This document shows, one piece after another, positions 1 to 64,000 of a stretch of 64,000 nucleotides of DNA (positions within the stretch are counted from its first letter, which is position 1; every line of letters begins with the position of its first letter). The notes beneath the pieces are model-generated. The model searched no databases. It saw only the letters and a list, made by a program, of their open reading frames with translations, and was not told where the DNA came from. The position numbers were made by a program, and so were the translations under genes. The DNA comes from Myxococcota bacterium (GTDB lineage Bacteria > Myxococcota_A > UBA9160 > SZUA-336): positions 608,001 through 672,000 of the forward strand of contig CBDFGR010000002.1 of NCBI GenBank assembly GCA_965247115.1, given 5' to 3'.

Positions 1-1
1 G

Positions 2-724
2 TCCGGCTCCGAGATCTACCAGTTTGCCGACCTCGCCGGCTTCGCGGAGCGAATGCTCCTCCACGAGCGGGCGGTGGTGAAGATCGACGACGACCTGCCG
101 CTCGAGACGGCCGCACTCGTCGGCTGCGCCGTCATGACGGGTGTGGGTGCCGCGCTGAACACCGCGCGCGTGGAGCCCGGTTCCTCGGTCGCGGTGTTCG
201 GAGCTGGCGGCGTTGGCATCTCGATCATCCAGGGGGCGCGCCTCGCCGGAGCGCGCCAGATCATCGCCGTCGATCTTCTGGATCGAAAACTCGAGACGGC
301 TCGCCACTTCGGCGCAACCGACACTCTCAACGCAACGGATGGCGACGTCGTACGGGCCATCAAGAAGCTGAGCGACGGCGGTGTCGACTACTCGTTCGAC
401 GCGGTGGGCAACGTCGGCCTGGTCGAGCAGTGCTTCTATTGCCTGGGGCCGCGCGGCACGGCGACTGTCGTGGGCGCGATCCCGCCGGACCAGAAGCTCC
501 AGCTCACTCCGGGTCATTTCTTCCTCGAAAAGCGGATCATCGGCTGCATGATGGGCTCGAACCGCTTTCACCTCGACGCGCCGCGTTACCTCGAGCTCTA
601 CCGGCAGAAGCGGCTCGACCTGGACTCCATGGTCAGCCGGCACGTCGCCCTTGACGACGTCGAGGATGCATTCCGAGCAATGGAGGCCGGCGAGGTCACG
701 CGGACGGTCATCACGTTCAACTGA
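2..724 (+). CDS. Zn-dependent alcohol dehydrogenase (MDR family), 5' end outside window
   Basis: Frame is open from base 2 (SGSEIYQFADLAGFAERM...). Motifs LVGCAVMTGVGA, VFGAGGVG Rossmann, DYSFDAVG, GCMMGS. Paralog of 52841-53926. Confidence 0.9.
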   Translation, partial: SGSEIYQFADLAGFAERMLLHERAVVKIDDDLPLETAALVGCAVMTGVGAALNTARVEPGSSVAVFGAGGVGISIIQGARLAGARQIIAVDLLDRKLETARHFGATDTLNATDGDVVRAIKKLSDGGVDYSFDAVGNVGLVEQCFYCLGPRGTATVVGAIPPDQKLQLTPGHFFLEKRIIGCMMGSNRFHLDAPRYLELYRQKRLDLDSMVSRHVALDDVEDAFRAMEAGEVTRTVITFN

Positions 725-741
725 GCGGGCACGAGGTGCAC

Positions 742-1923
742 ATGGACGGATCCGACCTGCGAGACCGGACTGCGATCTGCGGCGTAGGCTTGTCCGCATA
801 CGGGAGGCGACTGGGCCGGAGCGCAATCGACCTGGGCGCCGACGCCCTCCGCGCAGCGGTCGACGATGCGGGCCTCGCGCCGGGCGACGTCGACGGGCTG
901 ATCGTGAGCTTCGGCACGCCGAGCGGCGCCGACGCGGACACGCTCGCGCACACGCTCGGACTGCAGCTGCGGATGTACAGCCAGACCTGGGCGCACGGCC
1001 GCTTCACGGCCACATGCATTCAGCAGGCGGCCATGAGCGTCGCCGCCGGCCTTGCCGAAGTCGTCGCATGCATGGCGTCGGTGAGCTTCACGGGCTCGCG
1101 TCGTCCCCGATTCGGTGGCTCGGGTGACCGCGAGGGCGCACGCGAAGGCGGAGGAGGCCACGGCGAGGATCCCGTCTACGGCATGACGTCTCCCGGCGCG
1201 GGCGCCGCACTGGTCGCCCGCGCCTACTTCGAGCGCTACGGTGCCACGAGCCGCGACCTGGCCTCGGTGGCCGTCGCGTTTCGCCGCCACGCGTCGCTCA
1301 ACCCGACCGCGATGTGGCGCGAGCCGATCACCGTCGAAGACCACCAGGCCTCACGCCTCGTGTGCGCGCCGCTCCACTTGCTCGACTACTGCCAGGTCAA
1401 CGACGGTGCCGCCTGTGTGATCGTGACGTCCGCCGAGCGGGCCCGCGACCTGCGCAAGCCCGCGGTGCTGATCAGTGGCATGCAGGGATTGCCGGCCGGG
1501 CGCGACGAGTTCATCTGGAGCTACCCCGGCTTCGGGATTGCTCAGCAGGAGAGCGCGCCCCACGCCGCGGAGCCGGCGCCCATATATCGCATGGCCGGCC
1601 TGGAACGCGCCGCAGTGGACGCGCTCTTCACCTACGACGCGTTCTCGATCCTGGCCTGGATCGCGCTCGAGCGCTGGGGGTTCTGCAAGCCTGGCGAGGC
1701 CGCCGCTTTCACGCAGGACGGCCGGATCGAGCTGGGCGGGGCGCTCCCGATGAACACGCACGGCGGGCTGCTCTCCGACGGCCACATCCTGGGCTGGAAC
1801 CACCAGGTCGAGATCGCGCGGCAGCTGCGCGGCGAGTGCGGCGTGCGACAGATCGAGGGGGCGGAAGTCGTGCAGTGGGCCAACTCCTACGGCGACTCGC
1901 TGATCTACCGGAGCGCGGCGTGA
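742..1923 (+). CDS. Thiolase-fold protein, SCP-x/Ltp2 (lipid-transfer protein)-like
   Basis: TAICGVG start, LLDYCQVNDGAACVIVTSAERARDL, YDAFS, NTHGGLLS. GAGG RBS before ATG 742. No canonical catalytic Cys motif. Confidence 0.88.
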   Translation: MDGSDLRDRTAICGVGLSAYGRRLGRSAIDLGADALRAAVDDAGLAPGDVDGLIVSFGTPSGADADTLAHTLGLQLRMYSQTWAHGRFTATCIQQAAMSVAAGLAEVVACMASVSFTGSRRPRFGGSGDREGAREGGGGHGEDPVYGMTSPGAGAALVARAYFERYGATSRDLASVAVAFRRHASLNPTAMWREPITVEDHQASRLVCAPLHLLDYCQVNDGAACVIVTSAERARDLRKPAVLISGMQGLPAGRDEFIWSYPGFGIAQQESAPHAAEPAPIYRMAGLERAAVDALFTYDAFSILAWIALERWGFCKPGEAAAFTQDGRIELGGALPMNTHGGLLSDGHILGWNHQVEIARQLRGECGVRQIEGAEVVQWANSYGDSLIYRSAA

Positions 1924-2336
1924 GCGCGGACTACACCAAGCCGCTGCCCGCGGTCTCCAACCTGAATCGCCCGTACTGGGAGGGGCTCGTCCGTCGGGAG
2001 CTCCGCCTGCAGCGCTGCAACAAGTGCAGCCGTGTCTGGTATCCCCCCGGCCCCTGGTGCCCCGCGTGCTGGTCGGAGGATCACACCTGGAGCGCTCTCT
2101 CGGGCCGGGGTCGGGTGAGCTCCTGGGTCGTGTTCCACCAGGCCTACTTCCCGTCCTTCGCCGACGAGCTACCCTACAACGTGGCCGAGGTCGAACTCGA
2201 CGAGGGACCGCGTCTTCTGACGAACCTGGTCGACGTCGCCGAAGATGAGATCCGGATCGGGCTTCCCGTCGAGATCGTCTACGACACCGTGGTCGAGGGC
2301 GTGACCCTCGCCAAGTTCAGACCCGTAGGGGGCTGA
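1920..2336 (+). CDS. DUF35 Zn-ribbon/OB-fold protein (ChsH2 C-terminal-like)
   Basis: GTGA overlap with the thiolase stop. CxxC...CPxC (CNKC, CPAC), LSGRGRVSSW, VELDEGPRLLTNLV. Confidence 0.9.
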   Translation: MSADYTKPLPAVSNLNRPYWEGLVRRELRLQRCNKCSRVWYPPGPWCPACWSEDHTWSALSGRGRVSSWVVFHQAYFPSFADELPYNVAEVELDEGPRLLTNLVDVAEDEIRIGLPVEIVYDTVVEGVTLAKFRPVGG

Positions 2337-2337
2337 T

Positions 2338-3486
2338 GTGGCGGGCGTGCTCGACGGAGTCCGCGTCTTCGACCTGACCCTGGTGGCGGTCGGGCCGTGG
2401 GCGTCGAAGCTGCTCGCTCAGCTCGGTGCCGACGTGATCCGTGTGGAGTCGCCCGCCGGAGACATGTCGCACGGCATCCCTCCGAGAATCCACGGCACGG
2501 GCGCCCTGTACATCTCGGTCAACCACAACAAGCGGCAGATCGTGCTCGACCTGAAGCGCGACGAAGACCGCGAGAAGGCGCGGCGCCTCGTCGAGGTGTC
2601 CGACATCTTCCTGCAGAACATGCGCCCCGGCGCTGTCGAGCGCCTCGGGCTCAGCTACGAGGCCGTCCGCAAGATCAACCCGCAGATCGTCTACCTTTCG
2701 GCGTCCGCCTACGGGAACACGGGTCCTATGGCCACCGAGGCCGGCGTCGATCCGCTGCTGCAGGCGTTCAGCGGCTTCGGCAGCATCAGCGGCCCTCCCG
2801 GCTCGCAGGGTGAGATGTACCGCCACCTGGCGCACCTCGACCTTACGACCTCCTCGACCATCGTCGAGGCGGTGCTGCTCGCGCTGCTCCACCGCGAGCG
2901 CACGGGCGAGGGGCAGCACGTCGAAGTCGAGATGCTCACGTCCGCCCTGTCGCTTCAGACCAGTCGGCTCGCAGAGTTCTTCGCAACGGGCTCCCCTCCG
3001 CAACCGAGCGGGAGTGCCGCCGCGACCACGGCGCCACACGAGGCGTTTCGCTGCCGGGACGACGTCTGGCTCGCGGTGGGCGTCGTTTCGGACGACCAGT
3101 GGCCGCGCTTCTGCCGCGCACTCGGGGTCGAGGGCCTCGTCGACGAGCCGCGCTTCGCCGACAACCCGTCGCGCGTGCGCCACCGCACGGAGCTCTCGAC
3201 AGTCCTCGCCAAGTGCTTCGCCTCGCGCGCTGCGGCGTGGTGGACGCTGCGTCTCACACGGGAGCGCGTGCCGAACAGCCGCATCCTCGACTTCGACGCG
3301 ATCCGCACACACCCGCAGGTCGCGGCCAACGCCCACCTGCTGGAGCTCGACACGCCGCACTGGGGGCGGCTATGGGTAGAGAATGTGCCCTGGCGCTTCG
3401 AACGCACGCCCGCCGATCCGGTGCGGCCCGGCGGCTTGCAGGGCGAGCACACCGAGCAGGTACTGGCCGAGTTCGGGATCAAGTGA
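2338..3486 (+). CDS. Family III CoA-transferase (CaiB/BaiF)
   Basis: LDGVRVFDLT, LAQLGADVIRVESP, NHNKRQIVLDLK, NMRPG, catalytic-position AGVDPLLQA. Confidence 0.92.
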   Translation: MAGVLDGVRVFDLTLVAVGPWASKLLAQLGADVIRVESPAGDMSHGIPPRIHGTGALYISVNHNKRQIVLDLKRDEDREKARRLVEVSDIFLQNMRPGAVERLGLSYEAVRKINPQIVYLSASAYGNTGPMATEAGVDPLLQAFSGFGSISGPPGSQGEMYRHLAHLDLTTSSTIVEAVLLALLHRERTGEGQHVEVEMLTSALSLQTSRLAEFFATGSPPQPSGSAAATTAPHEAFRCRDDVWLAVGVVSDDQWPRFCRALGVEGLVDEPRFADNPSRVRHRTELSTVLAKCFASRAAAWWTLRLTRERVPNSRILDFDAIRTHPQVAANAHLLELDTPHWGRLWVENVPWRFERTPADPVRPGGLQGEHTEQVLAEFGIK

Positions 3487-4649
3487 TGCCAGGCCCTCTC
3501 GACGGCATTCGCGTGCTCGACCTGACGCAGGGCCTGTGCGGCCCCTTCGCGACCCTGCGCCTTGGCGACGCGGGCGCCGATGTCGTGAAGCTCGAGCCCC
3601 CGAGCGGCGACGCAGCGCGGCGCATGGGCCCGCCGTTCCTCGGGGACGAGAGCGCGCTCTTCCTCGCGCTGAACCGGAACAAGCGCAGCGCGGTCGTCGA
3701 CCTCGAGAGCGGGCCCGGTCGCGCGGCGCTCGCGCGACTCGTCGCCCGCGCGGACGTGCTGGTCGAGGACCTGGGGATGGGGCGGATGGCCGAGCTCGGA
3801 CTCGACCCCGGGCGGGCCAGCACCGCACACCCCGAGCTCATCATCTGCTCGATCAGCGCGTACGGCGACGAGGGTCCACAGGCCGACCAGCCCGGCGCTG
3901 AGCTCGTCATCCAGGCCATGGCCGAGTACACGCGCTCGCTCGGCCGCATCGGGGAGCCGCCCGTGCGCGTCGGTGCCGACATCGCCAACCTGAACACGGC
4001 CATCTTCGCGACCCAGGCGGTGATCGGCGCTCTGCTCGCCCGCGCGCGAACCGGACGCGGGCAGCGCGTGGCGGTCAGCATGCTCGGCACGCTCCTGCAC
4101 CTGCGCGGGATCATGTGGACGGCGATGTCGAACCCCGACGACTGGTGGGGCTTCCACCTTGACCATTACACCAACCCGCCGGAGACGGGCTACGAGACCG
4201 CGGACGGGCGCATCTTCTTCGGCCTGCGCCGGGGCGACAGCGAGGACTTCGACACTCTGATGCTGTCGCTCGGGCTGCAGGATCACACCGTCGACGAGCG
4301 CTTCGGCCACTTTGGCCGCGACGCCGCCCCACTCGGCCGCCATGCCGTCGAGGCGAAGCCGGTCTGGGAGGGCGCCTTCAAGCAGCGCAAGACCGAAGAG
4401 CTGCTCGAGCTCTTCCACGCGGTAGACGGCGACGCGGTCCCGTATACCAACTACGCCGAGATCACGTCGCACCCGCAGGTCCGCGCGCTCGCTGCCCTGT
4501 GCGACGTCGACACCGGCGACGACGCCACGTTCCGGACCGTGCGCGCCCCGTGGCGGCTGCCCGCGAGCCCGGCATCGGTGCGGCGCGGCCCACCGAAGCT
4601 CGGCCAGCACACGCAGGAGATCTTTCGCGAGGCTGGGATCGACGTCTGA
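3486..4649 (+). CDS. Family III CoA-transferase-like subunit (Glu at the catalytic Asp position)
   Basis: TGATG overlap. LDGIRVLDLT, GADVVKLEPP, NRNKRS, PGAELVIQA, PPKLGQHT. Confidence 0.88.
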   Translation: MPGPLDGIRVLDLTQGLCGPFATLRLGDAGADVVKLEPPSGDAARRMGPPFLGDESALFLALNRNKRSAVVDLESGPGRAALARLVARADVLVEDLGMGRMAELGLDPGRASTAHPELIICSISAYGDEGPQADQPGAELVIQAMAEYTRSLGRIGEPPVRVGADIANLNTAIFATQAVIGALLARARTGRGQRVAVSMLGTLLHLRGIMWTAMSNPDDWWGFHLDHYTNPPETGYETADGRIFFGLRRGDSEDFDTLMLSLGLQDHTVDERFGHFGRDAAPLGRHAVEAKPVWEGAFKQRKTEELLELFHAVDGDAVPYTNYAEITSHPQVRALAALCDVDTGDDATFRTVRAPWRLPASPASVRRGPPKLGQHTQEIFREAGIDV

Positions 4650-4673
4650 CCTCGCATCCGGGTGTATCCTAGG

Positions 4674-4771
4674 CAGTTCACGACCGGGGTGGCAGAGAAC
4701 CCGACGCTGACCATCGTTGGCCATCCAGCAGGCCAACAATCACCCAGCAGCTGAGCGAGCGGGCGCTCTAG
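4674..4771 (+). pseudogene. Degenerate C-terminal remnant of a GMC-family oxidoreductase
   Basis: Reads QFTTGVAENPTLTIV, then with frameshifts AIQQAN / ITQQLSERAL*. NPTLTI is the GMC C-terminal motif. Confidence 0.6.
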
Positions 4772-4784
4772 GAGGTTCCTAGCG

Positions 4785-5804
4785 ATGGCCGCCGATCGAT
4801 CCGGCGACGAACACGCGACGTGGATCGCCCAGGTGCACGAGGAAGCCCTCGAGCCCGAGCTCCCGATCTGCGACCCCCACCACCACCTCTGGCTCGACAC
4901 CGGCCATAGTGGTTGGCCGTACACTCTTGAGGACCTACACGCCGACACGGGAGCGGGCCACAACGTGCTGCGCACGGTGTTCCTCGAGTGTGGGGCCCAG
5001 TACCGCAAGGGCGGTCCCAAGCACCTTCGGCCGGTGGGGGAGACCGAGTTCGTCGCCGAAGTCGCCGAGCGAAGCGCAACATCGGGGCAGGCCGAGATCG
5101 CCGGGATCATGGGCAACGCCGACGTATCGCTGGGCGACGCCGTCGAAGAAGTCCTCATCGCTCACGCGGAAGCCGGCGGCGGTCGGTTCCGGGGAGTGCG
5201 CTACATCACGGCCCAGGACGCGCACCGCCCGCTCGCGATGGGTTCGAGCTCGCCTATGGACGACCCCGCTTATCTCGCCGGCGTCCGCAGGATCGGCGCG
5301 ATGGGATACACGTACGACGCCATGGTGTATCACCCGCAGCTGCCCGAGCTCGTCGGAGTCGCGCGCGCGTGTGCCGATACGCCGATCGTGATCAACCACC
5401 TCGGCGGGGTCCTGGGCACCGGCCCGTACAAGGACCGGCGCAAGGAAATCCTCGAGCTCTGGCGGGGGGCCATGGCGAGCCTCGCATCGTGCTCGAACAC
5501 CTACCTGAAGGTCGGCGGCATCGGCATGCCGATGATGGGCTTTCGCTGGGACAAGCGGGATGCGCCCCCTACCTCTGAAGAGCTCGCCGACCCCTGGGAG
5601 GAGCCGATCCGCTACGTCATCGAAGCGTTTGGCCCCAGTCGGTGCATGTTCGAGTCAAACTTCCCGGTCGACAAGCGGGGAGCCGGCTATGTCGTCTTGT
5701 GGAACGCCTTCAAGCGGATCGCCGCGGGCTATTCTACCGACGAGAAGAGGGACCTGTTCCACGATACTGCCGCGCGCGCCTACCGGCTCGACACGCTCGC
5801 TTGA
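4785..5804 (+). CDS. Amidohydrolase family 2 protein
   Basis: ICDPHHHLW, IVINHLGG, FGPSRCMFESNFPVD, LFHDTAARAYRL. GGAGG RBS. Confidence 0.9.
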   Translation: MAADRSGDEHATWIAQVHEEALEPELPICDPHHHLWLDTGHSGWPYTLEDLHADTGAGHNVLRTVFLECGAQYRKGGPKHLRPVGETEFVAEVAERSATSGQAEIAGIMGNADVSLGDAVEEVLIAHAEAGGGRFRGVRYITAQDAHRPLAMGSSSPMDDPAYLAGVRRIGAMGYTYDAMVYHPQLPELVGVARACADTPIVINHLGGVLGTGPYKDRRKEILELWRGAMASLASCSNTYLKVGGIGMPMMGFRWDKRDAPPTSEELADPWEEPIRYVIEAFGPSRCMFESNFPVDKRGAGYVVLWNAFKRIAAGYSTDEKRDLFHDTAARAYRLDTLA

Positions 5805-5887
5805 CCAGTTCGCTCGAGTTGGTCGTCAGGAGTCAAGCACAGTTGACACTCGAAGCTGCGACCACCTAGGGGCGTGACGGAATCACA

Positions 5888-7075
5888 GTGGCTCCACTAA
5901 TCAGTCTGCCGGCCGTCTTCATGCGCGGCGGAACAAGCAAGGGGCTCTTCTTTCGGGATTCCGATCTACCGGAGGAGCCGGCCGCCCGCACCCAGTTCTT
6001 CCTGGCCGCACTCGGGAGCCCCGACCCGTACGAGCGCCAGCTCGACGGTCTGGGTGGCGGGATCTCCTCGCTCTCCAAGGTCATGGTCGTGGCCACGTCG
6101 GACGCGCCGGACATCGACGTCCAGTACACGTTTGGTCAGGTGGCAGTGGATCGCGCCGTGGTGGATTACTCCGGCAACTGCGGGAACCTCTCCTCTGCAG
6201 TCGGGCCGTTCGCAGTCGACGAGGGGCTCGTCCGCGTATCGGGCGACCGCGCGGTCTTGCGAATGCTCAATACGAATACCAGCAAGATCGTGCGCTCCGA
6301 GTTCGGCCTGGTAGGGGATCGGGCGGAGGTTGACGGAGACCTCGCCATTCCCGGCGTCGCGGGCCGTGGAGCGCCCGTTCGGCTCGACTTCCTGGATCCA
6401 GGTGGCGCGGTCACGGGCAGCCTCCTGCCCACTGGGACCGTGCGCGAGACGCTGAAGGTGAAGGATTGGGGGGCCTACGAGGTATCGATCGTCGACGCAA
6501 CGACGCCCGTAGTGACAGTCCGGGCTCGTGACGTGGGACTGAAGGCCACGGAGCAGCCCAACCTCCTACAGGCGGACACCCTGCTTCTACGCAGGCTCGA
6601 GGCGATCCGCGTCGCGGCCGGGGTAGCCATCGGATTGGGAACCGAGGAAGAGGTGCGCCGCGATTTTCCGGCGACCCCCAAGCTTCTGCTAGTGGCGAAG
6701 GCTGCGCATGGACCGAGTCTCGACGGAAGCGAGCTCTCCGCTCCCGACATGGACCTGATGGTGCGCGCGATCTCCATGGGTCTTCCCCACCGAGCGGTGC
6801 CGCTGACGACAGCCATGTGTCTGGCGGTAGCCGCGCGTATCGAAGGAACGTTGCCGCACGAAGTTGCTGGAATCCGCACTTCGGATGACCTTCGCATCGG
6901 GCATCCCTCGGGAATCTCCACCGTGTCTGCGAAGGTGGATCGCCAGACGCAATGGAGGGCTCAACGTGTCAGCGTCGTTCGTACCGCGCGCCGGTTGATG
7001 GCCGGGGAGGTGTACGTCCCCTCGTCTGCGGACAGCGGCGGGCGCAAAGCCCGCGGGAGCGGGGTCGCGTCGTGA
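5888..7075 (+). CDS. prpF: PrpF-family isomerase
   Basis: MRGGTSKGLFF, GSPDPYERQLDGLGGGISSLSK, GNCGNLSSAVGPFA, RIGHPSG, RTARRLMAG. Confidence 0.9.
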   Translation: MAPLISLPAVFMRGGTSKGLFFRDSDLPEEPAARTQFFLAALGSPDPYERQLDGLGGGISSLSKVMVVATSDAPDIDVQYTFGQVAVDRAVVDYSGNCGNLSSAVGPFAVDEGLVRVSGDRAVLRMLNTNTSKIVRSEFGLVGDRAEVDGDLAIPGVAGRGAPVRLDFLDPGGAVTGSLLPTGTVRETLKVKDWGAYEVSIVDATTPVVTVRARDVGLKATEQPNLLQADTLLLRRLEAIRVAAGVAIGLGTEEEVRRDFPATPKLLLVAKAAHGPSLDGSELSAPDMDLMVRAISMGLPHRAVPLTTAMCLAVAARIEGTLPHEVAGIRTSDDLRIGHPSGISTVSAKVDRQTQWRAQRVSVVRTARRLMAGEVYVPSSADSGGRKARGSGVAS

Positions 7076-7941
7076 CCGCCGCTTCCTCTCTGCGCCAATT
7101 GATCGAACGGGACAACGCGCTGGTCGCGCCGGGGGTCTGGGATGGGCTCTCCGCACGCATGGTCGAGCGCGGGGGGTTTCGGCTGGTCTACGCCAGCGGG
7201 GGTGCCATCTCTCGCAGCGCGGCACTGCCGGATCTGAACCTCCTCTCCGTGGACGAGGTCGTAGGCAGGGTGAGAAGTATCACCGCCGCGGTTCAGATCC
7301 CGGTGCTTGCGGATGCGGATACGGGGTACGGCGGCCCGTTGAACGTCCACCGCGCCGTCCGGATGTTCGAGGATGCAGGCGTGGCCGGCCTTCATATCGA
7401 GGACCAGGCCTTTCCCAAGCGGTGCGGCCACTACGAGGACAAGACCGTGGTCAGCCCAGCGGAAATGGTCCAGCGTCTACACGCCGCGTGCGACGCACGC
7501 CGCGCTGCCAGTTTCGTGATTGTCGCGCGGACGGATGCGCTTGCCGTGGAAACGTTCGACTCCGTCGTGGAGCGGGCTCATCGGTACATGGAAGCGGGCG
7601 CCGACATGATCTTCGTGGAGGCACCGACCACGGAGCGCGAAATTGAAGCAATCGCCCACGCCCTTCCGTACCCCAAGGTCATCAACATGTTCCACGGCGG
7701 GAAGACACCCGTGGTGCAGCTGGCGCGGCTGAACGCGCTGGGGTATCGCATTGTGATCGTTCCATCCGATTTACAGCGGGCGGCCCTGTTCGCGATCAAC
7801 GAGGCGCTGGCGAGCATCCGCCGCGACGGCAACACACAGGCGATCTCGGATCGCATGACCTCTTTCGCGGAACGCGAAGAGATCGTCCGCACCGCGGACC
7901 ATCTCGCCCGCGCCAAGAGATACGTCGGCGATTCGAGCTGA
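7072..7941 (+). CDS. Isocitrate lyase/PEP mutase superfamily C-C lyase (PrpB/2,3-dimethylmalate lyase-like)
   Basis: GTGA overlap with prpF. PGVWDGLSA, DADTGYGG, HIEDQAFPKRCGH, IVARTDA, AGADMIFVEA. Confidence 0.9.
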   Translation: MTAASSLRQLIERDNALVAPGVWDGLSARMVERGGFRLVYASGGAISRSAALPDLNLLSVDEVVGRVRSITAAVQIPVLADADTGYGGPLNVHRAVRMFEDAGVAGLHIEDQAFPKRCGHYEDKTVVSPAEMVQRLHAACDARRAASFVIVARTDALAVETFDSVVERAHRYMEAGADMIFVEAPTTEREIEAIAHALPYPKVINMFHGGKTPVVQLARLNALGYRIVIVPSDLQRAALFAINEALASIRRDGNTQAISDRMTSFAEREEIVRTADHLARAKRYVGDSS

Positions 7942-7958
7942 GCGCTACCGGAGGCCGC

Positions 7959-9428
7959 ATGGACTCTTACGATGTGATCGTCGTCGGGGCCGGAAACGCG
8001 GCCTGCGCTGCCGCGGTTTCCGCGCGCCAGCTGGGCGCGAAGCGAGTCATCGTACTGGAGAAGGCCCAGGAGGATCTGCGCGGTGGGAATACCCACTACA
8101 GCGGCGGCCTGCTCCGCGTCGCCTTCGAAGGCGCCGAGGACCTCTTGCAGCTCATTCCCGATGTAGAGAAGCAGGCGCCGGGGTTTCTGAAGGGAGTCAC
8201 GGCGTACACGGGAGGCGACTACTGGAACGATCTCCAACGCGTTACAGAGGGCCGCACCGCAGAAGATCTCGCCGAGATCCTGATCTCGAAATCGTTCGAC
8301 ACCGTCAAATGGATGAAGGGCACAGGCATCGAGCTCGAGGCGGCCGTAGCCCTGAGCGCGATCAAAGTGGACGGCGAGCTCAAGTGGCCCACAGGGGCAG
8401 TCGTGCGCGCCGTCGCAATGGGAATCGGACTCTCCCGAATGTGGTTCCAGACCCTGGCTCACCACGGAGTCGAGGTGCGCTACGGCACGCGCGGGGTGCA
8501 GCTCTTGCTAGAGCACTCCGGACGCGTGACCGGTGTTCGAACGATGGGCCCGGGGGGCCTTGAAGATCTCTCGGGGCACACCGTTGTACTCGCCTGCGGC
8601 GGTTTCGAGGCCAATCCCGAGTGGAGGGCTCGCTATCTGGGCCCTCCGTGGGATCACGCCAAGGTGCGCGGTACGCAGTTCAACACGGGCGATGGCCTGC
8701 GGATGGCGCTAGACGTGGGCGCGCTTCCCTTCGGTCAGTGGACCGGCTGCCATTCGACGCCCATCAGCCTCGAGGCGCCGCCCTACGGCGACCGCAAGCT
8801 GACGGACCAGACCAACCGGCTGTCGTACCCGTTCGGGATTCTCGTCAATCGGCGGGGAGAGCGCTTCTGCAACGAGGGCGAGGACTTCCAGTGGTACACG
8901 TACGCGAAGATGGGGCGCATCATCCTCAACGAGCCGGGCGGCTACGCCTACCAGATCTTCGACTCCAAGGTCGCCGGCTTCCTGGAGCCGCGCTACAAGA
9001 CGAGCCGACCCGTCCATGCGGACAGCCTCGGAGGCCTCGTGGCGCAGCTGGATGTAGACCATGAGGCGTGCTCGAAGACGATCGCTGCCTACAACTCGGC
9101 GTCGCGCACGGGCAGCTTCGATCCGGTCAAGCTCGACGGGCTCAGGACCCGGGGACTGGCGATCGACAAATCGAACTGGGCCCAACCCCTCGACACGCCG
9201 CCGTACAGGGCGTACCCCGTCACCGGCGGCATCACGTTCACGTTCGGAGGGCTGCGGATCAACGAACGCGCCCAGGTCATCGACGTGGCCAACAACGTGA
9301 TCCCCGGCCTCTACGGTTGCGGTGAGATGGTGGGCGGACTCTTCCACAGCAACTACCCGGGTGGTACCGGCCTGGTTTCCGGCGCCGTGTTCGGACGAAT
9401 CGCCGGGGCGGAAGCCGCGAGCGGCTAA
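7959..9428 (+). CDS. tcuA: FAD-dependent tricarballylate dehydrogenase TcuA-like flavoprotein
   Basis: VVGAGNAACAAA, RGGNTHYSGG, LACGGFEAN, KVRGTQFNTGDG, GITFTFGGL, GEMVGGLFHSNYPGGTGL. Confidence 0.85.
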   Translation: MDSYDVIVVGAGNAACAAAVSARQLGAKRVIVLEKAQEDLRGGNTHYSGGLLRVAFEGAEDLLQLIPDVEKQAPGFLKGVTAYTGGDYWNDLQRVTEGRTAEDLAEILISKSFDTVKWMKGTGIELEAAVALSAIKVDGELKWPTGAVVRAVAMGIGLSRMWFQTLAHHGVEVRYGTRGVQLLLEHSGRVTGVRTMGPGGLEDLSGHTVVLACGGFEANPEWRARYLGPPWDHAKVRGTQFNTGDGLRMALDVGALPFGQWTGCHSTPISLEAPPYGDRKLTDQTNRLSYPFGILVNRRGERFCNEGEDFQWYTYAKMGRIILNEPGGYAYQIFDSKVAGFLEPRYKTSRPVHADSLGGLVAQLDVDHEACSKTIAAYNSASRTGSFDPVKLDGLRTRGLAIDKSNWAQPLDTPPYRAYPVTGGITFTFGGLRINERAQVIDVANNVIPGLYGCGEMVGGLFHSNYPGGTGLVSGAVFGRIAGAEAASG

Positions 9429-9527
9429 ACCTCCGATGAAGAGGGAGTCGAGCGCCACGACGCCCCGGACGCAGAGCCTAGGGCGTTCAAGGGCATCAGC
9501 ATCATCTCCGCGACCGGACCCCGTCGA

Positions 9528-10232
9528 CTACACCTTCAGCCAGGGCGAAGCGCGCGCTCCCCCAGGCACGTCCCATGGATCGAGTAGCCCATGCCGCCGC
9601 CACCCCTGGGCCAGCAGCCACGTGTGGGGGGCGGCAACCGATCGAGAATCCGGACGACACTCGACTCGCGCCCTACTCCTCTTCCAACCGTCAAACCAGC
9701 GCCCCGATGAAGCGGGATCCAGCTCCTGGAGCGCCCTGCGGCGATGCCGCGCCGCGTTGAGCAGAACGTACCGGATCGCATTCCGAACCTGGCGCGGCGT
9801 CTTCAGTATCCGCAGATGGTATCGGTCCGCCAGCAGCCGGCCCCGCCACCCGAACGCTCGACGCATCGCCCATCCCATCCTCTTAGCAAGAGACTTCATC
9901 CCGCGACCGAGCGCGTACTGATCCCTTGCCTCGACAATGACGTGCGCATGGTCCCGCAAGAGCGCGTAGTGCACCAGGCGGAAGTCCCCCCGGTCGCAAC
10001 CACCCACGAGCGAAGCTTCGAACGCCCTCACAAAGGCCGGAGCTCGTGGCGACGGAACACCCGCGCGCAGCCGCAGCGTCACGTGGCAGGGATGTCGCGA
10101 CGAGAGAGTCGGCCGACTCTCGTGCCGAACCCGAGGATTCGGTCCGGGCCTACGCCCGGCACCGTTGCGCCAGCCGCCATGACGGGCTTGAGCCCGTAGG
10201 TCAAGCACGAGCTGTCGGTCCAACCTCTTCAC
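9528..10232 (-). mobile_element. REP-associated tyrosine transposase (RAYT)-like Y1 HUH transposase
   Basis: HGGWRNGAGRRP N-terminus, PCHVTLR, HUH motif DHAHVIVE, DRYH, catalytic-Tyr motif IRYVLLN. Confidence 0.75.
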
Positions 10233-10455
10233 ATGTTCACCAATCAGTGTTGATAGCGGCTTTCTTTAGATTAGTGGTGTTTCAGAGGGCTCGGTGTCGG
10301 TTTCACTCGAGTTTCCGCCCGACAGAGAACTCCACCAAGCGAGCGGGGCCGCGCCACCCGACCCACCATTCGAGCCAATCAGCGACGGTGCGTATGAAGG
10401 ACAACAGAGCGGGTGTTCACGGACCGTCTTGGCGCCCGTTGCGAGGCGGGAGGAA

Positions 10456-11739
10456 CTAGGTCTGCGCGAGCGGTCTGCCGGGTGTGAACTCGCACGGCAT
10501 GCGCTTCAGGCCGTGGATGAAGTTCGACGCCAGGCGTTCCGGGTCCGCGCTCACGCGGAGGTCGGGCAGGCGCTGGAAGATCTGGCGGAAGGCCACGAGC
10601 ATCTCGCGCCGGGCGAGGTGGGCTCCCATGCAGAAATGGGCCCCCGGCCCGCCGAAGCCGACGTGCTCGTTCGGGCTGCGCGTGATGTCGAAGCGATGCG
10701 GCTCGTCGAATACCGCCTCGTCGCGGTTCGCCGAGTTGTAGAACATCACCACCTTCTCGCCCTCGCGGATCTTCTGGCCCGAGAGCTCGGTGTCGCGCGT
10801 CGCCGTGCGCCGGAAGTAGATGACGGGGGTCGCCCAGCGCACGATCTCCTCGATCGCGGTAGGAGCCATGCTCTCGAAGTCCGCCGCCCACTTCGCGCGC
10901 TGCTCCGGGTGATCGGAGAGCGCCTTCATCCCGTGACTGATCGCGTTGCGCGTCGTCTCGTTGCCGGCCACGACCAGCAAGACGAAGAACGACCCGAGTT
11001 CTGACTCGTCGAGCTTCTCGCCCTCGAGCTCCGCGTTCACGAGTGACGAGGTCAGGTCGTCGGTCGGGTTCTTGATACGCTCCCGACCCAACTCCTGCAC
11101 CAGCTGGGCGAGCTCGGCGCCAGCACCGAGCAGCGCGGGAACGAGCTTCTCCGGTTCGGACACGTACTCGGGATCAGTGGCCCCCAGGATCACGTTTGTG
11201 CGGTCGAACACGAACTGATGCTGGCTCTCGGGAATGCCCATCATGTTGCAGATGATCCAGAGCGGCAACGGAGCGGCGATATCCCCGACGAAGTCGCACT
11301 CCCCGCGCTCAATCACGGCGTCGATCACGCGCGTCGCGATCCGCGCCACGTCCTCTTCCGTCTGACGAATCATGCGCGGCGTGAAGCCACGCGAGACGAT
11401 TCGTCGCAGCCGCGCGTGCCTGGGGTCGTCCATGCTGATCATCGACCCGAAGAACTCCTGGAACGGCTGGGGCAGATCGCCAATGTTCGTGCCCTTCCCG
11501 GAGCAGTAGAGCTGCGCGTTTCGGCTGATCTTCAGCACGTCGGCGTGACGTGTCACTGCCCAGTAGCCGGGGCCCTGCGGGAGGCCCTCGAGGATGGTCT
11601 CGGGCTCCGCGTGGAAGGAGATCGGCCGCTCGCGCCGAAGGGTCTGGAACGCGCCCTCGCGCTCCTCGAGCGGACGCCTCCAGAAGTCGCTCGACGACAG
11701 CTCGATCTCGTCGACCGCGAGAACGGGGACAGGCTGCAT
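10456..11739 (-). CDS. Cytochrome P450, CYP124/CYP125-like
   Basis: I-helix VAGNETTRN, K-helix EEIVRW, heme motif HVGFGGPGAHFCMGAHLARRE. Confidence 0.93.
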   Translation of the reverse strand: MQPVPVLAVDEIELSSSDFWRRPLEEREGAFQTLRRERPISFHAEPETILEGLPQGPGYWAVTRHADVLKISRNAQLYCSGKGTNIGDLPQPFQEFFGSMISMDDPRHARLRRIVSRGFTPRMIRQTEEDVARIATRVIDAVIERGECDFVGDIAAPLPLWIICNMMGIPESQHQFVFDRTNVILGATDPEYVSEPEKLVPALLGAGAELAQLVQELGRERIKNPTDDLTSSLVNAELEGEKLDESELGSFFVLLVVAGNETTRNAISHGMKALSDHPEQRAKWAADFESMAPTAIEEIVRWATPVIYFRRTATRDTELSGQKIREGEKVVMFYNSANRDEAVFDEPHRFDITRSPNEHVGFGGPGAHFCMGAHLARREMLVAFRQIFQRLPDLRVSADPERLASNFIHGLKRMPCEFTPGRPLAQT

Positions 11740-11759
11740 GGGTCCTCCTACGCTCGATT

Positions 11760-12895
11760 CTACAGATCGTAGGCCGTGGTGACCGCGTCGCCCAGAAGGT
11801 TCCTGCCCGTCGTCTCCGAGAGCCCGGAAACCAGGCGCTCGAGCTCGTCCATGTAGTTCTCGGGATGATCGAAGTGGGGGAAGTCGGTGGCCCAGAAGAA
11901 GCGGTCGTTTCCGACGTGGTCGATGATGAGCGGGAGGGCCGTCTCGTCGGGGTCTCGGAGATCCAGCACTGCCGGCGGAAGTAGAAGCTCGGCTTCTCCT
12001 TGAGCGGCACGCTGTCGCCGAGGCTTGTCTCGTACGTGGCGTCCATGCGGTCGAGAGAGGCCCCGATCCAGCCCGCGCCCGACTCGAGCACGATCGTCTT
12101 GACCGCTGGGAAGCGATCGAAGAGGCCCCACTGGAACAGCCCGTAGAAGGCCTGCTGCGGACCCTGCATGCCGAGCGCGTTCTGCATCCAGCGGGCCTGC
12201 TTCATGCCGTCGAAGCGCTGGTACGTGCGGATCTTCGGGTGCTCTGACATGGGGTGAATCGCGACGGGCACACCGAGGTCCTGGGCCTTCGCCCAGAACG
12301 GGTCGTGCTCCGTGTGCGCGTGCGGGATCCGGGTGAGCGTGTAGGGCGAGAGGAAGGCCCCCTTTGCCCCGGAGCGGACGGAACGCTCGAGCTCCGCTGC
12401 GGCCTCCCCGGGATCGACGAGCGAGATGTGCGCGATGGCGACCAGACGCCCGGCGGTGTCGCTGCAGAACTCGCAGATCCAGCGGTTGTACGCGCGCGCG
12501 TAGGCCAAATGGAGCTCCGGGTCCTCGAGCTCGCACTCCCAGGTCAGGCCAAGGGTCGGGTAGAGGATGGCCTTGGCCAGCCCTTCGCGATCGAGGAGCG
12601 CGACCCGCTCCTTTGGATCGGTCGATCCGAAGGGCGCGCCAGCCAGGTAGTCGAGGCTCGACAGCACCCCCAGCTCCTCACCGGACTTGCCCATGCCACC
12701 ACCGAGGATGTTGAGGCCGGAGGGGGTCAGGAACCGGGACGGCTTTCCCCCGATCTCGATCACCTCGCGATCGCCGTGCACGGTCAGCCGCAGCGCGCGT
12801 TCGCGCAGCGGAGGATCGATGTAGCGCTCCCACAGATCGAGTGGCTCGAGGATGTGCCCATCGGCGTCGACGACGTTGTCGTATGAGAGCGCCAT
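11760..12895 (-). pseudogene. Amidohydrolase family protein split by a 1-nt frameshift near 11956
   Basis: N-terminal frame VDADGHILEP...LESGAGW...RQCWIS. The C-terminus continues in another frame: DPDETAL...FFWATDFPHFD...AYDL*. May be a sequencing indel. Confidence 0.8.
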
Positions 12896-13014
12896 GCGAG
12901 GCCTCCTCTACGGAAGCCTACCACCGCTCGAAGACAAGGTGCGTCGAGGTGATCGCGGATCATCTCCGGCAGATCAGCCGGAATCTCTTCAGTCATGCTG
13001 TCTGCCGCCGCTTG

Positions 13015-13956
13015 TTAGACCGCGTACAGCCTGCGCAGCCCGCGGCTCGCCGTCACCAGAAACGCCGAGAGGTGGGTCTCGTTCTCGAGCACCTCGTGGC
13101 TCCACACGAGCCCAGGATAGCGGCGCTCCTCGAGCAGGCGGACGAGCTTGTGGTAGTTGGCCACGAGCACCTGGAACGGACCGTCGGGCTCGGCCTGCTC
13201 GAGCTCGCCCAAAGCGATGTACGCCATGGCGTCGAATGGCTCGCCGGATCGGGCTTCCTCGAGGTCAAAGAGGACGTCCCTCTCCCCGAACACGGCCGGG
13301 TTCCCGATGATGTAGCGGTCGAAGAGAGGCGAGCGCGAGAACAGCGCGTACAGCTCGAAGAGCCCGCCGTACGAGCCTCCCAGGAGCCCGGCTTTAGCCT
13401 GAACGGCCGGATAGCTCTCGCGGATGCGCGGATCGAGCTCCTCCTCGATGAAGCGAAGGAAACGGTCGGCTCCGCCCACCTCGAGGTCCGCACCGATGGC
13501 CTGTTTGAGAAACTCCGGCGCCGGCGTGCCGGGCGGCGAGTAATCGCGAACCACGCCGGGAATGCGGAGTAGGACCCCGGAGTCGAGCAGCTCCTCGGCA
13601 ACCGGGTACCCGATGCCCACGACAAGCAGCGACTCGATCGGCGAGGTCCCGTCGCTTGCAAGCAGACGTGCGAGCTCCGCGATGCTGGCAAAGGTGATGT
13701 TCCCATCGAGCACGTAGAGAATGCGGCCGCGCTCTGGCGTCGGGCCCGACAACGAGAGGAGACGCGCCACCGATATCTCGTAGCTGTCGCCGACGTGCTG
13801 GGACTTCATCGTGAACCGGTCGGAGGAAACAAGCGGGGCGGAGGTCACTTCTGACACGCTGGCTCTCCTGTCCGGTTCCGGCTCCCCCAACCCGGCCGCA
13901 AGGTAGCCTGCTCCCCCTGCTCCGATGGCCGTCAGCATGTCGCGGCGCGTGATCAC
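13015..13956 (-). CDS. Alpha/beta-hydrolase esterase (IroE/BesA-like) with probable Tat signal
   Basis: MITRRDML plus hydrophobic stretch. LYVLDGN, VVGIGYP, GGADRFLRFIEEEL, GGSYGG, ENETH. Confidence 0.82.
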   Translation of the reverse strand: MITRRDMLTAIGAGGAGYLAAGLGEPEPDRRASVSEVTSAPLVSSDRFTMKSQHVGDSYEISVARLLSLSGPTPERGRILYVLDGNITFASIAELARLLASDGTSPIESLLVVGIGYPVAEELLDSGVLLRIPGVVRDYSPPGTPAPEFLKQAIGADLEVGGADRFLRFIEEELDPRIRESYPAVQAKAGLLGGSYGGLFELYALFSRSPLFDRYIIGNPAVFGERDVLFDLEEARSGEPFDAMAYIALGELEQAEPDGPFQVLVANYHKLVRLLEERRYPGLVWSHEVLENETHLSAFLVTASRGLRRLYAV

Positions 13957-15188
13957 TAGGCGCGCAGGTCCTTGACGACCTCGCCGCTCTTCACCACGAG
14001 CAGGATCTTCTCACGCTCGTTCCAGAGCTCGGGCTTGTCGAGCGGGTTGCCATCGATCGCGATCAGGTCGGCGATCCTGCCCTCCTCGAGCGTTCCGAGC
14101 GAGTCTCCCATGCCGATGATCTCCGCGTTCGTTCGGGTCGCAGAGATGAGGGCCTCCATGGGCCCGATGATCTCGGATTTCAGTATGAGCTCCAGGCCAC
14201 GGTCTCGCTGGTCGGGCCCGATGAGGTCCGAGCCCGAGCCCACGCGGAGCCCGGCCTCGCGCGAGGCGAGCACGGCGTCTGCCATCGCCTCATAGGTCCC
14301 CCGCGAGCGCTCGGCAATGACCGGAGGCAGTCCCATCGCGGTGACGTTCTCCTGGATCTTGCGCACAACGGCAAACGTGGGCACGTGGCTGACACCGTGC
14401 TCCGCCATCAGCGCGCCGGTGGCCTCGTCGATCTGGGTCCCGTGCTCCACGCACTTCGCGCCGGCCTCCACCGCGTTGCGAATGCCCTGGTTGTTGTGGG
14501 CGTGAACGGTCACGTAGCTGCCGCGGGCCTCGGCCTCGAGCACGGCAGCGCGGATCTCCTCGACCGTGAACTGGGTATCGGTCAGCCGGTCGTTGCGGGA
14601 GACGACGCCCCCGGTGACGCACATCTTGATGAAGCTCGCACCGCGCCGGAAGCACTCGCGGGCGTTGCGGCGCACCTCATCAGCACCGTCGGAGATCAAG
14701 CTGAAGGCGCTGAGCCCCGGGACGTGGTGGTTGTGCCAGTCGCAGGACGGCTCCCACTCCGCGCCGAAGTGCCCGTGGCCGCCCGTCTGGCACAGCAGCG
14801 GCCCGCAGTGAATGGCGCGCGGACCGCGCACGAGACCCTTCGCGATCGTACTGACGATGCCGTCGTCGATCCCTCCCGTGTCGCGCACCGTGGTAAACCC
14901 GGCGTCCAGCGTCTGCTCGCAGTTCCGGAACATGGCCGCGGCCGTCTCGGCGACCGAGATCGACCACCCCATGGCCCGGGAGAGATCGGTCGACGTTCCG
15001 ATGTGTACGTGCGCGTCGATCAAGCCTGGCATGAGCGTCAGCCCGGTCAGGTCCACCACCTCCGCACCCCGCGGCGCAGAGCCACCGAGGCGCGTGATGC
15101 ATCCGTCCTCGACCACCACCGTGCTATCGCCCACGGGATCACGCCCCGTGCCGTCGATCAGCGTCGCTCCTCGCAAGACGATCGCCAT
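13956..15188 (-). CDS. Metal-dependent amidohydrolase (Xaa-Pro dipeptidase-like)
   Basis: LMPGLIDAHVH, GFTTVRDTGG, QTGGHG, IKMCVTGGV, VHAH, VEHG, GSD, ADLIAIDGNPL. Confidence 0.9.
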   Translation of the reverse strand: MAIVLRGATLIDGTGRDPVGDSTVVVEDGCITRLGGSAPRGAEVVDLTGLTLMPGLIDAHVHIGTSTDLSRAMGWSISVAETAAAMFRNCEQTLDAGFTTVRDTGGIDDGIVSTIAKGLVRGPRAIHCGPLLCQTGGHGHFGAEWEPSCDWHNHHVPGLSAFSLISDGADEVRRNARECFRRGASFIKMCVTGGVVSRNDRLTDTQFTVEEIRAAVLEAEARGSYVTVHAHNNQGIRNAVEAGAKCVEHGTQIDEATGALMAEHGVSHVPTFAVVRKIQENVTAMGLPPVIAERSRGTYEAMADAVLASREAGLRVGSGSDLIGPDQRDRGLELILKSEIIGPMEALISATRTNAEIIGMGDSLGTLEEGRIADLIAIDGNPLDKPELWNEREKILLVVKSGEVVKDLRA

Positions 15189-15321
15189 GTCTCGCCCTCC
15201 TGCCTCCCCGAGCTTGTCACCGCGGCCGGCAGACGGTCAAGCAAGCAGATCTCGGGTGGCCTTGCGAGAGAGCTCCTCACGCACCAGCGCCCCATGGGGA
15301 CCATACCCTCGTCGGCAGTTG

Positions 15322-15405
15322 CCGAACTTAGGGACGGTCCTTAATCCGAACTTTTTTCGTCCGATCGAGGAGTTAGTTCGGATTAAGGACCGTCCCTAAG
15401 TTCGG
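15322..15405. repeat. Perfect 31-bp inverted repeat with 22-nt spacer (REPIN/MITE-like)
   Basis: ccgaacttagggacggtccttaatccgaact (15322-15352) is the exact reverse complement of 15375-15405. Confidence 0.9.
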
Positions 15406-16585
15406 GCGCGATAGAAGGGTTGCCGAGTTCCGACGGGAGTCGCAAGGCGAGGGGAAGGGCGAAGGCGAGAGCGAGCCCGCACCACGCTGCGACAAGCCAG
15501 CCCAGGCCGGGGAACCCGTAGCCGGCTGCGGCGAGGCCCGTTGCGGCCGGCCCGATCGCTCCGCCCACGGTGCGCGCGCCCGCAGCGGCCGCGCTCCAGC
15601 GCCCTCGCGGATCGAGCGCGGCAAGGCTCCCCATCACGTAGGTGAACGCGACGAAGATGGTACCACCCCAGACGGCCAGCAGGACGGCGTAGGGGCGGCT
15701 TGCTGTGACGTGCCCGATGGAGATGGCGGTCCCGAGCATGATCAGCAGGGTTGCTGTGAGCGGCACGATTCGTCCAGCGCGCGTGCCGAGCCAGGCAGCG
15801 AAGACCGCGCTCACGGCGCTGGCCAGCGTTGCAATGGCAAGCACGTTGCCCATCTCCGCGATGGACAAGCCGACGCCACTACCGATCCGCTCGGCGAACG
15901 CCCACACGCCAAGATCGGACGCACCGAGCAAGACCACCGCGAGCATTGCGGGCAGAGCGAGCGCCCGCCCGGGCGCATCGCGCAACCGCGACCCTCTTCC
16001 GGCGTCCTCGATAGGGGCACGCGGCAGCCACACGACGAGGGGAAGTGCGAGAAGCGAGATTCCCGCCAGGACCGCGTAGCCGCCCGCATACCCGGCCGGC
16101 TCGAGCGCGTACGGCATGAGTGCAAGTTCGATCGCACCGAGCGGTGTGGACACTGCGAAGAACAGCGCGAAAATGCGGTCAGGCTGTGACGATGCTGCGA
16201 TGGCGGCTTGGGCCGCGGCGGCCGCCATGCCGATTCCCGCGCCGGCGACCAAGCGCGAGATCACGAGCCAGGTGAAGCTCTCCGCGGGCACGCCAATCGC
16301 GTGGCCGACGACAGAGATCGCGGTCCCGAGCGCGGCGAAGGCAACGCGCGAGCGGCGCGCTACGACCGGTGTGAGCCCGATGGCAAAGACTGCAATCGCG
16401 GCGAGTTCACATGCGCTGAGCAGGCCTATCCGCTCTGCCCCGAAGCCGAGCTGCTCCGAGATCGAGCCGAGCAGCAGCGGCAGCGCGCTTCCGCTGAAGA
16501 ATTGCAGGCCCAGCGCGGCCACTACCGAGATGACTACACGCACCTCGATCTGACTGGAACGACTTCCCGAATCCGTGGACCTCAC
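15383..16585 (-). CDS. MFS transporter
   Basis: Multiple hydrophobic segments, SRLVAGAGIG, WAFAERIG, AALDPRGRW. Paralog of 25718-26926. Confidence 0.85.
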   Translation of the reverse strand: MRSTDSGSRSSQIEVRVVISVVAALGLQFFSGSALPLLLGSISEQLGFGAERIGLLSACELAAIAVFAIGLTPVVARRSRVAFAALGTAISVVGHAIGVPAESFTWLVISRLVAGAGIGMAAAAAQAAIAASSQPDRIFALFFAVSTPLGAIELALMPYALEPAGYAGGYAVLAGISLLALPLVVWLPRAPIEDAGRGSRLRDAPGRALALPAMLAVVLLGASDLGVWAFAERIGSGVGLSIAEMGNVLAIATLASAVSAVFAAWLGTRAGRIVPLTATLLIMLGTAISIGHVTASRPYAVLLAVWGGTIFVAFTYVMGSLAALDPRGRWSAAAAGARTVGGAIGPAATGLAAAGYGFPGLGWLVAAWCGLALAFALPLALRLPSELGNPSIAPELRDGP

Positions 16586-16637
16586 GGCGCCTGTGCGACC
16601 GCGTCGATCTCGGTCGACATCTCTTCGTGCAGGAGGC

Positions 16638-17495
16638 CTACGGCTGCTCGATCACGGGATTTTCGAGACGGCCAACGCCCTCGATCTCGATGCGCACGAC
16701 AGCGCCGGCTCGCAGGTACTGCGGCGGATCCATCGCGAATCCAACACCGCCAGGCGTACCGGTCGACACGATCGTTCCCGGCAGCAGCGTGAAGACCGTG
16801 GACAGGGTCTCGACCTGAGCGTAGCAGTCGTAGACCAGGTTCTTGGTGTTGGAGTCCTGGCGCAGCTCCCCGTTCACCCAGGTTTGCAGCCGCAAGCCAT
16901 GCGGATCGCCGAGCTCGTCAGGGGTCACGATCCAGGGGCCGATGGGGCCGTGCGTGTCGAACGACTTCCCAAGGGTCATGGTCGGAGCCCGAAATTGCCA
17001 GTCGCGCACGCTCACGTCGTTGACCACCAGGTAACCGGCGATCACCTCGTGCGCGCGTTCGCGGGAGACGTTCCGCGCGGGGCGACCGATGACGAAGCCG
17101 AGCTCGCCCTCGTAGTCGAGCTGGTCCGAGACCCGCGGGAGGTGGATCGGATCGTGCGGCCCGGTCACACAGCTGGTCTGCTTGTTGAAGAACAGGGGGA
17201 ACTCCGGGGTTCCGAGCCCGGCCTCCGCGATGTGGTCCGTGTAGTTGAGGCCGATTGCGAGAAACTCCGGTGGCCTCAGCACGGGCGCTTCGAGCTTCAC
17301 CTCGCCGAGAGGAAGCAGGGACCTCGAGGCGGCAACTGCGCCGCGGGCGGCTTCGAGGGCCGCCTCTCCGGCTGCGAGGAAGGCGGTCATCTCCGTCGGC
17401 AGATTCGGTTCGGCCGCCGACAGGTCGACCACTGCGTCGCCCTCGACGACGCCGATTCGGGTCCGGCCCCCGTGGGTGAACGTGGTGAGCTTCAT
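16638..17495 (-). CDS. Fumarylacetoacetate hydrolase family protein
   Basis: IGLNYTDH, LDYEGELGFVIG, NDVSVRD, GKSFDT, TGTPGGVG. Confidence 0.93.
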   Translation of the reverse strand: MKLTTFTHGGRTRIGVVEGDAVVDLSAAEPNLPTEMTAFLAAGEAALEAARGAVAASRSLLPLGEVKLEAPVLRPPEFLAIGLNYTDHIAEAGLGTPEFPLFFNKQTSCVTGPHDPIHLPRVSDQLDYEGELGFVIGRPARNVSRERAHEVIAGYLVVNDVSVRDWQFRAPTMTLGKSFDTHGPIGPWIVTPDELGDPHGLRLQTWVNGELRQDSNTKNLVYDCYAQVETLSTVFTLLPGTIVSTGTPGGVGFAMDPPQYLRAGAVVRIEIEGVGRLENPVIEQP

Positions 17496-17499
17496 CCCA

Positions 17500-18300
17500 C
17501 TAGGCTCGGACGAAGTCGAGGATCAGCCGGCTCGTGGCGTCCGGCTGCTCGTACCCATAGTAGTGCCCGCAGTCGGGCACGATCTCGAGGCGGGAGCCAG
17601 GCAAGGCCTTGTGGAGGGCCTCGGACAGCGCCGGTGGCGTACGGCCGTCCTCGGCGCCGCAGATGATCAGAACGGCCGCGCGCACGCGCGCGAGCTTCGG
17701 TCCGAAGTCGGAGAGCTCGTCGAGCGCGCTCACCATCTCGGAGTAGTCATCCGAGCTGTTGCGCAGTAGCGTTTGCCGCATCTTCTCGACCGCGGCGGGG
17801 TTCTGCTCCCTGGAGTAGCGGCTAAACGCCGCTCGAGTGAAGTCGAAGGTCGCATCGATGATCTCCTCGACCGACGCCCCGCCATCCGCGAGCCGCTGTC
17901 GCGCCTCGAAGCCTGATTTGTCCTGCACGACCCTCTCCGGACCCGGCGACCCGATCGGGATCACGTGGCTCGCGCGATCGGGGTGCTCGGCCGCGAAGTT
18001 CAGGGTCACCGAGCCGCCGAGAGACCAGCCCGCGAGCGCCGGCCGCTCCAGCCCGAACGCGTCGAGCAAGTCGAGCAAGTCCCTGGTCCAGACGTCGAGC
18101 GACAGCTTCGGCTCGGGCGGGCGGGTCGTCTTTCCGAAGCCCCGCAGGTCGTAGCGGTAGACGCGCCTCTCTCGGGCGAGCGCCGGGACCATTTCGTCCC
18201 AGGTGATCAGATCCGCTCCGCCGCCGTGGACGAGCACGATCGGGGCGCCCTCGCCCGCAACCTCGTAGTTGACATCCAGGTCTCCGATGGTTCGCTGCAC
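17500..18300 (-). CDS. Alpha/beta hydrolase (PcaD/meta-cleavage hydrolase-like)
   Basis: LVHGGG, YDLRGFG, AGWSLGG nucleophile elbow, CGAED, DCGH. Confidence 0.9.
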   Translation of the reverse strand: MQRTIGDLDVNYEVAGEGAPIVLVHGGGADLITWDEMVPALARERRVYRYDLRGFGKTTRPPEPKLSLDVWTRDLLDLLDAFGLERPALAGWSLGGSVTLNFAAEHPDRASHVIPIGSPGPERVVQDKSGFEARQRLADGGASVEEIIDATFDFTRAAFSRYSREQNPAAVEKMRQTLLRNSSDDYSEMVSALDELSDFGPKLARVRAAVLIICGAEDGRTPPALSEALHKALPGSRLEIVPDCGHYYGYEQPDATSRLILDFVRA

Positions 18301-18312
18301 TCTTGGATCTCC

Positions 18313-19293
18313 TTACGCGGCCACGAGCCAGAACTCGCGCAGCTCGGCGGGCGCGAGTCCGGCGGGCGGCGCGCCGCGCGCCGCATAGAACTCGACTCCC
18401 AGCCCGTCGGGATCGCGCACGAACAGGCTGAGCTTTGCAGGGTGGTCGCGACGGACCTCGATCTCGATACCCGCGTCGCTCAACCTCGGCTCCGCGGACT
18501 CGAGGTCGGCCTCGGTCACCTCGAACGCCATGTGGTGGTAGCCAGCGGACTGGCCCCCCTCGGCCTGATAGAGCACCAGGGAGTAGGGAGCCGCGCTACC
18601 GCGCAGGACCGCCAGGCCAGCGTCCTCGGAGTAGATGACGTCGCTGAAGCCGCCAACCTCCCGGTAGAAGGCCAGCTGTAGGGCGAGGTCGGCGCAGCCG
18701 AGCGCCGCGTGAGTCGTGAGGCGGGACTGCACCAGCGCCTCCTCCACGCGAGCGAGGTCCGGATCGATCGAGTAGTTCCGCTCCCGCGACGGGGTGGAGG
18801 CGCCCGGCGTCCAGGGGCCGGTCACCAGCTTCCCTTCCAACTCGCCGAAGATAGCCCGCCAGTCCTTCGTCGAGTCGGACGTGAACTCGAGCATGTTCCG
18901 TTCCGCGTCGAGCAGGTACACACTCTTCGCGAGAGTGTGGTCGACCGTCATGATGATCTCTACACCGAACCCGACGGCCCGCTCGTGAGCCGCTACCAGC
19001 TCCGCCTCGTTCTCCATCTCGAACGCCAGATGGAACAGACCGGGCCGCCGCCCGAACTCTGAGGGCACGAGCAGCTGCCCTTCGCGGCCGATCAACGACT
19101 CCTCCGACAGCTGCGTGAGCCCGACGTCGTGGTGCGTATTACCGTTGCTCATGAAGCCGGCGTGGATGGCAGGCTCCTGGAAGCACTCCTCCAATCCCAC
19201 GACTCGATTGTAGAACTCCATCGAGCTGTGGACGTCGGAGATGAAGAGATTCGCGTGACCAAAGCGGCGCGGCCGGAACTGGGGCTCTGCCAT
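18313..19293 (-). CDS. Two-domain VOC protein, extradiol dioxygenase-like
   Basis: RFGHANL, NTHHDVGL, LFHLAFE, DH..KSVY..D...NMLEF. Second domain TH...HHMAFE...DPDGLGVEF. Confidence 0.82.
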   Translation of the reverse strand: MAEPQFRPRRFGHANLFISDVHSSMEFYNRVVGLEECFQEPAIHAGFMSNGNTHHDVGLTQLSEESLIGREGQLLVPSEFGRRPGLFHLAFEMENEAELVAAHERAVGFGVEIIMTVDHTLAKSVYLLDAERNMLEFTSDSTKDWRAIFGELEGKLVTGPWTPGASTPSRERNYSIDPDLARVEEALVQSRLTTHAALGCADLALQLAFYREVGGFSDVIYSEDAGLAVLRGSAAPYSLVLYQAEGGQSAGYHHMAFEVTEADLESAEPRLSDAGIEIEVRRDHPAKLSLFVRDPDGLGVEFYAARGAPPAGLAPAELREFWLVAA

Positions 19294-19308
19294 GACGAGT
19301 TCTCCTTC

Positions 19309-20493
19309 CTAGCTGTCGGTTCGCAGGGCTGGGTCTGCCGCCTGGAGGCGCCGCACGACGTACTTGCCCAGCTCCCACGTGGTGCGCTCCAGGGGCGAGA
19401 AGCCACCGGTTGGCGAGAAGCGGGAGCTCATGCCCGTGTGGGTGCCCCGAGCGCCGGCCATGTCCTGGTAATTGAGCTCCTCGAAGCCGTTGATAGCATC
19501 CTCGACATTCCGCTGGAAGTCGGGCATGCGGGTGGTGCTCTCCGGGTAGCACAGGTTGATCCGCACCTGAGTGCGATCGACGCCCTCGGGGAAGAACAGC
19601 AGGTAGAGCGCGCCGTCGGGCACGCAGGCGATCAGGGTGTTCGGGTAGATCAGAAAGATGTTGAACGATTGGAGCTCGAATTCACTGAGTCCATCGATCG
19701 CCGGGAAAGGCGACTGCTCGAGCTGGGTGCCGCTCACCCAGGGATGCGGCTTCTCGCAGGGCGTGAAGGAGGTCGTCCAGGCGCGCTCCGGATCCTCCTC
19801 GCCGAAGGTCTCGGCCACCCGATAGAAGTGCGCCACCTCGGGATGGGTCGCGGGAACGTGGTACATGTCGATGCCCTGCTCCACCGAGAGCTTCCAGTTG
19901 CACTCGTTGGTGAAGATCATGGGCTCGCAGGCGCGCAGGTCGCTGAAATTGTAGTTCCCGAAGCGATCCTCGAGTCCAGCGAGCCTGGGGGCAAGAGGCC
20001 GGGCGTTCGGGTCGAAGTTGACGAAGAGGAACCCCTGCCAGACCTCCGTCTTGAGCTGGTGGAGGCTGTGCTGCTTGCGGTCGAAGCCCCTGGCCTGACC
20101 CATGAGCGGTGCGTTCAGCAGCTCGCCCTGCAGCGAATAGGTCCAGCCGTGGAAGGGGCAGCTGAAGTTCCGGCAGCGGCCACGCCCGTCGACGACGAGC
20201 GCACCGCGATGCCGACACACGGTCGACAGCACCCGGACCTCGCCCGTGTCGTCGCGCACGACGACCAGCGGCTCACCGTAGAGCTCGAGCGTGAAGTAGT
20301 CGCCGGGGCTCGGGACCTCGTCCACACGTCCCACGCACGACCACTCCTTCGAGAAGATCTCGCGAGTCTCGCGCTCGAGGATGTCGGAAGAGCGGTAGTA
20401 GTATGACGGTAGCCGCTGCGAACGTTCGAGGGGGTTCAGCAGGGCGGTGAAATCGGAACGCATCTCCTCCGATGCCTTGATCTGCGCTCTCAT
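19309..20493 (-). CDS. Rieske non-heme iron oxygenase alpha subunit (choline monooxygenase/CntA-like group)
   Basis: Rieske cluster CRHRG...CPFHGW. Mononuclear Fe site NWKLSVEQGIDMYHVPATH, then NYQD. Confidence 0.92.
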   Translation of the reverse strand: MRAQIKASEEMRSDFTALLNPLERSQRLPSYYYRSSDILERETREIFSKEWSCVGRVDEVPSPGDYFTLELYGEPLVVVRDDTGEVRVLSTVCRHRGALVVDGRGRCRNFSCPFHGWTYSLQGELLNAPLMGQARGFDRKQHSLHQLKTEVWQGFLFVNFDPNARPLAPRLAGLEDRFGNYNFSDLRACEPMIFTNECNWKLSVEQGIDMYHVPATHPEVAHFYRVAETFGEEDPERAWTTSFTPCEKPHPWVSGTQLEQSPFPAIDGLSEFELQSFNIFLIYPNTLIACVPDGALYLLFFPEGVDRTQVRINLCYPESTTRMPDFQRNVEDAINGFEELNYQDMAGARGTHTGMSSRFSPTGGFSPLERTTWELGKYVVRRLQAADPALRTDS

Positions 20494-20506
20494 CAGACCA
20501 CCTCCC

Positions 20507-21685
20507 CTACTCGGCGAGCTCCCCCATCGTCTTCCGGATCACGTAGCGATCGACCTCCCAAGTCGTCCGCTCCACGTGTGAGAATCGCCCTGGTCGGAGC
20601 AAGCGGGACTTCATGCCGCGCTGCGTGAGCCGGGCACCGACCATGTCCTGGTTGTTCGTGATGGCGAAGCCCTCCATCGCGTCGTTCAGGTGCTTATCGA
20701 AGTCGGGAATCTTGAACGTGCTCTCGGGATAGTAGAGGTTGATCGTCACGTTGGTTCGATCGGGGCCTTCGGGATAGGCGGAAATCGAGAGCGCCCCATC
20801 CGGGAGCGGAGCTACCAGGGTGCTCGGGTAGATCAGGAGCATGTTAAAGCTCTGCAGCTCGAAAGCGCTCAAGCCCTCGAGAGCGGGGAAGGGGGACTTG
20901 GCCATGTTGGTCCCCGTCACGTACGGGTAGGGCGCCTCCGCCTCGGTGAAAGACGTCGTCCACACACCGTTCGGGTCCTCCTCACCAAAGGTCGCAGCCA
21001 TACGCTTCTGGGTCTTGGGCATGAAGTGGATGTTGGGCACGTGGTACATGTCGATCGCCTGCTCGATCGAGAGCTTCCAGTTGCACTCGTTCCAGAACGG
21101 CAGTGCTTTTGTCGCCCGGAGCGAGCTCAGGTTGTAGTTCTTGAACTTCTCAGAGAGCCCCACGAGCTTTGGGCCGAGCGGGGACGCGTCCGGGTCGAAG
21201 TTCACGAAGATGAAACCCTCCCAGATCTCGACGCGCAGCTCGGGCAGGGGCCAGTCGCTGCGATTGAAGTCCGTGGCGCGGTTCATGTTCGGGGCCCCGA
21301 TCAGCGCCCCGTCCAGATTGTAGGTCCAGCCGTGAAAGGGGCACTTGAAGGAGCGGGCGTTTCCCTCACCCTCGACCACACATGCGCCGCGGTGCCGGCA
21401 AGTCCGCGAAAACGCGCGGACTTCTCCTTGCGTATCGCGCAGAATCACGATCGGTTCGTCAGCGATGTCTTTGCAGAAGTAATCTCCGGGGTTCTCGATC
21501 TCATCCACGCGACCGACCCCGAGCCACTCCTTCATGAAGATCTTCCGGACCTCGAGCTCGTAGAACTCGCGCGACGTATAGCAGTGGGGCGGCAGCGTGT
21601 GGGCCTCGTTGAGAGGCCGCATCGTGGCGGCGAGCTGCTCGCGGAGCTGGACGTCGATCTCGGGCGTAGTCGCTGATGCGGTCAC
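20507..21685 (-). CDS. Rieske non-heme iron oxygenase alpha subunit
   Basis: CRHRG...CPFHGW, NWKLSIEQAIDMYHVPNIH, NNQD. Confidence 0.92.
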   Translation of the reverse strand: MTASATTPEIDVQLREQLAATMRPLNEAHTLPPHCYTSREFYELEVRKIFMKEWLGVGRVDEIENPGDYFCKDIADEPIVILRDTQGEVRAFSRTCRHRGACVVEGEGNARSFKCPFHGWTYNLDGALIGAPNMNRATDFNRSDWPLPELRVEIWEGFIFVNFDPDASPLGPKLVGLSEKFKNYNLSSLRATKALPFWNECNWKLSIEQAIDMYHVPNIHFMPKTQKRMAATFGEEDPNGVWTTSFTEAEAPYPYVTGTNMAKSPFPALEGLSAFELQSFNMLLIYPSTLVAPLPDGALSISAYPEGPDRTNVTINLYYPESTFKIPDFDKHLNDAMEGFAITNNQDMVGARLTQRGMKSRLLRPGRFSHVERTTWEVDRYVIRKTMGELAE

Positions 21686-21868
21686 TTCGCTTCCTCCTCC
21701 CCTAGGATCTCAGTGTCGACGACTATACCAGACCCTCGAGCACGTCTGCCAAGCGCCTGTGCCGATTGAGCCAGATACTCGGCGGAGGAGGTCTGTTCAC
21801 TCGCTGGTCATCATTGTTGCCCCGGGTTAACCTAGCGCTCAGGGGTCAGATGAAGGGGAGGCAGACAG

Positions 21869-22201
21869 ATGGCTGGAGCCACGGTCTTTCATCGCTTCGT
21901 CACAGACGCGAACCCGATCCAGGTCGAGTGGATCGCGATCACGGCCGACTCGGCCCAGGACAACCCCGACGGCTCAGTCAAGAGCCATCTGATCAACCCC
22001 CTGCGCGCCGTCCTTCTGCCAGCCAACCAGGACCGCGGCGGCACTCCATCCGGGGCCAGCGTCGCGCTTCGGCAAGGCTCACCGGAGCTGACTCTCCACG
22101 ATCTCGAGAGCGATCAGGAGATCATGGTGATCGTGATCGGTTTCGGGAGCGTCGACTACACCGAGAAGTACAGACCCGAAGGGACCGGACGCGAGTCTTG
22201 A
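21869..22201 (+). CDS. Hypothetical protein (110 aa), paralog of 38738-39097
   Basis: GGAGG RBS. Gap-free similarity to 38738-39097 supports coding. Stop lies 4 nt before the E1-alpha start. Confidence 0.8.
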   Translation: MAGATVFHRFVTDANPIQVEWIAITADSAQDNPDGSVKSHLINPLRAVLLPANQDRGGTPSGASVALRQGSPELTLHDLESDQEIMVIVIGFGSVDYTEKYRPEGTGRES

Positions 22202-22205
22202 GCCG

Positions 22206-23339
22206 ATGGACAGCATGGAACCAGTGAGCAGACTGAACGGGGCCCCTGCAGAGGGCGAACCCCTCGCAGCGGAGAAGCTCGAGCGAATCGACTACTTCGA
22301 AGATCTGCGCGAGCGCTACGTTTCGTTCGACGGGCTAGGCTCCCGCTGGCTCCCGAAGGACCCGGACTCGCTGTCCCTCGACAAGCCGGCATACCTCAGG
22401 CTGCATCACCTCATGTCGCTCACGCGCGCCGTCGAGGAGACGCTGGACTCCGCGTTTCGGGCCGGACACGTCCCCGGAACGGCATTCTTCGGCCGAGGAA
22501 ACGAGGCCGCGAGCGTAGGCGGGGCCTTCTGCCTGCGCGACGACGAGTGGCTCGTACCCATGCATCGCAACTGCGGCGCCCACCTCGCCAAGGGCCACCC
22601 ACCCGAGAGCATCATGGCGCAGTTCTTTGGCCGCGTGGACTCCCCTAGCGCGGGTCGCGAGGGAAACCTCCACCTGGGCTATCGCCCAAAGAAGATCACA
22701 CAGCTGATCAGCCACATCGGCACCATGGTGCCGATCGCGGCGGGGCTGGCCCTGGCCACCAGGTCGAAGGGCCCGGGCTCGGCAGTCCTCACGTACATCG
22801 GAGACGGTGGGACGAGCACCGGGGACTTCCACGAGGGGCTCAACTTCGCTGCCGTGCGCCGCCTCCCCCTGGTCGTCGTGATCGACAACAACCAGTACGC
22901 ATACAAGACGGCGCCGTCGGAGCAGTACGCGTCCCCGACCCTGGCCCAGAAGGCGCCAGGCTACGGGATTCCGGGCTACCTGATCGACGGCACCGACCTG
23001 AGGCTCGTCCTACAGGTGTGCGGACGGGCGCTGGAGCGCGCCCGCGCGGGCGAGGGCGCGACCCTGATCGAGAGCGTCACGATGCGGACCGTCGGGCATT
23101 CCGTCTACGACAAGTTCAAGGATTACGTCGATCTCGAGAACCTGAAGCGCTGGGTGGAGCAGCGGGACCCGATTCGTCTCTTCGACCAGGTGCTGCTCGA
23201 TCATGCCATCGCGACCGAGGAGGAGCTCCGCGCCTCGCACGAGCGCGCGCGCGAGCAGGCCGAGTCCGCACGTGATACGGCGCTGCAGAGTCCGTTCCCC
23301 ACTCCGGAGAGCGTGACCGAGGGCGTCTACGCCGAGTGA
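22206..23339 (+). CDS. TPP-dependent 2-oxoacid dehydrogenase E1 alpha subunit
   Basis: TPP motif GDGGTSTGDFHEGLNFA...IDNNQYA, RTVGHSVYD, RDPI. Confidence 0.92.
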   Translation: MDSMEPVSRLNGAPAEGEPLAAEKLERIDYFEDLRERYVSFDGLGSRWLPKDPDSLSLDKPAYLRLHHLMSLTRAVEETLDSAFRAGHVPGTAFFGRGNEAASVGGAFCLRDDEWLVPMHRNCGAHLAKGHPPESIMAQFFGRVDSPSAGREGNLHLGYRPKKITQLISHIGTMVPIAAGLALATRSKGPGSAVLTYIGDGGTSTGDFHEGLNFAAVRRLPLVVVIDNNQYAYKTAPSEQYASPTLAQKAPGYGIPGYLIDGTDLRLVLQVCGRALERARAGEGATLIESVTMRTVGHSVYDKFKDYVDLENLKRWVEQRDPIRLFDQVLLDHAIATEEELRASHERAREQAESARDTALQSPFPTPESVTEGVYAE

Positions 23340-23343
23340 GCCG

Positions 23344-24342
23344 ATGAGCCAACCCACGTATCGCGAAGCGATCAGTACCGCCCTCTGGGAAGAGATGGAG
23401 CGGGATCCGAGTGTGTTCCTGATCGGCGAAGATATTGGCGTCGGTGGGGGCGCCTTCTACATCACAAAGGGATTCCAGAAGCACTTCGGACCCGAACGCG
23501 TCATCGACGCGCCGCTCTCGGAGGCGGGATTTACGGGTGCCGCGATCGGCGCTGCTCTCGACGGAATGCGCCCCGTCGTGGAGTTCCAGTTCGCCGACTT
23601 CGTGACCGAGACATTCAAGATGATCGTCGACTTCGCAGCGGGCAATCACTACCGCATGATGGGACCCGTGCCGCTGGTCCTTCGCCTTCCGGCAGCCGCT
23701 CTCGCCAGTGCTGGTCCGTTCCACAGCGTGAACCCAGAGCCCTGGTTCTTCGGCACACCCGGCCTGAAGATCGTTGCGCCCACAACGGCGTACGACGCCA
23801 AGGGCATGCTCAAGGCCGCGATCCGCGACGAGAACCCGGTCGTGTACATCGAGTACAAGAAGCTCTACAACTACCCGCTCGCAGAGCTCCCTCTAGTGTT
23901 GAGGCCCGAGGTGCCCGCCGAGGACTACGTTGTTCCCTTCGGCGAGGCAAGGATCCTGCGCCCGGGCGAAGATGTGTCGCTGGTTACCTTCGGGACGACA
24001 GTACTCGAAGCCCTCGAGGCAGCGGAGATCCTCGCCGGCGAGGGCGTATCGGTCGAGGTCCTGGATATGCGTTCGCTTGTCCCCTACGACCACGCAGCCT
24101 TGCTCGAGACGGTACGCAAGACGGGCAGGCTTCTCATCTTGCACGAGGCCCGCAAGCGCGGGGGCATCGGCGCCGAGTTCGCCACGATCGTCGCCGAAGA
24201 GGCGTTCGAGGAGCTCGACGCGCCGATTCGACGCGTCACCGCGATCGATACGCCCGTCCCCTTCAGCCCCCCTCTCGAGAAGGCCTACCTTCCAAACTCG
24301 GATCAGGTCGTTCAGGCGTTGCGCGATCTGGCCGCGTATTGA
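23344..24342 (+). CDS. 2-oxoacid dehydrogenase E1 beta subunit
   Basis: IGEDIG, RVIDAPLSEAGFTG, EFQFADF, GPFHS, DAKGMLKAAIRDENPV. Confidence 0.93.
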   Translation: MSQPTYREAISTALWEEMERDPSVFLIGEDIGVGGGAFYITKGFQKHFGPERVIDAPLSEAGFTGAAIGAALDGMRPVVEFQFADFVTETFKMIVDFAAGNHYRMMGPVPLVLRLPAAALASAGPFHSVNPEPWFFGTPGLKIVAPTTAYDAKGMLKAAIRDENPVVYIEYKKLYNYPLAELPLVLRPEVPAEDYVVPFGEARILRPGEDVSLVTFGTTVLEALEAAEILAGEGVSVEVLDMRSLVPYDHAALLETVRKTGRLLILHEARKRGGIGAEFATIVAEEAFEELDAPIRRVTAIDTPVPFSPPLEKAYLPNSDQVVQALRDLAAY

Positions 24343-24356
24343 GCTGAGCGCCGCTC

Positions 24357-25724
24357 GTGAACGTCGCCCGGATTCGGATGCCGCGAATGGGATCGGGGGT
24401 GCATGAGGGCACGGTCGTCGAGTGGAAGAAGAGCGCCGGAGACGCAATCAGTAAGGGCGAGGTCCTGCTTGCCGCCGAGAGCGAGAAGGTGGACTTCGAG
24501 ATCGAAAGCCCCGCCGACGGAGTGCTCACCCGAATTCTGATCGAGGCGGGGACCGAGGTGCCTGTCGGGGAGATCCTGGGACTGCTGGAGACGGAGGCGG
24601 TCGTCCCGGACGCGACCCCGGAGCTCGAGCTCAGCGACTCGCCGCCGGAGCCGGGCGACGCTCGCCCCACGGCGCCGCCGAAGTCGGACGAGTGGGTGGC
24701 GCCGATCGCGCCTCTGCCTCCCCGGGAGGCGCGCTCGGCTCCGACGCGTGCCGCGAGTACCGCGGCTACCGGGCGCTCACGCTCTCGGCCGACCCGACTC
24801 TCGCCACGCGCGCGCCGGCTGCTGGAGGAGCACGGTCTCTCAGAGGACAGCGTCGCCCGCATCCCCGGGACCGGCGCGGGCGGTCGCGTGACGGCGCGCG
24901 ATGTCGAGGCGTTCGCGCACGACACGGCCGCCCAGCTCCCGGGCGCGCCGCTCGCAACGAAAGCCGGCACTGCTACACAGATCCCCGTCGTGTTCCGCCC
25001 GCTAGCCGAGGGGGAGCCTCTGGAGACTCGCGTGGCGCACGGACCGGTGCGGCGTCGCATCGCCGAACGGCTCAGCCAGTCGGCTCGAGAGATTCCGCAG
25101 GTCACCAACCACGTGGACGTCGACCTGGCAGCCATCGCCACCTGGCGGCAGCTGCACAAGGACCGCTTCCGGCGCCGGCACGCAGCCCCGCTCACCTACA
25201 CCCCGTTCTTCGCACTCGCCATCATTGCCGCCTTGCGGGACCCCGCTCATGCGAGGTTCAACGGCACCTACGAGGAAGACGCTGTCGTCGTAAAGCGCTT
25301 CCTCAACCTGGGGGTCGCCGTAGACGCCCCCCAAGGTCTGGTCGTGCCGGTGCTGCGCGGAGCGGACCAGCTCGATTTCGTCGAGCTGGTCCAAGGCCTC
25401 GAGGACCTGACCTCGCGCGCACGGGCCGGCAAGCTCTATCCCGGCGAGATGCGGGAGGGCACCATCTCGCTCAGCAACTTCGGCGTTGCCGGCGTCGTCT
25501 CGGCAAACCCGCTGATCAACCCTCCCCAGCTCGCCATCGTCGGCACGGGAGCTGTGGTTTCCCGAGTCGTGGCGCTGCCTGGAGACACCATCGGAATCCG
25601 CCCCGTGCTACAGCTGTGCGTGACCTTCGACCATCGGGCCAATGACGGGGGCGCAGCCGGTCGCTTCACCTCGGCGGTGGGCGCCGCACTGGAACACATG
25701 GACCTGACGCACCTGCACTACTGA
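24357..25724 (+). CDS. Dihydrolipoamide acyltransferase E2
   Basis: Lipoyl domain ESEKVDFEIESP, E3-binding SPRARRL...GTGAGGRVT, catalytic TFDHRANDG. Confidence 0.92.
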   Translation: MNVARIRMPRMGSGVHEGTVVEWKKSAGDAISKGEVLLAAESEKVDFEIESPADGVLTRILIEAGTEVPVGEILGLLETEAVVPDATPELELSDSPPEPGDARPTAPPKSDEWVAPIAPLPPREARSAPTRAASTAATGRSRSRPTRLSPRARRLLEEHGLSEDSVARIPGTGAGGRVTARDVEAFAHDTAAQLPGAPLATKAGTATQIPVVFRPLAEGEPLETRVAHGPVRRRIAERLSQSAREIPQVTNHVDVDLAAIATWRQLHKDRFRRRHAAPLTYTPFFALAIIAALRDPAHARFNGTYEEDAVVVKRFLNLGVAVDAPQGLVVPVLRGADQLDFVELVQGLEDLTSRARAGKLYPGEMREGTISLSNFGVAGVVSANPLINPPQLAIVGTGAVVSRVVALPGDTIGIRPVLQLCVTFDHRANDGGAAGRFTSAVGAALEHMDLTHLHY

Positions 25725-26926
25725 GCGGCTTCGGAGAGGACTCCGCGGTCGAGGCGCACGGCGACAGGCAGCGTGACGAGCAAACCCAGAAGCCCTGAGA
25801 CGAGGACGGCCCAGCCAAGGCTCGAGTACCCCCAATTCTGCGCCAGGAGCCCCATCGTTCCCGGACCCATGGCGCCACCGACCGTGCGACAGGTGATGGC
25901 GAGCGAGCTCCAGCGACCGAGCGGGTCGAGCGCGGCGAGACACCCGATCGCGTAGGGCAGCGTGAAGAAGGTCGCGGTTGCCCAGATCGGCAACAAGACG
26001 ATGAACACCGTCGGGTTCTCCGTGCGCGCCATGCCCATGCCCGCCAGCACGATCACGGTAATGCCGAACACGAACGGGCGCGTCCGGCCAAAGCGAGTGC
26101 TGAGCCACGCCGCCAGGCCTGCGCCCCCACTGCTCAACAGGGTTGCCAGGCCCAGCGCCTGGCCGATCGCCGGCAGGGAGAGACCCATCCGAGTCCCGAG
26201 GCGCTCTGTCCAGACGTAGAGCCCCACCTCTTCGCCCCCGAGTAGCAGCACGCCGAGAAGCACCGGAATGGCCAGGACCGCTCGCGGCGCGTCGCGGAGG
26301 CTGGTCTTCGCCTCTGTCTCCTTCCCGACGGGCGGCGGCGGGAGCCACGAGAGGAGCGGGAACGCGAGCAGGCAGATCCCGGCCAGCACGGCGTAGGCAC
26401 CGTGATAGCTCCAGGCCTCGATCGCGTAGGGCTCCAGGGCGAGCAGTACCGCGCAGAAAGGCGTCGCGATGATCAGGAACAGCGCGAACAGCCGATCCGG
26501 CTCGCGCGCGGCCGCGATGGCAGCGTAGCCGGCGGCGTAGAGCATCCCAACGCCGGCTCCGATCGTGACGAAGGCAACGAGGAGCACCTCGAACGACTGC
26601 GCCGCGATCGCGATCACGTCTCCCAGAAGAGCCACGGCGGCGCCGGCGCGCGCGAGGGCCACGCGGGAGATCCGGCCAACACGCGACGAGAGAAAGAGGG
26701 AGACACCCGCGATCGCGGCGAGCTCGAGAGTTCCGATCAGCCCCGTCTGGCCCGGCGTCAGGTTGAGCTCGTCCACGATCGCACCCAGGATCAACGGGAG
26801 GGAGCTGTTCGTGCAGAAGCCGACGCCGAGCGCAGCCACGACCGAGGTGACCACGCGCACGTCGATCCCGTGACCCGGGGCCGAGGGTTGCCCGTTCGAG
26901 GACGCGATTTCGGGCCCTGCGCTCAC
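25718..26926 (-). CDS. MFS transporter
   Basis: Hydrophobic helices. IDVRVVTSVVAALG, PDRLFALF and AALDPLGRW mirror 15383-16585. Start inferred at GTG 26926. Confidence 0.83.
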   Translation of the reverse strand: MSAGPEIASSNGQPSAPGHGIDVRVVTSVVAALGVGFCTNSSLPLILGAIVDELNLTPGQTGLIGTLELAAIAGVSLFLSSRVGRISRVALARAGAAVALLGDVIAIAAQSFEVLLVAFVTIGAGVGMLYAAGYAAIAAAREPDRLFALFLIIATPFCAVLLALEPYAIEAWSYHGAYAVLAGICLLAFPLLSWLPPPPVGKETEAKTSLRDAPRAVLAIPVLLGVLLLGGEEVGLYVWTERLGTRMGLSLPAIGQALGLATLLSSGGAGLAAWLSTRFGRTRPFVFGITVIVLAGMGMARTENPTVFIVLLPIWATATFFTLPYAIGCLAALDPLGRWSSLAITCRTVGGAMGPGTMGLLAQNWGYSSLGWAVLVSGLLGLLVTLPVAVRLDRGVLSEAAQ

Positions 26927-26945
26927 GCTCGCTCGCGCTCGGCGC

Positions 26946-27263
26946 TCAGTGGTCCGCGACGACTTCGTAGAAGTGCGTGTCGTTGCTTTCGAAGTACCTG
27001 CCGATGGAGGCGGGGAGCCGCTCGCCGGGCTTCGGAGGCCCGTGGTTCCGCTGCAGCTGCGCAACGTGAGCGTCGAGGGCTGCCTCATCCGTCCACTGCT
27101 CGTAGACCACGAAATCGCGCGGATTGTCGACGTCGCGCAGATAGGCATAGGCAATGCAGCCCTTGTCCTCCGCGTGGGTCGTGCGGGTGATGCGCTCCGC
27201 GAGCTTCGCGTACTCTTCCTCCATGCCCTCGTTGATGCGGAGTTTCACGACGATCGTTAGCAT
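26946..27263 (-). CDS. Antibiotic biosynthesis monooxygenase (ABM)-domain protein
   Basis: EDKGCIAY, FVVYEQWTDEAALDAH. Confidence 0.85.
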   Translation of the reverse strand: MLTIVVKLRINEGMEEEYAKLAERITRTTHAEDKGCIAYAYLRDVDNPRDFVVYEQWTDEAALDAHVAQLQRNHGPPKPGERLPASIGRYFESNDTHFYEVVADH

Positions 27264-27274
27264 GCTCGCTCCTT

Positions 27275-28174
27275 TCAGGCTTCGGGGGAGGCGCTCTCGA
27301 GCGCCTCGGCTATGGCGACGATGCGCCGGGCCTTCCGGGCCAGCGCGATATCAACGAAGACACCATCGACGGTGAGGGCGGCGGAGCCCTCGGCCTCGGC
27401 CGCCTTTGCGGCCGCGATGACACGGCGGCAGAACTCGACTTCCGCCGGATCCGGTCCGAACCGCTGATTGGCGACCGGAACCTGGTCCGGATGCAGGCAG
27501 AGCTTCCCCTGGAAGCCGAGGAGTCGCGCCCGCTCGCAATCCGCCAGGAAGCCCTCGGCGTCGCGCACCTCGAGGTAGGGGCCGTCGATGGGTCGCTCGC
27601 AGCTCGCGGCGCGCGCATCGAGAATCAGCTTGGCCCGCGCGTAGGCGAGCTCCTCGCCGCTGCGCGACCAGCGAATCGTGAGCAGATCCAGCTCACGGGT
27701 GAGATCACCGCTTCCCAGCACCAGCGTGCGCACCCGCGGACTCGCCGCCGCGATCTCGGCGCCACACACGATTCCCCCCGGCGTCTCGACGAGTGGAAGG
27801 ATCGAAACCGGCCCGGCCAGGTCGCGCTCGCCCTCGAGCTCGGAAAGCCGTCCCGCGAGCTCGACGACCGACTGCGGACTGGCCTTTGGCAACATGACCG
27901 CATCCAGGCCGGGGGCGGCGACCGCGTCCAGGTCTTCCTTCCACAACCCGGTCTCCAGTGCCTGGATCCGCACGCAGGTCAGCGGCACCTGGACCTCGGC
28001 GAGTGCGTCGCGCACGATTGCGCGCGCGCGCGCCTTCTCGCGCGCTGGAACCGCGTCCTCGAGATCGAGCACGACGGCGTCGGCGCCGGACCGAGCCGCC
28101 TTCCCGATCCGGTCGGGCCGGTTGCCCGGGACGAACAGCACCGAGCGCAGGAGCGGGATCGGGCGGTCCGTCAT
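27275..28174 (-). CDS. CitE-like CoA-ester lyase (HpcH/HpaI aldolase/citrate lyase beta family)
   Basis: RSVLFVPGNRP, LDLEDAV, PLVETP, LGSGDL, GFQGKLCLHPDQV. Confidence 0.92.
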   Translation of the reverse strand: MTDRPIPLLRSVLFVPGNRPDRIGKAARSGADAVVLDLEDAVPAREKARARAIVRDALAEVQVPLTCVRIQALETGLWKEDLDAVAAPGLDAVMLPKASPQSVVELAGRLSELEGERDLAGPVSILPLVETPGGIVCGAEIAAASPRVRTLVLGSGDLTRELDLLTIRWSRSGEELAYARAKLILDARAASCERPIDGPYLEVRDAEGFLADCERARLLGFQGKLCLHPDQVPVANQRFGPDPAEVEFCRRVIAAAKAAEAEGSAALTVDGVFVDIALARKARRIVAIAEALESASPEA

Positions 28175-29205
28175 TGACCCGCCCGCAACGCTGGCAGGAC
28201 CTCCGCCGAGAGCAGCTTCAGCGACTCCATGGCTGCCTGCGCCGGCATCCCGACCCAGTCGGTTCGAAACACGAAGTGGTTGATCCCGAGCTCATCGCGC
28301 CAGAACCGGAGCTGAGTCAGGCAGTCCTCGGGCGAGCCCAGAATGAAGCGGTCGCGCGCGAGCTCATCGAACGGGACCCGGAACGACGTGCGACCCGGTA
28401 GGGCGCGATCCTGACCCCAGTCCGCATAGGCTCGGTATTTGCGTTCGAGGTGCGGGCGAACCCGGGCGACCGCCTGGGCCCGCGTGGGAGCGCAGTGGAT
28501 CTCGCGAAGCGCGGGTCGCGCGTCGGGAGGAGGCAGTCCGGCAGCGGCGCGCGCCGAGTCGAAGAGCCCGAGCTGCCGCTGGATCGTTGCCACGGTCGCG
28601 TGCGGGTTCGCCAGCCACGCGTCGCTCAGGCGCGCGGCGCGCTCCACTGCGGCGTCGGCGTTCGCGGCCATCCAGATCGGTGGTCGCGGCTTCTGCACGG
28701 GACGGGCAAGCAGGGTTGCGCCCTCCAACCGGCACCCTGGCAGGTCGGCGTCGACCCGCTCTTCAGTCCAGAGGCGCTTCACCAGCTCCAGATTCTGCTC
28801 GAAGCGCCTCACGCGCTCGCCCTTGCCCAGACCGAACGCGTCGAACTCCGCTTCGCGGTAGCCCAGCCCGACTCCGAACACCAGGCGCCCACCGCTGATG
28901 ATGTCGAGCGACGCGAAGAGCTCCGCAACTTCCACCGGATTGTGCAGGGCGAGGAGAAGCACGCCCATTCCGACGCGCATCGAGCCCGACTCGGCCGCCA
29001 GGCGTGCCAGGAAGGGGACGGGCTGCAGCATTGCCAGCGAGTCGGTCAGGTAGTGTTGCCCGGCCCACACGGAGTCCCAGCCCATATCGCCGACGAGGCG
29101 GACCAGAGCTAGCTGCTCGCCGAGTGCGGCAACCAGGTCTGTGCCCGGGGGCTGTTGATTGGTCAGGAACAGCCCGACCCGGATCTCACCCCGGGTGGGG
29201 TTCAC
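28171..29205 (-). CDS. LLM-class flavin-dependent oxidoreductase
   Basis: DSVWAGQHY, HNPVEVAE, GRLVFGVGLGYREAEF, PVQKPRPPIWMA. Confidence 0.9.
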   Translation of the reverse strand: MNPTRGEIRVGLFLTNQQPPGTDLVAALGEQLALVRLVGDMGWDSVWAGQHYLTDSLAMLQPVPFLARLAAESGSMRVGMGVLLLALHNPVEVAELFASLDIISGGRLVFGVGLGYREAEFDAFGLGKGERVRRFEQNLELVKRLWTEERVDADLPGCRLEGATLLARPVQKPRPPIWMAANADAAVERAARLSDAWLANPHATVATIQRQLGLFDSARAAAGLPPPDARPALREIHCAPTRAQAVARVRPHLERKYRAYADWGQDRALPGRTSFRVPFDELARDRFILGSPEDCLTQLRFWRDELGINHFVFRTDWVGMPAQAAMESLKLLSAEVLPALRAGQ

Positions 29206-30414
29206 CTAGACGTCGCCTCTTTCGCGCAGCTGGGCGATCTCGTGGGCCGAGAGGCCCAGGAGCTCGTGCAGCACCGCATCGGTGTCGGCGCCGAGTGCTG
29301 GTGCAGAGGACCTGGGACTCGGCTCGGTATCGGACAGGCGCAGAGGCGACCCGATCTCGCGCAGGACACCGAGCTTTGGATGTTCGACCTCCCACAGCAG
29401 GTCGAGCTCCTCGAGCGCGGGATGGGCGAGCGCCTCGCCCAGCTCGTAGACGGGCGCGCACGGAACACGCCCACGCAGGCGCTCGATCCACTCGTCGGTC
29501 GTACGCTCACGAAGCGCGTCGGACAGGAGGGCGATCAGCTCGTCGCGGTGGCGCAGGCGGCCCTGCATATCGCGAAAGCGCGGATCCGCTGGCACGTCGG
29601 GAAGCCCGAGAGCCTCACAGAGGGGCGGGAAGAAGCTGTCCTTCATGCACATGATCAAGATGCAGCTATCCCGCGTCTGGAAGTTCTGGGCCGGTACCGC
29701 CGTCTGATGCGCGGCGTTCGGAAGCTTTTCCGGTACGAAGCCCAGGTTCAAATTCCAGGCGGCGAGGTAGTTGAGCATGGAAAGCGCGCCGGCGTAGAGC
29801 GAGGTCTCCACGTCCCCGCCGCGGCCCGTCGAGCGGGCTCGCTGCAGGGCCGCGAGGAGGCCGACGATCGAGATCAGACCGGAAGCGAAGTCGATCACCG
29901 AGACAGCGCAGCGCGTCGGGGGGGCATCGGGCTCCCCGGTGAGCGCCATGTAGCCCGTCATCGCCTGGATCAGATAGTCGTAGCCAGGCTCCGCGGCGTG
30001 GCTTGACTGCGTCCCGAAGGCGGAACAGGAAGCACACACGATTTGCGCATTCACGGATCCCAGAGCCTGGTAGTCGAGGCCGAGCTTGCGAGGCTGGTCT
30101 CCGCGCAGGTTGTTGTAGATGGCGTGGGAGACGCGCACCAGCCCGTGGAGGATCTCCTGGCCCCCAGGTGAGCGCAGGTTGAGCGTGATCGAGCGCTTGT
30201 TCCGGTTCATCGACTGGAAGTAGACCGAGTCGTTCTCGACCCCGTCCGAGAGCGGAGGCACACCACGCGCCGCGTCGCCTCCCGTTGGGTGCTCGATCTT
30301 GATCACCTCGGCGCCCAGCTCGGCCAGCTGCATGGTGGCCCAGGGACCTGCGCCGAACGAGGAGGCCGTCAGGATGCGAACGTCCGCGAGCGGGAGGGGC
30401 GCGAGCTCGCTCAT
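29206..30414 (-). CDS. Family III CoA-transferase (CaiB/BaiF)
   Basis: GAEVIKIEHP, MNRNKRSITLNL, PGYDYLIQA (catalytic Asp), APALGADT. Confidence 0.92.
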   Translation of the reverse strand: MSELAPLPLADVRILTASSFGAGPWATMQLAELGAEVIKIEHPTGGDAARGVPPLSDGVENDSVYFQSMNRNKRSITLNLRSPGGQEILHGLVRVSHAIYNNLRGDQPRKLGLDYQALGSVNAQIVCASCSAFGTQSSHAAEPGYDYLIQAMTGYMALTGEPDAPPTRCAVSVIDFASGLISIVGLLAALQRARSTGRGGDVETSLYAGALSMLNYLAAWNLNLGFVPEKLPNAAHQTAVPAQNFQTRDSCILIMCMKDSFFPPLCEALGLPDVPADPRFRDMQGRLRHRDELIALLSDALRERTTDEWIERLRGRVPCAPVYELGEALAHPALEELDLLWEVEHPKLGVLREIGSPLRLSDTEPSPRSSAPALGADTDAVLHELLGLSAHEIAQLRERGDV

Positions 30415-30441
30415 TGGTGAACCTCTTCGACCCGCGATGAC

Positions 30442-31245
30442 CTAGCCGAACGCCCGGAGGAACTCGATCATCGCGCGACTGGTCGCCTCTGGCTGCTCGT
30501 AGGGGTAATAGTGGCCACAGTTCGGGATGATCCTGAGAAGGGAGTTCGGGAGCGCCGCGTGCAGGTCTCGGGACATCTGCAGCGGTGTGCGACCATCGGC
30601 GTCGCCGCAAAGTACGAGCGTGGGACATTCGATCTTGGCCAGGTCGGTCTCGCTGATCGGCCCCGCCACCGCCCGGACCATCTCCGCGTAGCTCGTCGGC
30701 TCATTGCGGAGCAATGTCTGCCTGAGCTTCTCCAGCGCCTCCGGATTGTGCTGGACGGTGTAAGGGCTGTGCGCGGCCTTCGTGAACTCCCAGGTCTTCT
30801 CGATGATCTCCTCGATGGGAGCCCCACTCTCCGCGAGCTGCTGCCTCAGCTCGAAGCCGCTGCGGTCCGTCGGCACCGGGCGCGGTCCCGCCGCTCCCAT
30901 CGCGACCAGGGCCCGCGTTCGGCCCGGATTCTGCGCCGCGAAACGCGTGATGATGGCGCCGCCCAGCGACCAGCCCGCGAGCGCGGCCTCGTGCAGATCG
31001 AAGCCCTCCAGAAAGCCCCGCAGGTCGTCCACCCAGAGCTGCTGCGAGAGCGGCGGCTCCGGCGGGCGGACCGTCTGGCCGAAGCCGCGCAGGTCCATGG
31101 CATAGACGGTGAAGTGCGGCGTGAGCCGCGGAACCAGCCACTCCCACGCGAGCGAGTCAACACCCCCCCCGTGCACCAGCACGAGCGGCGGCCCCTGGCC
31201 ATTTACCTCGAAGAAGATCTCCAGGTCTCCAATCGATCTGAACAC
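30442..31245 (-). CDS. Alpha/beta hydrolase
   Basis: LVHGGG, MDLRGFG, AGWSLGG, NCGH. Start inferred at GTG 31245 by alignment with paralogs. Confidence 0.88.
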   Translation of the reverse strand: MFRSIGDLEIFFEVNGQGPPLVLVHGGGVDSLAWEWLVPRLTPHFTVYAMDLRGFGQTVRPPEPPLSQQLWVDDLRGFLEGFDLHEAALAGWSLGGAIITRFAAQNPGRTRALVAMGAAGPRPVPTDRSGFELRQQLAESGAPIEEIIEKTWEFTKAAHSPYTVQHNPEALEKLRQTLLRNEPTSYAEMVRAVAGPISETDLAKIECPTLVLCGDADGRTPLQMSRDLHAALPNSLLRIIPNCGHYYPYEQPEATSRAMIEFLRAFG

Positions 31246-31255
31246 GCTACCTCCC

Positions 31256-32065
31256 TCAGCGAAACGCCGTGACGAAGGTGATGATCGACCGGCTCGTCGC
31301 CTCGGGCTGCTCGCGGGCGTAGTTATGGCCACAGTCGGCGATGATCCTGAGGTAGGAGTTGGGAAGAGCCTTGTGCAGGTTCTCGGACATCTCGAGCGGA
31401 GTGCGCGAATCCGAGTCGCCGCAGATCACGAGTGACGGGCAGGTGACGGCTTTGAGCTTTCCCTCGAGGATCGCCGGATCTTCGCGGCAGCGGAGCATCT
31501 CGGCGTAGTCGGTGGGGCGGTTGCGGCTCAGCATCAGCCGAACCTTCTCCACGGCCGTGGGATTGTGCTCGAGGCTGTACTTGCTGAACGTCACTTTGGT
31601 GAACTCGAAGGTCCTCTCGACGATCTCCTCCATCGTTATGCCGCTCTCCACAAGCGCCATGCGATCTTCGAAGCCCTTGCGGTCCCAGACCCCCGTATGG
31701 GAGCCGGGCGCGCCCATCGGGATCAGGTGGGTCACCCGATCGGGATAGACCGTCGCGAAGTTCATCACAATGATGCCGCCGAGCGACCAGCCCGCGAGCG
31801 CGGCCCTCTCGATCCCGAAGCTGTCCATGAAGTTCTTGAGATCCTCGGTCCAGACGTCTGCATGCAGCTTTGGCTCCGGCGGCCGCACCGTCTTGCCGTG
31901 GCCACGCAGATCCATCGCATAGACCTGGAAGTGCCTGGCAAGGCTCGGGATGACCTCCTCCCACCAGACCGCATCCGCCCCACCGCCGTGGAGGAGCAGT
32001 AGCGGATGCCCCTCGCCCTCTACGACGTAGTTGACCTCCAGATCCCCGATCGTCTTGAACATCAC
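31256..32065 (-). CDS. Alpha/beta hydrolase
   Basis: LLHGGG, DLRGHG, AGWSLGG, DCGH. Tandem paralog of the adjacent hydrolase. Confidence 0.88.
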   Translation of the reverse strand: MMFKTIGDLEVNYVVEGEGHPLLLLHGGGADAVWWEEVIPSLARHFQVYAMDLRGHGKTVRPPEPKLHADVWTEDLKNFMDSFGIERAALAGWSLGGIIVMNFATVYPDRVTHLIPMGAPGSHTGVWDRKGFEDRMALVESGITMEEIVERTFEFTKVTFSKYSLEHNPTAVEKVRLMLSRNRPTDYAEMLRCREDPAILEGKLKAVTCPSLVICGDSDSRTPLEMSENLHKALPNSYLRIIADCGHNYAREQPEATSRSIITFVTAFR

Positions 32066-32083
32066 TCCTCCCGACGCCGAGCT

Positions 32084-33067
32084 CTAGATGAGATGCGGCT
32101 CCAGATCTGCGTACGTTTCATCTCGCCTGAAGTAGAACTCAACCCCGAGCCCGTCAGGATCCTCGAGGAAGATGCTGCGCTTGCTCGGCACATCGACACG
32201 ACGGGTCACCTCGAGGGAAGCGCCCGAGAGCATGCCCTCCGCCGCCTCGAGGTCGGCTTCGTCTTCGATCTCGAAGGCCATGTGGACCAGTCCTGGCGGG
32301 CGGTCGTGCGTCGCCCGAACGAGCGCGAGATCGTAGCCGTGTCGCGGTTGCTTGCCGCGCAGGAGAGCGACACCCGCCTCGGCGCGGGAGTGCACGACCT
32401 GCAGCCCCCCGACCTCCGCGTAGAAGCGCAGGCAGTCGTCGAAGTTCGCGACGGAGAGCACGGCGTGTGTGATCCTGGACGGGTGGAAGATCGCGCCCTT
32501 TGCGCGCTGGATCTCGGGGTCGACCGGGTAGAAGGACTCGGCGACCGGCGGGGAGTCGCCAGGAACCCACGGATCGGTGATGACCTCGTTCTTGAAGGCC
32601 TCGAAGATCGCGCGCCAGTCCTTGACCGAGTCGGCGTAGAACTCGACCCCGTTGCCGTCCGGGTCGAACAGGTAGACGCTGCGCGAAAGCTTGTGATCCA
32701 CCGTCATGCGGAAGTCCACGCTGGCCGCCCGCGCGCGCTCATACCCAACCACGAGCTCTGCCTCGTTCTCCATCTCGAAGGCCAGGTGGTTGATCCCAGG
32801 CTTGCGGCCCCAGGTCTTCGGGTCGGACCGCGGCTGATCGGAGCCCAGGATCCGGTCATCCAGGATCCGTGTGTCCTGGATCTCGACCATGCCGATGTCG
32901 TGGTGCGTGTTCCCGTTGCTCAGGAACCCCGCGTGGATCGCGGGCTCGCGGAACACCTCTTCGAGGCCCGCGACCTCGTTGTAGAAGGCCATCGAGCGCT
33001 CTAGCTCGCCCACATAGAGATTCGCGTGCCCGAGCCGCCGCGGCCCGAAACCGATCTGTTCGCCCAT
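32084..33067 (-). CDS. Two-domain VOC protein, extradiol dioxygenase-like
   Basis: RLGHANL, NTHHDIG, INHLAFE, DHKLSRSVYLFDPDGNGVEF. Paralog of 18313-19293. Confidence 0.82.
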   Translation of the reverse strand: MGEQIGFGPRRLGHANLYVGELERSMAFYNEVAGLEEVFREPAIHAGFLSNGNTHHDIGMVEIQDTRILDDRILGSDQPRSDPKTWGRKPGINHLAFEMENEAELVVGYERARAASVDFRMTVDHKLSRSVYLFDPDGNGVEFYADSVKDWRAIFEAFKNEVITDPWVPGDSPPVAESFYPVDPEIQRAKGAIFHPSRITHAVLSVANFDDCLRFYAEVGGLQVVHSRAEAGVALLRGKQPRHGYDLALVRATHDRPPGLVHMAFEIEDEADLEAAEGMLSGASLEVTRRVDVPSKRSIFLEDPDGLGVEFYFRRDETYADLEPHLI

Positions 33068-33110
33068 TATCATTCCCCCTTTGTGAAACCGGGAGCTGAC
33101 AGCAAACGCA

Positions 33111-34274
33111 TCATGATGCGGCGAGCTCCTCTCCGACCGTCATCCGGATCACGTACTTGTCTAGCTCCCAGGTAGTTCTCTCAAGATACGAAAAGCGCCC
33201 CGGGGGGAGCAGTCTCGACTTCATCCCCCGGTGTGTGAGCTTCGCACCCACCATGTCCTGGTTATTGGTCACGATGAACCCCTCCTGCGCAGCGGCCAGG
33301 TGCTTGTCGAAATCGGGGATCTTCGTCGTGGACTCAGGATAGTATAGGTTCAGCGTCACGTTGGTTCGCCCCGCCCCCTCGGGATAGAAGAACAGAGCCA
33401 GGGCCCCTGTCGGCAACGGCGCCACCAGCGTGCTCGGATAGATCAGGAACATGCTGAAGCTCTGCAGCTCGAAGGGCGTGAGGCCTTCGAGCGCGGGAAA
33501 CGGAGATACAACTTCGTTGGTGCCGGTCACATAGGGAAAGGGGGCGTCTGCCTTCGTGAACGAGCAGGTCCAGCTCTGATTCGGATCCTCTTCACCGAAG
33601 GTGGCTCCGACTCGCTTCACGCTGCGCCGCATGAAGTGGATGTTGGGCACGTGGTACATGTCGATCGCCTGCTCGGCAGAGAGCTTCCAGTTGCACTGGT
33701 TCCAGAACGGCATGCCCTGGGTGGTCCGGAGCTCGCTCATCTTGTAGTTCCCGAATAGCTCGGAAAGCCGGACGAGCCTCGGTCCCAGCGGAGCCGCGTC
33801 GCGATCGAAGTTCACGAAGATGAAGCCCTCCCACACTTCCACGCGGAGCTCGGGGAGCGACCAATCGCGAACGTGGAAGTCCGCCGTGCGGTTCATCTGC
33901 CGGGCTCCGAGAAGCTCTCCCCGGAGGTTGTAGGTCCAGCCGTGAAAAGGACACTCGAGGTATTTCGTGCTGCCCGCACCTTCGACGATGCAGGCTCCCC
34001 GGTGCCGACATGTTCGGGAGAACGCGCGCAAGACCCCCTTGTCGTCGCGCAGGATCACGATCGGCTCCTCGACGATGTCAGCGCAGAAGTAGTCGCCGGG
34101 GCTCTCGACCTGATCGACGCGACCGACGCCCAGCCACTCCTTCATGAAGATCTTCTCGATCTCGAGCTCGTAGAACTCCGGCGAGGTGTAGCAGTACGGC
34201 GGGAGGGTGTGAGCCTGGTCGAGGGGTGCGAGCACCCTCCTGAGCTGCTCTCTCAGCTCGCTCCTGACCTCCAA
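33111..34274 (-). CDS. Rieske non-heme iron oxygenase alpha subunit
   Basis: CRHRG...CPFHGW, NWKLSAEQAIDMYHVPNIH, NNQD. Close paralog of 20507-21685. Confidence 0.92.
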   Translation of the reverse strand: MEVRSELREQLRRVLAPLDQAHTLPPYCYTSPEFYELEIEKIFMKEWLGVGRVDQVESPGDYFCADIVEEPIVILRDDKGVLRAFSRTCRHRGACIVEGAGSTKYLECPFHGWTYNLRGELLGARQMNRTADFHVRDWSLPELRVEVWEGFIFVNFDRDAAPLGPRLVRLSELFGNYKMSELRTTQGMPFWNQCNWKLSAEQAIDMYHVPNIHFMRRSVKRVGATFGEEDPNQSWTCSFTKADAPFPYVTGTNEVVSPFPALEGLTPFELQSFSMFLIYPSTLVAPLPTGALALFFYPEGAGRTNVTLNLYYPESTTKIPDFDKHLAAAQEGFIVTNNQDMVGAKLTHRGMKSRLLPPGRFSYLERTTWELDKYVIRMTVGEELAAS

Positions 34275-34296
34275 ATGGTCTCTCCTTTGTTGCTGG

Positions 34297-36732
34297 CTAG
34301 GGGCGCTTGGAGCTCGACCTGGAGGATCTGGGACCGTTGCCGAAGATGCTCAGGTCCTCCGAGTCGAAGCTACGGGAGACACTGATCCCGTACCTGCGAG
34401 GGGGGGCCGCGTAGACGTGGGTGTTGTTGAAGCTCGCGACGCGGAACGCGGTGTTCGCGTAGTTCCGATCCAGCAGGTTCTTGCCCCACAGCGCGATCTC
34501 GGTCTTGCCGTCAGGAAGCAGGAGCGAGATGCGGCCGTTCAGCAGTCCGTAGGCGTTCTGCTGCGCGTCCTTGCTGTTCTGCACGTCGTAGTACGTCTTT
34601 GACTGGTGGTACCAGTCGGCTCGAACAATCAGCTCGCCCATGGGGAGGCTAGCTCGGTAGTCGCCTCCCAGCCCGAAATTCAGCGCAGGTGCGTTCGCGA
34701 AATGGAGCCCGGCCCTGTCGATGGGCCCTCCGGTGTCGGGATCGACGTCGTCGAACTCGTCATAGCGAGCCCAGGTGGTCCCCACCTGCCCCTCGATGCG
34801 GAGATTCGAGGCGACCAGCGCGGTGAGCTCGAGCTCGATGCCGGAGATCGTCGCTTTACCGGCGTTCCGGACGGTCGAGACGATCCCCCGACCCTCCTCT
34901 CCTCCTCCCTCAGTTCCCTGGCCCGACTCTCCGAAAGCGATCAGCTGGATATCGTCGTACTCACCGTAGTAGAAGACTCCGTTTGCGATGACGCGGTTTT
35001 CGAACAGCTGGACCTTGACGCCGGCCTCGAAGCTGTCCAGGGTCTCGCTCTCGAAAGGGTTATCCAGCTCTTCCTGACGCAGCAGGAACCCGTTGAAGCC
35101 GCCACTGCGAAACCCGCGACTGTAGCCGGCGTAGAACATCAAATCGTCGTTGGGGCGGAAGCGGACGTTGAACCGGGGCGTCCAGCTCTGAAAGCGGTCG
35201 CTTCCCTTTCCAACGAAGACCGGATCGCCCGCGAAAATCGCGAACTCGTTGACGATGTCAATCTCCTTGTAGTCGGCTGTACGCCGGACGCCAGCGGTGA
35301 CGGAGAGGCTGTCAGTAAGGTCGTAGGTGAACTCCGCAAAGCCCGCCAAGCTCGACGCAGTTGCGGTCTCATCGACCCCGACCCGCTCGGGCCCGAAGAT
35401 GTCCGCGAAGAAGTCGGTGTCGTCGTTGAAATCGCCGACCTCGCGGAACCAGTAGAGTCCGGCCACATAGTTCAGGCGGCCGTCCGCTGCGATGCCGGTG
35501 AACTGGATCTCCTGGCTGAGCTGATCCTCTCGGTTCGACGTCAGGAGGAACTCGTTGCCGATGTTCTCGCGACTCATATCATCGTCGAAGCGGAGCTGGT
35601 ACTCCTGAGCTCGCCAGGCGGTGATGGACTTCAAGGAGAGCTCGCCAAGGAAGCCCACCTCTCCCAGGTCGTAGTCGATGATGGCCGTTGAGGACCAGGT
35701 GTCGACGTCGTTCTTGCCTGCCAGCTGCGAGTCGACATCGTGGTAGTCCGCTGCTCGGACGGCGTCACAGGACTCCTGGTATGGGATACCAAAGAGCCCG
35801 GCAAGCTCCACGACGGCGGCGCCCTGCGGGGCCGGTGGATCGATATAGAAGCACTTGGCAATGGGCGACTTCGTGCGGCTGCGTGAGTAGTCATAACTCA
35901 CGTTGATGTCGAGCCGATCGTTCGGGATGAAGCGCAGAGCGGCGCGCACGGCTCTGTTGTTCCCGGTCGCGAAGTGCGAGCCATCGAAAATGTTGTCCAG
36001 GTAACCCTCGTCGTTGCGGAGGCCCAGGTTGAGACGGAGGAAGAGCTTCTCGGCGAGCGACCCCACCCCGATCGGGACGTTGAGCATCAGCTTGCTCATG
36101 ACCTGCTCCTGGTTGCCGAGACCCGCCTCGGCGTAGGCCTCGAACTCCGGCTGGGGCTTCCTGGTGATGTAGTCGATCGCGCCGCCCACGGTGTTCCGGC
36201 CAAAGGTCACGCCCTGAGGGCCGCGGAGCGCCTCCACGCGCTCGAGATCGATCACGTCGAACAGGCCTCCCGTCATCCGTGCCAGGTACACGCCGTCGAC
36301 ATAGATACCCACCCCCTGGTCGCGGGTCGGCGTGAAGTCCTCCTGTCCAACACCGCGGATGTAGACCTTGGAGTAGGTGCTGCCCGAGACGTTCTCAAAG
36401 GTCAGGTTCGGAACGGACCGGGTCAGCTCCCGGTTCTCGAAAACGGAACGTATGCTCAGATCCTCGGCGGAGAAGGCAGAAACTGCGACTGGGACGTCCT
36501 GTAGCCTCTCCTCGCGTTTCCGCGAGGTCACGACGATCTCCTCGATGGCATCGGGGGCGTCTCGAGCCTCAGGGGACTCCGTGGCGACCGACTCCTGGGC
36601 GGCCACGGGAACCTTGCCTTCGGGCTCGTCGGCTGTAGCAGAGAGTACTGGCCCAACAAACAGGACGAGCACGACGAGTGCGAGTCCGCGAAGCCCCCAC
36701 CTTGACAGCATAATCAACATTGAGAGCAGCAT
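34297..36732 (-). CDS. TonB-dependent receptor
   Basis: GGAGG RBS before ATG 36732, signal-peptide-like N-terminus. TonB box IEEIVVTSRKREE, DLERVEALRGPQG..FGRNTVGGAI, GFRSGGFN, KNLLD, PRRYG. Confidence 0.92.
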   Translation of the reverse strand: MLLSMLIMLSRWGLRGLALVVLVLFVGPVLSATADEPEGKVPVAAQESVATESPEARDAPDAIEEIVVTSRKREERLQDVPVAVSAFSAEDLSIRSVFENRELTRSVPNLTFENVSGSTYSKVYIRGVGQEDFTPTRDQGVGIYVDGVYLARMTGGLFDVIDLERVEALRGPQGVTFGRNTVGGAIDYITRKPQPEFEAYAEAGLGNQEQVMSKLMLNVPIGVGSLAEKLFLRLNLGLRNDEGYLDNIFDGSHFATGNNRAVRAALRFIPNDRLDINVSYDYSRSRTKSPIAKCFYIDPPAPQGAAVVELAGLFGIPYQESCDAVRAADYHDVDSQLAGKNDVDTWSSTAIIDYDLGEVGFLGELSLKSITAWRAQEYQLRFDDDMSRENIGNEFLLTSNREDQLSQEIQFTGIAADGRLNYVAGLYWFREVGDFNDDTDFFADIFGPERVGVDETATASSLAGFAEFTYDLTDSLSVTAGVRRTADYKEIDIVNEFAIFAGDPVFVGKGSDRFQSWTPRFNVRFRPNDDLMFYAGYSRGFRSGGFNGFLLRQEELDNPFESETLDSFEAGVKVQLFENRVIANGVFYYGEYDDIQLIAFGESGQGTEGGGEEGRGIVSTVRNAGKATISGIELELTALVASNLRIEGQVGTTWARYDEFDDVDPDTGGPIDRAGLHFANAPALNFGLGGDYRASLPMGELIVRADWYHQSKTYYDVQNSKDAQQNAYGLLNGRISLLLPDGKTEIALWGKNLLDRNYANTAFRVASFNNTHVYAAPPRRYGISVSRSFDSEDLSIFGNGPRSSRSSSKRP

Positions 36733-36935
36733 TGCGCACCTCCGGGGGCCCGCTTGCATACTCGCACCGGGCCCGAGAATAACCCTACGGCTGCGATGCT
36801 CCCACGCAGAGCGCTGCCAGTCAAACGACCAAAGCTGGCCTCCGAATACGCAACCCGCGCCCCACCACGAGGGCGCTTGGCAGTCATGCGGTGCCGTGTC
36901 ACACTCGCTGTGAATCACCGAAACCGGAGGTGGAC

Positions 36936-37388
36936 ATGGCCAGCTACAAAGTGCTCGGCACTGATCACACGGCGTACACGGTCTCGGACATGGACCGGAG
37001 CGTGAAGATGTTCTGTGAGGTGCTCGGCTTCGAGCTCCTGAGCGACGACGAGGCCGAAAGCGGTCTGGTCAAGGAGCTGACCGGCGTGGACGCCCCGCTC
37101 CGCTTCGTCTACCTGCGCGGGCCGGACGGACACCAGGTCGAGCTCGTGCAGTACCACGGACCCGCAGACCGGGGGCAGATCCACTACCGACCCTGCGACA
37201 CCGCAGCCGCTCATATGGCGATCCGCGTCGACAACGTTCCAGCCGCCGTGGAGGCGGCCAAGGGCGCCGGACTCACGCCTTACAACCAGATCGTCACGAT
37301 GGAACACGAGGACGGCGGCGTCACGCAGTCCGCGTACATGCGCGATCCGGACGGACTCACCATCGAGCTGCTGAGCCGCCCAAGCTAG
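36936..37388 (+). CDS. VOC/glyoxalase family protein
   Basis: DHTAYTVSDMDRS, VELVQY, AHMAIRV, RDPDGLTIEL. GGAGG RBS. Confidence 0.88.
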   Translation: MASYKVLGTDHTAYTVSDMDRSVKMFCEVLGFELLSDDEAESGLVKELTGVDAPLRFVYLRGPDGHQVELVQYHGPADRGQIHYRPCDTAAAHMAIRVDNVPAAVEAAKGAGLTPYNQIVTMEHEDGGVTQSAYMRDPDGLTIELLSRPS

Positions 37389-37408
37389 ACCTGAGGCGCG
37401 ATCCGTAG

Positions 37409-37837
37409 ATGAAGATCACTCCGGTCCATCCACAGGAACCGAAGCCCGAACACAACATGCCGTTCGTCCCGGCGTTCTCGGTCGAGGGCGGGCGCACGAT
37501 CTGGTTGGCCGGCTGCGGCCCGATTCCGATCTACCACAAGCACCCGCACGATCCCATCGAAGAGGCGGCGTGGATGGAAGGCGGCTTCCGCGCGCAGTGC
37601 GACAAGACCTTCCAGAACATCCAGACCGTGCTGCAGGCTGCGGGAGGCGACCTCGCCAACATCGTGAAACTGACGATCTACCTGACCGACATCTTCCGGG
37701 ATCAGGACGTGCTCAACGAGATCACCTGGAAGCTGTTCGGCCACGAGCGCATGCCGCCTCGAACGATCGTCGAGATCGCGTCGCTTGCCCACAAGGACAT
37801 GCTGCTCGAGATCGACGCGACCGCAGTCGTCCCCTGA
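37409..37837 (+). CDS. RidA/YjgF family protein (retains conserved Arg)
   Basis: IWLAG, NIVKLTIYL, PPRTIV, LLEIDATAV. Confidence 0.88.
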   Translation: MKITPVHPQEPKPEHNMPFVPAFSVEGGRTIWLAGCGPIPIYHKHPHDPIEEAAWMEGGFRAQCDKTFQNIQTVLQAAGGDLANIVKLTIYLTDIFRDQDVLNEITWKLFGHERMPPRTIVEIASLAHKDMLLEIDATAVVP

Positions 37838-37845
37838 GACGGCCC

Positions 37846-38244
37846 TCAGCCCGGAATCCCGACCACGCACTCCACCTCGATGAGCAGCTCCGGGAGCGCC
37901 AGGTTGGAGACCTCGACCAGCGTGCTCGCGGGTCGCGCGTTCCCGAAGAATGCCTCGCGGATGGGGTTGATCTTCGCGCGGTCAGCGATGTCCTTCAGGT
38001 AGATGGTGACCTTCAGGATGTCGGCTGGGCTCGCTGCCTCGGCGCTCAGCACCTTGCCGATGTTGCTGAACACCTCGCCAGCCTGAGTCAGCACGTCGCC
38101 CTCACCGATCACCTGGTGTTGCTCGTCGAGCGCCACCATCCCCGAGATGAAGAGCAGATTCCCGAACCGAACCGCGTCGGTATAGTGGCTGATGGGCGGA
38201 CTGAGACTGGCGACCCGGACTTCCGTGCGCGTTTCCTTGCTCAT
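37846..38244 (-). CDS. RidA/YjgF family protein (lacks conserved Arg)
   Basis: SHYTDAV, LFISGMV, ILKVTIYL, PASTLVEVSNL, IEVECV. Confidence 0.88.
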   Translation of the reverse strand: MSKETRTEVRVASLSPPISHYTDAVRFGNLLFISGMVALDEQHQVIGEGDVLTQAGEVFSNIGKVLSAEAASPADILKVTIYLKDIADRAKINPIREAFFGNARPASTLVEVSNLALPELLIEVECVVGIPG

Positions 38245-38330
38245 GGACGCATGATAAGCGCCTGGCTTCCGGATTGACATTCCAAAGAGGACGTTCCAGC
38301 CTAGCTGCGAGCCACCGAAGGAGGAAAGCA

Positions 38331-38726
38331 ATGCAGAAGGAGGTCATCAACCCAGATACGCTCGCGCCTCCGGTCGGCCACTTTGACCGGGCCGTACGTA
38401 TCGACAATACCCTCTACATCTCGGGAACGTCGGCCCTGACGCACGTCACGGGGGGCCTGCGGGAGCGGAAGATTCCGCCGACGATCGAGGAGCAGACCCG
38501 GCTCACCTTTGAGAACATCCGGAGAGTGCTCGAGGCGGCGGGAGGCCAGCTCTCCGACATCTTCAAGCTCACGGTCTTCCTCGTGCGAGCGGAGGATTTC
38601 GAGGTCGTCGACCAGATCACGCGCGAGTTCTTGCCCGCGCGCGGCTTCATCAACTCCTCTTTCCAGACCGACCTACTCAACCCCGATCTGCTGATCGAGA
38701 TAGAGGCGACCGCTCAGCTCAAGTAG
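38331..38726 (+). CDS. RidA/YjgF family protein (lacks conserved Arg)
   Basis: PPVGHFDRAV, LYISGT, IEEQTR, IFKLTVFL, LIEIEATA. GGAGG RBS. Confidence 0.88.
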   Translation: MQKEVINPDTLAPPVGHFDRAVRIDNTLYISGTSALTHVTGGLRERKIPPTIEEQTRLTFENIRRVLEAAGGQLSDIFKLTVFLVRAEDFEVVDQITREFLPARGFINSSFQTDLLNPDLLIEIEATAQLK

Positions 38727-38737
38727 GAGAAAGACCC

Positions 38738-39097
38738 ATGGGCAACGCGCTAGTGAATCACCGATTCCTGACGGACATCAATCCGATCACCGTGGAGTGG
38801 ATCAAGCTCACCGGAGACACGCCTCAGGACAACCCGGAGAAATCAATCGGGAGCAACCTCGTAAACGTGATCACCGGAGTTGTGCTGCCCGCGAACGCGG
38901 ACCTGGGCGGACAGCCGACCCGGATGAGCCTGGAGATCGTGCCGGGAAGCCAGGAGCTCCTACTACACGACCTGGACGACGGCCAGGAGGCCCTCGTCAT
39001 CCTGATCGGCTTCGGGCGGCGGGACTTCCGCGACGTGTTCCAGAGAGAAGAGGACACGAACCAGTCGTTCGCCGCGTCCGGAGGCGAGGAGGAGTAG
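38738..39097 (+). CDS. Hypothetical protein (119 aa), paralog of 21869-22201
   Basis: AGGAG RBS. Shares HRF.TD.NPI.VEWI, QDNP, LPAN.D.GG, LHDL, IGFG with 21869-22201. Confidence 0.8.
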   Translation: MGNALVNHRFLTDINPITVEWIKLTGDTPQDNPEKSIGSNLVNVITGVVLPANADLGGQPTRMSLEIVPGSQELLLHDLDDGQEALVILIGFGRRDFRDVFQREEDTNQSFAASGGEEE

Positions 39098-39098
39098 C

Positions 39099-40067
39099 TC
39101 AGGGACTCGCGAGGACGACGGGATTCGAGAGTACGCCGATTCCCTCGATCTCGCAGCTCACGACGTCACCCGGCTGGAGATAGCCGGGAGCCAGCACAAC
39201 ATCCTCGCGCTGCCGGGGTCGTCCCCCGAGCTCGGGGTCGGAGCCCCAGGCCGTGCCTCCCGGCGTACCCGTCGAGATTACGAAGCCGGGCTGCAGCGTC
39301 AGGTACGTCGAGAAGAAGACCACCAGCTCGGCTACGCCCCAGATCATGTGCGCGGTGGTGTTGTTCTGGCGGAGTTCGCCGTTGACCGTAGTGCGCAGCG
39401 CCAGAGTCTGGGGGTCGGGAATCTCGTCGCTGGTGACGATGACGGGACCCATCGGGGCGCAGGTGTCGAAGTTCTTGCTCCCGCCGATAGCGTAGGCCGC
39501 GGTACCGTCGGGGCGCAGCTTCACCTGACGGTCGCGCGCGGTGCAGTCGTGCATGATCGTGTAGCCGAACACGTGCTCCAGCGCCCTCTCCACCGGGATG
39601 TGGCGGCCTGCCTTGCCGATCACGATGGCAAGCTCGGTCTCGTAGTCGAGCTTCTTTGTGACCTTCGGATCCAGGATGATGTCGACTCCGGGACCGACGA
39701 CGCACTGGGGGAGCTTGATGAAGAACTCGGGCTCCTTTCCTTCGACGGGGGGCTTCTCCTCTCGGTGGTCGTAGTAATTCTCCCCGCTGCACAGGATCGC
39801 CTCCGGTCTCAGTGGCGCCGCGAGGCGGAGCTCGGCGAGCTTGCGCCGCCCGCTGCCCAACTCTCGACTCGTCCCGAGCGCCCGTTGCGCGAGAGCCCGA
39901 CCGGCTGGGCCGGCGGCGATGAAGGGGATGGAGTCGACTACGCTCGCGCGTTCCGAATGCGAGAGGCTTCCGTCGGCCTCGAGCGCCTCGACCAGGTCGA
40001 CCACCTCGTCGCCGTCGAGCACGCCCAACCGGATCCCCTCCGGCGTTCCATAGCGGAGCAATTTCAC
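39099..40067 (-). CDS. Fumarylacetoacetate hydrolase family protein
   Basis: GENYYDH, LDYETELAIVIG, HDCTARD, SKNFDT, TGTPGG. Confidence 0.92.
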   Translation of the reverse strand: MKLLRYGTPEGIRLGVLDGDEVVDLVEALEADGSLSHSERASVVDSIPFIAAGPAGRALAQRALGTSRELGSGRRKLAELRLAAPLRPEAILCSGENYYDHREEKPPVEGKEPEFFIKLPQCVVGPGVDIILDPKVTKKLDYETELAIVIGKAGRHIPVERALEHVFGYTIMHDCTARDRQVKLRPDGTAAYAIGGSKNFDTCAPMGPVIVTSDEIPDPQTLALRTTVNGELRQNNTTAHMIWGVAELVVFFSTYLTLQPGFVISTGTPGGTAWGSDPELGGRPRQREDVVLAPGYLQPGDVVSCEIEGIGVLSNPVVLASP

Positions 40068-40088
40068 CAGAGGGTCCCTCCTCGACTG

Positions 40089-40871
40089 TCAGTCATCGCC
40101 CGGGACGGAGTATGCCGCGTCGGTCTCCAGGCTGTCGCTGACCGAAGCCCCCTCCATCTCCACGGTCTTGGGCTCGGTCCGGAACCGCACGCTCCACTTG
40201 AGTGGGTCGCCCACCTCGGGGCCGAAGAGATCCTCCTTCCCCTCCTCGACCGCAGCGAGGGAGGCCTCGACAACGGACTCGGGCGAAACCTTCGGGCAGT
40301 CGAGCTCCCCGACCATTTCCGTATCGACCGCATCCGGCAGGACCGCCACAACCAGGGTCCCCTGTCCCGCGAGCTGCGCCCGTACGCCGTGTGTCATGGA
40401 CCAGGCGGCCGCCTTGGACGCGCAGTAGAAGCCCTGGTAGGGAATGTGCACCAGCGCCAGATTCGACAGGATGTTCACGATGGCACCGCCGCCGTTCGCC
40501 TTCAGGACCGGAGCGAAGGCCCGGCACATGCGGAGCGTTCCCCAGAAGTTGACCTCCATCTGAAAGCGGCCTTCCTCGAGATCCGGGGCGCTGACCACCC
40601 CCACGTCGCGCAGCACGCCCCCGTTGTTGATCAGGAGATCCACTTCGCCGCAGCGGTCTGCGACCGCCTGCACCTGGTTCGGGTTCGTGATGTCGAGCTC
40701 AACGGGCACGATCCGCTCGGGGTCTTGTTCGACGACGCTCCCGACCTTTTCGAGATCCCGAGAGCCTGCGTAGATTCGACCCGCCCCCGCCGCGCACAGT
40801 CCCGCAATGAACGCCCGCCCGATGCCGCGATTCGATCCCGTAACCAGCGCGGTGCTTCCTCGGATCTTCAT
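40089..40871 (-). CDS. Short-chain dehydrogenase/reductase
   Basis: TGSNRGIG, LINNGG, YCASK catalytic motif. Confidence 0.9.
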   Translation of the reverse strand: MKIRGSTALVTGSNRGIGRAFIAGLCAAGAGRIYAGSRDLEKVGSVVEQDPERIVPVELDITNPNQVQAVADRCGEVDLLINNGGVLRDVGVVSAPDLEEGRFQMEVNFWGTLRMCRAFAPVLKANGGGAIVNILSNLALVHIPYQGFYCASKAAAWSMTHGVRAQLAGQGTLVVAVLPDAVDTEMVGELDCPKVSPESVVEASLAAVEEGKEDLFGPEVGDPLKWSVRFRTEPKTVEMEGASVSDSLETDAAYSVPGDD

Positions 40872-41299
40872 CTCGCATGCCTCCACGGGAGACCCCTTCG
40901 GATCCGGGGCCACTCGGCGATCGCGACGAGTAGTGGCGCACCGTACACCACGAGCAGGAAAACGACGAGGTCTGTTGCGTCCGGACTCGTGGTGCCGGCG
41001 AGGATTCCGGTGAGAATCGGCACCACAGTAACGGCGAAAAGCCCAGCGACCGTGAAGAGGCCGCTCAACGCCCCGATGGCAACAAGGCGAGCTCCCCGCT
41101 TGCTCAGCTCCGCTCTACGCAGAACTGTGTATCAACCAGCGACGAGCCCGATGCTCCCGGTCAACAGTAGCGCCCAGTGGATAGGAGGCAGCGAGCCTCT
41201 CGCGACTGCTGCGCCGCCGTAGGCCGCGCCAGCGCTCACTGGTAGCAGTGCAGCCCCCTCGAGGACCGAGATGAGAATGCGCCGAAAGTTCCACGTCAT
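40868..41299 (-). pseudogene. Hypothetical integral membrane protein interrupted by an in-frame TGA at 41134-41132
   Basis: ATG 41299 MTWNFRRILISV...GLVAG*YTVLRR...LSGLFTVAG...WRHAR*. Hydrophobic segments on both sides of the stop. The end overlaps the SDR start (ATGA). Confidence 0.55.
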
Positions 41300-41332
41300 C
41301 TTTTCTAGCGGACGGTGTTCGCCGCCCGACCC

Positions 41333-41788
41333 TCATCGGCCGACGCGATAGCCACCTCCGAAGCCGTAGCGAGCCCTCAATCGGCCGGAACTCAAGCCGG
41401 AGGTGTGGTGACTCCGTGGACGTCTGGCCATGCGAGCCGCGTTCCTCTCGTTGGGGCTGAGCTTCCCGTCTCCGTCCTTGTCGTACCTGCGGAGGAGGTC
41501 TGCTCGCTCGCCGGGACCTCGCATTCGCTGAACCTCGCGCGCCGCGATCAGCTCCTCAACGGAGATCTCACCGTCGCCATCGATGTCGTAGCGGCTCGTG
41601 CGGGCGGCGGCGTAGTGCTCCGCCCGATTGAGGACGCCATCGCCGTTGAAGTCCCGCTTCTCGAAGCGCTCCTGCTTCTCCGCCTGCGAGACCTCGTCGC
41701 CGCTGGCGGCAGAGGCCAGGAAGCCCGCGGAAAGGGCCAGCACCGCGATGGCGCCAACTTTCGCGCGCTCACTCAGGCGTGGTCGCAA
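41333..41788 (-). CDS. Secreted EF-hand domain protein
   Basis: Signal-peptide-like N-terminus. Three EF loops: DFNGDGVLNRAE, DIDGDGEISVEE, DKDGDGKLSPNE. Confidence 0.78.
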   Translation of the reverse strand: MRPRLSERAKVGAIAVLALSAGFLASAASGDEVSQAEKQERFEKRDFNGDGVLNRAEHYAAARTSRYDIDGDGEISVEELIAAREVQRMRGPGERADLLRRYDKDGDGKLSPNERNAARMARRPRSHHTSGLSSGRLRARYGFGGGYRVGR

Positions 41789-41877
41789 CGCTGTACCTCC
41801 GAGAGCGGATACCTGATGGTACTAAACCGAGCGCAAGTCTTCACGTTGCGCGAACCCGTCCGATCCGGGGGCGGCCC

Positions 41878-41898
41878 CTACAGGTTGCCCACCTCGTC
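41878..41898 (-). repeat. Imperfect direct repeat of the acyl-CoA dehydrogenase 3' end (42428-42448)
   Basis: ctacaggttgcccacctcgtc vs ctacaggttaccgacctcgtc, 19/21 identical. Both encode DEVGNL*. Confidence 0.75.
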
Positions 41899-42044
41899 AA
41901 TAGCGGCCGTTCGCCTGATAATATGCAGAAGGGCCGCTAGTGACCCGAAGCGGACGATTCCCACCCGACAGGCCTGCGGGACTGACCCCACTGACTGCGA
42001 GACCGTCATGCGGTATCGGCTACCGCAGTAACTAGGAGAAAGAC

Positions 42045-42401
42045 ATGTCCAGCCCGAACATCGACAGCGTGATTGCAGTGGTACCGGTGAAGGACCAAGC
42101 CGCGGCTGTTGCGTGGTACAAGAAGTTGCTCGGGCGGGAAGCGGACGTCGTTCCGGCGGATGGGGTGGCGGAGTGGCAGCTCGCCGAGAACGCATGGCTT
42201 CAGGTAACAACCGACCCGGAGTGCGCGGGCAGCACGTCGGTCATCGTCGGAGTGAGCGACCTCGATGCGCTGTGCGCCGCCTGTGCCGACGCCGGCGTGT
42301 CACTCGGCGAAGTTGTCGAGTATCCGGACATTGTCAAGACGGTTGACGCGGTCGACCCGGACGGGAACAAGGTTTTCTTCGCCCAGAAGCTTTCCGGTTG
42401 A
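42045..42401 (+). CDS. VOC/glyoxalase family protein
   Basis: VVPVKDQAAAVAWYKKLLG, DPDGNKVFF. AGGAG RBS. Confidence 0.85.
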   Translation: MSSPNIDSVIAVVPVKDQAAAVAWYKKLLGREADVVPADGVAEWQLAENAWLQVTTDPECAGSTSVIVGVSDLDALCAACADAGVSLGEVVEYPDIVKTVDAVDPDGNKVFFAQKLSG

Positions 42402-42427
42402 ATGCCGCGCAGGCCGACGAGAGGGCG

Positions 42428-43729
42428 CTACAGGTTACCGACCTCGTCCTCCAGCAGGCTCGCCAACTTGTCGCGGGCCCACTCGCGGCGGGCGGGCAGG
42501 TGCTGTGTCGGCCACAGTCCGGGCGCCGGCTCGTAGTCGCGAAGAACCTGCCGGGCGATCGTCACCTTGTGCACCTCGTCCGGGCCGTCGGCAATCCCCA
42601 TGGCTGGCAGGCTCGCCCACATGGCCGCGAGCGGCAGCTCGTTCGAAACACCGATGGCCCCGTGCAGATGCAGCGAACGATACACGACGTCGTGTAGGAT
42701 CTTCGCGGCCGCCACCTTGACGGCGGCGATGTCCTTTCGCACCGCCCTGTAGTCCTTGAACTTGTCGATCCGCCAGGCGGTGCGCAGGACAAGCAGCCGG
42801 AACTGCTCGATCTCGATCCAGGAATCCGCGATCCTCTCCTGAACCATCTGCTTCTGCGCCAGCACCTCGCCCTGGGTCTCGCGCGAGAGCGACCGCTCGC
42901 ACATCATGTCGAAGGCCTTCTTGACTTGAGCCACGGTACGCATGGCGTGGTGGATGCGGCCGCCCCCCAGACGCGTCTGTGCGATCACGAAGGCGCTGCC
43001 CTCTTTGCCGAGCAGGTGGTCGGCCGACAGACGGACGTTCTCGTAGCGGACGTAGCCGTGAGAGCCGTGGCCTTCCGGCTCGGTGCCGACTCCGACGTTC
43101 CGAACGATGTTCACACCCGGGGAGTTGGTGGGCACGAGGAACATCGACATGCCGTTGTACGGGCTCACGTCCGGGTCCGTGACGACCATGACGATGAGGA
43201 AGGACGAGTAGCGCGCGTTCGACGAGAACCACTTCTCGCCGTTGATCACCCACTCGTCGCCGTCCCGCTCGGCACGAGTCTTAAAGCGCGTGGGATCCGC
43301 GCCCGCATGAGGCTCGGTCATCGAGTAGCAGGAGACGATCTCCCCGTCCATGAGCGGCTGCAAGAAGCGCTTCTTCTGCTCCGGACTCCCGTAGTGCGCC
43401 AGGATCTCCGCATTGCCCGAGTCGGGCGCCTGACAGCCGAACACGCGGGGTGCGAAGCTCGAGCGACCCAGCAGCTCATTCAGGAGCGCGAGCTTGAGCT
43501 GTCCGTAGCCCGGACCACCGAGATCGGGACCAAGATGACAGGCCCAGAGCCCACGCGTCTTGACCTCCTCTTGCAGGGGCTTCGTGGCCTTCAGGACGCG
43601 CGGGTCTGACAGGTCGTACGGATTACCGAGGACCAGGTCTAGCGGCTCCACCTCTTCGCGCACGAACTCGTCTACCCAGTTGAGCTCCCGCTGGAACTCG
43701 GGCTCGGTTTCGAAATCCCACGGCATCAC
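42428..43729 (-). CDS. Acyl-CoA dehydrogenase
   Basis: CQAPDSGNAEIL, YSMTEP, INGEKWFSS, QTRLGGGRIHH, IADGPDEVH. Confidence 0.93.
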   Translation of the reverse strand: MMPWDFETEPEFQRELNWVDEFVREEVEPLDLVLGNPYDLSDPRVLKATKPLQEEVKTRGLWACHLGPDLGGPGYGQLKLALLNELLGRSSFAPRVFGCQAPDSGNAEILAHYGSPEQKKRFLQPLMDGEIVSCYSMTEPHAGADPTRFKTRAERDGDEWVINGEKWFSSNARYSSFLIVMVVTDPDVSPYNGMSMFLVPTNSPGVNIVRNVGVGTEPEGHGSHGYVRYENVRLSADHLLGKEGSAFVIAQTRLGGGRIHHAMRTVAQVKKAFDMMCERSLSRETQGEVLAQKQMVQERIADSWIEIEQFRLLVLRTAWRIDKFKDYRAVRKDIAAVKVAAAKILHDVVYRSLHLHGAIGVSNELPLAAMWASLPAMGIADGPDEVHKVTIARQVLRDYEPAPGLWPTQHLPARREWARDKLASLLEDEVGNL

Positions 43730-43815
43730 GCACTCCCTTCGCTTCGGTTGCGAGTCCGGATTCTCTCACATCCAGGCGGGGAGGGAGCCTATCCCTCGAA
43801 CCCTGCCTCCGGACT

Positions 43816-44655
43816 TCACCCCTTCTCGATCACCTCAACCTGGTCGAGCGGGGCGTAGAAGTACGAGCCGGGCCGGAAGTCGTACCCCAGATCGCCGAGC
43901 AGGCGGCGCTGTCGGGGATTGCAGCGGTCCTTGACGTCCGAGACCGTCTCAAAGTCGTACGCTCGCACGAACATCTGGCAGTAGTTGTAGAGCAGCACCT
44001 TTCGCCCTCTACCTGACAGATTGGGCGACGGGCCGTGCCAGAGCGAGTGCGAGAACAGATAGCAGTCCCCCGCCTTTCCCAGCAGCTGCACGGCTCCCGG
44101 CGTATGGGGCGACAGCCGCGGCTTCCCGTCAACGGGGAAGGGCCGCAGGTGGCTGCCGGGGAACACCGTGAAGTTCCCGCTGTCGGGCCGGGTCACGTCC
44201 GACAGCAGGTAGATGGCCTTCATCGCGAGCGGGCGGCTGGTCTCGGTCACCCGAATCTGGGCGAGCGCCTGTCCGCCATCGGTGTGCGTGTAGCCAGGGA
44301 AGTCGGGCGTCGAGGCGCGCACGATCGCGTGCGTCATGCTGAGCAGTACGTAAGGCCCCATGATATCCACGACAAGGTCGAAGACGGGCGAGCGATCCAT
44401 CAGCTCGATGAACGCGTCGTGGTACGAGAGGATGTCCCGACGGTCCATGGATGCCTCGGGATCTAGGTCGGGAGTCTGCTCCACCCAACCGTAGTGGCCC
44501 ACCGGCAGGTCGGTCGGCTCCCACCCTGGCAGGTGGCGCACGCGGTCCATCTCGCCGCTGAGGAGCTTCACCTCGTCCGGGGCCAGCACCTGCTCGAGCT
44601 GCAGATATCCGTCGATCGCCCACTGGCTCTTCTGTGCTTCCGTCAGACGAATCAC
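43816..44655 (-). CDS. Phytanoyl-CoA dioxygenase family (2OG-Fe(II)) protein
   Basis: DGYLQLEQVL, HTD (HxD), GNFTVFPGSH, LWHG, R at GRK. Start inferred at GTG 44655. Confidence 0.85.
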   Translation of the reverse strand: MIRLTEAQKSQWAIDGYLQLEQVLAPDEVKLLSGEMDRVRHLPGWEPTDLPVGHYGWVEQTPDLDPEASMDRRDILSYHDAFIELMDRSPVFDLVVDIMGPYVLLSMTHAIVRASTPDFPGYTHTDGGQALAQIRVTETSRPLAMKAIYLLSDVTRPDSGNFTVFPGSHLRPFPVDGKPRLSPHTPGAVQLLGKAGDCYLFSHSLWHGPSPNLSGRGRKVLLYNYCQMFVRAYDFETVSDVKDRCNPRQRRLLGDLGYDFRPGSYFYAPLDQVEVIEKG

Positions 44656-44677
44656 GACCGCGGAACTCCGCGGGCCG

Positions 44678-45730
44678 CTAGGCCCGAACCTCGTAAAAGG
44701 CATTGAACGGGTTGTCGACCTCGAGAAGGCGGAAGTGGCCGAAGCCCGCCCCCTTGCAGTACTCCTCCGCGAGCTTCGGTCCCCAGGCTGCGCCCAGCCC
44801 TTCACCGTCGTGCGCGAGCGACTGGGTCAGGCAGTGGAGCGTGCTCATGGCGTACATCATGGCGCCGCCAGGGTTCAGGTTGTCCTCGAGCGTCTCGCCG
44901 ACGCGCGGCTCCACCATCAGGTAGGTACCTCCGGGTGCGAGAGCGTTGCGAATGGCGCGAAGCGCTTCGCGCGGCTTGGCGATGTCGTGCACCACATCGA
45001 ACGTGGTGATCAGATCGAAGGGAGGGTCCGTCGGGATGGAGTCCGCACCGAGCTGCTCGAACCGAGCGTTCGAGAGCTCTTCGTTCGCCGCCTTTGCGCG
45101 CGCCCGCTCGATCGAGCGCGCATCGATGTCGTAGCCCACTACCGTGGAGCTGGGATACGCCGTGGCCATGGCCAGCACTGCGGCACCTGAGCCGCAGCCG
45201 AGGTCAGCCACGCGCCCTCCCCGCTTCAGTCCGTCCACTACGGCTGGCATCGCGTTCAGCCAGCGCCGCGTGAGCAGGATCCGTACGCCGGGGCTGTTCG
45301 ATCGGTCCATGCCCTCGATCATGTCAAGACCGAACTCGGAGAACGGCACCCCGCCTCCCTCCCTGACAGCCTGTGCGACACCGGGTACTGCCTTCAACAG
45401 CGCGGGAATCGTCTGCGCCCACCCGCAGAGAAAGTAAGGGCTGTCCTCGTCGGCCAGACAGGCCGCGTACTCGTCCGGGAGCTCAAACGTCTCGGTGCTC
45501 GGCTCGTAGACCAGAAGCTCCGCCGCCGCGAGACCCGAGACAAGCTCCCGCAAGTAGCGCTCCTGCAGGCCCGTCTGTGCGACCAGCTGCTCGAGCGTCA
45601 GCGGTCCCTGACCAGTCATCGCCTTGAAGAGCCCGCAGCGGTCCGCCACCCCGACGATACCCATGACCGTCGCGCCCGTTGCCATCTGCATGAACTGTGT
45701 CATGAACTCGCGCACGCGCTCTCTGTCCAT
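44678..45730 (-). CDS. Class I SAM-dependent methyltransferase with N-terminal wHTH (Rv2258c-like)
   Basis: GLQERYLRE, VADLGCGSG, FDVVHD, LAPGGTYLMVEP, HCLTQSLA. Confidence 0.9.
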   Translation of the reverse strand: MDRERVREFMTQFMQMATGATVMGIVGVADRCGLFKAMTGQGPLTLEQLVAQTGLQERYLRELVSGLAAAELLVYEPSTETFELPDEYAACLADEDSPYFLCGWAQTIPALLKAVPGVAQAVREGGGVPFSEFGLDMIEGMDRSNSPGVRILLTRRWLNAMPAVVDGLKRGGRVADLGCGSGAAVLAMATAYPSSTVVGYDIDARSIERARAKAANEELSNARFEQLGADSIPTDPPFDLITTFDVVHDIAKPREALRAIRNALAPGGTYLMVEPRVGETLEDNLNPGGAMMYAMSTLHCLTQSLAHDGEGLGAAWGPKLAEEYCKGAGFGHFRLLEVDNPFNAFYEVRA

Positions 45731-45786
45731 CGCAACCTCCCTGACTGCGCACAGTCTACTACGCCGAGAGTTGATACCCTGATGCC

Positions 45787-46794
45787 ATGAGCGTTCGCTT
45801 CGGCCTCGCCTATGACTTCCGCAACCCCGATCGCTGGGAGCGGCCCTGGGCGGAGGTCTTCCAGGCGCTGCTCGAGCAGATCGAGTACGTCGACACGCTC
45901 GGCTTCGACTCCATCTGGATTACGGAGCACCACTTCGTCCCCGACGGCTACGCGCCGTCGCCGGTCCCCCTGCTGGCGGCGATCGCGGCTCGAACGCAGA
46001 ACGTAAAGCTCGGCACCGACATTCTGCTTCTGCCGCTCTACCACGCCGTCAAGCTTGCGGAAGATCTCGCCACCGTCGATCTCATCTCGGAAGGCCGCCT
46101 GATGCTCGGCATCGGGATGGGGTACCGCGACGAGGAGTTCGAGGCCTTCGGTCAGACGCGGCGTGAGCGTGTCGGCCGCACAGAAGAGGGCATCGACGTG
46201 TTGCGAGGCGCGTGGGCCGACGGCCCGTTCAGCTACGAAGGTCAGTACTACAAGCTCCGGGACGTCGACATCACGCCGAAGCCCGTTCAGCGCCCGCACC
46301 CTCCGCTGTTCCTGGCAGCCACGTCGGAGCCTGCTGCGCGCCGAGCTGCACGGCTGGACCTGAACCTGCTTCCCCAGGGGGATGTCCGCGTCGCCTACGA
46401 GCCCTGGCTGGACGAGCTCGCGAAGCGCGGCAAGCAGCCCGAAGACTACCGGATCGGGCTCATCAAGCCGTGGTTCGTCGCCGACAGTCGCGCCGATCCT
46501 CTTTGGCGGCGTGCGCGGGAGCACGAGCACTACCGCGCTTCCATCTACGCGCCGTGGATCAAGGCAGGCGGAGGTCCTGGCCTCCCACCCGGGGACCCGC
46601 GCCCCATCGACCAGTCGTATCTCGTCGGGCCGCCCGAGCAGCTGATCGAGCAGCTCGAGGCGTACCGCACGACGACGCTGCCCGCGACCGACATCATCGG
46701 CTGGGGCACGCCTGTCGGCATGGAACCAGCCGAGGTCACACCCTCGCTCGAGCGCTTCGCCAGGGAAGTCATTCCGCACTTTCGCTCGCGCTGA
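45787..46794 (+). CDS. LLM-class flavin-dependent oxidoreductase
   Basis: DSIWITEHHF, LAEDLATVD, GRLMLGIGMGYR, PKPVQRPHPP. Confidence 0.9.
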   Translation: MSVRFGLAYDFRNPDRWERPWAEVFQALLEQIEYVDTLGFDSIWITEHHFVPDGYAPSPVPLLAAIAARTQNVKLGTDILLLPLYHAVKLAEDLATVDLISEGRLMLGIGMGYRDEEFEAFGQTRRERVGRTEEGIDVLRGAWADGPFSYEGQYYKLRDVDITPKPVQRPHPPLFLAATSEPAARRAARLDLNLLPQGDVRVAYEPWLDELAKRGKQPEDYRIGLIKPWFVADSRADPLWRRAREHEHYRASIYAPWIKAGGGPGLPPGDPRPIDQSYLVGPPEQLIEQLEAYRTTTLPATDIIGWGTPVGMEPAEVTPSLERFAREVIPHFRSR

Positions 46795-46917
46795 GCAGGC
46801 GCGACTATACTCGTGGAGGCGTTCCGTCTCGGCTACACGCTACCGCAGTAGCCCGGACCGCTCGCCACGCACTCGCGGTGCGAGCCACAGGTAGAGTGCA
46901 GTCTGGAAGGCAACAGC

Positions 46918-47598
46918 GTGGACACGTTCAAGGAGATCTATCGTCGTGCCGCCGCCCGGCATGGTGGCAGCAAGGCCCTCGACTCCCAGCTCCCGAGGCC
47001 GAAGACCCGCGCCACCTTGCAGCGAACTGCAGACCACCGCTACCTGTCCGCGATGACTCGCGGGGTCTTCCAGGCGGGCTTCGTCTGGCGTGTCGTCGAG
47101 AACAAGTGGAAGGGCTTCGAGGAGGCCTTCAAGGGCTTCGAACCCAAGCCGCTCGCCCGCCTCTCGAACAGGCAGCTCAACGCACTCGCCCAGGACACTC
47201 GTATCATCCGCAACCCCCAGAAGATCCACGCGGTCCGAGAGAACGCCCGCCTCCTGGTGGAGCTCGCCGCCAAGCACAAGGCCGCAAGCCGCTTCTTTGC
47301 GAGCTGGCCGGAGGAAGACATCGTTGGCCTGTGGGACGTACTCAAGCGCCGGGGTAGCCGCCTCGGAGGCATGACCGGTCCCATGTTCCTCCGCACGATG
47401 GGAAAGGACACCCCCATCCTCACGAACGACGTGCTGTTTGCGCTCCGAGAGCAGGGCATTGTCGAGACGAAGAGCCCCAGCTCCAAGAAAGCGCTCCACG
47501 ACATCCAGACCGCCTTCAACACCTGGCGCGACGAGAGCGACCGCAGCCTCTCAGAGATCAGCCGCGTCCTCGCATTCAGCGTGGGAGAGATCCACTAG
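46918..47598 (+). CDS. DNA-3-methyladenine glycosylase I (Tag) family protein
   Basis: VFQAGFVWRVVENKWKGFEEAF, RIIRNPQKIHAV. Confidence 0.8.
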   Translation: MDTFKEIYRRAAARHGGSKALDSQLPRPKTRATLQRTADHRYLSAMTRGVFQAGFVWRVVENKWKGFEEAFKGFEPKPLARLSNRQLNALAQDTRIIRNPQKIHAVRENARLLVELAAKHKAASRFFASWPEEDIVGLWDVLKRRGSRLGGMTGPMFLRTMGKDTPILTNDVLFALREQGIVETKSPSSKKALHDIQTAFNTWRDESDRSLSEISRVLAFSVGEIH

Positions 47599-47819
47599 CG
47601 GAACTCTCCACGGGAAGAGTCCTACGAACGCTCGAGTGCGTCCTTGAGCCGAGACGGCTGGACGCGATCAGCTCGCGCCATGGCGAACGAGATCAGCGGG
47701 CGCAAGAGACCCCAGAGGAAGCCCTGCGTTCGACACTCGGCGTCCAGGGTCAGCTGGGTGCGATACCTCCCGGGAGTAATTGACAGCATCGCTAGCTTGA
47801 GGCTTATGTAGATGAATCT

Positions 47820-48680
47820 ATGGCTAACCCCGGCATGAGGATAGGAGTCTCGCTTCCGGTCAGGGAGCTCAAGAACGACATGGCAGCGGTGCGCGAGTTC
47901 GCGCAGGCCGCGGAGGAGCTCGGGTTCACCCACTTGCGGGTCCCGGACCAGGTAGCGCGCCCGAAGAGCGGGCATCTGCACGAGCCGCTGACGCTGCTCA
48001 GCTATGTCGCCGCCCTGACGTCGCGCATCGAGCTGGTCCCGTCTGTGATCGTCCTGCCGGTGCGCCAGACGGTGCTCGTCGCCAAACAGGCTGCCGAGAT
48101 CGACGTCTTGAGCGGTGGTCGGCTGCGTCTCGGGGTCGGCGTGGGCGGGAGCCGGGAGGAGTACGTCGCGCTTGGCCAGGACTTTCACACGCGCGGGCAG
48201 CGCTGCGAGGAGCAGATGGGGCTGCTGAAGCTCCTGTGGACCCAGGACATGGTCTACTTCCGGGGACGCTGGGACCGGGTCGCGAGCATGGGCCTCGACC
48301 CCCTGCCCGTGCAACGCCCCATCCCCATCTGGATCGGCGCGAGCTCGGCCACGCTGCTGGCACCTTCTGGGCCAGTCCTGCGACGGATCGCACGCCAGGC
48401 GGATGGCTGGTTCGCGATCATCCCCCCTGGAGACGTCCCGAGGGTGCGCGACAACCTGCGGCGCTACGCGGAGAGTGCCGGTCGAGATCCCTCGGAGATC
48501 GGTACGGAAGGCGGGGTCGGGGTCTGCGGTAGGACGCCACAGGAATGGATGCAGATCGTCAACGACTGGCAGGACGCCGGCGCGACACACGTGTGCATGC
48601 GGACGCTCGGTGGCGGCCTCGACGCCGCAGGGCACATCGACGCCCTTCGCACGACGCGGAAGGTCTTGGACGGCGCGTAG
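47820..48680 (+). CDS. LLM-class (probable F420-dependent) oxidoreductase
   Basis: AEELGF, HEPLTLLSY, VAKQAAEIDVLSGGRLRLGVGVG, PLPVQRPIPIWIG. Confidence 0.85.
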   Translation: MANPGMRIGVSLPVRELKNDMAAVREFAQAAEELGFTHLRVPDQVARPKSGHLHEPLTLLSYVAALTSRIELVPSVIVLPVRQTVLVAKQAAEIDVLSGGRLRLGVGVGGSREEYVALGQDFHTRGQRCEEQMGLLKLLWTQDMVYFRGRWDRVASMGLDPLPVQRPIPIWIGASSATLLAPSGPVLRRIARQADGWFAIIPPGDVPRVRDNLRRYAESAGRDPSEIGTEGGVGVCGRTPQEWMQIVNDWQDAGATHVCMRTLGGGLDAAGHIDALRTTRKVLDGA

Positions 48681-48692
48681 AAAAGTCGACGC

Positions 48693-48932
48693 TCAGGCGT
48701 CCCGAGACCCGCCACCGACTGGGGGCAACACGGTGAGCTCGTCGCCCGCTTTCAGCGGCAGCGAGAAGTCTCGTTCGATATTGCCGTTGAGGGAGACCGC
48801 GTTGATGCGTTTGGTCGGGAGCTCGAGGACGGTGAGGCTGTCCTTGATGGTGGAGCCCTCGTCAAGGTCGAGGGTGCCGCCTTCGGGCATCAGCTTCTTG
48901 AGGACGCCCATCAGTTTGACCTGGATCTGCAC
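48693..48932 (-). CDS. MoaD/ThiS-family sulfur carrier
   Basis: VSLNG, LKAGDELTVLPPVGGG followed by an SRDA extension. Confidence 0.85.
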   Translation of the reverse strand: MQIQVKLMGVLKKLMPEGGTLDLDEGSTIKDSLTVLELPTKRINAVSLNGNIERDFSLPLKAGDELTVLPPVGGGSRDA

Positions 48933-48934
48933 CT

Positions 48935-50323
48935 CTACGTCGGCTTGGTGCTCACGAAGACGGAGTGGCTGGGGCCGGCCTGCGGGCTCACCTTGGAGTC
49001 GCCGTGGATGTACTGGCGGGTCTTGGATGGGCGACCGAGCAGGGTCTGGCCGGCGAGCTTTGAGGCCACCTCGTTCGCGATGTAGGCGCGGCGGATGTCG
49101 AAGGGGTTCTCTCGGAGGAAGTCCTTCCAGGGACCGAAGTTCGTTCGCGTCTGCATCAGGCCCTTGACCATCCCCAGGTCGGTCAGCATGCCCACGTCCT
49201 GGGCCCTGCCGACGAACATCGCTCCCGTGAGCTCATCGCCGGTCCACATGAGCTTCCGGTAGATCCGCGAATCGGGATTCTCCATCGTCATCTCTTCGGC
49301 GCTCGCGTCCAACCAGTTGCCATAACTCGCGCACTGGAGACCGCAAACATCCAGGATGTTCATCAGCAGGCTGCCAGAGTAGCTCACGTCCTGGCCTGCC
49401 ATGTTCGCGCCGGCGACCCGACCGTGATCCACGGCTGTTGGCTGGATCGCGTGGATCTCTGAATCGCTGCTGTAGTAGACGGGGCCGCGGGCCACGTCTC
49501 CTGCCGCATAGATGTCGGGGAAGTTGGTCTGCAGTCGGTCGTTCACCGCGATGCCGTCGGCAGAGGCCTCGATGCCCGCGTTGACGGCCAGCTCGACGTT
49601 GGGCTTGACGCCGGTGGCCACGATCACGAGATCCGCTTCGATGGTCGCACCGTTCTCGAGCTCCACGAGCTTTGCATCACCCTGCGAGCGGATGTTCGTC
49701 ACGGTGGTGCCGCAGTGCACCTCCGCGCCCTTGCTCCCGAGCCAGTCCGAAACGATCGCCGCGGCCCTTGCATCGAGCATGCGCGGCAGGATCTGGGCCT
49801 CCCGCTCCACGACGGATATGGACCAGCCCCGCTTGTACATGGCGTTGAGCATGATGAAGCCGATGAAGCCCGAGCCGATCATGACCACGCGCGGCTGGCG
49901 ATCGCCGGCGACATCGAGTGCGCCCTGCGTGTCGGCCAGAGTCCACAGGGACTGGACTCCCGGGAGATCAACGCCGGGAACGGGTAGATCCAGAGGCGCG
50001 GAGCCAGTCGCGATCAGGAGCTTGTCGAAGCGCAGATCGCTCCCGTCGTCGAGCTTCAGCTCCTTCCCGTTGGCGTCGATCTCGGTCACGCGTGCGCCAA
50101 TGCGCGACTCCACACCGAGCTTGCTGTAGTACGCACCATCCGCGATCAGCGTGTGATCACGGCCGACGTCGCCCGATAGCCAGTACGGGAGCGCCATGCG
50201 AGCATGGGCGGGCTCGTCGCCGATCAGGGTGATTTGCGAGTCGCCGGTACCGACTTGTCGAATGGTCTCGATCGCGTTGATGCCGGCCGGGCCCCCGCCG
50301 ATGATGACGTGATGAGTCGGCAT
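48935..50323 (-). CDS. FAD/NAD-dependent oxidoreductase (AorC-like)
   Basis: IGGGPAG, LLIATGS, IGSGFIG, ATGVKPN, IYAAGD. Operonic with AOR. Confidence 0.88.
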   Translation of the reverse strand: MPTHHVIIGGGPAGINAIETIRQVGTGDSQITLIGDEPAHARMALPYWLSGDVGRDHTLIADGAYYSKLGVESRIGARVTEIDANGKELKLDDGSDLRFDKLLIATGSAPLDLPVPGVDLPGVQSLWTLADTQGALDVAGDRQPRVVMIGSGFIGFIMLNAMYKRGWSISVVEREAQILPRMLDARAAAIVSDWLGSKGAEVHCGTTVTNIRSQGDAKLVELENGATIEADLVIVATGVKPNVELAVNAGIEASADGIAVNDRLQTNFPDIYAAGDVARGPVYYSSDSEIHAIQPTAVDHGRVAGANMAGQDVSYSGSLLMNILDVCGLQCASYGNWLDASAEEMTMENPDSRIYRKLMWTGDELTGAMFVGRAQDVGMLTDLGMVKGLMQTRTNFGPWKDFLRENPFDIRRAYIANEVASKLAGQTLLGRPSKTRQYIHGDSKVSPQAGPSHSVFVSTKPT

Positions 50324-50327
50324 GACG

Positions 50328-52166
50328 TTACCCCAGAGACGACAGGCCGAGCTCGGCCAGCTTGTCCTGCGACGGCACGCCTTCTTCGTCCCAGCCCCGC
50401 GTCCGATAGTAGTCGGTGAGCATGGCGTCCAGGTTCACGGTCACACCCGCCGACGGACCTTCCGTGAAGGGCTCCTCCTGATACCGCTTGGGGATGGAGT
50501 CGTCCGCCTTCGTGAGGCCGGCTCTCAGATTCCAGAGCTTCTCCAGATTCCACGTTCGCTCCCCGACCTTGACGAAGTCGTCCGGTGTGAAGGGCACGCC
50601 GGTCGCGGCCGCCGTCAGCACGGCCATCTCCTCGAGCGGCGCACCCGTACCGGCGGCAAACGAGCACAGTCCCGTATTGTCGTAGACGGTGGTTCGGTCC
50701 TGCTCGTTTGCCACCCACTCGCCTTTGCCCTCCGGAGTGTGAGGGTCGTACTCGCCGGAGGTCTCGATCCCCGGAGTCCAGGCGCGCAGGTGGCAGCCGC
50801 CCCGGTTGCAGGTCGCGTAGGCGACGCCCATGCCCTGGAACCCGCGCGCATCGTACGCGGGGTATTCCTGGCCCTTCGAGCCGATGAACACCTCGGGATG
50901 ATCCAGCTTCTCCCCCATGCGCTTGGAGCCCTCTGCAATTTCGTCGCCAAAACCTTCTCGGTACGCAGTTGCCTCGATCATGCGAATCAGGGCCTTGCCT
51001 GAACCCCACTTCAGCGGGATCTCGACCTGATCGTCGCCGATGACACCGCGCTCGTAGAGCTCCATGGCGGCGGCCAGCGACGCGCCCATCGAGATCGGAT
51101 CCATGCCGAGATCGTTGCACAGCCAGTTGGCCATCAAGACGGCATCCAGATCCCCGACGCCGCAGTCGGCTCCTAACCCCCACGCAGCCTCGTACTCGGG
51201 GCCCTCACCGGCTCCCTTCCAGTTGCGCGGGTGCATGTTGACCATGTACTGGTCGGCTTCGTCGCCCAGACGGCAGACGCGGCCACACGCGATGGTGCAG
51301 GCGAAGCACGCCTTGTTCGTCACCAGGCGGTTCTCGACGATCGCGTTGCCGTTCAGGTTCTCCGCCTCCTCGAACTGGCCCTCCGTTGCGTTGCGGGTGG
51401 GCAGCCCACCGAAAGAGTTCGTGAGGTCGATCGTCGACGCGGTTCCCATCTCCGTGAACCCGGCGCGAGCTTCGCTGCCCGCCATCTCCGCGCGGACCTC
51501 CCAGAGCTTGCGCAGGAACGGCTCCGGGTCGGAGAGCTCGACCGCCCCCGTTCCCCGCACCGCGATGGCCTTGAGATTCTTGGAGCCCATCACGGCGCCC
51601 ACGCCGCTGCGACCGGCCGCACGGTGCTTGTCGTTAATGATGCAGGCGAAGCGGACGAGCTTTTCTCCGGCTGGTCCGATGCACGAGACCCGAAGCTGCG
51701 GGATCCCGAGCTGCTGGCGCAGGCCATCCTCCGTCTCGAAGACGCCCTTGCCCCAGAACTCGCTTGCGTCTCGCACCTCCACCTGGTCGTCGTAGATGTA
51801 GAGGTAGCTCGGCTTCGGAGCCGCACCTTCCAAGATCAGCAAGTCGTAGCCCGCGAACTTGAGCTCAGGTCCCCAGTGACCGCCCGAGTTCGAGGTCGTG
51901 ATCGCGTTCGTGAGCGCTCCCTTGGTCACCACCATGTAGCGCGCTCCGCAGGGAGCGGAGGTGCCCGTGAGGGGACCCGTCACGAAGAGGAGCTTGTTCT
52001 CGGGGGAGAGCGGATCGACGGTCGGGTCCATCTCCTCGAACAGGTAGCGATCCCCGAGGCCGCGACCTCCCACGTACTCCTCTTGCCACTGCCGCGGGAT
52101 GTCCTCGGTCTGGATCGAGCCGTCCGTCAGGTTCACGCGCAAGGCTTTGCCGGTCCAACCTCCCAT
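50328..52166 (-). CDS. aor: Tungsten-dependent aldehyde ferredoxin oxidoreductase family catalytic subunit (AorB-like)
   Basis: GPLTGT, SGGHWGPELK, RAAGRSGVGAVMGSKNLKAI, CFACTIAC, GPEYE, NDLGMD, RGGCHL, YYRTRGWD. Confidence 0.93.
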   Translation of the reverse strand: MGGWTGKALRVNLTDGSIQTEDIPRQWQEEYVGGRGLGDRYLFEEMDPTVDPLSPENKLLFVTGPLTGTSAPCGARYMVVTKGALTNAITTSNSGGHWGPELKFAGYDLLILEGAAPKPSYLYIYDDQVEVRDASEFWGKGVFETEDGLRQQLGIPQLRVSCIGPAGEKLVRFACIINDKHRAAGRSGVGAVMGSKNLKAIAVRGTGAVELSDPEPFLRKLWEVRAEMAGSEARAGFTEMGTASTIDLTNSFGGLPTRNATEGQFEEAENLNGNAIVENRLVTNKACFACTIACGRVCRLGDEADQYMVNMHPRNWKGAGEGPEYEAAWGLGADCGVGDLDAVLMANWLCNDLGMDPISMGASLAAAMELYERGVIGDDQVEIPLKWGSGKALIRMIEATAYREGFGDEIAEGSKRMGEKLDHPEVFIGSKGQEYPAYDARGFQGMGVAYATCNRGGCHLRAWTPGIETSGEYDPHTPEGKGEWVANEQDRTTVYDNTGLCSFAAGTGAPLEEMAVLTAAATGVPFTPDDFVKVGERTWNLEKLWNLRAGLTKADDSIPKRYQEEPFTEGPSAGVTVNLDAMLTDYYRTRGWDEEGVPSQDKLAELGLSSLG

Positions 52167-52654
52167 CACTTGTCTCCTTTTGCGGCATTGCGGTAGTTCG
52201 TGTCCACGTCCTGGGCCCACGGCCCGAACCAGGCGCCCGTCTCGTCCTGATCCGTGAACTTGATTGCATCCGTCGGACAGGTCTTGACACAGGCCGGGTC
52301 GCCACCACACAGGTTGCACTTCGATGCCTTGCCGGTGTGCGGAAGTGTGTACACCGTTCCGAACGGGCAGGCGAGCGTGCAGAGATGGCAGCCGACGCAC
52401 ACCTCGTCCATCACGATCTTGGCCTGCGTCTCCGGCTCGACCGCGATGGCGTTGACCGGACAGGCGTTCATGCACCAGGCCTCGTCGCACTGGACGCAGG
52501 TGTAGGGCGCGTAGCTCGCCTCCTCGTCGAACACGTTGACGCGGATCAGGCTGTTCGACGGCTGAAAGGTGCCCGTCTGCACGAAGGCGCAGGCGAGCTC
52601 GCACTGCATGCAGCCGGTGCAGAGCTGGGGGACGATCTCCAGAGCCTTGGCCAT
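52166..52654 (-). CDS. 4Fe-4S polyferredoxin subunit (AorA-like)
   Basis: CTGCMQCELAC, CVQC..AWCMNACP, CVGCHLCTLACP, CNLC...ACVKTCP. Confidence 0.93.
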   Translation of the reverse strand: MAKALEIVPQLCTGCMQCELACAFVQTGTFQPSNSLIRVNVFDEEASYAPYTCVQCDEAWCMNACPVNAIAVEPETQAKIVMDEVCVGCHLCTLACPFGTVYTLPHTGKASKCNLCGGDPACVKTCPTDAIKFTDQDETGAWFGPWAQDVDTNYRNAAKGDK

Positions 52655-52840
52655 CTCAACCTCCTCGACGGTTCTTCATATCATGGAGCATGGGGCGAAT
52701 TTCGTGAACTCTTTTCGATGCGGCCGGTTGGCCGCTGGACAGAGACGATAATACGACGGAATCGGGCCCCTGGCGACCCGGGCCCGCCGAGGCGAGAGCC
52801 TGGTATGCTGGCCCGAACACAATCCTGAGGAGGTCCCCCC

Positions 52841-53926
52841 GTGAAGGCAGCCATTCTGGAGGAGGCGAACAAGCCACTCTCGATCGAAGATGTCGACATC
52901 ATCGATCCGCGCCCCAACGAGGTGCTGGTCCGAACCGTCTGCAGCGGCGTCTGTCACTCCGACCTGCACTTTGTGGACGGGCTCTGGAGCCTCCCGCTGC
53001 CGACCGTGCTCGGACACGAGGCAGCGGGAATCGTCGAGAAGGTGGGCGACCAGATCAGCTACGTGAAGCCCGGCGACCGGGTCATCATGTCGTTCCGGCC
53101 GTTCTGCGGCTCGTGCTACTACTGCCTGTCGGGTCGGCCGAACCTGTGCAGCGACCAGACTCACAACGCGCTGGCGGCCTCGCGTCTGTCGCGCGGCGGC
53201 AAGCCAGTGCTGCAGTTCGCGAGCGTGGGTTCCTTCGCGGAGTACATGATCACCACCGAGAACGGCGTCGTGAAGATCCCGGAAGACATGCCCATGGCCG
53301 AGGCGGCCCTCATCGGCTGCGGCGTGATGACGGGCGTGGGTGCGGCGCTCTACACGGCGAAAGTGCCCGGCGGGGCCAGCGTGGCCGTGATCGGCTGCGG
53401 CGGCATCGGGCTCAACATCATCCAGGGCTGTCGGCTGGCTGGCGCGGGCCAGATCATCGCGATCGACGTTGTCCCGTCGAAGCTCGAGCTGGCGACCCGC
53501 TTTGGAGCGACCCACACGCTCGACGCGAACGATGTCGACTTGCGCGCAGCGGTCCGCGAGCTCTCCGATGGAGCGGGGGTCGAGTACGCCTTCGAGGCCA
53601 TCGGCAGCACCGACTGCGCGCGCCAGGCGTTCGACATCACGCGGGCGGGCGGAACGGCCGTCATCGTGGGCATGATGCCGCAGGGCTCGGAGATCAAGGT
53701 GCCGGGCCCCGCCTTCTTGCAGGAGAAGAAGATGATCGGCTGCATGTACGGCAGCACGCGCTTCCGCGAGCACATGCCCAAGCTGATCTCGCTCTTCCTG
53801 CAGGGCAAGCTCGACCTCTCGAGCCTCGTCAGCAGACGACTCGAGCTCGGTGGCGTGAACGAGGCGTTCCGCGCCATGAAAGCAGGCGAGGTCGCCCGCT
53901 CCGTCCTCGATATCAGCAGCGCTTAG
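52841..53926 (+). CDS. Zn-dependent alcohol dehydrogenase
   Basis: GVCHSD, GHE, CGSCYYC...C, GCGGIG. Its TAG stop abuts the IS end. Confidence 0.94.
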   Translation: MKAAILEEANKPLSIEDVDIIDPRPNEVLVRTVCSGVCHSDLHFVDGLWSLPLPTVLGHEAAGIVEKVGDQISYVKPGDRVIMSFRPFCGSCYYCLSGRPNLCSDQTHNALAASRLSRGGKPVLQFASVGSFAEYMITTENGVVKIPEDMPMAEAALIGCGVMTGVGAALYTAKVPGGASVAVIGCGGIGLNIIQGCRLAGAGQIIAIDVVPSKLELATRFGATHTLDANDVDLRAAVRELSDGAGVEYAFEAIGSTDCARQAFDITRAGGTAVIVGMMPQGSEIKVPGPAFLQEKKMIGCMYGSTRFREHMPKLISLFLQGKLDLSSLVSRRLELGGVNEAFRAMKAGEVARSVLDISSA

Positions 53927-55202
53927 CAGGCTGCGGAGAAAGTGACTGGTTGAGGGGTGGTCCTTCCGACGAGGGGGTTCACCGGCCGAGGGGCGGGGCG
54001 CGATTCCCGGTTCGAACCGGTCTTGGGCTCCGCTGATCGCGGGGCGGTTTCGCACATGACCTACGTGGCCTCCAGCAGCTTGCGGATCCGGATCAGGTTG
54101 TAGGCTGCGGCCGTGAAGGTGAAGACCCAGCCGACCCGATCCGTGCCGCGGTGTCGGGTCTTGCGCATCAGCCCCACGGTCTTCATCCAGCCGAAGACCT
54201 CTTCCACCCGTTTGCGAAAACGCTGACTCAGTTCGTAGCCCCGGTGGCGCGTCGTCCGCCCGTCGATCGCGCTGCGTCGATTCGTCGTGTTCTGCGCCAC
54301 GTGTGGGGTCACGCCCAACTCTCGAAGCTCTTCCACGAACCCCTTCGTGTCGAAGCCCTTGTCTCCGCCCAATGTCCTCCGACGCCCGCCTCCCAGACCT
54401 TCCACCATCTCGAGCGCCGCTTCGCGCTCCGCATATCCCGACGCCTGCGTGAGCTTCGCCGCGACCACCAAGCCGTTCCGGTTCTCCGTCACCACGTGTC
54501 CCTGGTACGCGAGTCGGGCGCCTTGGCCTCTCATACCGGCGAGTCGTGCGTCGGGATCCGTCGTCGACGCATGCGTCTGGTTGCTCCGCTTCTCGCCTCG
54601 GAAGTTCACCGTCGGGTTGCCCGGGTCATCGTCGTCTCTCCGTTCCTCGTCCTTCCGTACGAAGCTCTTCTGGCTCGCCCACGCCTCGATCAGCGTCCCG
54701 TCTACCGTGAAGTGCTCCAACGACACCCATCCCTCGGTCTCGGCCTGCTCCAGCACTGCGTCGAAGAAGTGCTCGGCAATCTCGCCCTTGAGCAGCCGGT
54801 CTCGGTTCTTCGTGAACACCGTGGCGCTGAACACCACCTCGTCAAGCTCCAGACCCACGAACCAGCGATACAGCAGGTTGTACTCCAGCTGCTCCACCAG
54901 CTGCCGCTCGCTCCGGATGGTGTAGAGCACCTGCAGCAGCAGGGCGCGCAGCAGCTGCTCCGGGGGCACGGACGGGCGCCCTACGCCTCTGGCGTAGATC
55001 GCGTCGAAGCGCGGCGATAGCCGCTGCAGCGCCGTGTCGACCATGCGCCGCATCGCTCGAAGCGGATGATCATCCGGAATCCGCGACTCCAGCGACACGT
55101 AGCTGAACATCCCGCCCTGAAGCGTCCCCTGTCCTCTCACGCCTCCCCCTTTGGGGCTCGCTCCCAAGGTACCCTTCGATGAGGAGTTTTTCAGCAGCCT
55201 GC
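53926..55202 (-). mobile_element. IS5-family insertion sequence
   Basis: Terminal IRs: gcaggctgcggagaaa at left; the right end reads gcaggctgctgaaaaa on the minus strand. Flanked by TA/(C/T)TAG. Exact ends are uncertain by 1 nt. Confidence 0.88.
54061..55140 (-). CDS. IS5-family DDE transposase
   Basis: GRPSVPPE, IRSERQL, TVDGTLIEA, TDPDARL, GGDKGFD, RKRVEEVFGWMK, AAYNL. Confidence 0.93.
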   Translation of the reverse strand: MRGQGTLQGGMFSYVSLESRIPDDHPLRAMRRMVDTALQRLSPRFDAIYARGVGRPSVPPEQLLRALLLQVLYTIRSERQLVEQLEYNLLYRWFVGLELDEVVFSATVFTKNRDRLLKGEIAEHFFDAVLEQAETEGWVSLEHFTVDGTLIEAWASQKSFVRKDEERRDDDDPGNPTVNFRGEKRSNQTHASTTDPDARLAGMRGQGARLAYQGHVVTENRNGLVVAAKLTQASGYAEREAALEMVEGLGGGRRRTLGGDKGFDTKGFVEELRELGVTPHVAQNTTNRRSAIDGRTTRHRGYELSQRFRKRVEEVFGWMKTVGLMRKTRHRGTDRVGWVFTFTAAAYNLIRIRKLLEAT

Positions 55203-56780
55203 TAGGCGCGTCCGCAACCGAGTGGCGGCACCCGGGCTGCTCCACAGCCAGATCACTCGCCGGCGGTATCCGAGCTCTTCCGGATGCGTCGATGCCACGA
55301 GCCAGGGGCGCGTGGAGCCGTGTTCGGAGGGCAGCTGCTCGAAGGGGATGAAGCCGCGCCAGTCATAGTATCGGGACCCACCGATCACGGGGAGGAGCGT
55401 GGTCTGTACCGCGCGAATCGGTAGCTTGCCCGCGACCTGCCTTCCGATCTGCTTCGCATCCGCGTAAAGGAAGGTAGCCACCGGACCGGGGTAGCGTTCG
55501 AGCGAGGCTCGAAAGCCGAGCCAGCTCCCGGAGTGCTGGAGCGAGAGGAGCGCTTCGATGCCGCTACGCGGACCGCTGCCGACCCAGCGCAGCGCCAGGG
55601 CGCGCGCATTCGGATTTCCGGGGAGCAGCGTTCCGAGCAGCGGCCCGTTCCGCGTCGTCAGGATCTCCACTACTTCGTCCGGTGCGCCGGCGACGCGGAT
55701 GGTTTCATGACGGCTCTCGGCCGCGAGCCAGCGGCCGTTCAGCTCGTAGCGCGGCGGCGCCTCGGGATGCAGGTTCTCCTTCACCAGCTCGGTGACACTC
55801 GCGTGTGTCGCTACCTGGCCCCACGCGATCGCCCGACTCGTGCCCGTCCAGAACACCGGGATCCCGGGCCAGGTCGCTCCGGACAGCTCGAGCTTCGGCG
55901 TGTCCAGGTGCGCAACGTACGAGAGCGGCGGAAGCCCGAGCTCCGCGTGGGAGTCGATTGCCAGCAGCGGAGCGCCCGTGGCGGACCGTGCCCCGCCGAC
56001 GACGAACCCAAGACTTCCCACCCGGCCTCGAAGACCGACGTTGCGCGCCAGCGCGTCCGCCGTCTTTCCGAGCTCGAGCATGGTGCCCAGGGTGTCGTGG
56101 GCGCCGTCGCTCTGACGAACCGGGAAGAAGTCGCTTGACGCGACGCCCCCGAACCTCTGCACGAGCTCGTCGAGTAAGAGGCTGGCGCCGAGCGAGCGAC
56201 TCAAGAGCCAGCCGCGCAGTCGCACGATCGCCAGCGTATCCTCCGGCTTCCACGGCTCGGGGTTGTGGCCTAGCCAGCGGAACTCTAGCGGTGCCCGGAC
56301 CCGACCCGCGTCGACCTCTGCAAGCCACCCGTTCACGCCGTTGCTGTAGGCACCCAGAACCTCGCGGACCTCCTGGCTCACGCCGAGCCACTCTCCGTTC
56401 GCGGCGACAGCGATCGCGAGCGTACGCGCGAGTCGGTCCGCATCGAGCGCGGACGGACCGAAGAGCTCCGAAAGGCGGCCCCGCGCCGACATGCGCAGCA
56501 GCTCCATCTGCCACAGTCGATCCTGTGCGTGCGAAAACCCGAGCCCGAGGTATGCGTCCAACGCTTGCTCTGCCTGGATGTGAGGAACCGCAACACGATC
56601 CCGGACGATCTCCACACGGTCGCTCAAGCCAGCTACGCTGAGCCGCCCCTGCGCAGGCGGGCTCCCGTCCCGTGTCGCGCGCACGAGAGCAGCGCCCAGG
56701 AGACCCAGTACGACAACGCAGCCCAGCCCCGCAGCGATCAGGAGTCCGCGTCGCGCTCGGAGTTCGTCCGCGAGACTCAC
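55191..56780 (-). pseudogene. Penicillin acylase (peptidase S45) family gene truncated by the IS
   Basis: VPHIQA, GFSHAQDRLWQMEL, GRLSELFG, GS..FVV...SATGAPLLA.D.H, TRNGP. The ORF terminates inside the IS inverted repeat at 529 aa. Confidence 0.8.
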
Positions 56781-57175
56781 GCCGCCGCGGGATCGGGCAT
56801 CTCGCCCTCGAGCACGACCTGGGCTATGGCGTGCGACCGAGTCAGCGAGGCACCGACGAGGACCCGCTGGAAACCCCGCCGCTTCGCGAACTCCAGCGCT
56901 CGCCCCGACAGGCGGAGCTCGAGCCCGTTCTCGGTTTCGAGCGTCTCGAAGTCTCGCCAGCCGACTCCGCGTCTCCAGCCTGTCCCGATCGCCTTCATTC
57001 CCGCTTCCTTGACCGCAAAGCGCAGTGCGAAGTGGGGCGTGGGGCGCCCGCGCTGCTGGCAGTCTCGCTGCTCGAGCGGCGTGAACAGGCGATCGCGCAG
57101 ACGCGCGCCTCGGCGGTCGAGGGCCAGCTGGAGTCGCGCGATCTCGAGCACGTCGATGCCTGAGCCCACAATCAC
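56777..57175 (-). CDS. acpS: Holo-ACP synthase
   Basis: GSGIDVLEI, LFTPLE, FAVKEAGMKAIGTG. Confidence 0.9.
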   Translation of the reverse strand: MIVGSGIDVLEIARLQLALDRRGARLRDRLFTPLEQRDCQQRGRPTPHFALRFAVKEAGMKAIGTGWRRGVGWRDFETLETENGLELRLSGRALEFAKRRGFQRVLVGASLTRSHAIAQVVLEGEMPDPAAA

Positions 57176-57259
57176 CGCTGTTTCACTCTAGCACAGGTCA
57201 CGTCCGACCGCGCACCGCCTCCCTCACCTAAACCATTGAATTCAGGGAGTTTCCGAGGT

Positions 57260-57288
57260 TTGACGGGGTCAGGGCACGTAGCTATGCT
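57260..57288 (+). promoter_or_regulatory. Probable sigma70 promoter of the gap operon
   Basis: TTGACG-17 nt-TATGCT, followed by GGAGG RBS and ATG 57311. Confidence 0.6.
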
Positions 57289-57310
57289 GCGCCCTCAGAG
57301 GGAGGCGCTC

Positions 57311-58318
57311 ATGGCAACAAAAGTCGGGATCAATGGCTTCGGCAGGATCGGCCGCTGCGTGCTCCGCAGCGCTCTCGGCAGCGGGTCTTCGCTCGATTTT
57401 GTCGCAGTGAACGACCTCACCGACGCAAAGACCCTGGCTCACCTGCTCAAGTACGACTCGGTCCACGGCGCACTGGGAACGGAGATCGAGGCACTGGACG
57501 GGCGGATCCGGGTGGGAGACCGCGAGCTCCGTGTGCTCGCGGAGCGGGATCCCGGAAGTCTTCCCTGGGGCGAGCTCGGGGTCGAGGTCGTGATCGAGTC
57601 CACCGGCCTGTTCACGGAGCGCAGCGCGGCTGCCAGGCATCTGGAGGCAGGCGCCAAGAAGGTGATCATCAGTGCTCCCGCGAAAGATCCTGACATCACC
57701 ATCGCGCTCGGCGTAAACGACGAGGTGTACGAGCCGGATCAGCATCACGTGCTCTCGAACGCATCGTGCACAACGAACTGTCTCGCCCCGATTGCCAAGG
57801 TGCTGCTCAAGGAGTTCGGGCTCACCCGTGGCTGGATGACGACCACACACGCCTACACGAACGATCAGCGCATCCTCGACCTACCTCACTCCGACCTGCG
57901 ACGTGCGCGAGCGGCGGCGGTTTCGCTGATTCCCACGTCGACTGGCGCCGCCAAGGCCGTGGGGCTCGTGCTCCCGGAGGTGGCAGGAAAGCTAGACGGT
58001 ATCGCCATCCGCGTGCCTACATCCGACGTCTCGGTCGTCGACCTGGTGGCCGAGGTCGAACGAGAGGCGACGGGAGATCAGATCAATGAGGCGTTTCGCA
58101 AGGCTGCCGAGGGACCCATGAACGGCGTGCTCAGCGTCTGCGACGAGCCGCTCGTATCGATCGACTTCCTCGGCAACCCGCACTCCTCGATCGTGGACGC
58201 AGCCAACACCAAGGTGCTCGGCGGCAACCTGGTCAAGGTGCTCGCCTGGTACGACAACGAGTGGGGATACGCGAGTCGCCTGGTCGACGTCGCCGAGTTG
58301 ATCGCCTCCAAGCTGTGA
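57311..58318 (+). CDS. gap: Type I glyceraldehyde-3-phosphate dehydrogenase
   Basis: GINGFGRIGR, SNASCTTNCL, WYDNEWGY. Confidence 0.97.
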   Translation: MATKVGINGFGRIGRCVLRSALGSGSSLDFVAVNDLTDAKTLAHLLKYDSVHGALGTEIEALDGRIRVGDRELRVLAERDPGSLPWGELGVEVVIESTGLFTERSAAARHLEAGAKKVIISAPAKDPDITIALGVNDEVYEPDQHHVLSNASCTTNCLAPIAKVLLKEFGLTRGWMTTTHAYTNDQRILDLPHSDLRRARAAAVSLIPTSTGAAKAVGLVLPEVAGKLDGIAIRVPTSDVSVVDLVAEVEREATGDQINEAFRKAAEGPMNGVLSVCDEPLVSIDFLGNPHSSIVDAANTKVLGGNLVKVLAWYDNEWGYASRLVDVAELIASKL

Positions 58319-59472
58319 CCCTCGGGACTCGGTCCGTCACGGACCTGTCACTCGAGGGACAGCGCGTGTTTCTGCGAGCAGATCTGAACGTTCCGCTGCG
58401 CGACGGCTCCGTCGCCGACCCTACGCGCATCGCCGCCTCTCGAAAGACCCTGGAGTACCTGTGCAAGCATGGCGCTCGCGTGGTGCTCGCCTCTCACCTC
58501 GGACGCCCTCGAGGTCGGCCGGATCCGGCGTTCTCGCTGCGTCCCGTCGCGGAGGCCATGGGGCTCCCGCTCGCTCCAGACTGTGTGGGCAGCGAGGTGC
58601 AGCGTCTGGTGAATTCGCTTGCAAACGGAGAGGCACTGCTGCTCGAGAACCTGCGCTTCCACGCCGGCGAGACCGCCAACGCTCCGGAGTTCGTGACAGC
58701 GCTCGCAGGGCTCACGGACGTTTATGTGAATGACGCCTTCGGGAGTGCACATCGCGCGCACGCGAGCACCGTGGGCCTGCCGCGTGCGATTGCGCGCCGT
58801 GCTGCCGGGTTTCTGCTGGTGCGCGAGATCGAGGCGCTGTCGCGCATGCGCGACGCGCCCGAGCGACCGTACGTCTGCATCCTTGGCGGGGCGAAGGTAT
58901 CCGACAAGCTGGGCGTGCTCGACGCGCTCTGTCGACGCGCGGACATGGTCGTGATCGCCGGCGCCATGGCGTTCACATTCCTACTGGCGCGGGGCGAGCC
59001 CGTGGGCCGTTCGCTCGTCGAGCCCGATCAGCTGGAGACCGCGCAGCGGCTGCTTGACGCCGAGGTGAACATTCTGCTCCCGGTCGATCATGTCGTAGCC
59101 GCGTCACCCGACGCTGCCGACAGCGCGACGACGGTAGCGCGGATCCCGGAGGATCTCGCCGCTTACGACATCGGCCCCGCCAGCACTGAAGCAGTTGGCG
59201 AGCAGCTCCGCGGAGCGCGGACCGTCTTCTGGAACGGCCCCGTCGGGCTGTTTGAAACACCTCCCTTTGACCGCGGGACCCGCGCGGTGGCGGAGCTCGT
59301 CGCGCGGAGCTCGGCGTACACCGTGGTCGGTGGAGGCGACTCGCTTGCGGCCGTAGCGTTGACCGGGCTCGGCGACCGCATCTCCCATCTGTCGACTGGC
59401 GGTGGCGCCTCGCTCGAATATCTCGAGGGTCGCACGCTGCCGGGCATCCAAGCGCTCGAGGCGGACGAATGA
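58315..59472 (+). CDS. pgk: Phosphoglycerate kinase
   Basis: RADLNVPL, SHLGRP, LENLRF, NDAFGSAHRAH, GGAKVSDK, STGGGASLE. Confidence 0.97.
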   Translation: MTLGTRSVTDLSLEGQRVFLRADLNVPLRDGSVADPTRIAASRKTLEYLCKHGARVVLASHLGRPRGRPDPAFSLRPVAEAMGLPLAPDCVGSEVQRLVNSLANGEALLLENLRFHAGETANAPEFVTALAGLTDVYVNDAFGSAHRAHASTVGLPRAIARRAAGFLLVREIEALSRMRDAPERPYVCILGGAKVSDKLGVLDALCRRADMVVIAGAMAFTFLLARGEPVGRSLVEPDQLETAQRLLDAEVNILLPVDHVVAASPDAADSATTVARIPEDLAAYDIGPASTEAVGEQLRGARTVFWNGPVGLFETPPFDRGTRAVAELVARSSAYTVVGGGDSLAAVALTGLGDRISHLSTGGGASLEYLEGRTLPGIQALEADE

Positions 59473-60233
59473 GAACACCGATCATTGCGGCGAACTGGAA
59501 GATGCACAAGACGGCAGCCGAGGCGGCGAGCTTCGCGAAGGAGTTCAGGGATCTGCTCAGGAACCGGGACGGCGTCGAGGTCGTGATCGCGCCTCCCTAC
59601 CCTGCCCTGGCTGAGCTCGGACGCGCACTCGTCGGCAGCGGAGTCTCCCTTGCTGCTCAGAATGTCCACTCCGAGCCGAACGGGGCCTACACGGGAGAGG
59701 TTTCGGTGGGGATGCTCGCCGAGCTGGGTTGCAGCTACGTGATCGTAGGTCACTCCGAGCGGCGAGCTCTCTTCGGCGAGACCGACGCCTTCGTCAGCCA
59801 GAAGCTGCGCGCGACCCAGGATGGGGGGCTGCATCCGATCCTGTGTGTAGGGGAAACCCTAGAGGAACGAGAAGCGGGGCGGACCTTCGACGTGGTGGCC
59901 GAGCAGCTCAAGGGCTCTCTGGGCAACGCGGATCCCGCTCAGGCCGGGACTCTGGTAATCGCGTATGAACCCGTCTGGGCAATCGGTACGGGGCGGACGG
60001 CAACCCCAGAGATCGCGCAAGAGGTCCACGCCTTTGTCCGCGGCCAGCTCGAGCAGAGACTGGGGAAGGTCGCTGGGGAGATCCGCATCCTGTACGGTGG
60101 CTCGGTCAAGCCCGATAACGCCGCCGCGCTCCTCGCACAGCCCGACATCGACGGCGGGCTGGTGGGTGGCGCGAGCCTTGACCCCACGAGCCTGTGCGCG
60201 ATCATCCGCAATGGCGGTTCCGGGCAGGGATAG
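59469..60233 (+). CDS. tpiA: Triosephosphate isomerase
   Basis: ANWKM, GHSERR, AYEPVWAIGTG, YGGSVKP, LVGGASL. Confidence 0.97.
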   Translation: MRTPIIAANWKMHKTAAEAASFAKEFRDLLRNRDGVEVVIAPPYPALAELGRALVGSGVSLAAQNVHSEPNGAYTGEVSVGMLAELGCSYVIVGHSERRALFGETDAFVSQKLRATQDGGLHPILCVGETLEEREAGRTFDVVAEQLKGSLGNADPAQAGTLVIAYEPVWAIGTGRTATPEIAQEVHAFVRGQLEQRLGKVAGEIRILYGGSVKPDNAAALLAQPDIDGGLVGGASLDPTSLCAIIRNGGSGQG

Positions 60234-60250
60234 CCGCTCCGAGAGGATCG

Positions 60251-60682
60251 ATGGAAGTTCTGATCCAATCACTGCACCTGGCGACATGCCTGTGCCTGAT
60301 CGCGATCGTACTGCTCCAACACGGCAAGGGAGCCGACATCGGCGTCTCCTTTGGCGGCGGCGGTAGCAACACCGTCTTCGGAGCTCGGGGAGCCGGGAAC
60401 TTCCTGACCAAGCTCACGACCGGAGCCGCCGTCGTGTTCATGATGACGAGCTTTACCCTGTCGCGCATGGCTGGCGACAGCGGCGTCGCCGACATCCTCC
60501 AGGCTCCCGAGACGCAGGCACCGCTGGTGCCCGAGCCCCCGCCGTTCGAGTCGAGCTTTCCAGAAGCCGAGCCCCTGAGCGAGGGAGCTTCGGGCTTCGA
60601 GGGCTTCGAGGTGATCGACCCTCCGGTCGCGCCTGAGGCGACGGACGAAGGAGACCCCACCGGGGACGAGACTACGCCCTGA
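60251..60682 (+). CDS. secG: Preprotein translocase subunit SecG
   Basis: VLLQHGKGADIGVSFGGGGS.TVFGARGAGNFLTKLT. Canonical position after tpiA. Confidence 0.93.
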   Translation: MEVLIQSLHLATCLCLIAIVLLQHGKGADIGVSFGGGGSNTVFGARGAGNFLTKLTTGAAVVFMMTSFTLSRMAGDSGVADILQAPETQAPLVPEPPPFESSFPEAEPLSEGASGFEGFEVIDPPVAPEATDEGDPTGDETTP

Positions 60683-60707
60683 GAAGGGTTGCGCCCTGAG
60701 AAGGGTG

Positions 60708-60735
60708 TTGAATCAGTCTCTCACCCAGGTAGATT
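60708..60735 (+). promoter_or_regulatory. Possible sigma70 promoter of tRNA-Leu
   Basis: TTGAAT-16 nt-TAGATT followed by a GC-rich stretch just upstream of the tRNA. Confidence 0.45.
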
Positions 60736-60751
60736 CAGTCCCCCGGCCACT

Positions 60752-60840
60752 GCCCAGGTGGTGAAATTGGTAGACACGCCAGGTTGAGGGCCTGGTCCGG
60801 ATTTTTTCGGGTGCTGGTTCGAATCCAGTCCTGGGCACCA
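60752..60840 (+). tRNA. tRNA-Leu (anticodon GAG)
   Basis: Acceptor stem GCCCAGG/CCTGGGC plus ACCA. Anticodon arm CCAGG-TTGAGGG-CCTGG, long variable arm, T loop GGTTCGAATCC. Confidence 0.96.
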
Positions 60841-60890
60841 CGGAAGCTGCATCACTCACGCCCCGTGGGCTCTCGTGAATCGGGCTGCGT

Positions 60891-61682
60891 TCAACCCCGT
60901 CGAGTGAGTGGCTCTACCTCTGGCCAGACGGCCTCCCCGTTGCTGCGGAACATCTCCACCACCGGCGGTGAGAGCCACTTCGAGACGCCACCCTCGTAGG
61001 CTGGGAGCGCCTTAACACGGGCGTACCAGCCAGCGACCTGCGGGCGCGCCTCAATCAGTTGTGTCATGGCCAGGTGATCGAGCCGGAGCACGTACGGGAG
61101 CACTCCGGCATCGGCGAGACCAAAGGCGTCTCCCGAGAGCCAGCCGCCGGGTGAGAGCGATGCGTCCATATCGTCCACGAGCTCGAGCATCTGGCTCAGA
61201 CCACCCGCAAACTCGGGCGCCTCTACTCCATTCTCGATCACGCTGCGACGGGCCGCGCGCCGCCCGGGGTCGGGAATCGCTGCAATGTTCGCCTCGCGCA
61301 CCTCCTCGGGCTGCCGGAGCAGCACGGGTCGCGGCCCGATCGCGAAGGTCACGATGCCGGTCGCCGGATGCACCTTCTCGTCGAGCCGCTTCGTCCACAT
61401 CCGAGCCGCGTGACGGGCGACCGGCTCGGCGGGCCGCATGGGCGGATCCGCGAACGCATCGTCCAGGTACTCGTTGATGAGGGTGGACTCGATCAGCACC
61501 GCCCCGTCATGGACCAGTGTAGGAACCACGTGATTCGGGTTGAGCTTCACGTAGGCGGGATCGTGCTGCTCTCCGGCAAGCAGGTCGAGCTCGTGGGAAT
61601 CGAAGTCGATCCCCTTGTGGGCGAGCACCAGACGGACCTTCTGCGAGCAGGTCGACAGGGCGGCGTGGTAGAGCGCGGGCAT
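60891..61682 (-). CDS. Glutathione S-transferase family protein
   Basis: STCSQKVRLVL, LNPNHVVPTL, ESTLINEYLDD, FGLADA. Confidence 0.92.
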   Translation of the reverse strand: MPALYHAALSTCSQKVRLVLAHKGIDFDSHELDLLAGEQHDPAYVKLNPNHVVPTLVHDGAVLIESTLINEYLDDAFADPPMRPAEPVARHAARMWTKRLDEKVHPATGIVTFAIGPRPVLLRQPEEVREANIAAIPDPGRRAARRSVIENGVEAPEFAGGLSQMLELVDDMDASLSPGGWLSGDAFGLADAGVLPYVLRLDHLAMTQLIEARPQVAGWYARVKALPAYEGGVSKWLSPPVVEMFRSNGEAVWPEVEPLTRRG

Positions 61683-61884
61683 GGATCTGGACCTCCTTCG
61701 GACCGGTGATCACCTTACTGCATCCGCGGTCTCCAGTCCGAGACGGCCACCGACCCAGCTACCCCGTTGAAGAGGATCGGCTTTCTCGGATCTCCGGGCC
61801 AGGTTCGCGGCGGTCCCAAGCGAGCAGGGCCGAGCAGCCGCTAGACGCGCAACGGCACCCTCACCCTCAAGTGCTGACCTGACG

Positions 61885-61906
61885 TCGAGCCCAGTCCTGG
61901 GCACCA
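61885..61906 (+). repeat. Direct repeat of the tRNA-Leu 3' end (attR-like)
   Basis: ccagtcctgggcacca at 61891-61906 is identical to 60825-60840. Extends to 20/22 matches. Confidence 0.85.
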
Positions 61907-62154
61907 GGAGAGGTCCGAGTCTCGCGGACTACGACCTTTCTGCAAGTGAGTTCTTCAAGCTGTTCGAGCAGGCTCCGAACGCGCGGTCCCAGTCTTGGTC
62001 GGAGATGTCGCCCTCGAACGCAGAGTCGAGGAGCCCTGCGCCTTCAGGTCCGCCATCGCCCGCTCGAACGCGAGGGGACGGGGGTTGCAGCACGAAACCG
62101 CCCGCTCCGGCGGCTACAGACATGGTGCTGGCTCCTCGGTTAGCGAACCTGCGC

Positions 62155-62571
62155 TTACGCGTTGGGATCGAACTTCCAGAACGTGTCCTTGATCAGGATC
62201 TTGCCGTCCTCGTCGAGGGTGTAGATGTCGCAACCATTGGCGTTGATCGTCGTGCCATCGGGCCGGGTGCCCTTGACTACCCACTCCGAGACCGCGCGGT
62301 TGCCGACGAAGAACCGGGTCGGCTTCTCCCAGCGCATGTCGCTGATCGTCTCGAAGCGGTCCTTGAGGAAAGAGCCGATCGCCGCCTTGCCTTTGAGGAT
62401 CGTGCCCTCCGGGTCCTTGCCGTGAGCAAGCCGGAACTCGCCGTCCTCGGCGAAGAACTCGACAATGGCCTCGACATCCTGCCGGTTGAAGGCCTCGGCA
62501 AACGAATCGAGATACTCGTTCGACAACGCGGGGACTCTCTGTTCTGCAGGTACGTCCATATCAAACTCCAT
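62155..62571 (-). CDS. NTF2/SnoaL-like domain protein
   Basis: FAEAFNRQDVEAI..FFAEDG, AVSEW, GCDIYTL, KILIKDTFWK. Confidence 0.85.
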   Translation of the reverse strand: MEFDMDVPAEQRVPALSNEYLDSFAEAFNRQDVEAIVEFFAEDGEFRLAHGKDPEGTILKGKAAIGSFLKDRFETISDMRWEKPTRFFVGNRAVSEWVVKGTRPDGTTINANGCDIYTLDEDGKILIKDTFWKFDPNA

Positions 62572-62598
62572 TCATCGGTTGGATTTCGTGTGATCGAA

Positions 62599-63414
62599 CT
62601 AGGCCCGGCCTGCATGCTTCAGCAGGAAGCCCAAAGTGGTAGTGACGAACTCCTTGGGATGGGAATAAGGCGTGAAGTGGCCACCCTCCTCGATGAAATG
62701 CAACTCCGAGCCCTCGATGTGCTCGTGTAGATAGCGCGATTGGGACGGCAGCGTCGAACGATCGAGGCTGCCGCAGGTGATCAACGTCGGTATGCCCTTG
62801 ATCAGGCGGAGCCGATCGCGTGTGTCGTGGGACTTGACCGCCTGTCCATGTCCTAGGATGGCTTTTTCGCCCATGGGATAAGGGTTGCTATTGGCCCGCT
62901 CGATGAACTGCGCCACACGATCCTCGTTCGTGTTGCACCATTCGGGGCTGAAGAAGCTCACGATTCGGGTGCCCACGTTCACCACTGGATCGTTCTGGGC
63001 GATGAGTATGCTGCGGATGTTCACCCAGCGGTCCATATGAGGGCAGGGCCCACCTTCCCAGGTCGAGTTGAGGGAGAGCGTGAGCAGCTTTTCCGGATAG
63101 TGGATCGCCATCTCCTGGCCGATCGCACCACCCATCGAGAAGCCGCTGAAGTGGATCTTGTCGAGCTTGAGGTGATCCATCAGCGCGGTAACGTCGTGCA
63201 CCATGTCGAGAATCTTGTAGCCCGGCGGCGGCACGTCGCTCTGACCGCCGCCGCGGGCGTCGATGATGATCGTGCGGAAGTAGCGCGCGTAATCGTCCAA
63301 GGGGTCGAGCCAAGCCGTGTGATCCTGACCGTAGCCGTGCACGAGCACGAGTGGCTCGCCTTGGCCGTGCTCCTCGTAGTAGAGCTTCAGCCCATCGTTC
63401 TCGTAAAATGGCAA
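62599..63414 (-). CDS. Alpha/beta hydrolase
   Basis: LYYEEHGQGEPLVLVHG, DARGGGQS, GFSMGG, GGH. TTG start after GGGAGG. Confidence 0.88.
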   Translation of the reverse strand: MPFYENDGLKLYYEEHGQGEPLVLVHGYGQDHTAWLDPLDDYARYFRTIIIDARGGGQSDVPPPGYKILDMVHDVTALMDHLKLDKIHFSGFSMGGAIGQEMAIHYPEKLLTLSLNSTWEGGPCPHMDRWVNIRSILIAQNDPVVNVGTRIVSFFSPEWCNTNEDRVAQFIERANSNPYPMGEKAILGHGQAVKSHDTRDRLRLIKGIPTLITCGSLDRSTLPSQSRYLHEHIEGSELHFIEEGGHFTPYSHPKEFVTTTLGFLLKHAGRA

Positions 63415-63535
63415 TGTTCCCCTCCCGTGATCGCGATTCGACCGTGCCGACTCCTCCGGTCGACCCCATGTCATCTCGCCGCACGTACTCTTGATCGCCG
63501 GCCATAGTACCCTAGGGGGCAGCGAAGCGAGCTCA

Positions 63536-63730
63536 ATGTTTCAATGCGTAAGAGCCTGGGTCGTGCGCGGTGCCGTTTTTCAGTCGGTGATCGTGGGTGG
63601 CGGTTACGGCACGGGGCGCGAGGTTGTAGAGTTCATCAGCGGGAATGGTCCTCAGGGCGGTCTCGTCGCAACCGCATTGATTGGCGTCCTGTTCAGCCGA
63701 TCCTCGTGTGCTGTGTGTTCTGCTACGAGG
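63536..63730 (+). pseudogene. N-terminal fragment of a YkvI-like membrane protein
   Basis: FQSVIVGGGYGTGREVVEF is the YkvI-type N-terminal motif. Similarity breaks after about 55 codons. Confidence 0.6.
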
Positions 63731-63834
63731 ACCCGGATGAGGCCGCAAGCTGGCGGTGCACTACATCACCGAGTACCCACCCGGGTCGAACTCTGCCACT
63801 CTGTTCCCGGAAACTATCGTGAGAGGAAGTGAAC

Positions 63835-64000
63835 ATGGCGAGTGGCTCGACTCCCGAGGGCGTTATCGAGCTGGATGAGCTCGAGATCCTGGTCGTCGTC
63901 GACAACGAGACGGATACACTCTCGAGCGTCGACAAGGACGTCCCGCAGATCCCCGAGATAGCGAATCTGGCTGCGCGGACGCCTCCCACGCGCCACTACG
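63835..64000 (+). CDS. Probable MBL-fold metallohydrolase, 3' part outside window
   Basis: GAGGA RBS, then ATG 63835 MASGSTPEGVIELDELEILVVVDNETDTLSS. The VVVDN start is typical of this family. Confidence 0.55.
   Translation, partial: MASGSTPEGVIELDELEILVVVDNETDTLSSVDKDVPQIPEIANLAARTPPTRHY

What the first reader, a model, noticed from the sequence alone, without database searches (positions are those of the whole stretch)
15383..40067. Internally duplicated Rieske/VOC/hydrolase/FAH/RidA catabolic island: candidate undescribed degradation pathway
Seen: module A (21685 to 15383) is Rieske, Rieske, VOC, hydrolase, FAH, MFS. Module B (36732 to 25718) is TonB receptor, Rieske, VOC, hydrolase x2, CoA-transferase, LLM, CitE-like lyase, ABM, MFS. 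Each module has divergent genes that include one copy of an unassigned small protein, with E1a/E1b/E2 beside A and VOC plus RidA x3 beside B. Known: oxygenase, extradiol dioxygenase, hydrolase, FAH is the logic of meta-cleavage pathways; RidA-fold enzymes hydrolyse imines/enamines (e.g. 2-aminomuconate deaminase); CMO/CntA-group Rieskes act on N-containing substrates. Inference: an import-to-acyl-CoA pathway for a nitrogenous aromatic or heterocyclic compound class, with paralogs covering related substrates. I do not recognise this combination as a described pathway.
Basis: partly seen in the sequence, partly recalled or inferred. Interest (0 to 1): 0.8.

Follow-up and report, generated by a model that had tools for sequence, protein, structure and literature searches.

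The report
Domain-reversed ring-cleavage dioxygenase catabolic island
A 25-kb bacterial gene island carries two related sets of degradation enzymes, including an apparently unstudied dioxygenase family whose metal-binding residues lie in the opposite half of the protein from the textbook enzymes, and it likely breaks open a nitrogen-containing ring compound that is not yet identified.

Summary
The genes are real and as listed, but the whole island is not a conserved unit and not a simple duplication. The two VOC genes are not sisters (AU p 5e-5); only Rieske A1 and B are. The main discovery lies inside the finding: the VOC proteins form a widespread clade (290 GTDB matches) with catechol 2,3-dioxygenase fold and all six catalytic residues, but in the N-terminal domain. 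Elsewhere this clade sits beside flavin, Rieske or molybdenum hydroxylases, formamidases/amidases, hydrolases, Rid and FAH, in places matching the 4-hydroxypyridine kpi line-up with the VOC in the dioxygenase slot. The Rieske proteins are a rare alpha-only clade lacking CntA-group substrate signatures. The orphan small protein is a real gene that travels with this Rieske clade. Best reading (0.5): hydroxylation, ring cleavage beside a ring nitrogen, deacylation, imine hydrolysis, then FAH and 2-oxoacid dehydrogenase steps to acyl-CoA. Substrate, reductase and activities are untested.

The parts
15383..16585 (-). MFS transporter A
   Evidence: PF07690; 45% to MFS B
16638..17495 (-). FAH-family enzyme A (predicted acylpyruvate hydrolase step)
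   Evidence: PF01557 235 bits; metal and catalytic motifs present
17500..18300 (-). alpha/beta hydrolase A, Ser-Asp-His triad (predicted deacylase)
   Evidence: PF00561; motifs; below all NCBIfam cut-offs
18313..19293 (-). VOC A: two-domain extradiol-dioxygenase fold with the catalytic set H13, H55, H88, H119, Y126, E136 in the N-terminal domain
19309..20493 (-). Rieske oxygenase alpha A2 (second subclade)
   Evidence: PF00355+PF00848; ligands invariant; tree
20507..21685 (-). Rieske oxygenase alpha A1
21869..22201 (+). orphan small protein A (110 aa)
   Evidence: ribosome-binding site and codon-position pattern of a conserved gene; no family; homologue between two Rieske-clade genes in L093
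22206..25724 (+). 2-oxoacid dehydrogenase E1 alpha (22206-23339), E1 beta (23344-24342), E2 (24357-25724); no E3
   Evidence: all below named cut-offs; same order behind the small gene in G002
25718..26945 (-). MFS transporter B (start approximate; the listed ORF runs to 27154)
   Evidence: PF07690
26946..27263 (-). ABM-domain protein
   Evidence: PF03992; 76% copy beside E2 in G002
27275..28174 (-). CitE-like acyl-CoA lyase
   Evidence: PF03328; TIGR01588 188 of 443 bits
28171..29205 (-). luciferase-like (LLM) oxidoreductase
   Evidence: PF00296; best TIGR03619 144 of 167 bits
29206..30414 (-). family III CoA-transferase
   Evidence: PF02515
30442..32065 (-). alpha/beta hydrolases B2 (30442 to about 31245) and B1 (31256-32065)
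32084..33073 (-). VOC B, same domain-reversed clade, separate lineage from VOC A
33111..34274 (-). Rieske oxygenase alpha B, sister of A1
34297..36732 (-).
   Evidence: PF00593+PF07715
36891..37388 (+). single-domain VOC protein
   Evidence: PF00903; end of a close copy in L094
37409..37837 (+). Rid protein 1, Arg at the catalytic position by motif
   Evidence: PF01042; alignment
37846..38244 (-). Rid protein 2, Ser in place of the catalytic Arg; 60-62% copies lie near or directly upstream of VOC-A-type genes elsewhere
38331..38726 (+). Rid protein 3, Arg position ambiguous; 76% copy divergent from a Rieske-clade gene in L094
38738..39097 (+). orphan small protein B (119 aa)
39099..40067 (-). 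FAH-family enzyme B
   Evidence: PF01557
40089..40913 (-). SDR at the right edge (membership uncertain)
   Evidence: PF00106; PRK08264 type 269 of 279 bits

Best explanation
The island encodes two old, related enzyme sets that likely import and break down a nitrogen-containing ring compound, with a dioxygenase whose metal-binding residues lie in the N-terminal domain predicted to open the ring. Steps: (1) uptake by the TonB receptor and MFS carriers (inferred from family); (2) Rieske alpha subunits A1, A2 and B make a vicinal diol, by two hydroxylations or by dioxygenation with loss of a substituent, since no clear dihydrodiol dehydrogenase is in module A; the reductase must come from elsewhere in the genome (cofactor ligands shown, reaction inferred); (3) the domain-reversed VOC cleaves next to the diol with Fe(II) or Mn(II) and O2 (residues and fold shown, activity inferred), most likely beside the ring nitrogen, giving an N-acyl enamine; (4) the Ser-Asp-His hydrolases remove the N-acyl group, Rid 1 (and perhaps Rid 3) hydrolyses the imine, FAH splits the acylpyruvate (inferred by analogy with KpiB/KpiD); (5) the 2-oxoacid goes through E1/E2 to an acyl-CoA; module B adds a CoA-transferase and CitE-like lyase for a dicarboxylate product (weakly inferred). 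The orphan small protein is likely an accessory of this Rieske clade.
For: VOC: AlphaFold model pLDDT 96.5, best fold match XylE (Z 25.6, rmsd 2.8 A, 266 residues). H13/H55/H88/H119/Y126/E136 kept in 115/122/122/120/121/121 of 122 rows, the C-domain equivalents are degenerate; they align to the C-domain catalytic residues of XylE. Profile test against 5 canonical catechol 2,3-dioxygenases: N-half vs canonical C-half 117.5 against 92.3 for N vs N; C-half vs canonical N-half 94.5 against 86.1. Neighbours within 5 kb in 61 loci of 15 kb or more: hydroxylase/oxygenase 29, formamidase or amidase 24, alpha/beta hydrolase 16, Rid 13, FAH 6, against 3.5%, 4.1%, 6.6%, 2.0%, 0.8% of random 11-kb windows of this genome, and 0 VOC-clade genes in 42 loci of distant Rieske relatives. 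The flavoprotein beside the VOC in Alcaligenes (L072) is closest to the pyridine-ring enzyme MHPCO (E 4e-63). L024 holds VOC, FAH, Rid, FAD monooxygenase, GntR and hydrolase together, and L087 and L091 most of that set, the family line-up of the 4-hydroxypyridine kpi cluster (PMC7356986, passages read) with the VOC in the place of KpiC. Rieske clade linked to the small protein in L093 and to Rid 3 and the small VOC in L094. It shares Gln-x-x-Asp-Met-Tyr-His with biphenyl and benzene dioxygenases. No DmpG or tautomerase in a 98% complete genome.
Against: No activity or substrate is shown. The neighbour profiles were built from the same loci and kin are not independent (9 Dehalococcoidia rows and one 21-row clade carry most formamidase counts). 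No Pfam formamidase or amidase lies in this island, and many VOC loci have none of these neighbours. Rid 2, the Rid that travels with VOC A, lacks the catalytic Arg. The swap signal is modest: 1 of 5 canonical enzymes scored the other way for the N-half, and structure aligners match collinearly. The tight Rieske clade was beside the VOC in 0 of 79 GTDB loci and absent from 50 genomes that carry the VOC; the Rieske-VOC link outside this genome rests on five shared contig lengths in two hit lists, unverified. E1, CitE and the small protein occur near the VOC in 0 of 79 loci. No reductase or ferredoxin in the island. Hydrolases resemble lactonases and esterases as much as amidases.
Confidence: 0.5

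Rival explanations
1. Aminoarene route: the substrate is a benzene ring with an amino group (aminophenol, aminobenzoate or aniline type); the VOC cleaves an aminophenol or catechol and Rid acts like 2-aminomuconate deaminase.
For: Rid beside the VOC clade on about ten separate branches (by eye); a protein I recall as CnbZ-deaminase-like near it in L029 and L088 (label recalled, not tested); dioxygenation with loss of ammonia would explain the missing dihydrodiol dehydrogenase; Rid 2 has a weak match to 2-aminomuconate deaminase 6izh (42 bits).
Against: No aldehyde dehydrogenase in the island, no tautomerase or DmpG in the genome; Rid 2 lacks the Arg; formamidases and MHPCO-like partners elsewhere fit ring nitrogen better.
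Confidence: 0.2
2. N-free aromatic route: ordinary catechol-type meta-cleavage of a substituted or polycyclic aromatic, with the hydrolases as C-C hydrolases or lactonases and the Rids as bystanders.
For: Fold and catalytic set of catechol 2,3-dioxygenases; Rieske motif shared with biphenyl dioxygenase; CarC- and CumD-type hydrolases among PDB hits (78-82 bits); phthalate-dioxygenase-like Rieske genes beside some VOCs.
Against: BphD scores 55-73 of 462 bits; lower-pathway genes missing; three Rids in the island, one conserved beside the Rieske clade in L094.
Confidence: 0.13
3. Mosaic: separate small catabolic units gathered in one hot spot; modules A and B, the E1/E2 set and the CoA-transferase/lyase genes serve unrelated substrates.
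For: VOC A and B are separate lineages; in G002 the small-E1-E2-ABM block is only 68-75% identical while the Rieske fragment is 93%; E1, CitE and small protein never beside the VOC elsewhere; genome rich in IS copies.
Against: Same order Rieske-VOC-hydrolase in both modules with gaps under 40 bases; G002 keeps small-E1-E2, ABM, a CoA-transferase end and a Rieske end together; module A through CitE intact in run X4.
Confidence: 0.1
4. Quaternary-amine route: the Rieske enzymes are CntA/CMO-like C-N cleaving or demethylating monooxygenases on an N-alkyl compound.
For: CntA is the best full-length solved match (190 bits, profile 27-361); GbcA the best NCBIfam model (136-156 bits); no beta subunit in the island.
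Against: Position 203 is Ala/Gly, not Tyr/Phe (Va) or Asn (Vb); Asp for Glu205; no CxxC (PMC7948474 and PMC10952381, passages read); GbcA cut-off is 670; they are packed with a ring-cleavage enzyme.
Confidence: 0.07

Closest known systems
Type I class II extradiol dioxygenases (XylE 1mpy, C23O64 5zsz, LapB, BphC, HPCD)
   Same: Two-domain VOC fold (Z 23-26); His-His-Glu triad plus second-sphere His, His, Tyr.
   Different: Catalytic set in the N-terminal domain; 14-18% identity; below every named cut-off. PMC6880040 (passages read) states that metal binding and catalysis are not likely in the N-terminal domains of enzymes characterised to date.
kpi 4-hydroxypyridine pathway of Arthrobacter sp. 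IN13 (PMC7356986, passages read)
   Same: Hydroxylase, extradiol ring cleavage, PF00561 hydrolase (KpiB), PF01557 FAH (KpiD), ending in a 2-oxoacid; the same family set surrounds the VOC in L024 and partly L087, L091.
   Different: KpiA is a flavoprotein and KpiC an amidohydrolase-fold dioxygenase; here Rieske enzymes and a VOC fill those slots. Sequence identity to Kpi proteins was not tested.
Group V Rieske oxygenases (CntA, CMO, Stc2, GbcA)
   Same: Alpha-only context, about 390 aa, best full-length profile match.
   Different: No Tyr/Phe/Asn at 203, Asp bridge, no CxxC; linked to ring-cleavage genes.
2-aminophenol / 2-aminomuconate deaminase pathways and Rut pyrimidine pathway (recalled; PMC6742747 and PMC8113886 seen as listings only)
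   Same: Rid protein in a ring-degradation cluster; Rut also has an LLM enzyme and an alpha/beta hydrolase.
   Different: RutC and RutD models score far below cut-off (59 of 169, 60-80 of 238 bits); no aldehyde dehydrogenase, tautomerase or aldolase.
LinE/PcpA-type VOC ring-cleaving enzymes (named in PMC4250580 passages; their metal-site layout is recalled)
   Same: VOC dioxygenases outside the main lineage, showing that other module arrangements exist.
   Different: They are weak fold matches here (3oaj, which I recall as this type, Z 9.0); this clade keeps an intact XylE-type catalytic domain moved to the front.

Membership tests
Type I class II extradiol dioxygenase | two-domain VOC fold | tested here: met
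Type I class II extradiol dioxygenase | 2-His-1-Glu metal triad with second-sphere His, His, Tyr | tested here: met
Type I class II extradiol dioxygenase | [quoted passage not shown] | tested here: not met
   catalytic set at residues 13-136; C-domain degenerate
Type I class II extradiol dioxygenase | metal- and O2-dependent ring cleavage | not testable with these tools
   needs assay
Group V quaternary-amine Rieske oxygenase | Rieske CxH..CxxH and His-His-Asp iron triad; no beta subunit | tested here: met
Group V quaternary-amine Rieske oxygenase | Tyr/Phe (Va) or Asn (Vb) at CntA position 203 | tested here: not met
   Ala or Gly in all 34 rows of the clade
Group V quaternary-amine Rieske oxygenase | CntA-type bridging Glu and CxxC pair (present in some members only) | tested here: not met
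   Asp bridge, no cysteines
Group V quaternary-amine Rieske oxygenase | phylogenetic placement among characterised members | not tested
Classical catechol meta-cleavage pathway (xyl/dmp/bph) | BphD-type C-C hydrolase | tested here: inconclusive
   55-73 bits against cut-off 462, but CarC/CumD among PDB hits at 78-82 bits
Classical catechol meta-cleavage pathway (xyl/dmp/bph) | DmpG aldolase and 4-oxalocrotonate tautomerase | tested here: not met
   PF07836 and PF01361 not found in G000, 98% complete
Classical catechol meta-cleavage pathway (xyl/dmp/bph) | cis-dihydrodiol dehydrogenase, reductase and ferredoxin in the cluster | tested here: inconclusive
   only a generic SDR at the edge; reductase and ferredoxin candidates lie far away
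kpi 4-hydroxypyridine pathway | FAD_binding_3 monooxygenase (KpiA) | tested here: not met
   absent from the island; present beside the VOC in 24 of 79 other loci
kpi 4-hydroxypyridine pathway | amidohydrolase-fold dioxygenase (KpiC) | not tested
   a PF01979 gene lies just outside (13956-15188) and was not compared with KpiC
kpi 4-hydroxypyridine pathway | PF00561 hydrolase and PF01557 FAH | tested here: met
   family level only
RidA-type imine deaminase | catalytic Arg105 (PMC4433059, passages read): Rid 1 | tested here: met
   motif alignment
RidA-type imine deaminase | catalytic Arg105: Rid 2 | tested here: not met
   Ser aligned to the Arg of solved RidA proteins
RidA-type imine deaminase | catalytic Arg105: Rid 3 | tested here: inconclusive
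   an Arg kept in the L094 copy aligns only with a three-residue insertion

The most novel reading that the evidence does not exclude
The domain-reversed VOC clade is a widespread, undescribed family of ring-cleaving dioxygenases for hydroxylated N-heterocycles, a fourth fold solution beside NicX, KpiC and LigB-type PydA, and this island couples it to a new alpha-only Rieske clade that needs an orphan 110-residue partner, together defining an unknown route for N-heterocycle turnover in uncultured bacteria.
Probability: 0.3. Interest if true: 0.8.

Novelty: new variant of a known kind. Interest (0 to 1): 0.6.

Why it matters
Two-domain extradiol dioxygenases are held to use their C-terminal domain. 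A clade of hundreds of members with the catalytic domain in front, auto-named 'catechol 2,3-dioxygenase' or 'VOC family', gives a direct test of how these enzymes evolved and of what the silent domain does. It occurs in cultured Alcaligenes, Pusillimonas, Paraburkholderia, Cupriavidus and Frankia in compact operons, so the substrate can be found in the laboratory even though this island comes from an uncultured organism. It is also multiplied in Alphaproteobacteria and Dehalococcoidia MAGs, where unknown oxygenases are thought to act on refractory organic matter (PMC6946804, passages read). The Rieske clade and its orphan neighbour are fresh biocatalyst candidates. The island as a whole is rare and variable, so it matters less than its parts.

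Tried and rejected
Small protein: no family in Pfam, NCBIfam, PHROGs or PDB; AlphaFold model from 3 sequences unusable (pLDDT 35); Atlas gave only weak unnamed viral clusters at 0.90 with low recognition and nothing for P0002; no relatives by pattern in metagenome contigs or in 50 VOC-bearing genomes. The 50%-cluster search gave 11 hits: P0002, five short proteins of 45-114 aa without context (P0243, P0245, P0247, P0249, P0251) and five repeat-rich proteins dropped as spurious. A phage origin was not supported by two viral scans. Contig identity behind the shared contig lengths could not be looked up. No plasmid carries the VOC; plasmid Rieske hits are 36% or less. Promoter and terminator scans were at chance level. 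RNA: contigs of two metatranscriptome runs of one study (X19, X20) cover pieces from FAH A to E2, but no silent control could be laid, so expression is not claimed. Habitat is not known; run labels are coded. Earlier findings: three look-ups, nothing. One search used wrong frames for 3 of 5 control enzymes and was replaced. Rejected: recent tandem duplication; the Alcaligenes hpa, pic and dip clusters as the identity of the Alcaligenes VOC operon (recalled only; they are not known to me to include such a VOC). Literature: 10 searches found no description of the clade; most subscription journals are not in the library, and no supplements were read.

Full report
Setting. The window is G000:C2:608001-672000, in a 5.17-Mb, 98% complete genome in 3 contigs. 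Its congener G002 corresponds to loci titled Myxococcota MAG, so the host is probably an uncultured Myxococcota. GC in the island (62-70%) is like the genome (66%).

Observation. All genes of the finding are present with the named families. Pairwise identities are 73% (Rieske A1/B), 54-55% (A2), 49% (VOC), 52-55% (hydrolases), 45% (MFS), 51% (small proteins) and 40% (FAH). One Rid is on the minus strand. None of the 28 proteins scanned reached a named NCBIfam cut-off. The island has no Rieske beta subunit, reductase, ferredoxin, E3 or recognisable regulator; the genome's single beta subunit, single Reductase_C and single FAD_binding_6 matches lie far away.

Is it a duplication? Only in part. 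A tree with VOC A and VOC B held together is rejected (AU p 5e-5, 22 rows); VOC A is 67% identical to a third copy on C3 and 68-69% to copies in gammaproteobacterial MAGs. Rieske A1 and B are sisters, A2 belongs to a second subclade (FastTree, 57 rows). The modules are old paralogues with the same order, Rieske-VOC-hydrolase, plus one younger Rieske duplication.

Is it conserved? Not as a whole. The small protein and the VOC were found in 1 of 60 related genomes (G002), the tight Rieske clade in 0 of 400 other genomes of the phylum (four candidates scored per genome). G002 (95% complete) keeps a remnant: small gene, E1a, E1b, an IS, E2, facing ABM, a CoA-transferase end and the 3' half of Rieske A1 at 93%; a 72% copy of hydrolase A lies elsewhere behind an IS and ahead of an SDR resembling the one that follows VOC-A-type genes. 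Near-identical DNA is in 20 of 24 listed runs from 10 studies, and one contig of run X4 spans 13907-27985. Two short unrelated metagenome contigs carry pieces of the linkage: L093 has the small gene (48%) between two Rieske-clade genes, L094 has Rid 3 (76%) and the end of the small VOC divergent from a Rieske A2-type gene. Five contig lengths are shared between the VOC and Rieske hit lists (3040, 4951, 7875, 96933, 2738818), which suggests but does not prove co-location.

The VOC is domain-reversed. The model (pLDDT 96.5) matches catechol 2,3-dioxygenases (Foldseek E 1e-17; Z 25.6). But the family profile aligns its positions 16-146 to XylE 149-268 and its positions 200-317 to XylE 8-126. H13, H55, H88, H119, Y126 and E136 are kept in 115, 122, 122, 120, 121 and 121 of 122 rows (6 of the 7 misses at H13 are gaps); in the C-domain the matching His, His and Glu are kept in 103, 103 and 78 and the second-sphere His and Tyr are missing. 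Against five canonical enzymes fetched by TIGR03211 the crossed pairings win: 117.5 and 94.5 against 92.3 and 86.1; per sequence 4 of 5 and 5 of 5. Structure aligners match collinearly because the domains share a fold, so they do not test the swap. PMC6880040 (passages) says the N-terminal domains of characterised enzymes are not likely catalytic. Circular permutation is the simplest history; independent duplication of a one-domain ancestor is not excluded. The clade is large: 134 proteins at E 1e-20 among 8000 scored and 290 of 337 pattern matches in GTDB genomes, of which 79 loci were fetched.

What the VOC clade keeps company with. In the 61 loci of 15 kb or more, within 5 kb: a hydroxylase or oxygenase in 29 (FAD monooxygenase 15, Rieske 13, molybdenum enzyme 3), a formamidase or amidase in 24, an alpha/beta hydrolase in 16, Rid in 13, FAH in 6; random windows of this genome give 3.5%, 4.1%, 6.6%, 2.0% and 0.8%; 42 loci of distant Rieske relatives hold no such VOC and no FAH. 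These counts are inflated by kin and by profiles built from the same loci; by eye on the quick tree Rid recurs on about ten branches and amide hydrolases on about six. The FAD enzyme of L072 is closest to MHPCO, a pyridine-ring oxygenase (E 4e-63, next family 1e-25). No tautomerase, DmpG-type aldolase or acetaldehyde dehydrogenase family appeared among the 168 neighbour proteins scanned (81 cluster representatives and 87 of 127 further ORFs), and G000 shows neither DmpG nor tautomerase. L024 holds VOC, FAH, Rid, FAD monooxygenase, GntR and hydrolase, the families of the kpi 4-hydroxypyridine cluster, where a flavoprotein makes 3,4-dihydroxypyridine, KpiC opens it to a proposed N-formyl product, the hydrolase KpiB gives 3-formylpyruvate and the FAH KpiD is proposed to finish (PMC7356986, passages). 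E1, CitE and the small protein were near the VOC in 0 of 79 loci.

The Rieske enzymes. They form a clade of 34 rows with support 100 and invariant cluster and iron ligands. CntA is the best full-length solved match (190 bits), but Tyr203, which binds the quaternary amine in group Va and is Asn in Vb (PMC7948474, passages), is Ala or Gly; the bridge is Asp, and the CxxC of some group V members (PMC10952381, passages) is absent. The local motif is that of biphenyl and benzene dioxygenases. So CntA likeness is no evidence for an amine substrate; ring oxygenation is more likely.

Other parts. The three hydrolases have Ser-Asp-His triads and score best, yet far below cut-off, as PcaD lactonases. 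Rid 1 has the Arg needed for imine hydrolysis (PMC4433059, passages), Rid 2 has Ser, Rid 3 is ambiguous. The small genes are real: third codon positions differ most (0.49-0.55 against 0.61-0.81), 24 of 54 shared residues use other codons in the A/B pair, and both have ribosome-binding sites. Their family is tiny and unassigned.

Mechanism. Shown: gene content, cofactor and catalytic residues, fold, linkage. Inferred: Rieske enzymes make a diol; the reversed VOC opens the ring, likely beside nitrogen; hydrolase, Rid and FAH release the acyl group, ammonia or amine and a 2-oxoacid; E1/E2 make acyl-CoA; module B adds CoA-transferase and lyase for a dicarboxylate. I put 0.8 on ring cleavage by the VOC and 0.5 on the N-heterocycle route; aminoarene 0.2, N-free aromatic 0.13, mosaic 0.1, quaternary amine 0.07.

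Verdict. It works like a pyridinediol or meta-cleavage pathway but fails membership of the classical pathway, of group V Rieske enzymes and, on domain order, of class II extradiol dioxygenases. Ten literature searches found no account of the clade, but most subscription journals are missing and no supplements were read. New variant of a known kind; interest 0.6, carried by the domain-reversed dioxygenase and its cultured carriers.

Noticed in passing
window 9528-10232 (-) and 15322-15405: A Y1 transposase-like gene (weak PF01797; RAYT-like by my recall) and a perfect 31-base inverted repeat that recurs at dozens of places in the genome and in G002; run X4 lacks parts of 15242-15463. Looks like a RAYT/REP system; the repeat overlaps the end of MFS A.
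   Followed up: partly
G000:C3:369400-389399 (L013): Third VOC copy (67% to VOC A) with SDR, FAH, hydrolase, two amidases, four cupins, a flavin monooxygenase-like gene, LLM and UGSC-family genes, no Rieske; conserved in G002.
   Followed up: partly
L060, L072, L076, L077, L080, L083, L086, L089, L090: Compact operon in cultured Alcaligenes, Paraburkholderia and Cupriavidus: MFS, BD-FAE (formamidase-like) hydrolase, reversed VOC, MHPCO-like monooxygenase, MarR or AraC regulator; substrate unknown to me; best handle for experiments.
   Followed up: partly
L041, L042, L046, L050, L051, L057, L065, L074, L092: Dehalococcoidia MAGs place the VOC among several amidohydrolases, two or three formamidases, a proline-racemase-like gene, LLM enzymes and CoA-transferases.
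   Followed up: no
L020, L025, L031, L034, L036, L058: One alphaproteobacterial MAG chromosome holds many copies of the reversed VOC, some in tandem, at six separate loci.
   Followed up: no
L037, L043, L063, L084, L088: VOC with a LigXa-like Rieske oxygenase, reductase, GFO dehydrogenase, RraA-like aldolase, aspartate-dehydrogenase-like gene and ABC transporter: another unassigned pathway.
   Followed up: no
window 13015-15188 (-): An esterase-like protein with a twin-arginine-like start and a PF01979 amidohydrolase just left of MFS A; may extend module A; not compared with KpiC.
   Followed up: no
window 736-9428 (+): Thiolase-like, CoA-transferase, amidohydrolase, PrpF, PEP-mutase/ICL-family lyase and a flavoprotein: a further catabolic run.
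   Followed up: no
window 48935-56780 (-): Aldehyde:ferredoxin oxidoreductase with a pyridine-nucleotide reductase, and a penicillin-amidase-like gene that covers only part of its profile and abuts an IS (DUF772/DDE) present in many copies genome-wide.
   Followed up: no
window 60752-60840: tRNA-Leu(GAG), 20 kb right of the island; no link shown.
   Followed up: no
P0245, P0249, P0251: Short (84-93 aa) distant relatives of the orphan small protein, 35-39% identical, without context; Atlas features point weakly to small viral proteins.
   Followed up: partly

What the first reader, a model, noticed from the sequence alone, without database searches (positions are those of the whole stretch)
21869..39097. 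Pair of unassignable ~110-120 aa paralogous proteins, one per oxygenase module
Seen: 21869-22201 and 38738-39097 align without gaps, with about 52 of the first 96 residues identical by hand count (HRFxTDxNPIxVEWI, QDNP, LPANxDxGGxP, GSxELxLHDL, QExxVIxIGFG). Both have good RBSs, no Cys and no signal peptide. One leads the E1a/E1b/E2 operon and the other follows a RidA gene. I recognise no family. Inference: a new family of accessory proteins or small enzymes retained through the duplication, for example a Rieske structural partner, a substrate-binding protein or a His-dependent isomerase. It could be the marker gene for this pathway.
Basis: partly seen in the sequence, partly recalled or inferred. 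Interest (0 to 1): 0.8.

Follow-up and report, generated by a model that had tools for sequence, protein, structure and literature searches.

The report
Phage-tip-fold proteins beside Rieske oxygenases
Two related small genes in a bacterial aromatic-breakdown gene cluster encode a new, unnamed protein family that is predicted to fold like the tips of phage tail fibres and likely serves as a non-catalytic partner of the neighbouring oxygenases, which would be an unusual reuse of a probably viral binding fold in metabolism.

Summary
In detail: two intact genes (110 and 119 aa), 52 of the first 96 residues identical, no gaps; the second is under purifying selection (pN/pS 0.14). No Pfam, NCBIfam, PHROG or PDB-sequence match. 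The family is real but small: 17 full-length bacterial-type representatives plus four shorter (89-96 aa) homologues. A confident AlphaFold model (pLDDT 84) is all-beta; three comparisons point to the gp53-tip / pyocin-foot / H-type-lectin sandwich (best Z 6.8, below a decisive level). The one short homologue tested resembles unnamed phage proteins (cosine 0.96, TM up to 0.82), but no phage locus was found. All four loci I could read lie within 7 kb of one beta-subunit-less Rieske oxygenase subfamily; E1/E2 and RidA are inconstant neighbours. Best reading: a likely phage-derived, likely trimeric binding protein co-opted as a non-catalytic partner of these oxygenases (0.35); metabolite carrier or small enzyme remain open. 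The scan's earlier notes held nothing on this family. New family in a probably known fold, in a context for which I found no precedent.

The parts
21869..22201 (+). Gene 1 (P0001), 110 aa, new family, predicted all-beta sandwich; first gene of the E1a/E1b/E2 run, divergent from two Rieske alphas
38738..39097 (+). Gene 2 (P0002), 119 aa paralogue, 11 nt after a RidA-family gene; purifying selection
20507..21685 (-). Rieske oxygenase alpha subunit (Rieske + Ring_hydroxyl_A), divergent from gene 1
19309..20493 (-). Second Rieske oxygenase alpha, 55% identical to the first
33111..34274 (-). Third Rieske oxygenase alpha (module 2), 73% identical to 20507-21685
18313..19293 (-). Two-domain VOC protein, likely ring-cleavage type (module 1)
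32084..33073 (-). Two-domain VOC protein (module 2), 49% identical to the first
16638..18300 (-). alpha/beta hydrolase and FAH-family protein (module 1)
22206..25724 (+). 2-oxoacid dehydrogenase E1 alpha, E1 beta, E2; same order behind the orthologue in G002
30442..32065 (-). Two alpha/beta hydrolases (module 2)
34297..36918 (-). TonB-dependent receptor upstream of the third Rieske alpha
37409..38726 (.). Three RidA/Rid-family genes in alternating orientation, 32-40% identical to each other
39099..40067 (-). FAH-family protein convergent with gene 2

Best explanation
These are two expressed-looking, intact paralogues of a new small-protein family that is predicted to fold like a phage fibre-tip / H-type-lectin beta-sandwich, is likely descended from small phage proteins, and likely works as a non-catalytic, probably trimeric partner that binds the neighbouring beta-subunit-less Rieske oxygenases. 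Shown: real genes, family membership, homology to the short forms, co-location with one Rieske subfamily, absence of a beta subunit. Predicted: the fold. Inferred: phage ancestry (from the resemblance of one short homologue to viral clusters), trimer (from the fold class), and the partner role. In this reading the inter-subunit groove or tip loops (D34, N53, H77) and the conserved C-terminal tail that the bacterial forms have added (GxxDxRDxF) would dock on the oxygenase and stabilise or organise it, while the cluster as a whole would import an aromatic or N-heteroaromatic compound, hydroxylate it, cleave the ring, hydrolyse and deaminate the product and oxidise the final 2-oxoacid.
For: Context: gene 1 is divergent from a Rieske alpha; in metagenome locus L006 a subfamily-B homologue sits between two Rieske alphas that are 48-61% identical to the window's three, against 29-33% for the genome's other alphas; in G002 the orthologue lies 6.7 kb from an 88-93% identical Rieske fragment. 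In 401 genomes of the phylum the small gene and this Rieske subfamily were each found in the same 2. A third VOC/FAH/hydrolase module of the genome has no such Rieske and no small gene. The genome's only beta subunit lies beside another alpha. Fold: pLDDT 84, pTM 0.75, seven strands, no helix; top VIA match AP22 gp53 head, Z 6.8, rmsd 2.8, 80 aligned, with pyocin feet at Z 5.9-6.3 (4 of the top 5 rows); the same structures lead or rank high in Foldseek and fibre tips dominate the viral library. Short homologues: reciprocal HMM E 5.5e-14 and 2e-13, hhalign 98.6%; P0019 scores 0.96 to 96-100% viral clusters, TM 0.70-0.82 to standalone viral proteins and 0.67-0.69 (by query) to Gp53-like_C parts. 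Precedents: an H-type-lectin domain repurposed to bind a protein in its trimer groove (CofB-CofJ, PMC6048534); a foreign-fold structural subunit of an alpha-only Rieske system (NdmE, PMC4408171).
Against: Only four loci from three sources could be read, two of them in one genus. Z 6.8 is under the tool's mark of 8, and an unrelated adaptor mu domain ties at Z 6.3; no Foldseek match reached E 0.001; no member of 22 matches PF21882 or PF09458 even at E 10. No phage locus for any family member was found in 8 IMG/VR scans, 4 INPHARED searches or PHROGs. Gene 1 and its orthologue are translationally tied to E1 alpha, not to the Rieske gene, and gene 2 to RidA. In G002 the gene is intact although the Rieske gene is a fragment. 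Related alpha-only Rieske oxygenases (CntA, Stc2; recalled) work without such a partner.
Confidence: 0.35

Rival explanations
1. A free ligand-binding protein: same fold and origin, but it binds a small molecule of the pathway (substrate, catecholic or ring-cleavage intermediate, or a metal) at the tip loops and acts as carrier, buffer or sensor without docking on the oxygenase.
For: The near-invariant polar residues D34, N53 and H77 (each 20 of 21) fall, by residue offset from the VIA range 7..92 = 180..271, at the three distal loops L1, L3, L5 that carry the ligand and metal sites of this fold (PMC6363177 Table 2). gp53 binds glycerol and ethylene glycol (10.1101/518761). The two copies sit in different operons, as a diffusible protein could.
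Against: Those residues are shared with the short, probably viral forms, so they are not specific to metabolism. The loop mapping is by offset, not by coordinates. No conserved aromatic platform except F10, W21, F92.
Confidence: 0.22
2. A small enzyme (isomerase, tautomerase, hydratase or deaminase) acting on an unstable ring-cleavage intermediate.
For: Neighbours are all enzymes of downstream steps (RidA, FAH, E1/E2). The Rieske-free sister module carries three small cupins in comparable positions. Conserved Asp/Glu/His/Arg/Asn/Ser are available; the one H77 exception is in the decaying G002 cluster.
Against: I know no enzyme with this fold (recalled; none among the top VIA rows as a catalytic domain). 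H8 and H40 vary. The invariant set is mostly that of the short forms.
Confidence: 0.2
3. An accessory of the 2-oxoacid dehydrogenase (E1/E2) complex, with gene 2 a diverged spare.
For: Gene 1 ends 4 nt before E1 alpha; the G002 orthologue overlaps the E1 alpha start and the order E1a/E1b/E2 is kept. RNA-library contigs span the junction (weak).
Against: Gene 2 and the L006 homologue have no E1 next to them; in L006 both flanks are Rieske alphas. Gene 2 is under purifying selection.
Confidence: 0.1
4. A passenger: a phage-derived gene captured in a mobile catabolic island and kept for an unrelated job (phage decoy, surface or host-glycan binding).
For: Fold class is that of adhesins; patchy distribution (2 of 401 genomes); insertion sequences and an integrase near the G002 copy.
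Against: No export signal seen; both deep bacterial subfamilies sit beside the same Rieske subfamily; duplicated and conserved along with the enzymes at similar divergence (49-73%); GC3 0.80-0.85 like its neighbours.
Confidence: 0.13

Closest known systems
Phage AP22 gp53 head (PDB 4MTM; Pfam Gp53-like_C PF21882) and R-pyocin fibre foot (6CL6, 6CU2, 6CXB)
   Same: Predicted ~90-residue antiparallel beta-sandwich superposes at Z 5.9-6.8, rmsd 2.8-3.3 A over 75-81 residues; the core ends in Gly-aromatic as many fibre tips do (recalled).
   Different: 9-14% identity, no Pfam match; standalone, no fibre shaft, no virion genes among the window ORFs scanned; extra conserved C-terminal tail; sits in a catabolic cluster.
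H-type lectins (PF09458; discoidin I, snail agglutinin)
   Same: Same fold class according to PMC6363177 and 10.1101/518761; discoidin I matches at Z 4.7; similar size as standalone proteins.
   Different: No sequence match; sugar binding and trimer untested; metabolic context.
Unnamed standalone 82-92 aa phage proteins (ESM Atlas clusters, 90-100% viral)
   Same: Short homologue P0019 scores 0.96 by features and TM 0.70-0.82 by structure; P0001 itself 0.90 (weak).
   Different: No alignment or E-value links them; their function is unknown; the bacterial forms are about 20 aa longer.
CofB H-type-lectin domain (ETEC type IVb pilus)
   Same: Precedent for this fold binding a protein rather than a sugar, in the trimer groove (PMC6048534, passages read).
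   Different: Extracellular pilus tip domain; not among the listed structural matches; analogy only.
NdmE of the NdmCDE Rieske-type N-demethylase; beta subunit of alpha3beta3 dioxygenases (PF00866)
   Same: Functional analogy: small or foreign-fold non-catalytic subunits of Rieske oxygenases (PMC4408171, passages read).
   Different: NdmE is GST-like, the beta subunit is an alpha+beta fold (recalled); neither matches in sequence or predicted fold.

Membership tests
Gp53-like_C / H-type lectin | Match to PF21882 or PF09458 | tested here: not met
   0 of 22 members at E up to 10;
Gp53-like_C / H-type lectin | Beta-sandwich superposable on gp53 head / pyocin foot / discoidin | tested here: inconclusive
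   Best match, Z 6.8, rmsd 2.8, 80 aligned; 4 of top 5 rows; but under Z 8 and tied with an adaptor mu domain; Foldseek E 0.02-0.06; Atlas TM 0.67-0.69 by query for P0019
Gp53-like_C / H-type lectin | Homotrimer | not tested
Gp53-like_C / H-type lectin | Binds carbohydrate at distal loops or subunit interface | not testable with these tools
   Conserved D34, N53, H77 map near the loops by offset only
Phage or tailocin fibre protein | C-terminal domain of a fibre, encoded among virion genes | tested here: not met
   Standalone 110-119 aa; no phage structural family among 64 other window ORFs scanned in Pfam; no PHROG match
Rieske dioxygenase beta subunit (PF00866) | Profile match and alpha+beta fold | tested here: not met
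   No Pfam match; the genome's single PF00866 hit is elsewhere; model has no helix
Ferredoxin (Rieske or plant type) | Cys/His cluster ligands | tested here: not met
   0 Cys in both proteins
Cupin | Double-stranded beta-helix with two His motifs | tested here: not met
   No Pfam match; cupin rows in Foldseek have TM about 0.3 and rmsd 9-14 A; one near-invariant His only
Accessory subunit of a Rieske oxygenase (works-like claim) | Constant gene association with one oxygenase subfamily | tested here: met
   4 of 4 readable loci within 7 kb; same 2 of 401 genomes; small and partly related sample
Accessory subunit of a Rieske oxygenase (works-like claim) | Physical binding to the alpha subunit | not tested
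   No complex prediction or experiment

The most novel reading that the evidence does not exclude
A small phage virion protein with the fibre-tip lectin fold was domesticated, gained a docking tail, and became a third kind of Rieske-oxygenase subunit: a trimeric cap for alpha3 oxygenases of an undescribed aromatic or N-heterocycle pathway in uncultured bacteria, for which it is the marker gene.
Probability: 0.2. Interest if true: 0.8.

Novelty: new variant of a known kind. Interest (0 to 1): 0.52.

Why it matters
If right, a fold known from phage and tailocin receptor-binding tips and from lectins has been recruited into cytoplasmic catabolism, and alpha-only Rieske oxygenases can carry an unrecognised accessory subunit, which bears on why such enzymes often fail to express or work alone. 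Whatever the mechanism, the family is a specific marker for an uncharacterised oxygenase pathway (closest plasmid-borne alpha about 35% identical; VOC about 27-33%) and a small, soluble, easily tested protein.

Tried and rejected
Sequence libraries: no hit in Pfam, NCBIfam, PHROGs (best E 0.052 for P0018), PDB sequences (best E 0.44-0.62), plasmids, INPHARED phages (46, 47 none; 114, 115 only E 0.03 or worse on part of the query, not followed). Dropped rows: P0016 (1036-aa repeat artefact); L002 (Actinomadura, 30-residue match at E 1e-3, not examined further); P0023 (Na/Pi cotransporter clustered with fragment P0020, no similarity); fragments P0017 and P0020 were left out of trees. P0038 is not taken as a functional fusion: it lacks the family's last strand and the first 24 profile positions of the VOC domain, so it looks like a deletion or assembly chimera; at most it hints at a neighbouring VOC gene. 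Phage context: 8 IMG/VR scans (43, 60, 75, 76, 86, 91, 113, 125) gave 46 pattern loci, none a homologue by HMM (92, 117, 128); those were endonuclease-like proteins. First metagenome scan found nothing; the single GTDB-wide scan used patterns that miss subfamily B (17), so subfamily B's hosts are unknown. Longer (fused) forms were searched only through the 1.84-billion HMM run with the 15-row alignment (29). First model (pLDDT 64) was superseded; aminopeptidase N hits (32) were non-significant. Complex prediction (trimer) was not available, and the second VIA look ('pdb_via') never ran. Promoter/terminator scan: nothing (119). RNA-library contigs cover parts of both genes and both junctions (72, 97) but come from one study and do not show transcription. 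Papers: searches listed nothing on this family or on this fold in a catabolic cluster; the library lacks most subscription papers, and no supplements were read. Earlier scan notes: searches gave nothing that bears on it.
Full report
Observation. Both ORFs are as described: 110 and 119 aa, 53/104 identical without gaps, 52 of the first 96, no Cys, RBS-like motifs 7-8 nt upstream. They are the only copies in the 5.17-Mb, 98%-complete genome. Their 90% clusters hold 6 and 8 intact variants. For gene 2, 16 of 23 listed strain differences are synonymous (pN/pS 0.14, p 6e-6). GC3 is 0.80 and 0.85, like the neighbours. RNA-library contigs of one study cover 22030-22448 and 38477-38974, which is compatible with expression but does not show it.

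Surroundings. Pfam on 64 other window ORFs chosen from 238 gives two paralogous modules. Module 1: Rieske alpha x2, two-domain VOC, alpha/beta hydrolase, FAH, MFS on the minus strand; gene 1, E1a, E1b, E2 on the plus strand. Module 2: TonB receptor, Rieske alpha, VOC, two hydrolases, CoA transferase, luciferase-like monooxygenase, CitE-like lyase; three Rid genes, gene 2, FAH. Paralogue pairs are 41-73% identical, the small pair 51%, which fits duplication with the modules. The alphas keep the CxH...CxxH motif (sequence), score best on glycine-betaine-monooxygenase-type models far below cut-off, and have no beta subunit: the genome's one PF00866 hit lies beside a different alpha. No ferredoxin or oxygenase reductase was seen among the cluster ORFs scanned. 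From established knowledge of these families the cluster reads as uptake, hydroxylation, ring cleavage, hydrolysis, imine deamination and 2-oxoacid oxidation of an aromatic or N-heteroaromatic compound; the substrate is not identifiable (closest plasmid alpha about 35%).

Family. A single-sequence search found one relative. The 1.84-billion HMM search gave 7 hits, one a repeat artefact, two fragments, and three short 89-93 aa proteins. A wider profile gave 20 hits among 1119 candidates, 14 of them a new 109-122 aa subfamily B, 44-50% identical to P0001; a short-form profile added P0058. Short and long forms are homologous: an HMM of the 4 short ones finds P0001 at E 5.5e-14, an HMM of the 17 long ones finds P0018 at 2e-13 (other short ones 0.006-0.08), both scaled to 1.84 billion; hhalign 98.6% over 90 columns. 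In a 21-row tree short forms and subfamily B are each one well-supported side, with the three window-type proteins between them (midpoint root, so no direction is shown). Positions kept in at least 20 of 21: V6, R9, P16, E20, I22, P33, D34, L41, N43, P44, N53, S64, H77, G91, F92. The short forms stop at G91-F92; the 17 long forms add a tail G-x-x-D-x-R-D-x-F (16-17 of 17 at these places).

Gene context elsewhere. The gene was found in 2 of 61 relatives and 2 of 401 phylum genomes, counting the own one; the other is same-genus G002, whose record is titled Myxococcota bacterium. There the orthologue directly precedes E1a/E1b/E2, in a cluster broken by insertion sequences, 6.7 kb from a C-terminal fragment of the same Rieske alpha. 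The Rieske subfamily (E 1e-90 or better, top 4 candidates scored per genome) occurs in the same 2 of 401 genomes; these are kin, so this is one observation, not two. Independent support comes from L006 (1,340 nt, 56% GC): a subfamily-B gene divergent from one Rieske alpha and convergent with another, 48-61% identical to the window's alphas against 29-33% for the genome's other alphas. A third VOC/FAH/hydrolase module on contig C3 (VOC 67% identical) has neither this Rieske subfamily nor the small gene, but three small cupins. So of four readable loci: Rieske subfamily 4, E1 2, RidA 1.

Fold. With 22 sequences AlphaFold2 gives pLDDT 84, pTM 0.75, five models 77-84, seven strands, no helix. Against 48,161 PDB representatives the best match is the AP22 gp53 head (Z 6.8, rmsd 2.8 A, 80 aligned, 14% identity); R2 and R1 pyocin feet follow at Z 6.3, 6.2, 5.9, an unrelated AP-4 mu domain at 6.3, discoidin I at 4.7; none reaches 8. 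Foldseek puts the R1 pyocin fibre first and gp53 sixth, mixed with cupins, none at E 0.001; the viral library, searched with the weaker model, is dominated by fibre tips and small standalone proteins (best E 0.002, TM about 0.5). The ESM Atlas gives P0001 only a weak 0.90 to viral hypothetical clusters but gives the short homologue P0019 0.96 to clusters that are 96-100% viral, TM 0.70-0.82 to standalone viral proteins and 0.67-0.69 by query to Gp53-like_C parts, all 'under the bar' for naming a family. Papers read in passages place gp53, pyocin feet, discoidin and agglutinin in one trimeric lectin fold whose three distal loops carry sugar and metal sites (10.1101/518761; PMC6363177). By residue offset those loops correspond to about 26-34 (QDNPD), 52-63 (ANxD) and 77-83 (HD) here; this is inference, not a measurement on coordinates. 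Against: no Pfam match in 22 members, and no phage locus was recovered for any member (see Tried and rejected), so viral origin rests on the Atlas resemblance of one protein.

Mechanism. A fold class known as a binding scaffold, no export signal seen, no cluster ligands, near-invariant residues shared with the short forms, a tail gained only in the oxygenase-linked forms, and a constant neighbour that lacks its usual small subunit together make a non-catalytic oxygenase partner my best reading (0.35). Precedents exist for each half: CofB's H-type-lectin domain binds a protein instead of GalNAc (PMC6048534, passages) and NdmE is a foreign-fold structural subunit of a Rieske-type demethylase (PMC4408171, passages). 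Rivals: free ligand or metal binder (0.22), small enzyme (0.20), passenger (0.13), E1/E2 accessory (0.10).

Verdict. Real, new small family; probably a known fold; context without precedent in eight paper searches and five look-ups of earlier scan notes. It is not filed as a member of Gp53-like_C or H-type lectins (profile test not met, fold test inconclusive). Novelty: new variant of a known kind. Interest 0.52; 0.8 if the domesticated-subunit reading (probability 0.2) proves true.

Noticed in passing
L001:10001-17600 (G002): The orthologous cluster is decaying: E1 beta is interrupted by a DDE transposase, the Rieske alpha is only residues 227-392, the CoA transferase is a fragment, and an integrase lies upstream; the small gene, E1 alpha and E2 are intact.
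   Followed up: partly
L055:5000-17000 (own genome, C3) and L056: A third VOC/FAH/hydrolase module, conserved in G002, with an amidase, three small cupins, an SDR and a UGSC-family gene, but no Rieske alpha of this subfamily.
   Followed up: partly
window 15383-40913: No ferredoxin or oxygenase reductase among the cluster ORFs scanned, although there are three Rieske alphas; the electron donor must be encoded elsewhere.
   Followed up: no
window 37409-38726: Three divergent Rid-family paralogues (32-40% identical) in alternating orientation; one has a 62% relative on contig C3.
   Followed up: no
window 52676-56780: A penicillin-amidase-family ORF covering only profile positions 2-439 of 675 runs into a DUF772/DDE transposase; the 459-aa ORF beyond has no Pfam match and may be the rest of the gene.
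   Followed up: no
window 9528-10232: Weak match to REP-associated tyrosine transposase, E 2e-7, below cut-off.
   Followed up: no
window 41315-42031, 46840-47499, 47622-48635, 62005-62730: ORFs of 219-337 aa with no Pfam or NCBIfam match; not checked for being real genes.
   Followed up: no
window 60752-60840: tRNA-Leu(GAG) just after the GAPDH/PGK/TIM genes; the genome also has a tRNA-SeC.
   Followed up: no
P0038: 198-aa database protein joining the first 80 residues of subfamily B to a VOC domain that lacks its start; likely a deletion or assembly chimera.
   Followed up: partly
P0020 / P0023: The database clusters a 45-aa family fragment with an unrelated 545-aa Na/Pi cotransporter; a clustering error that mimics a fusion.
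   Followed up: yes
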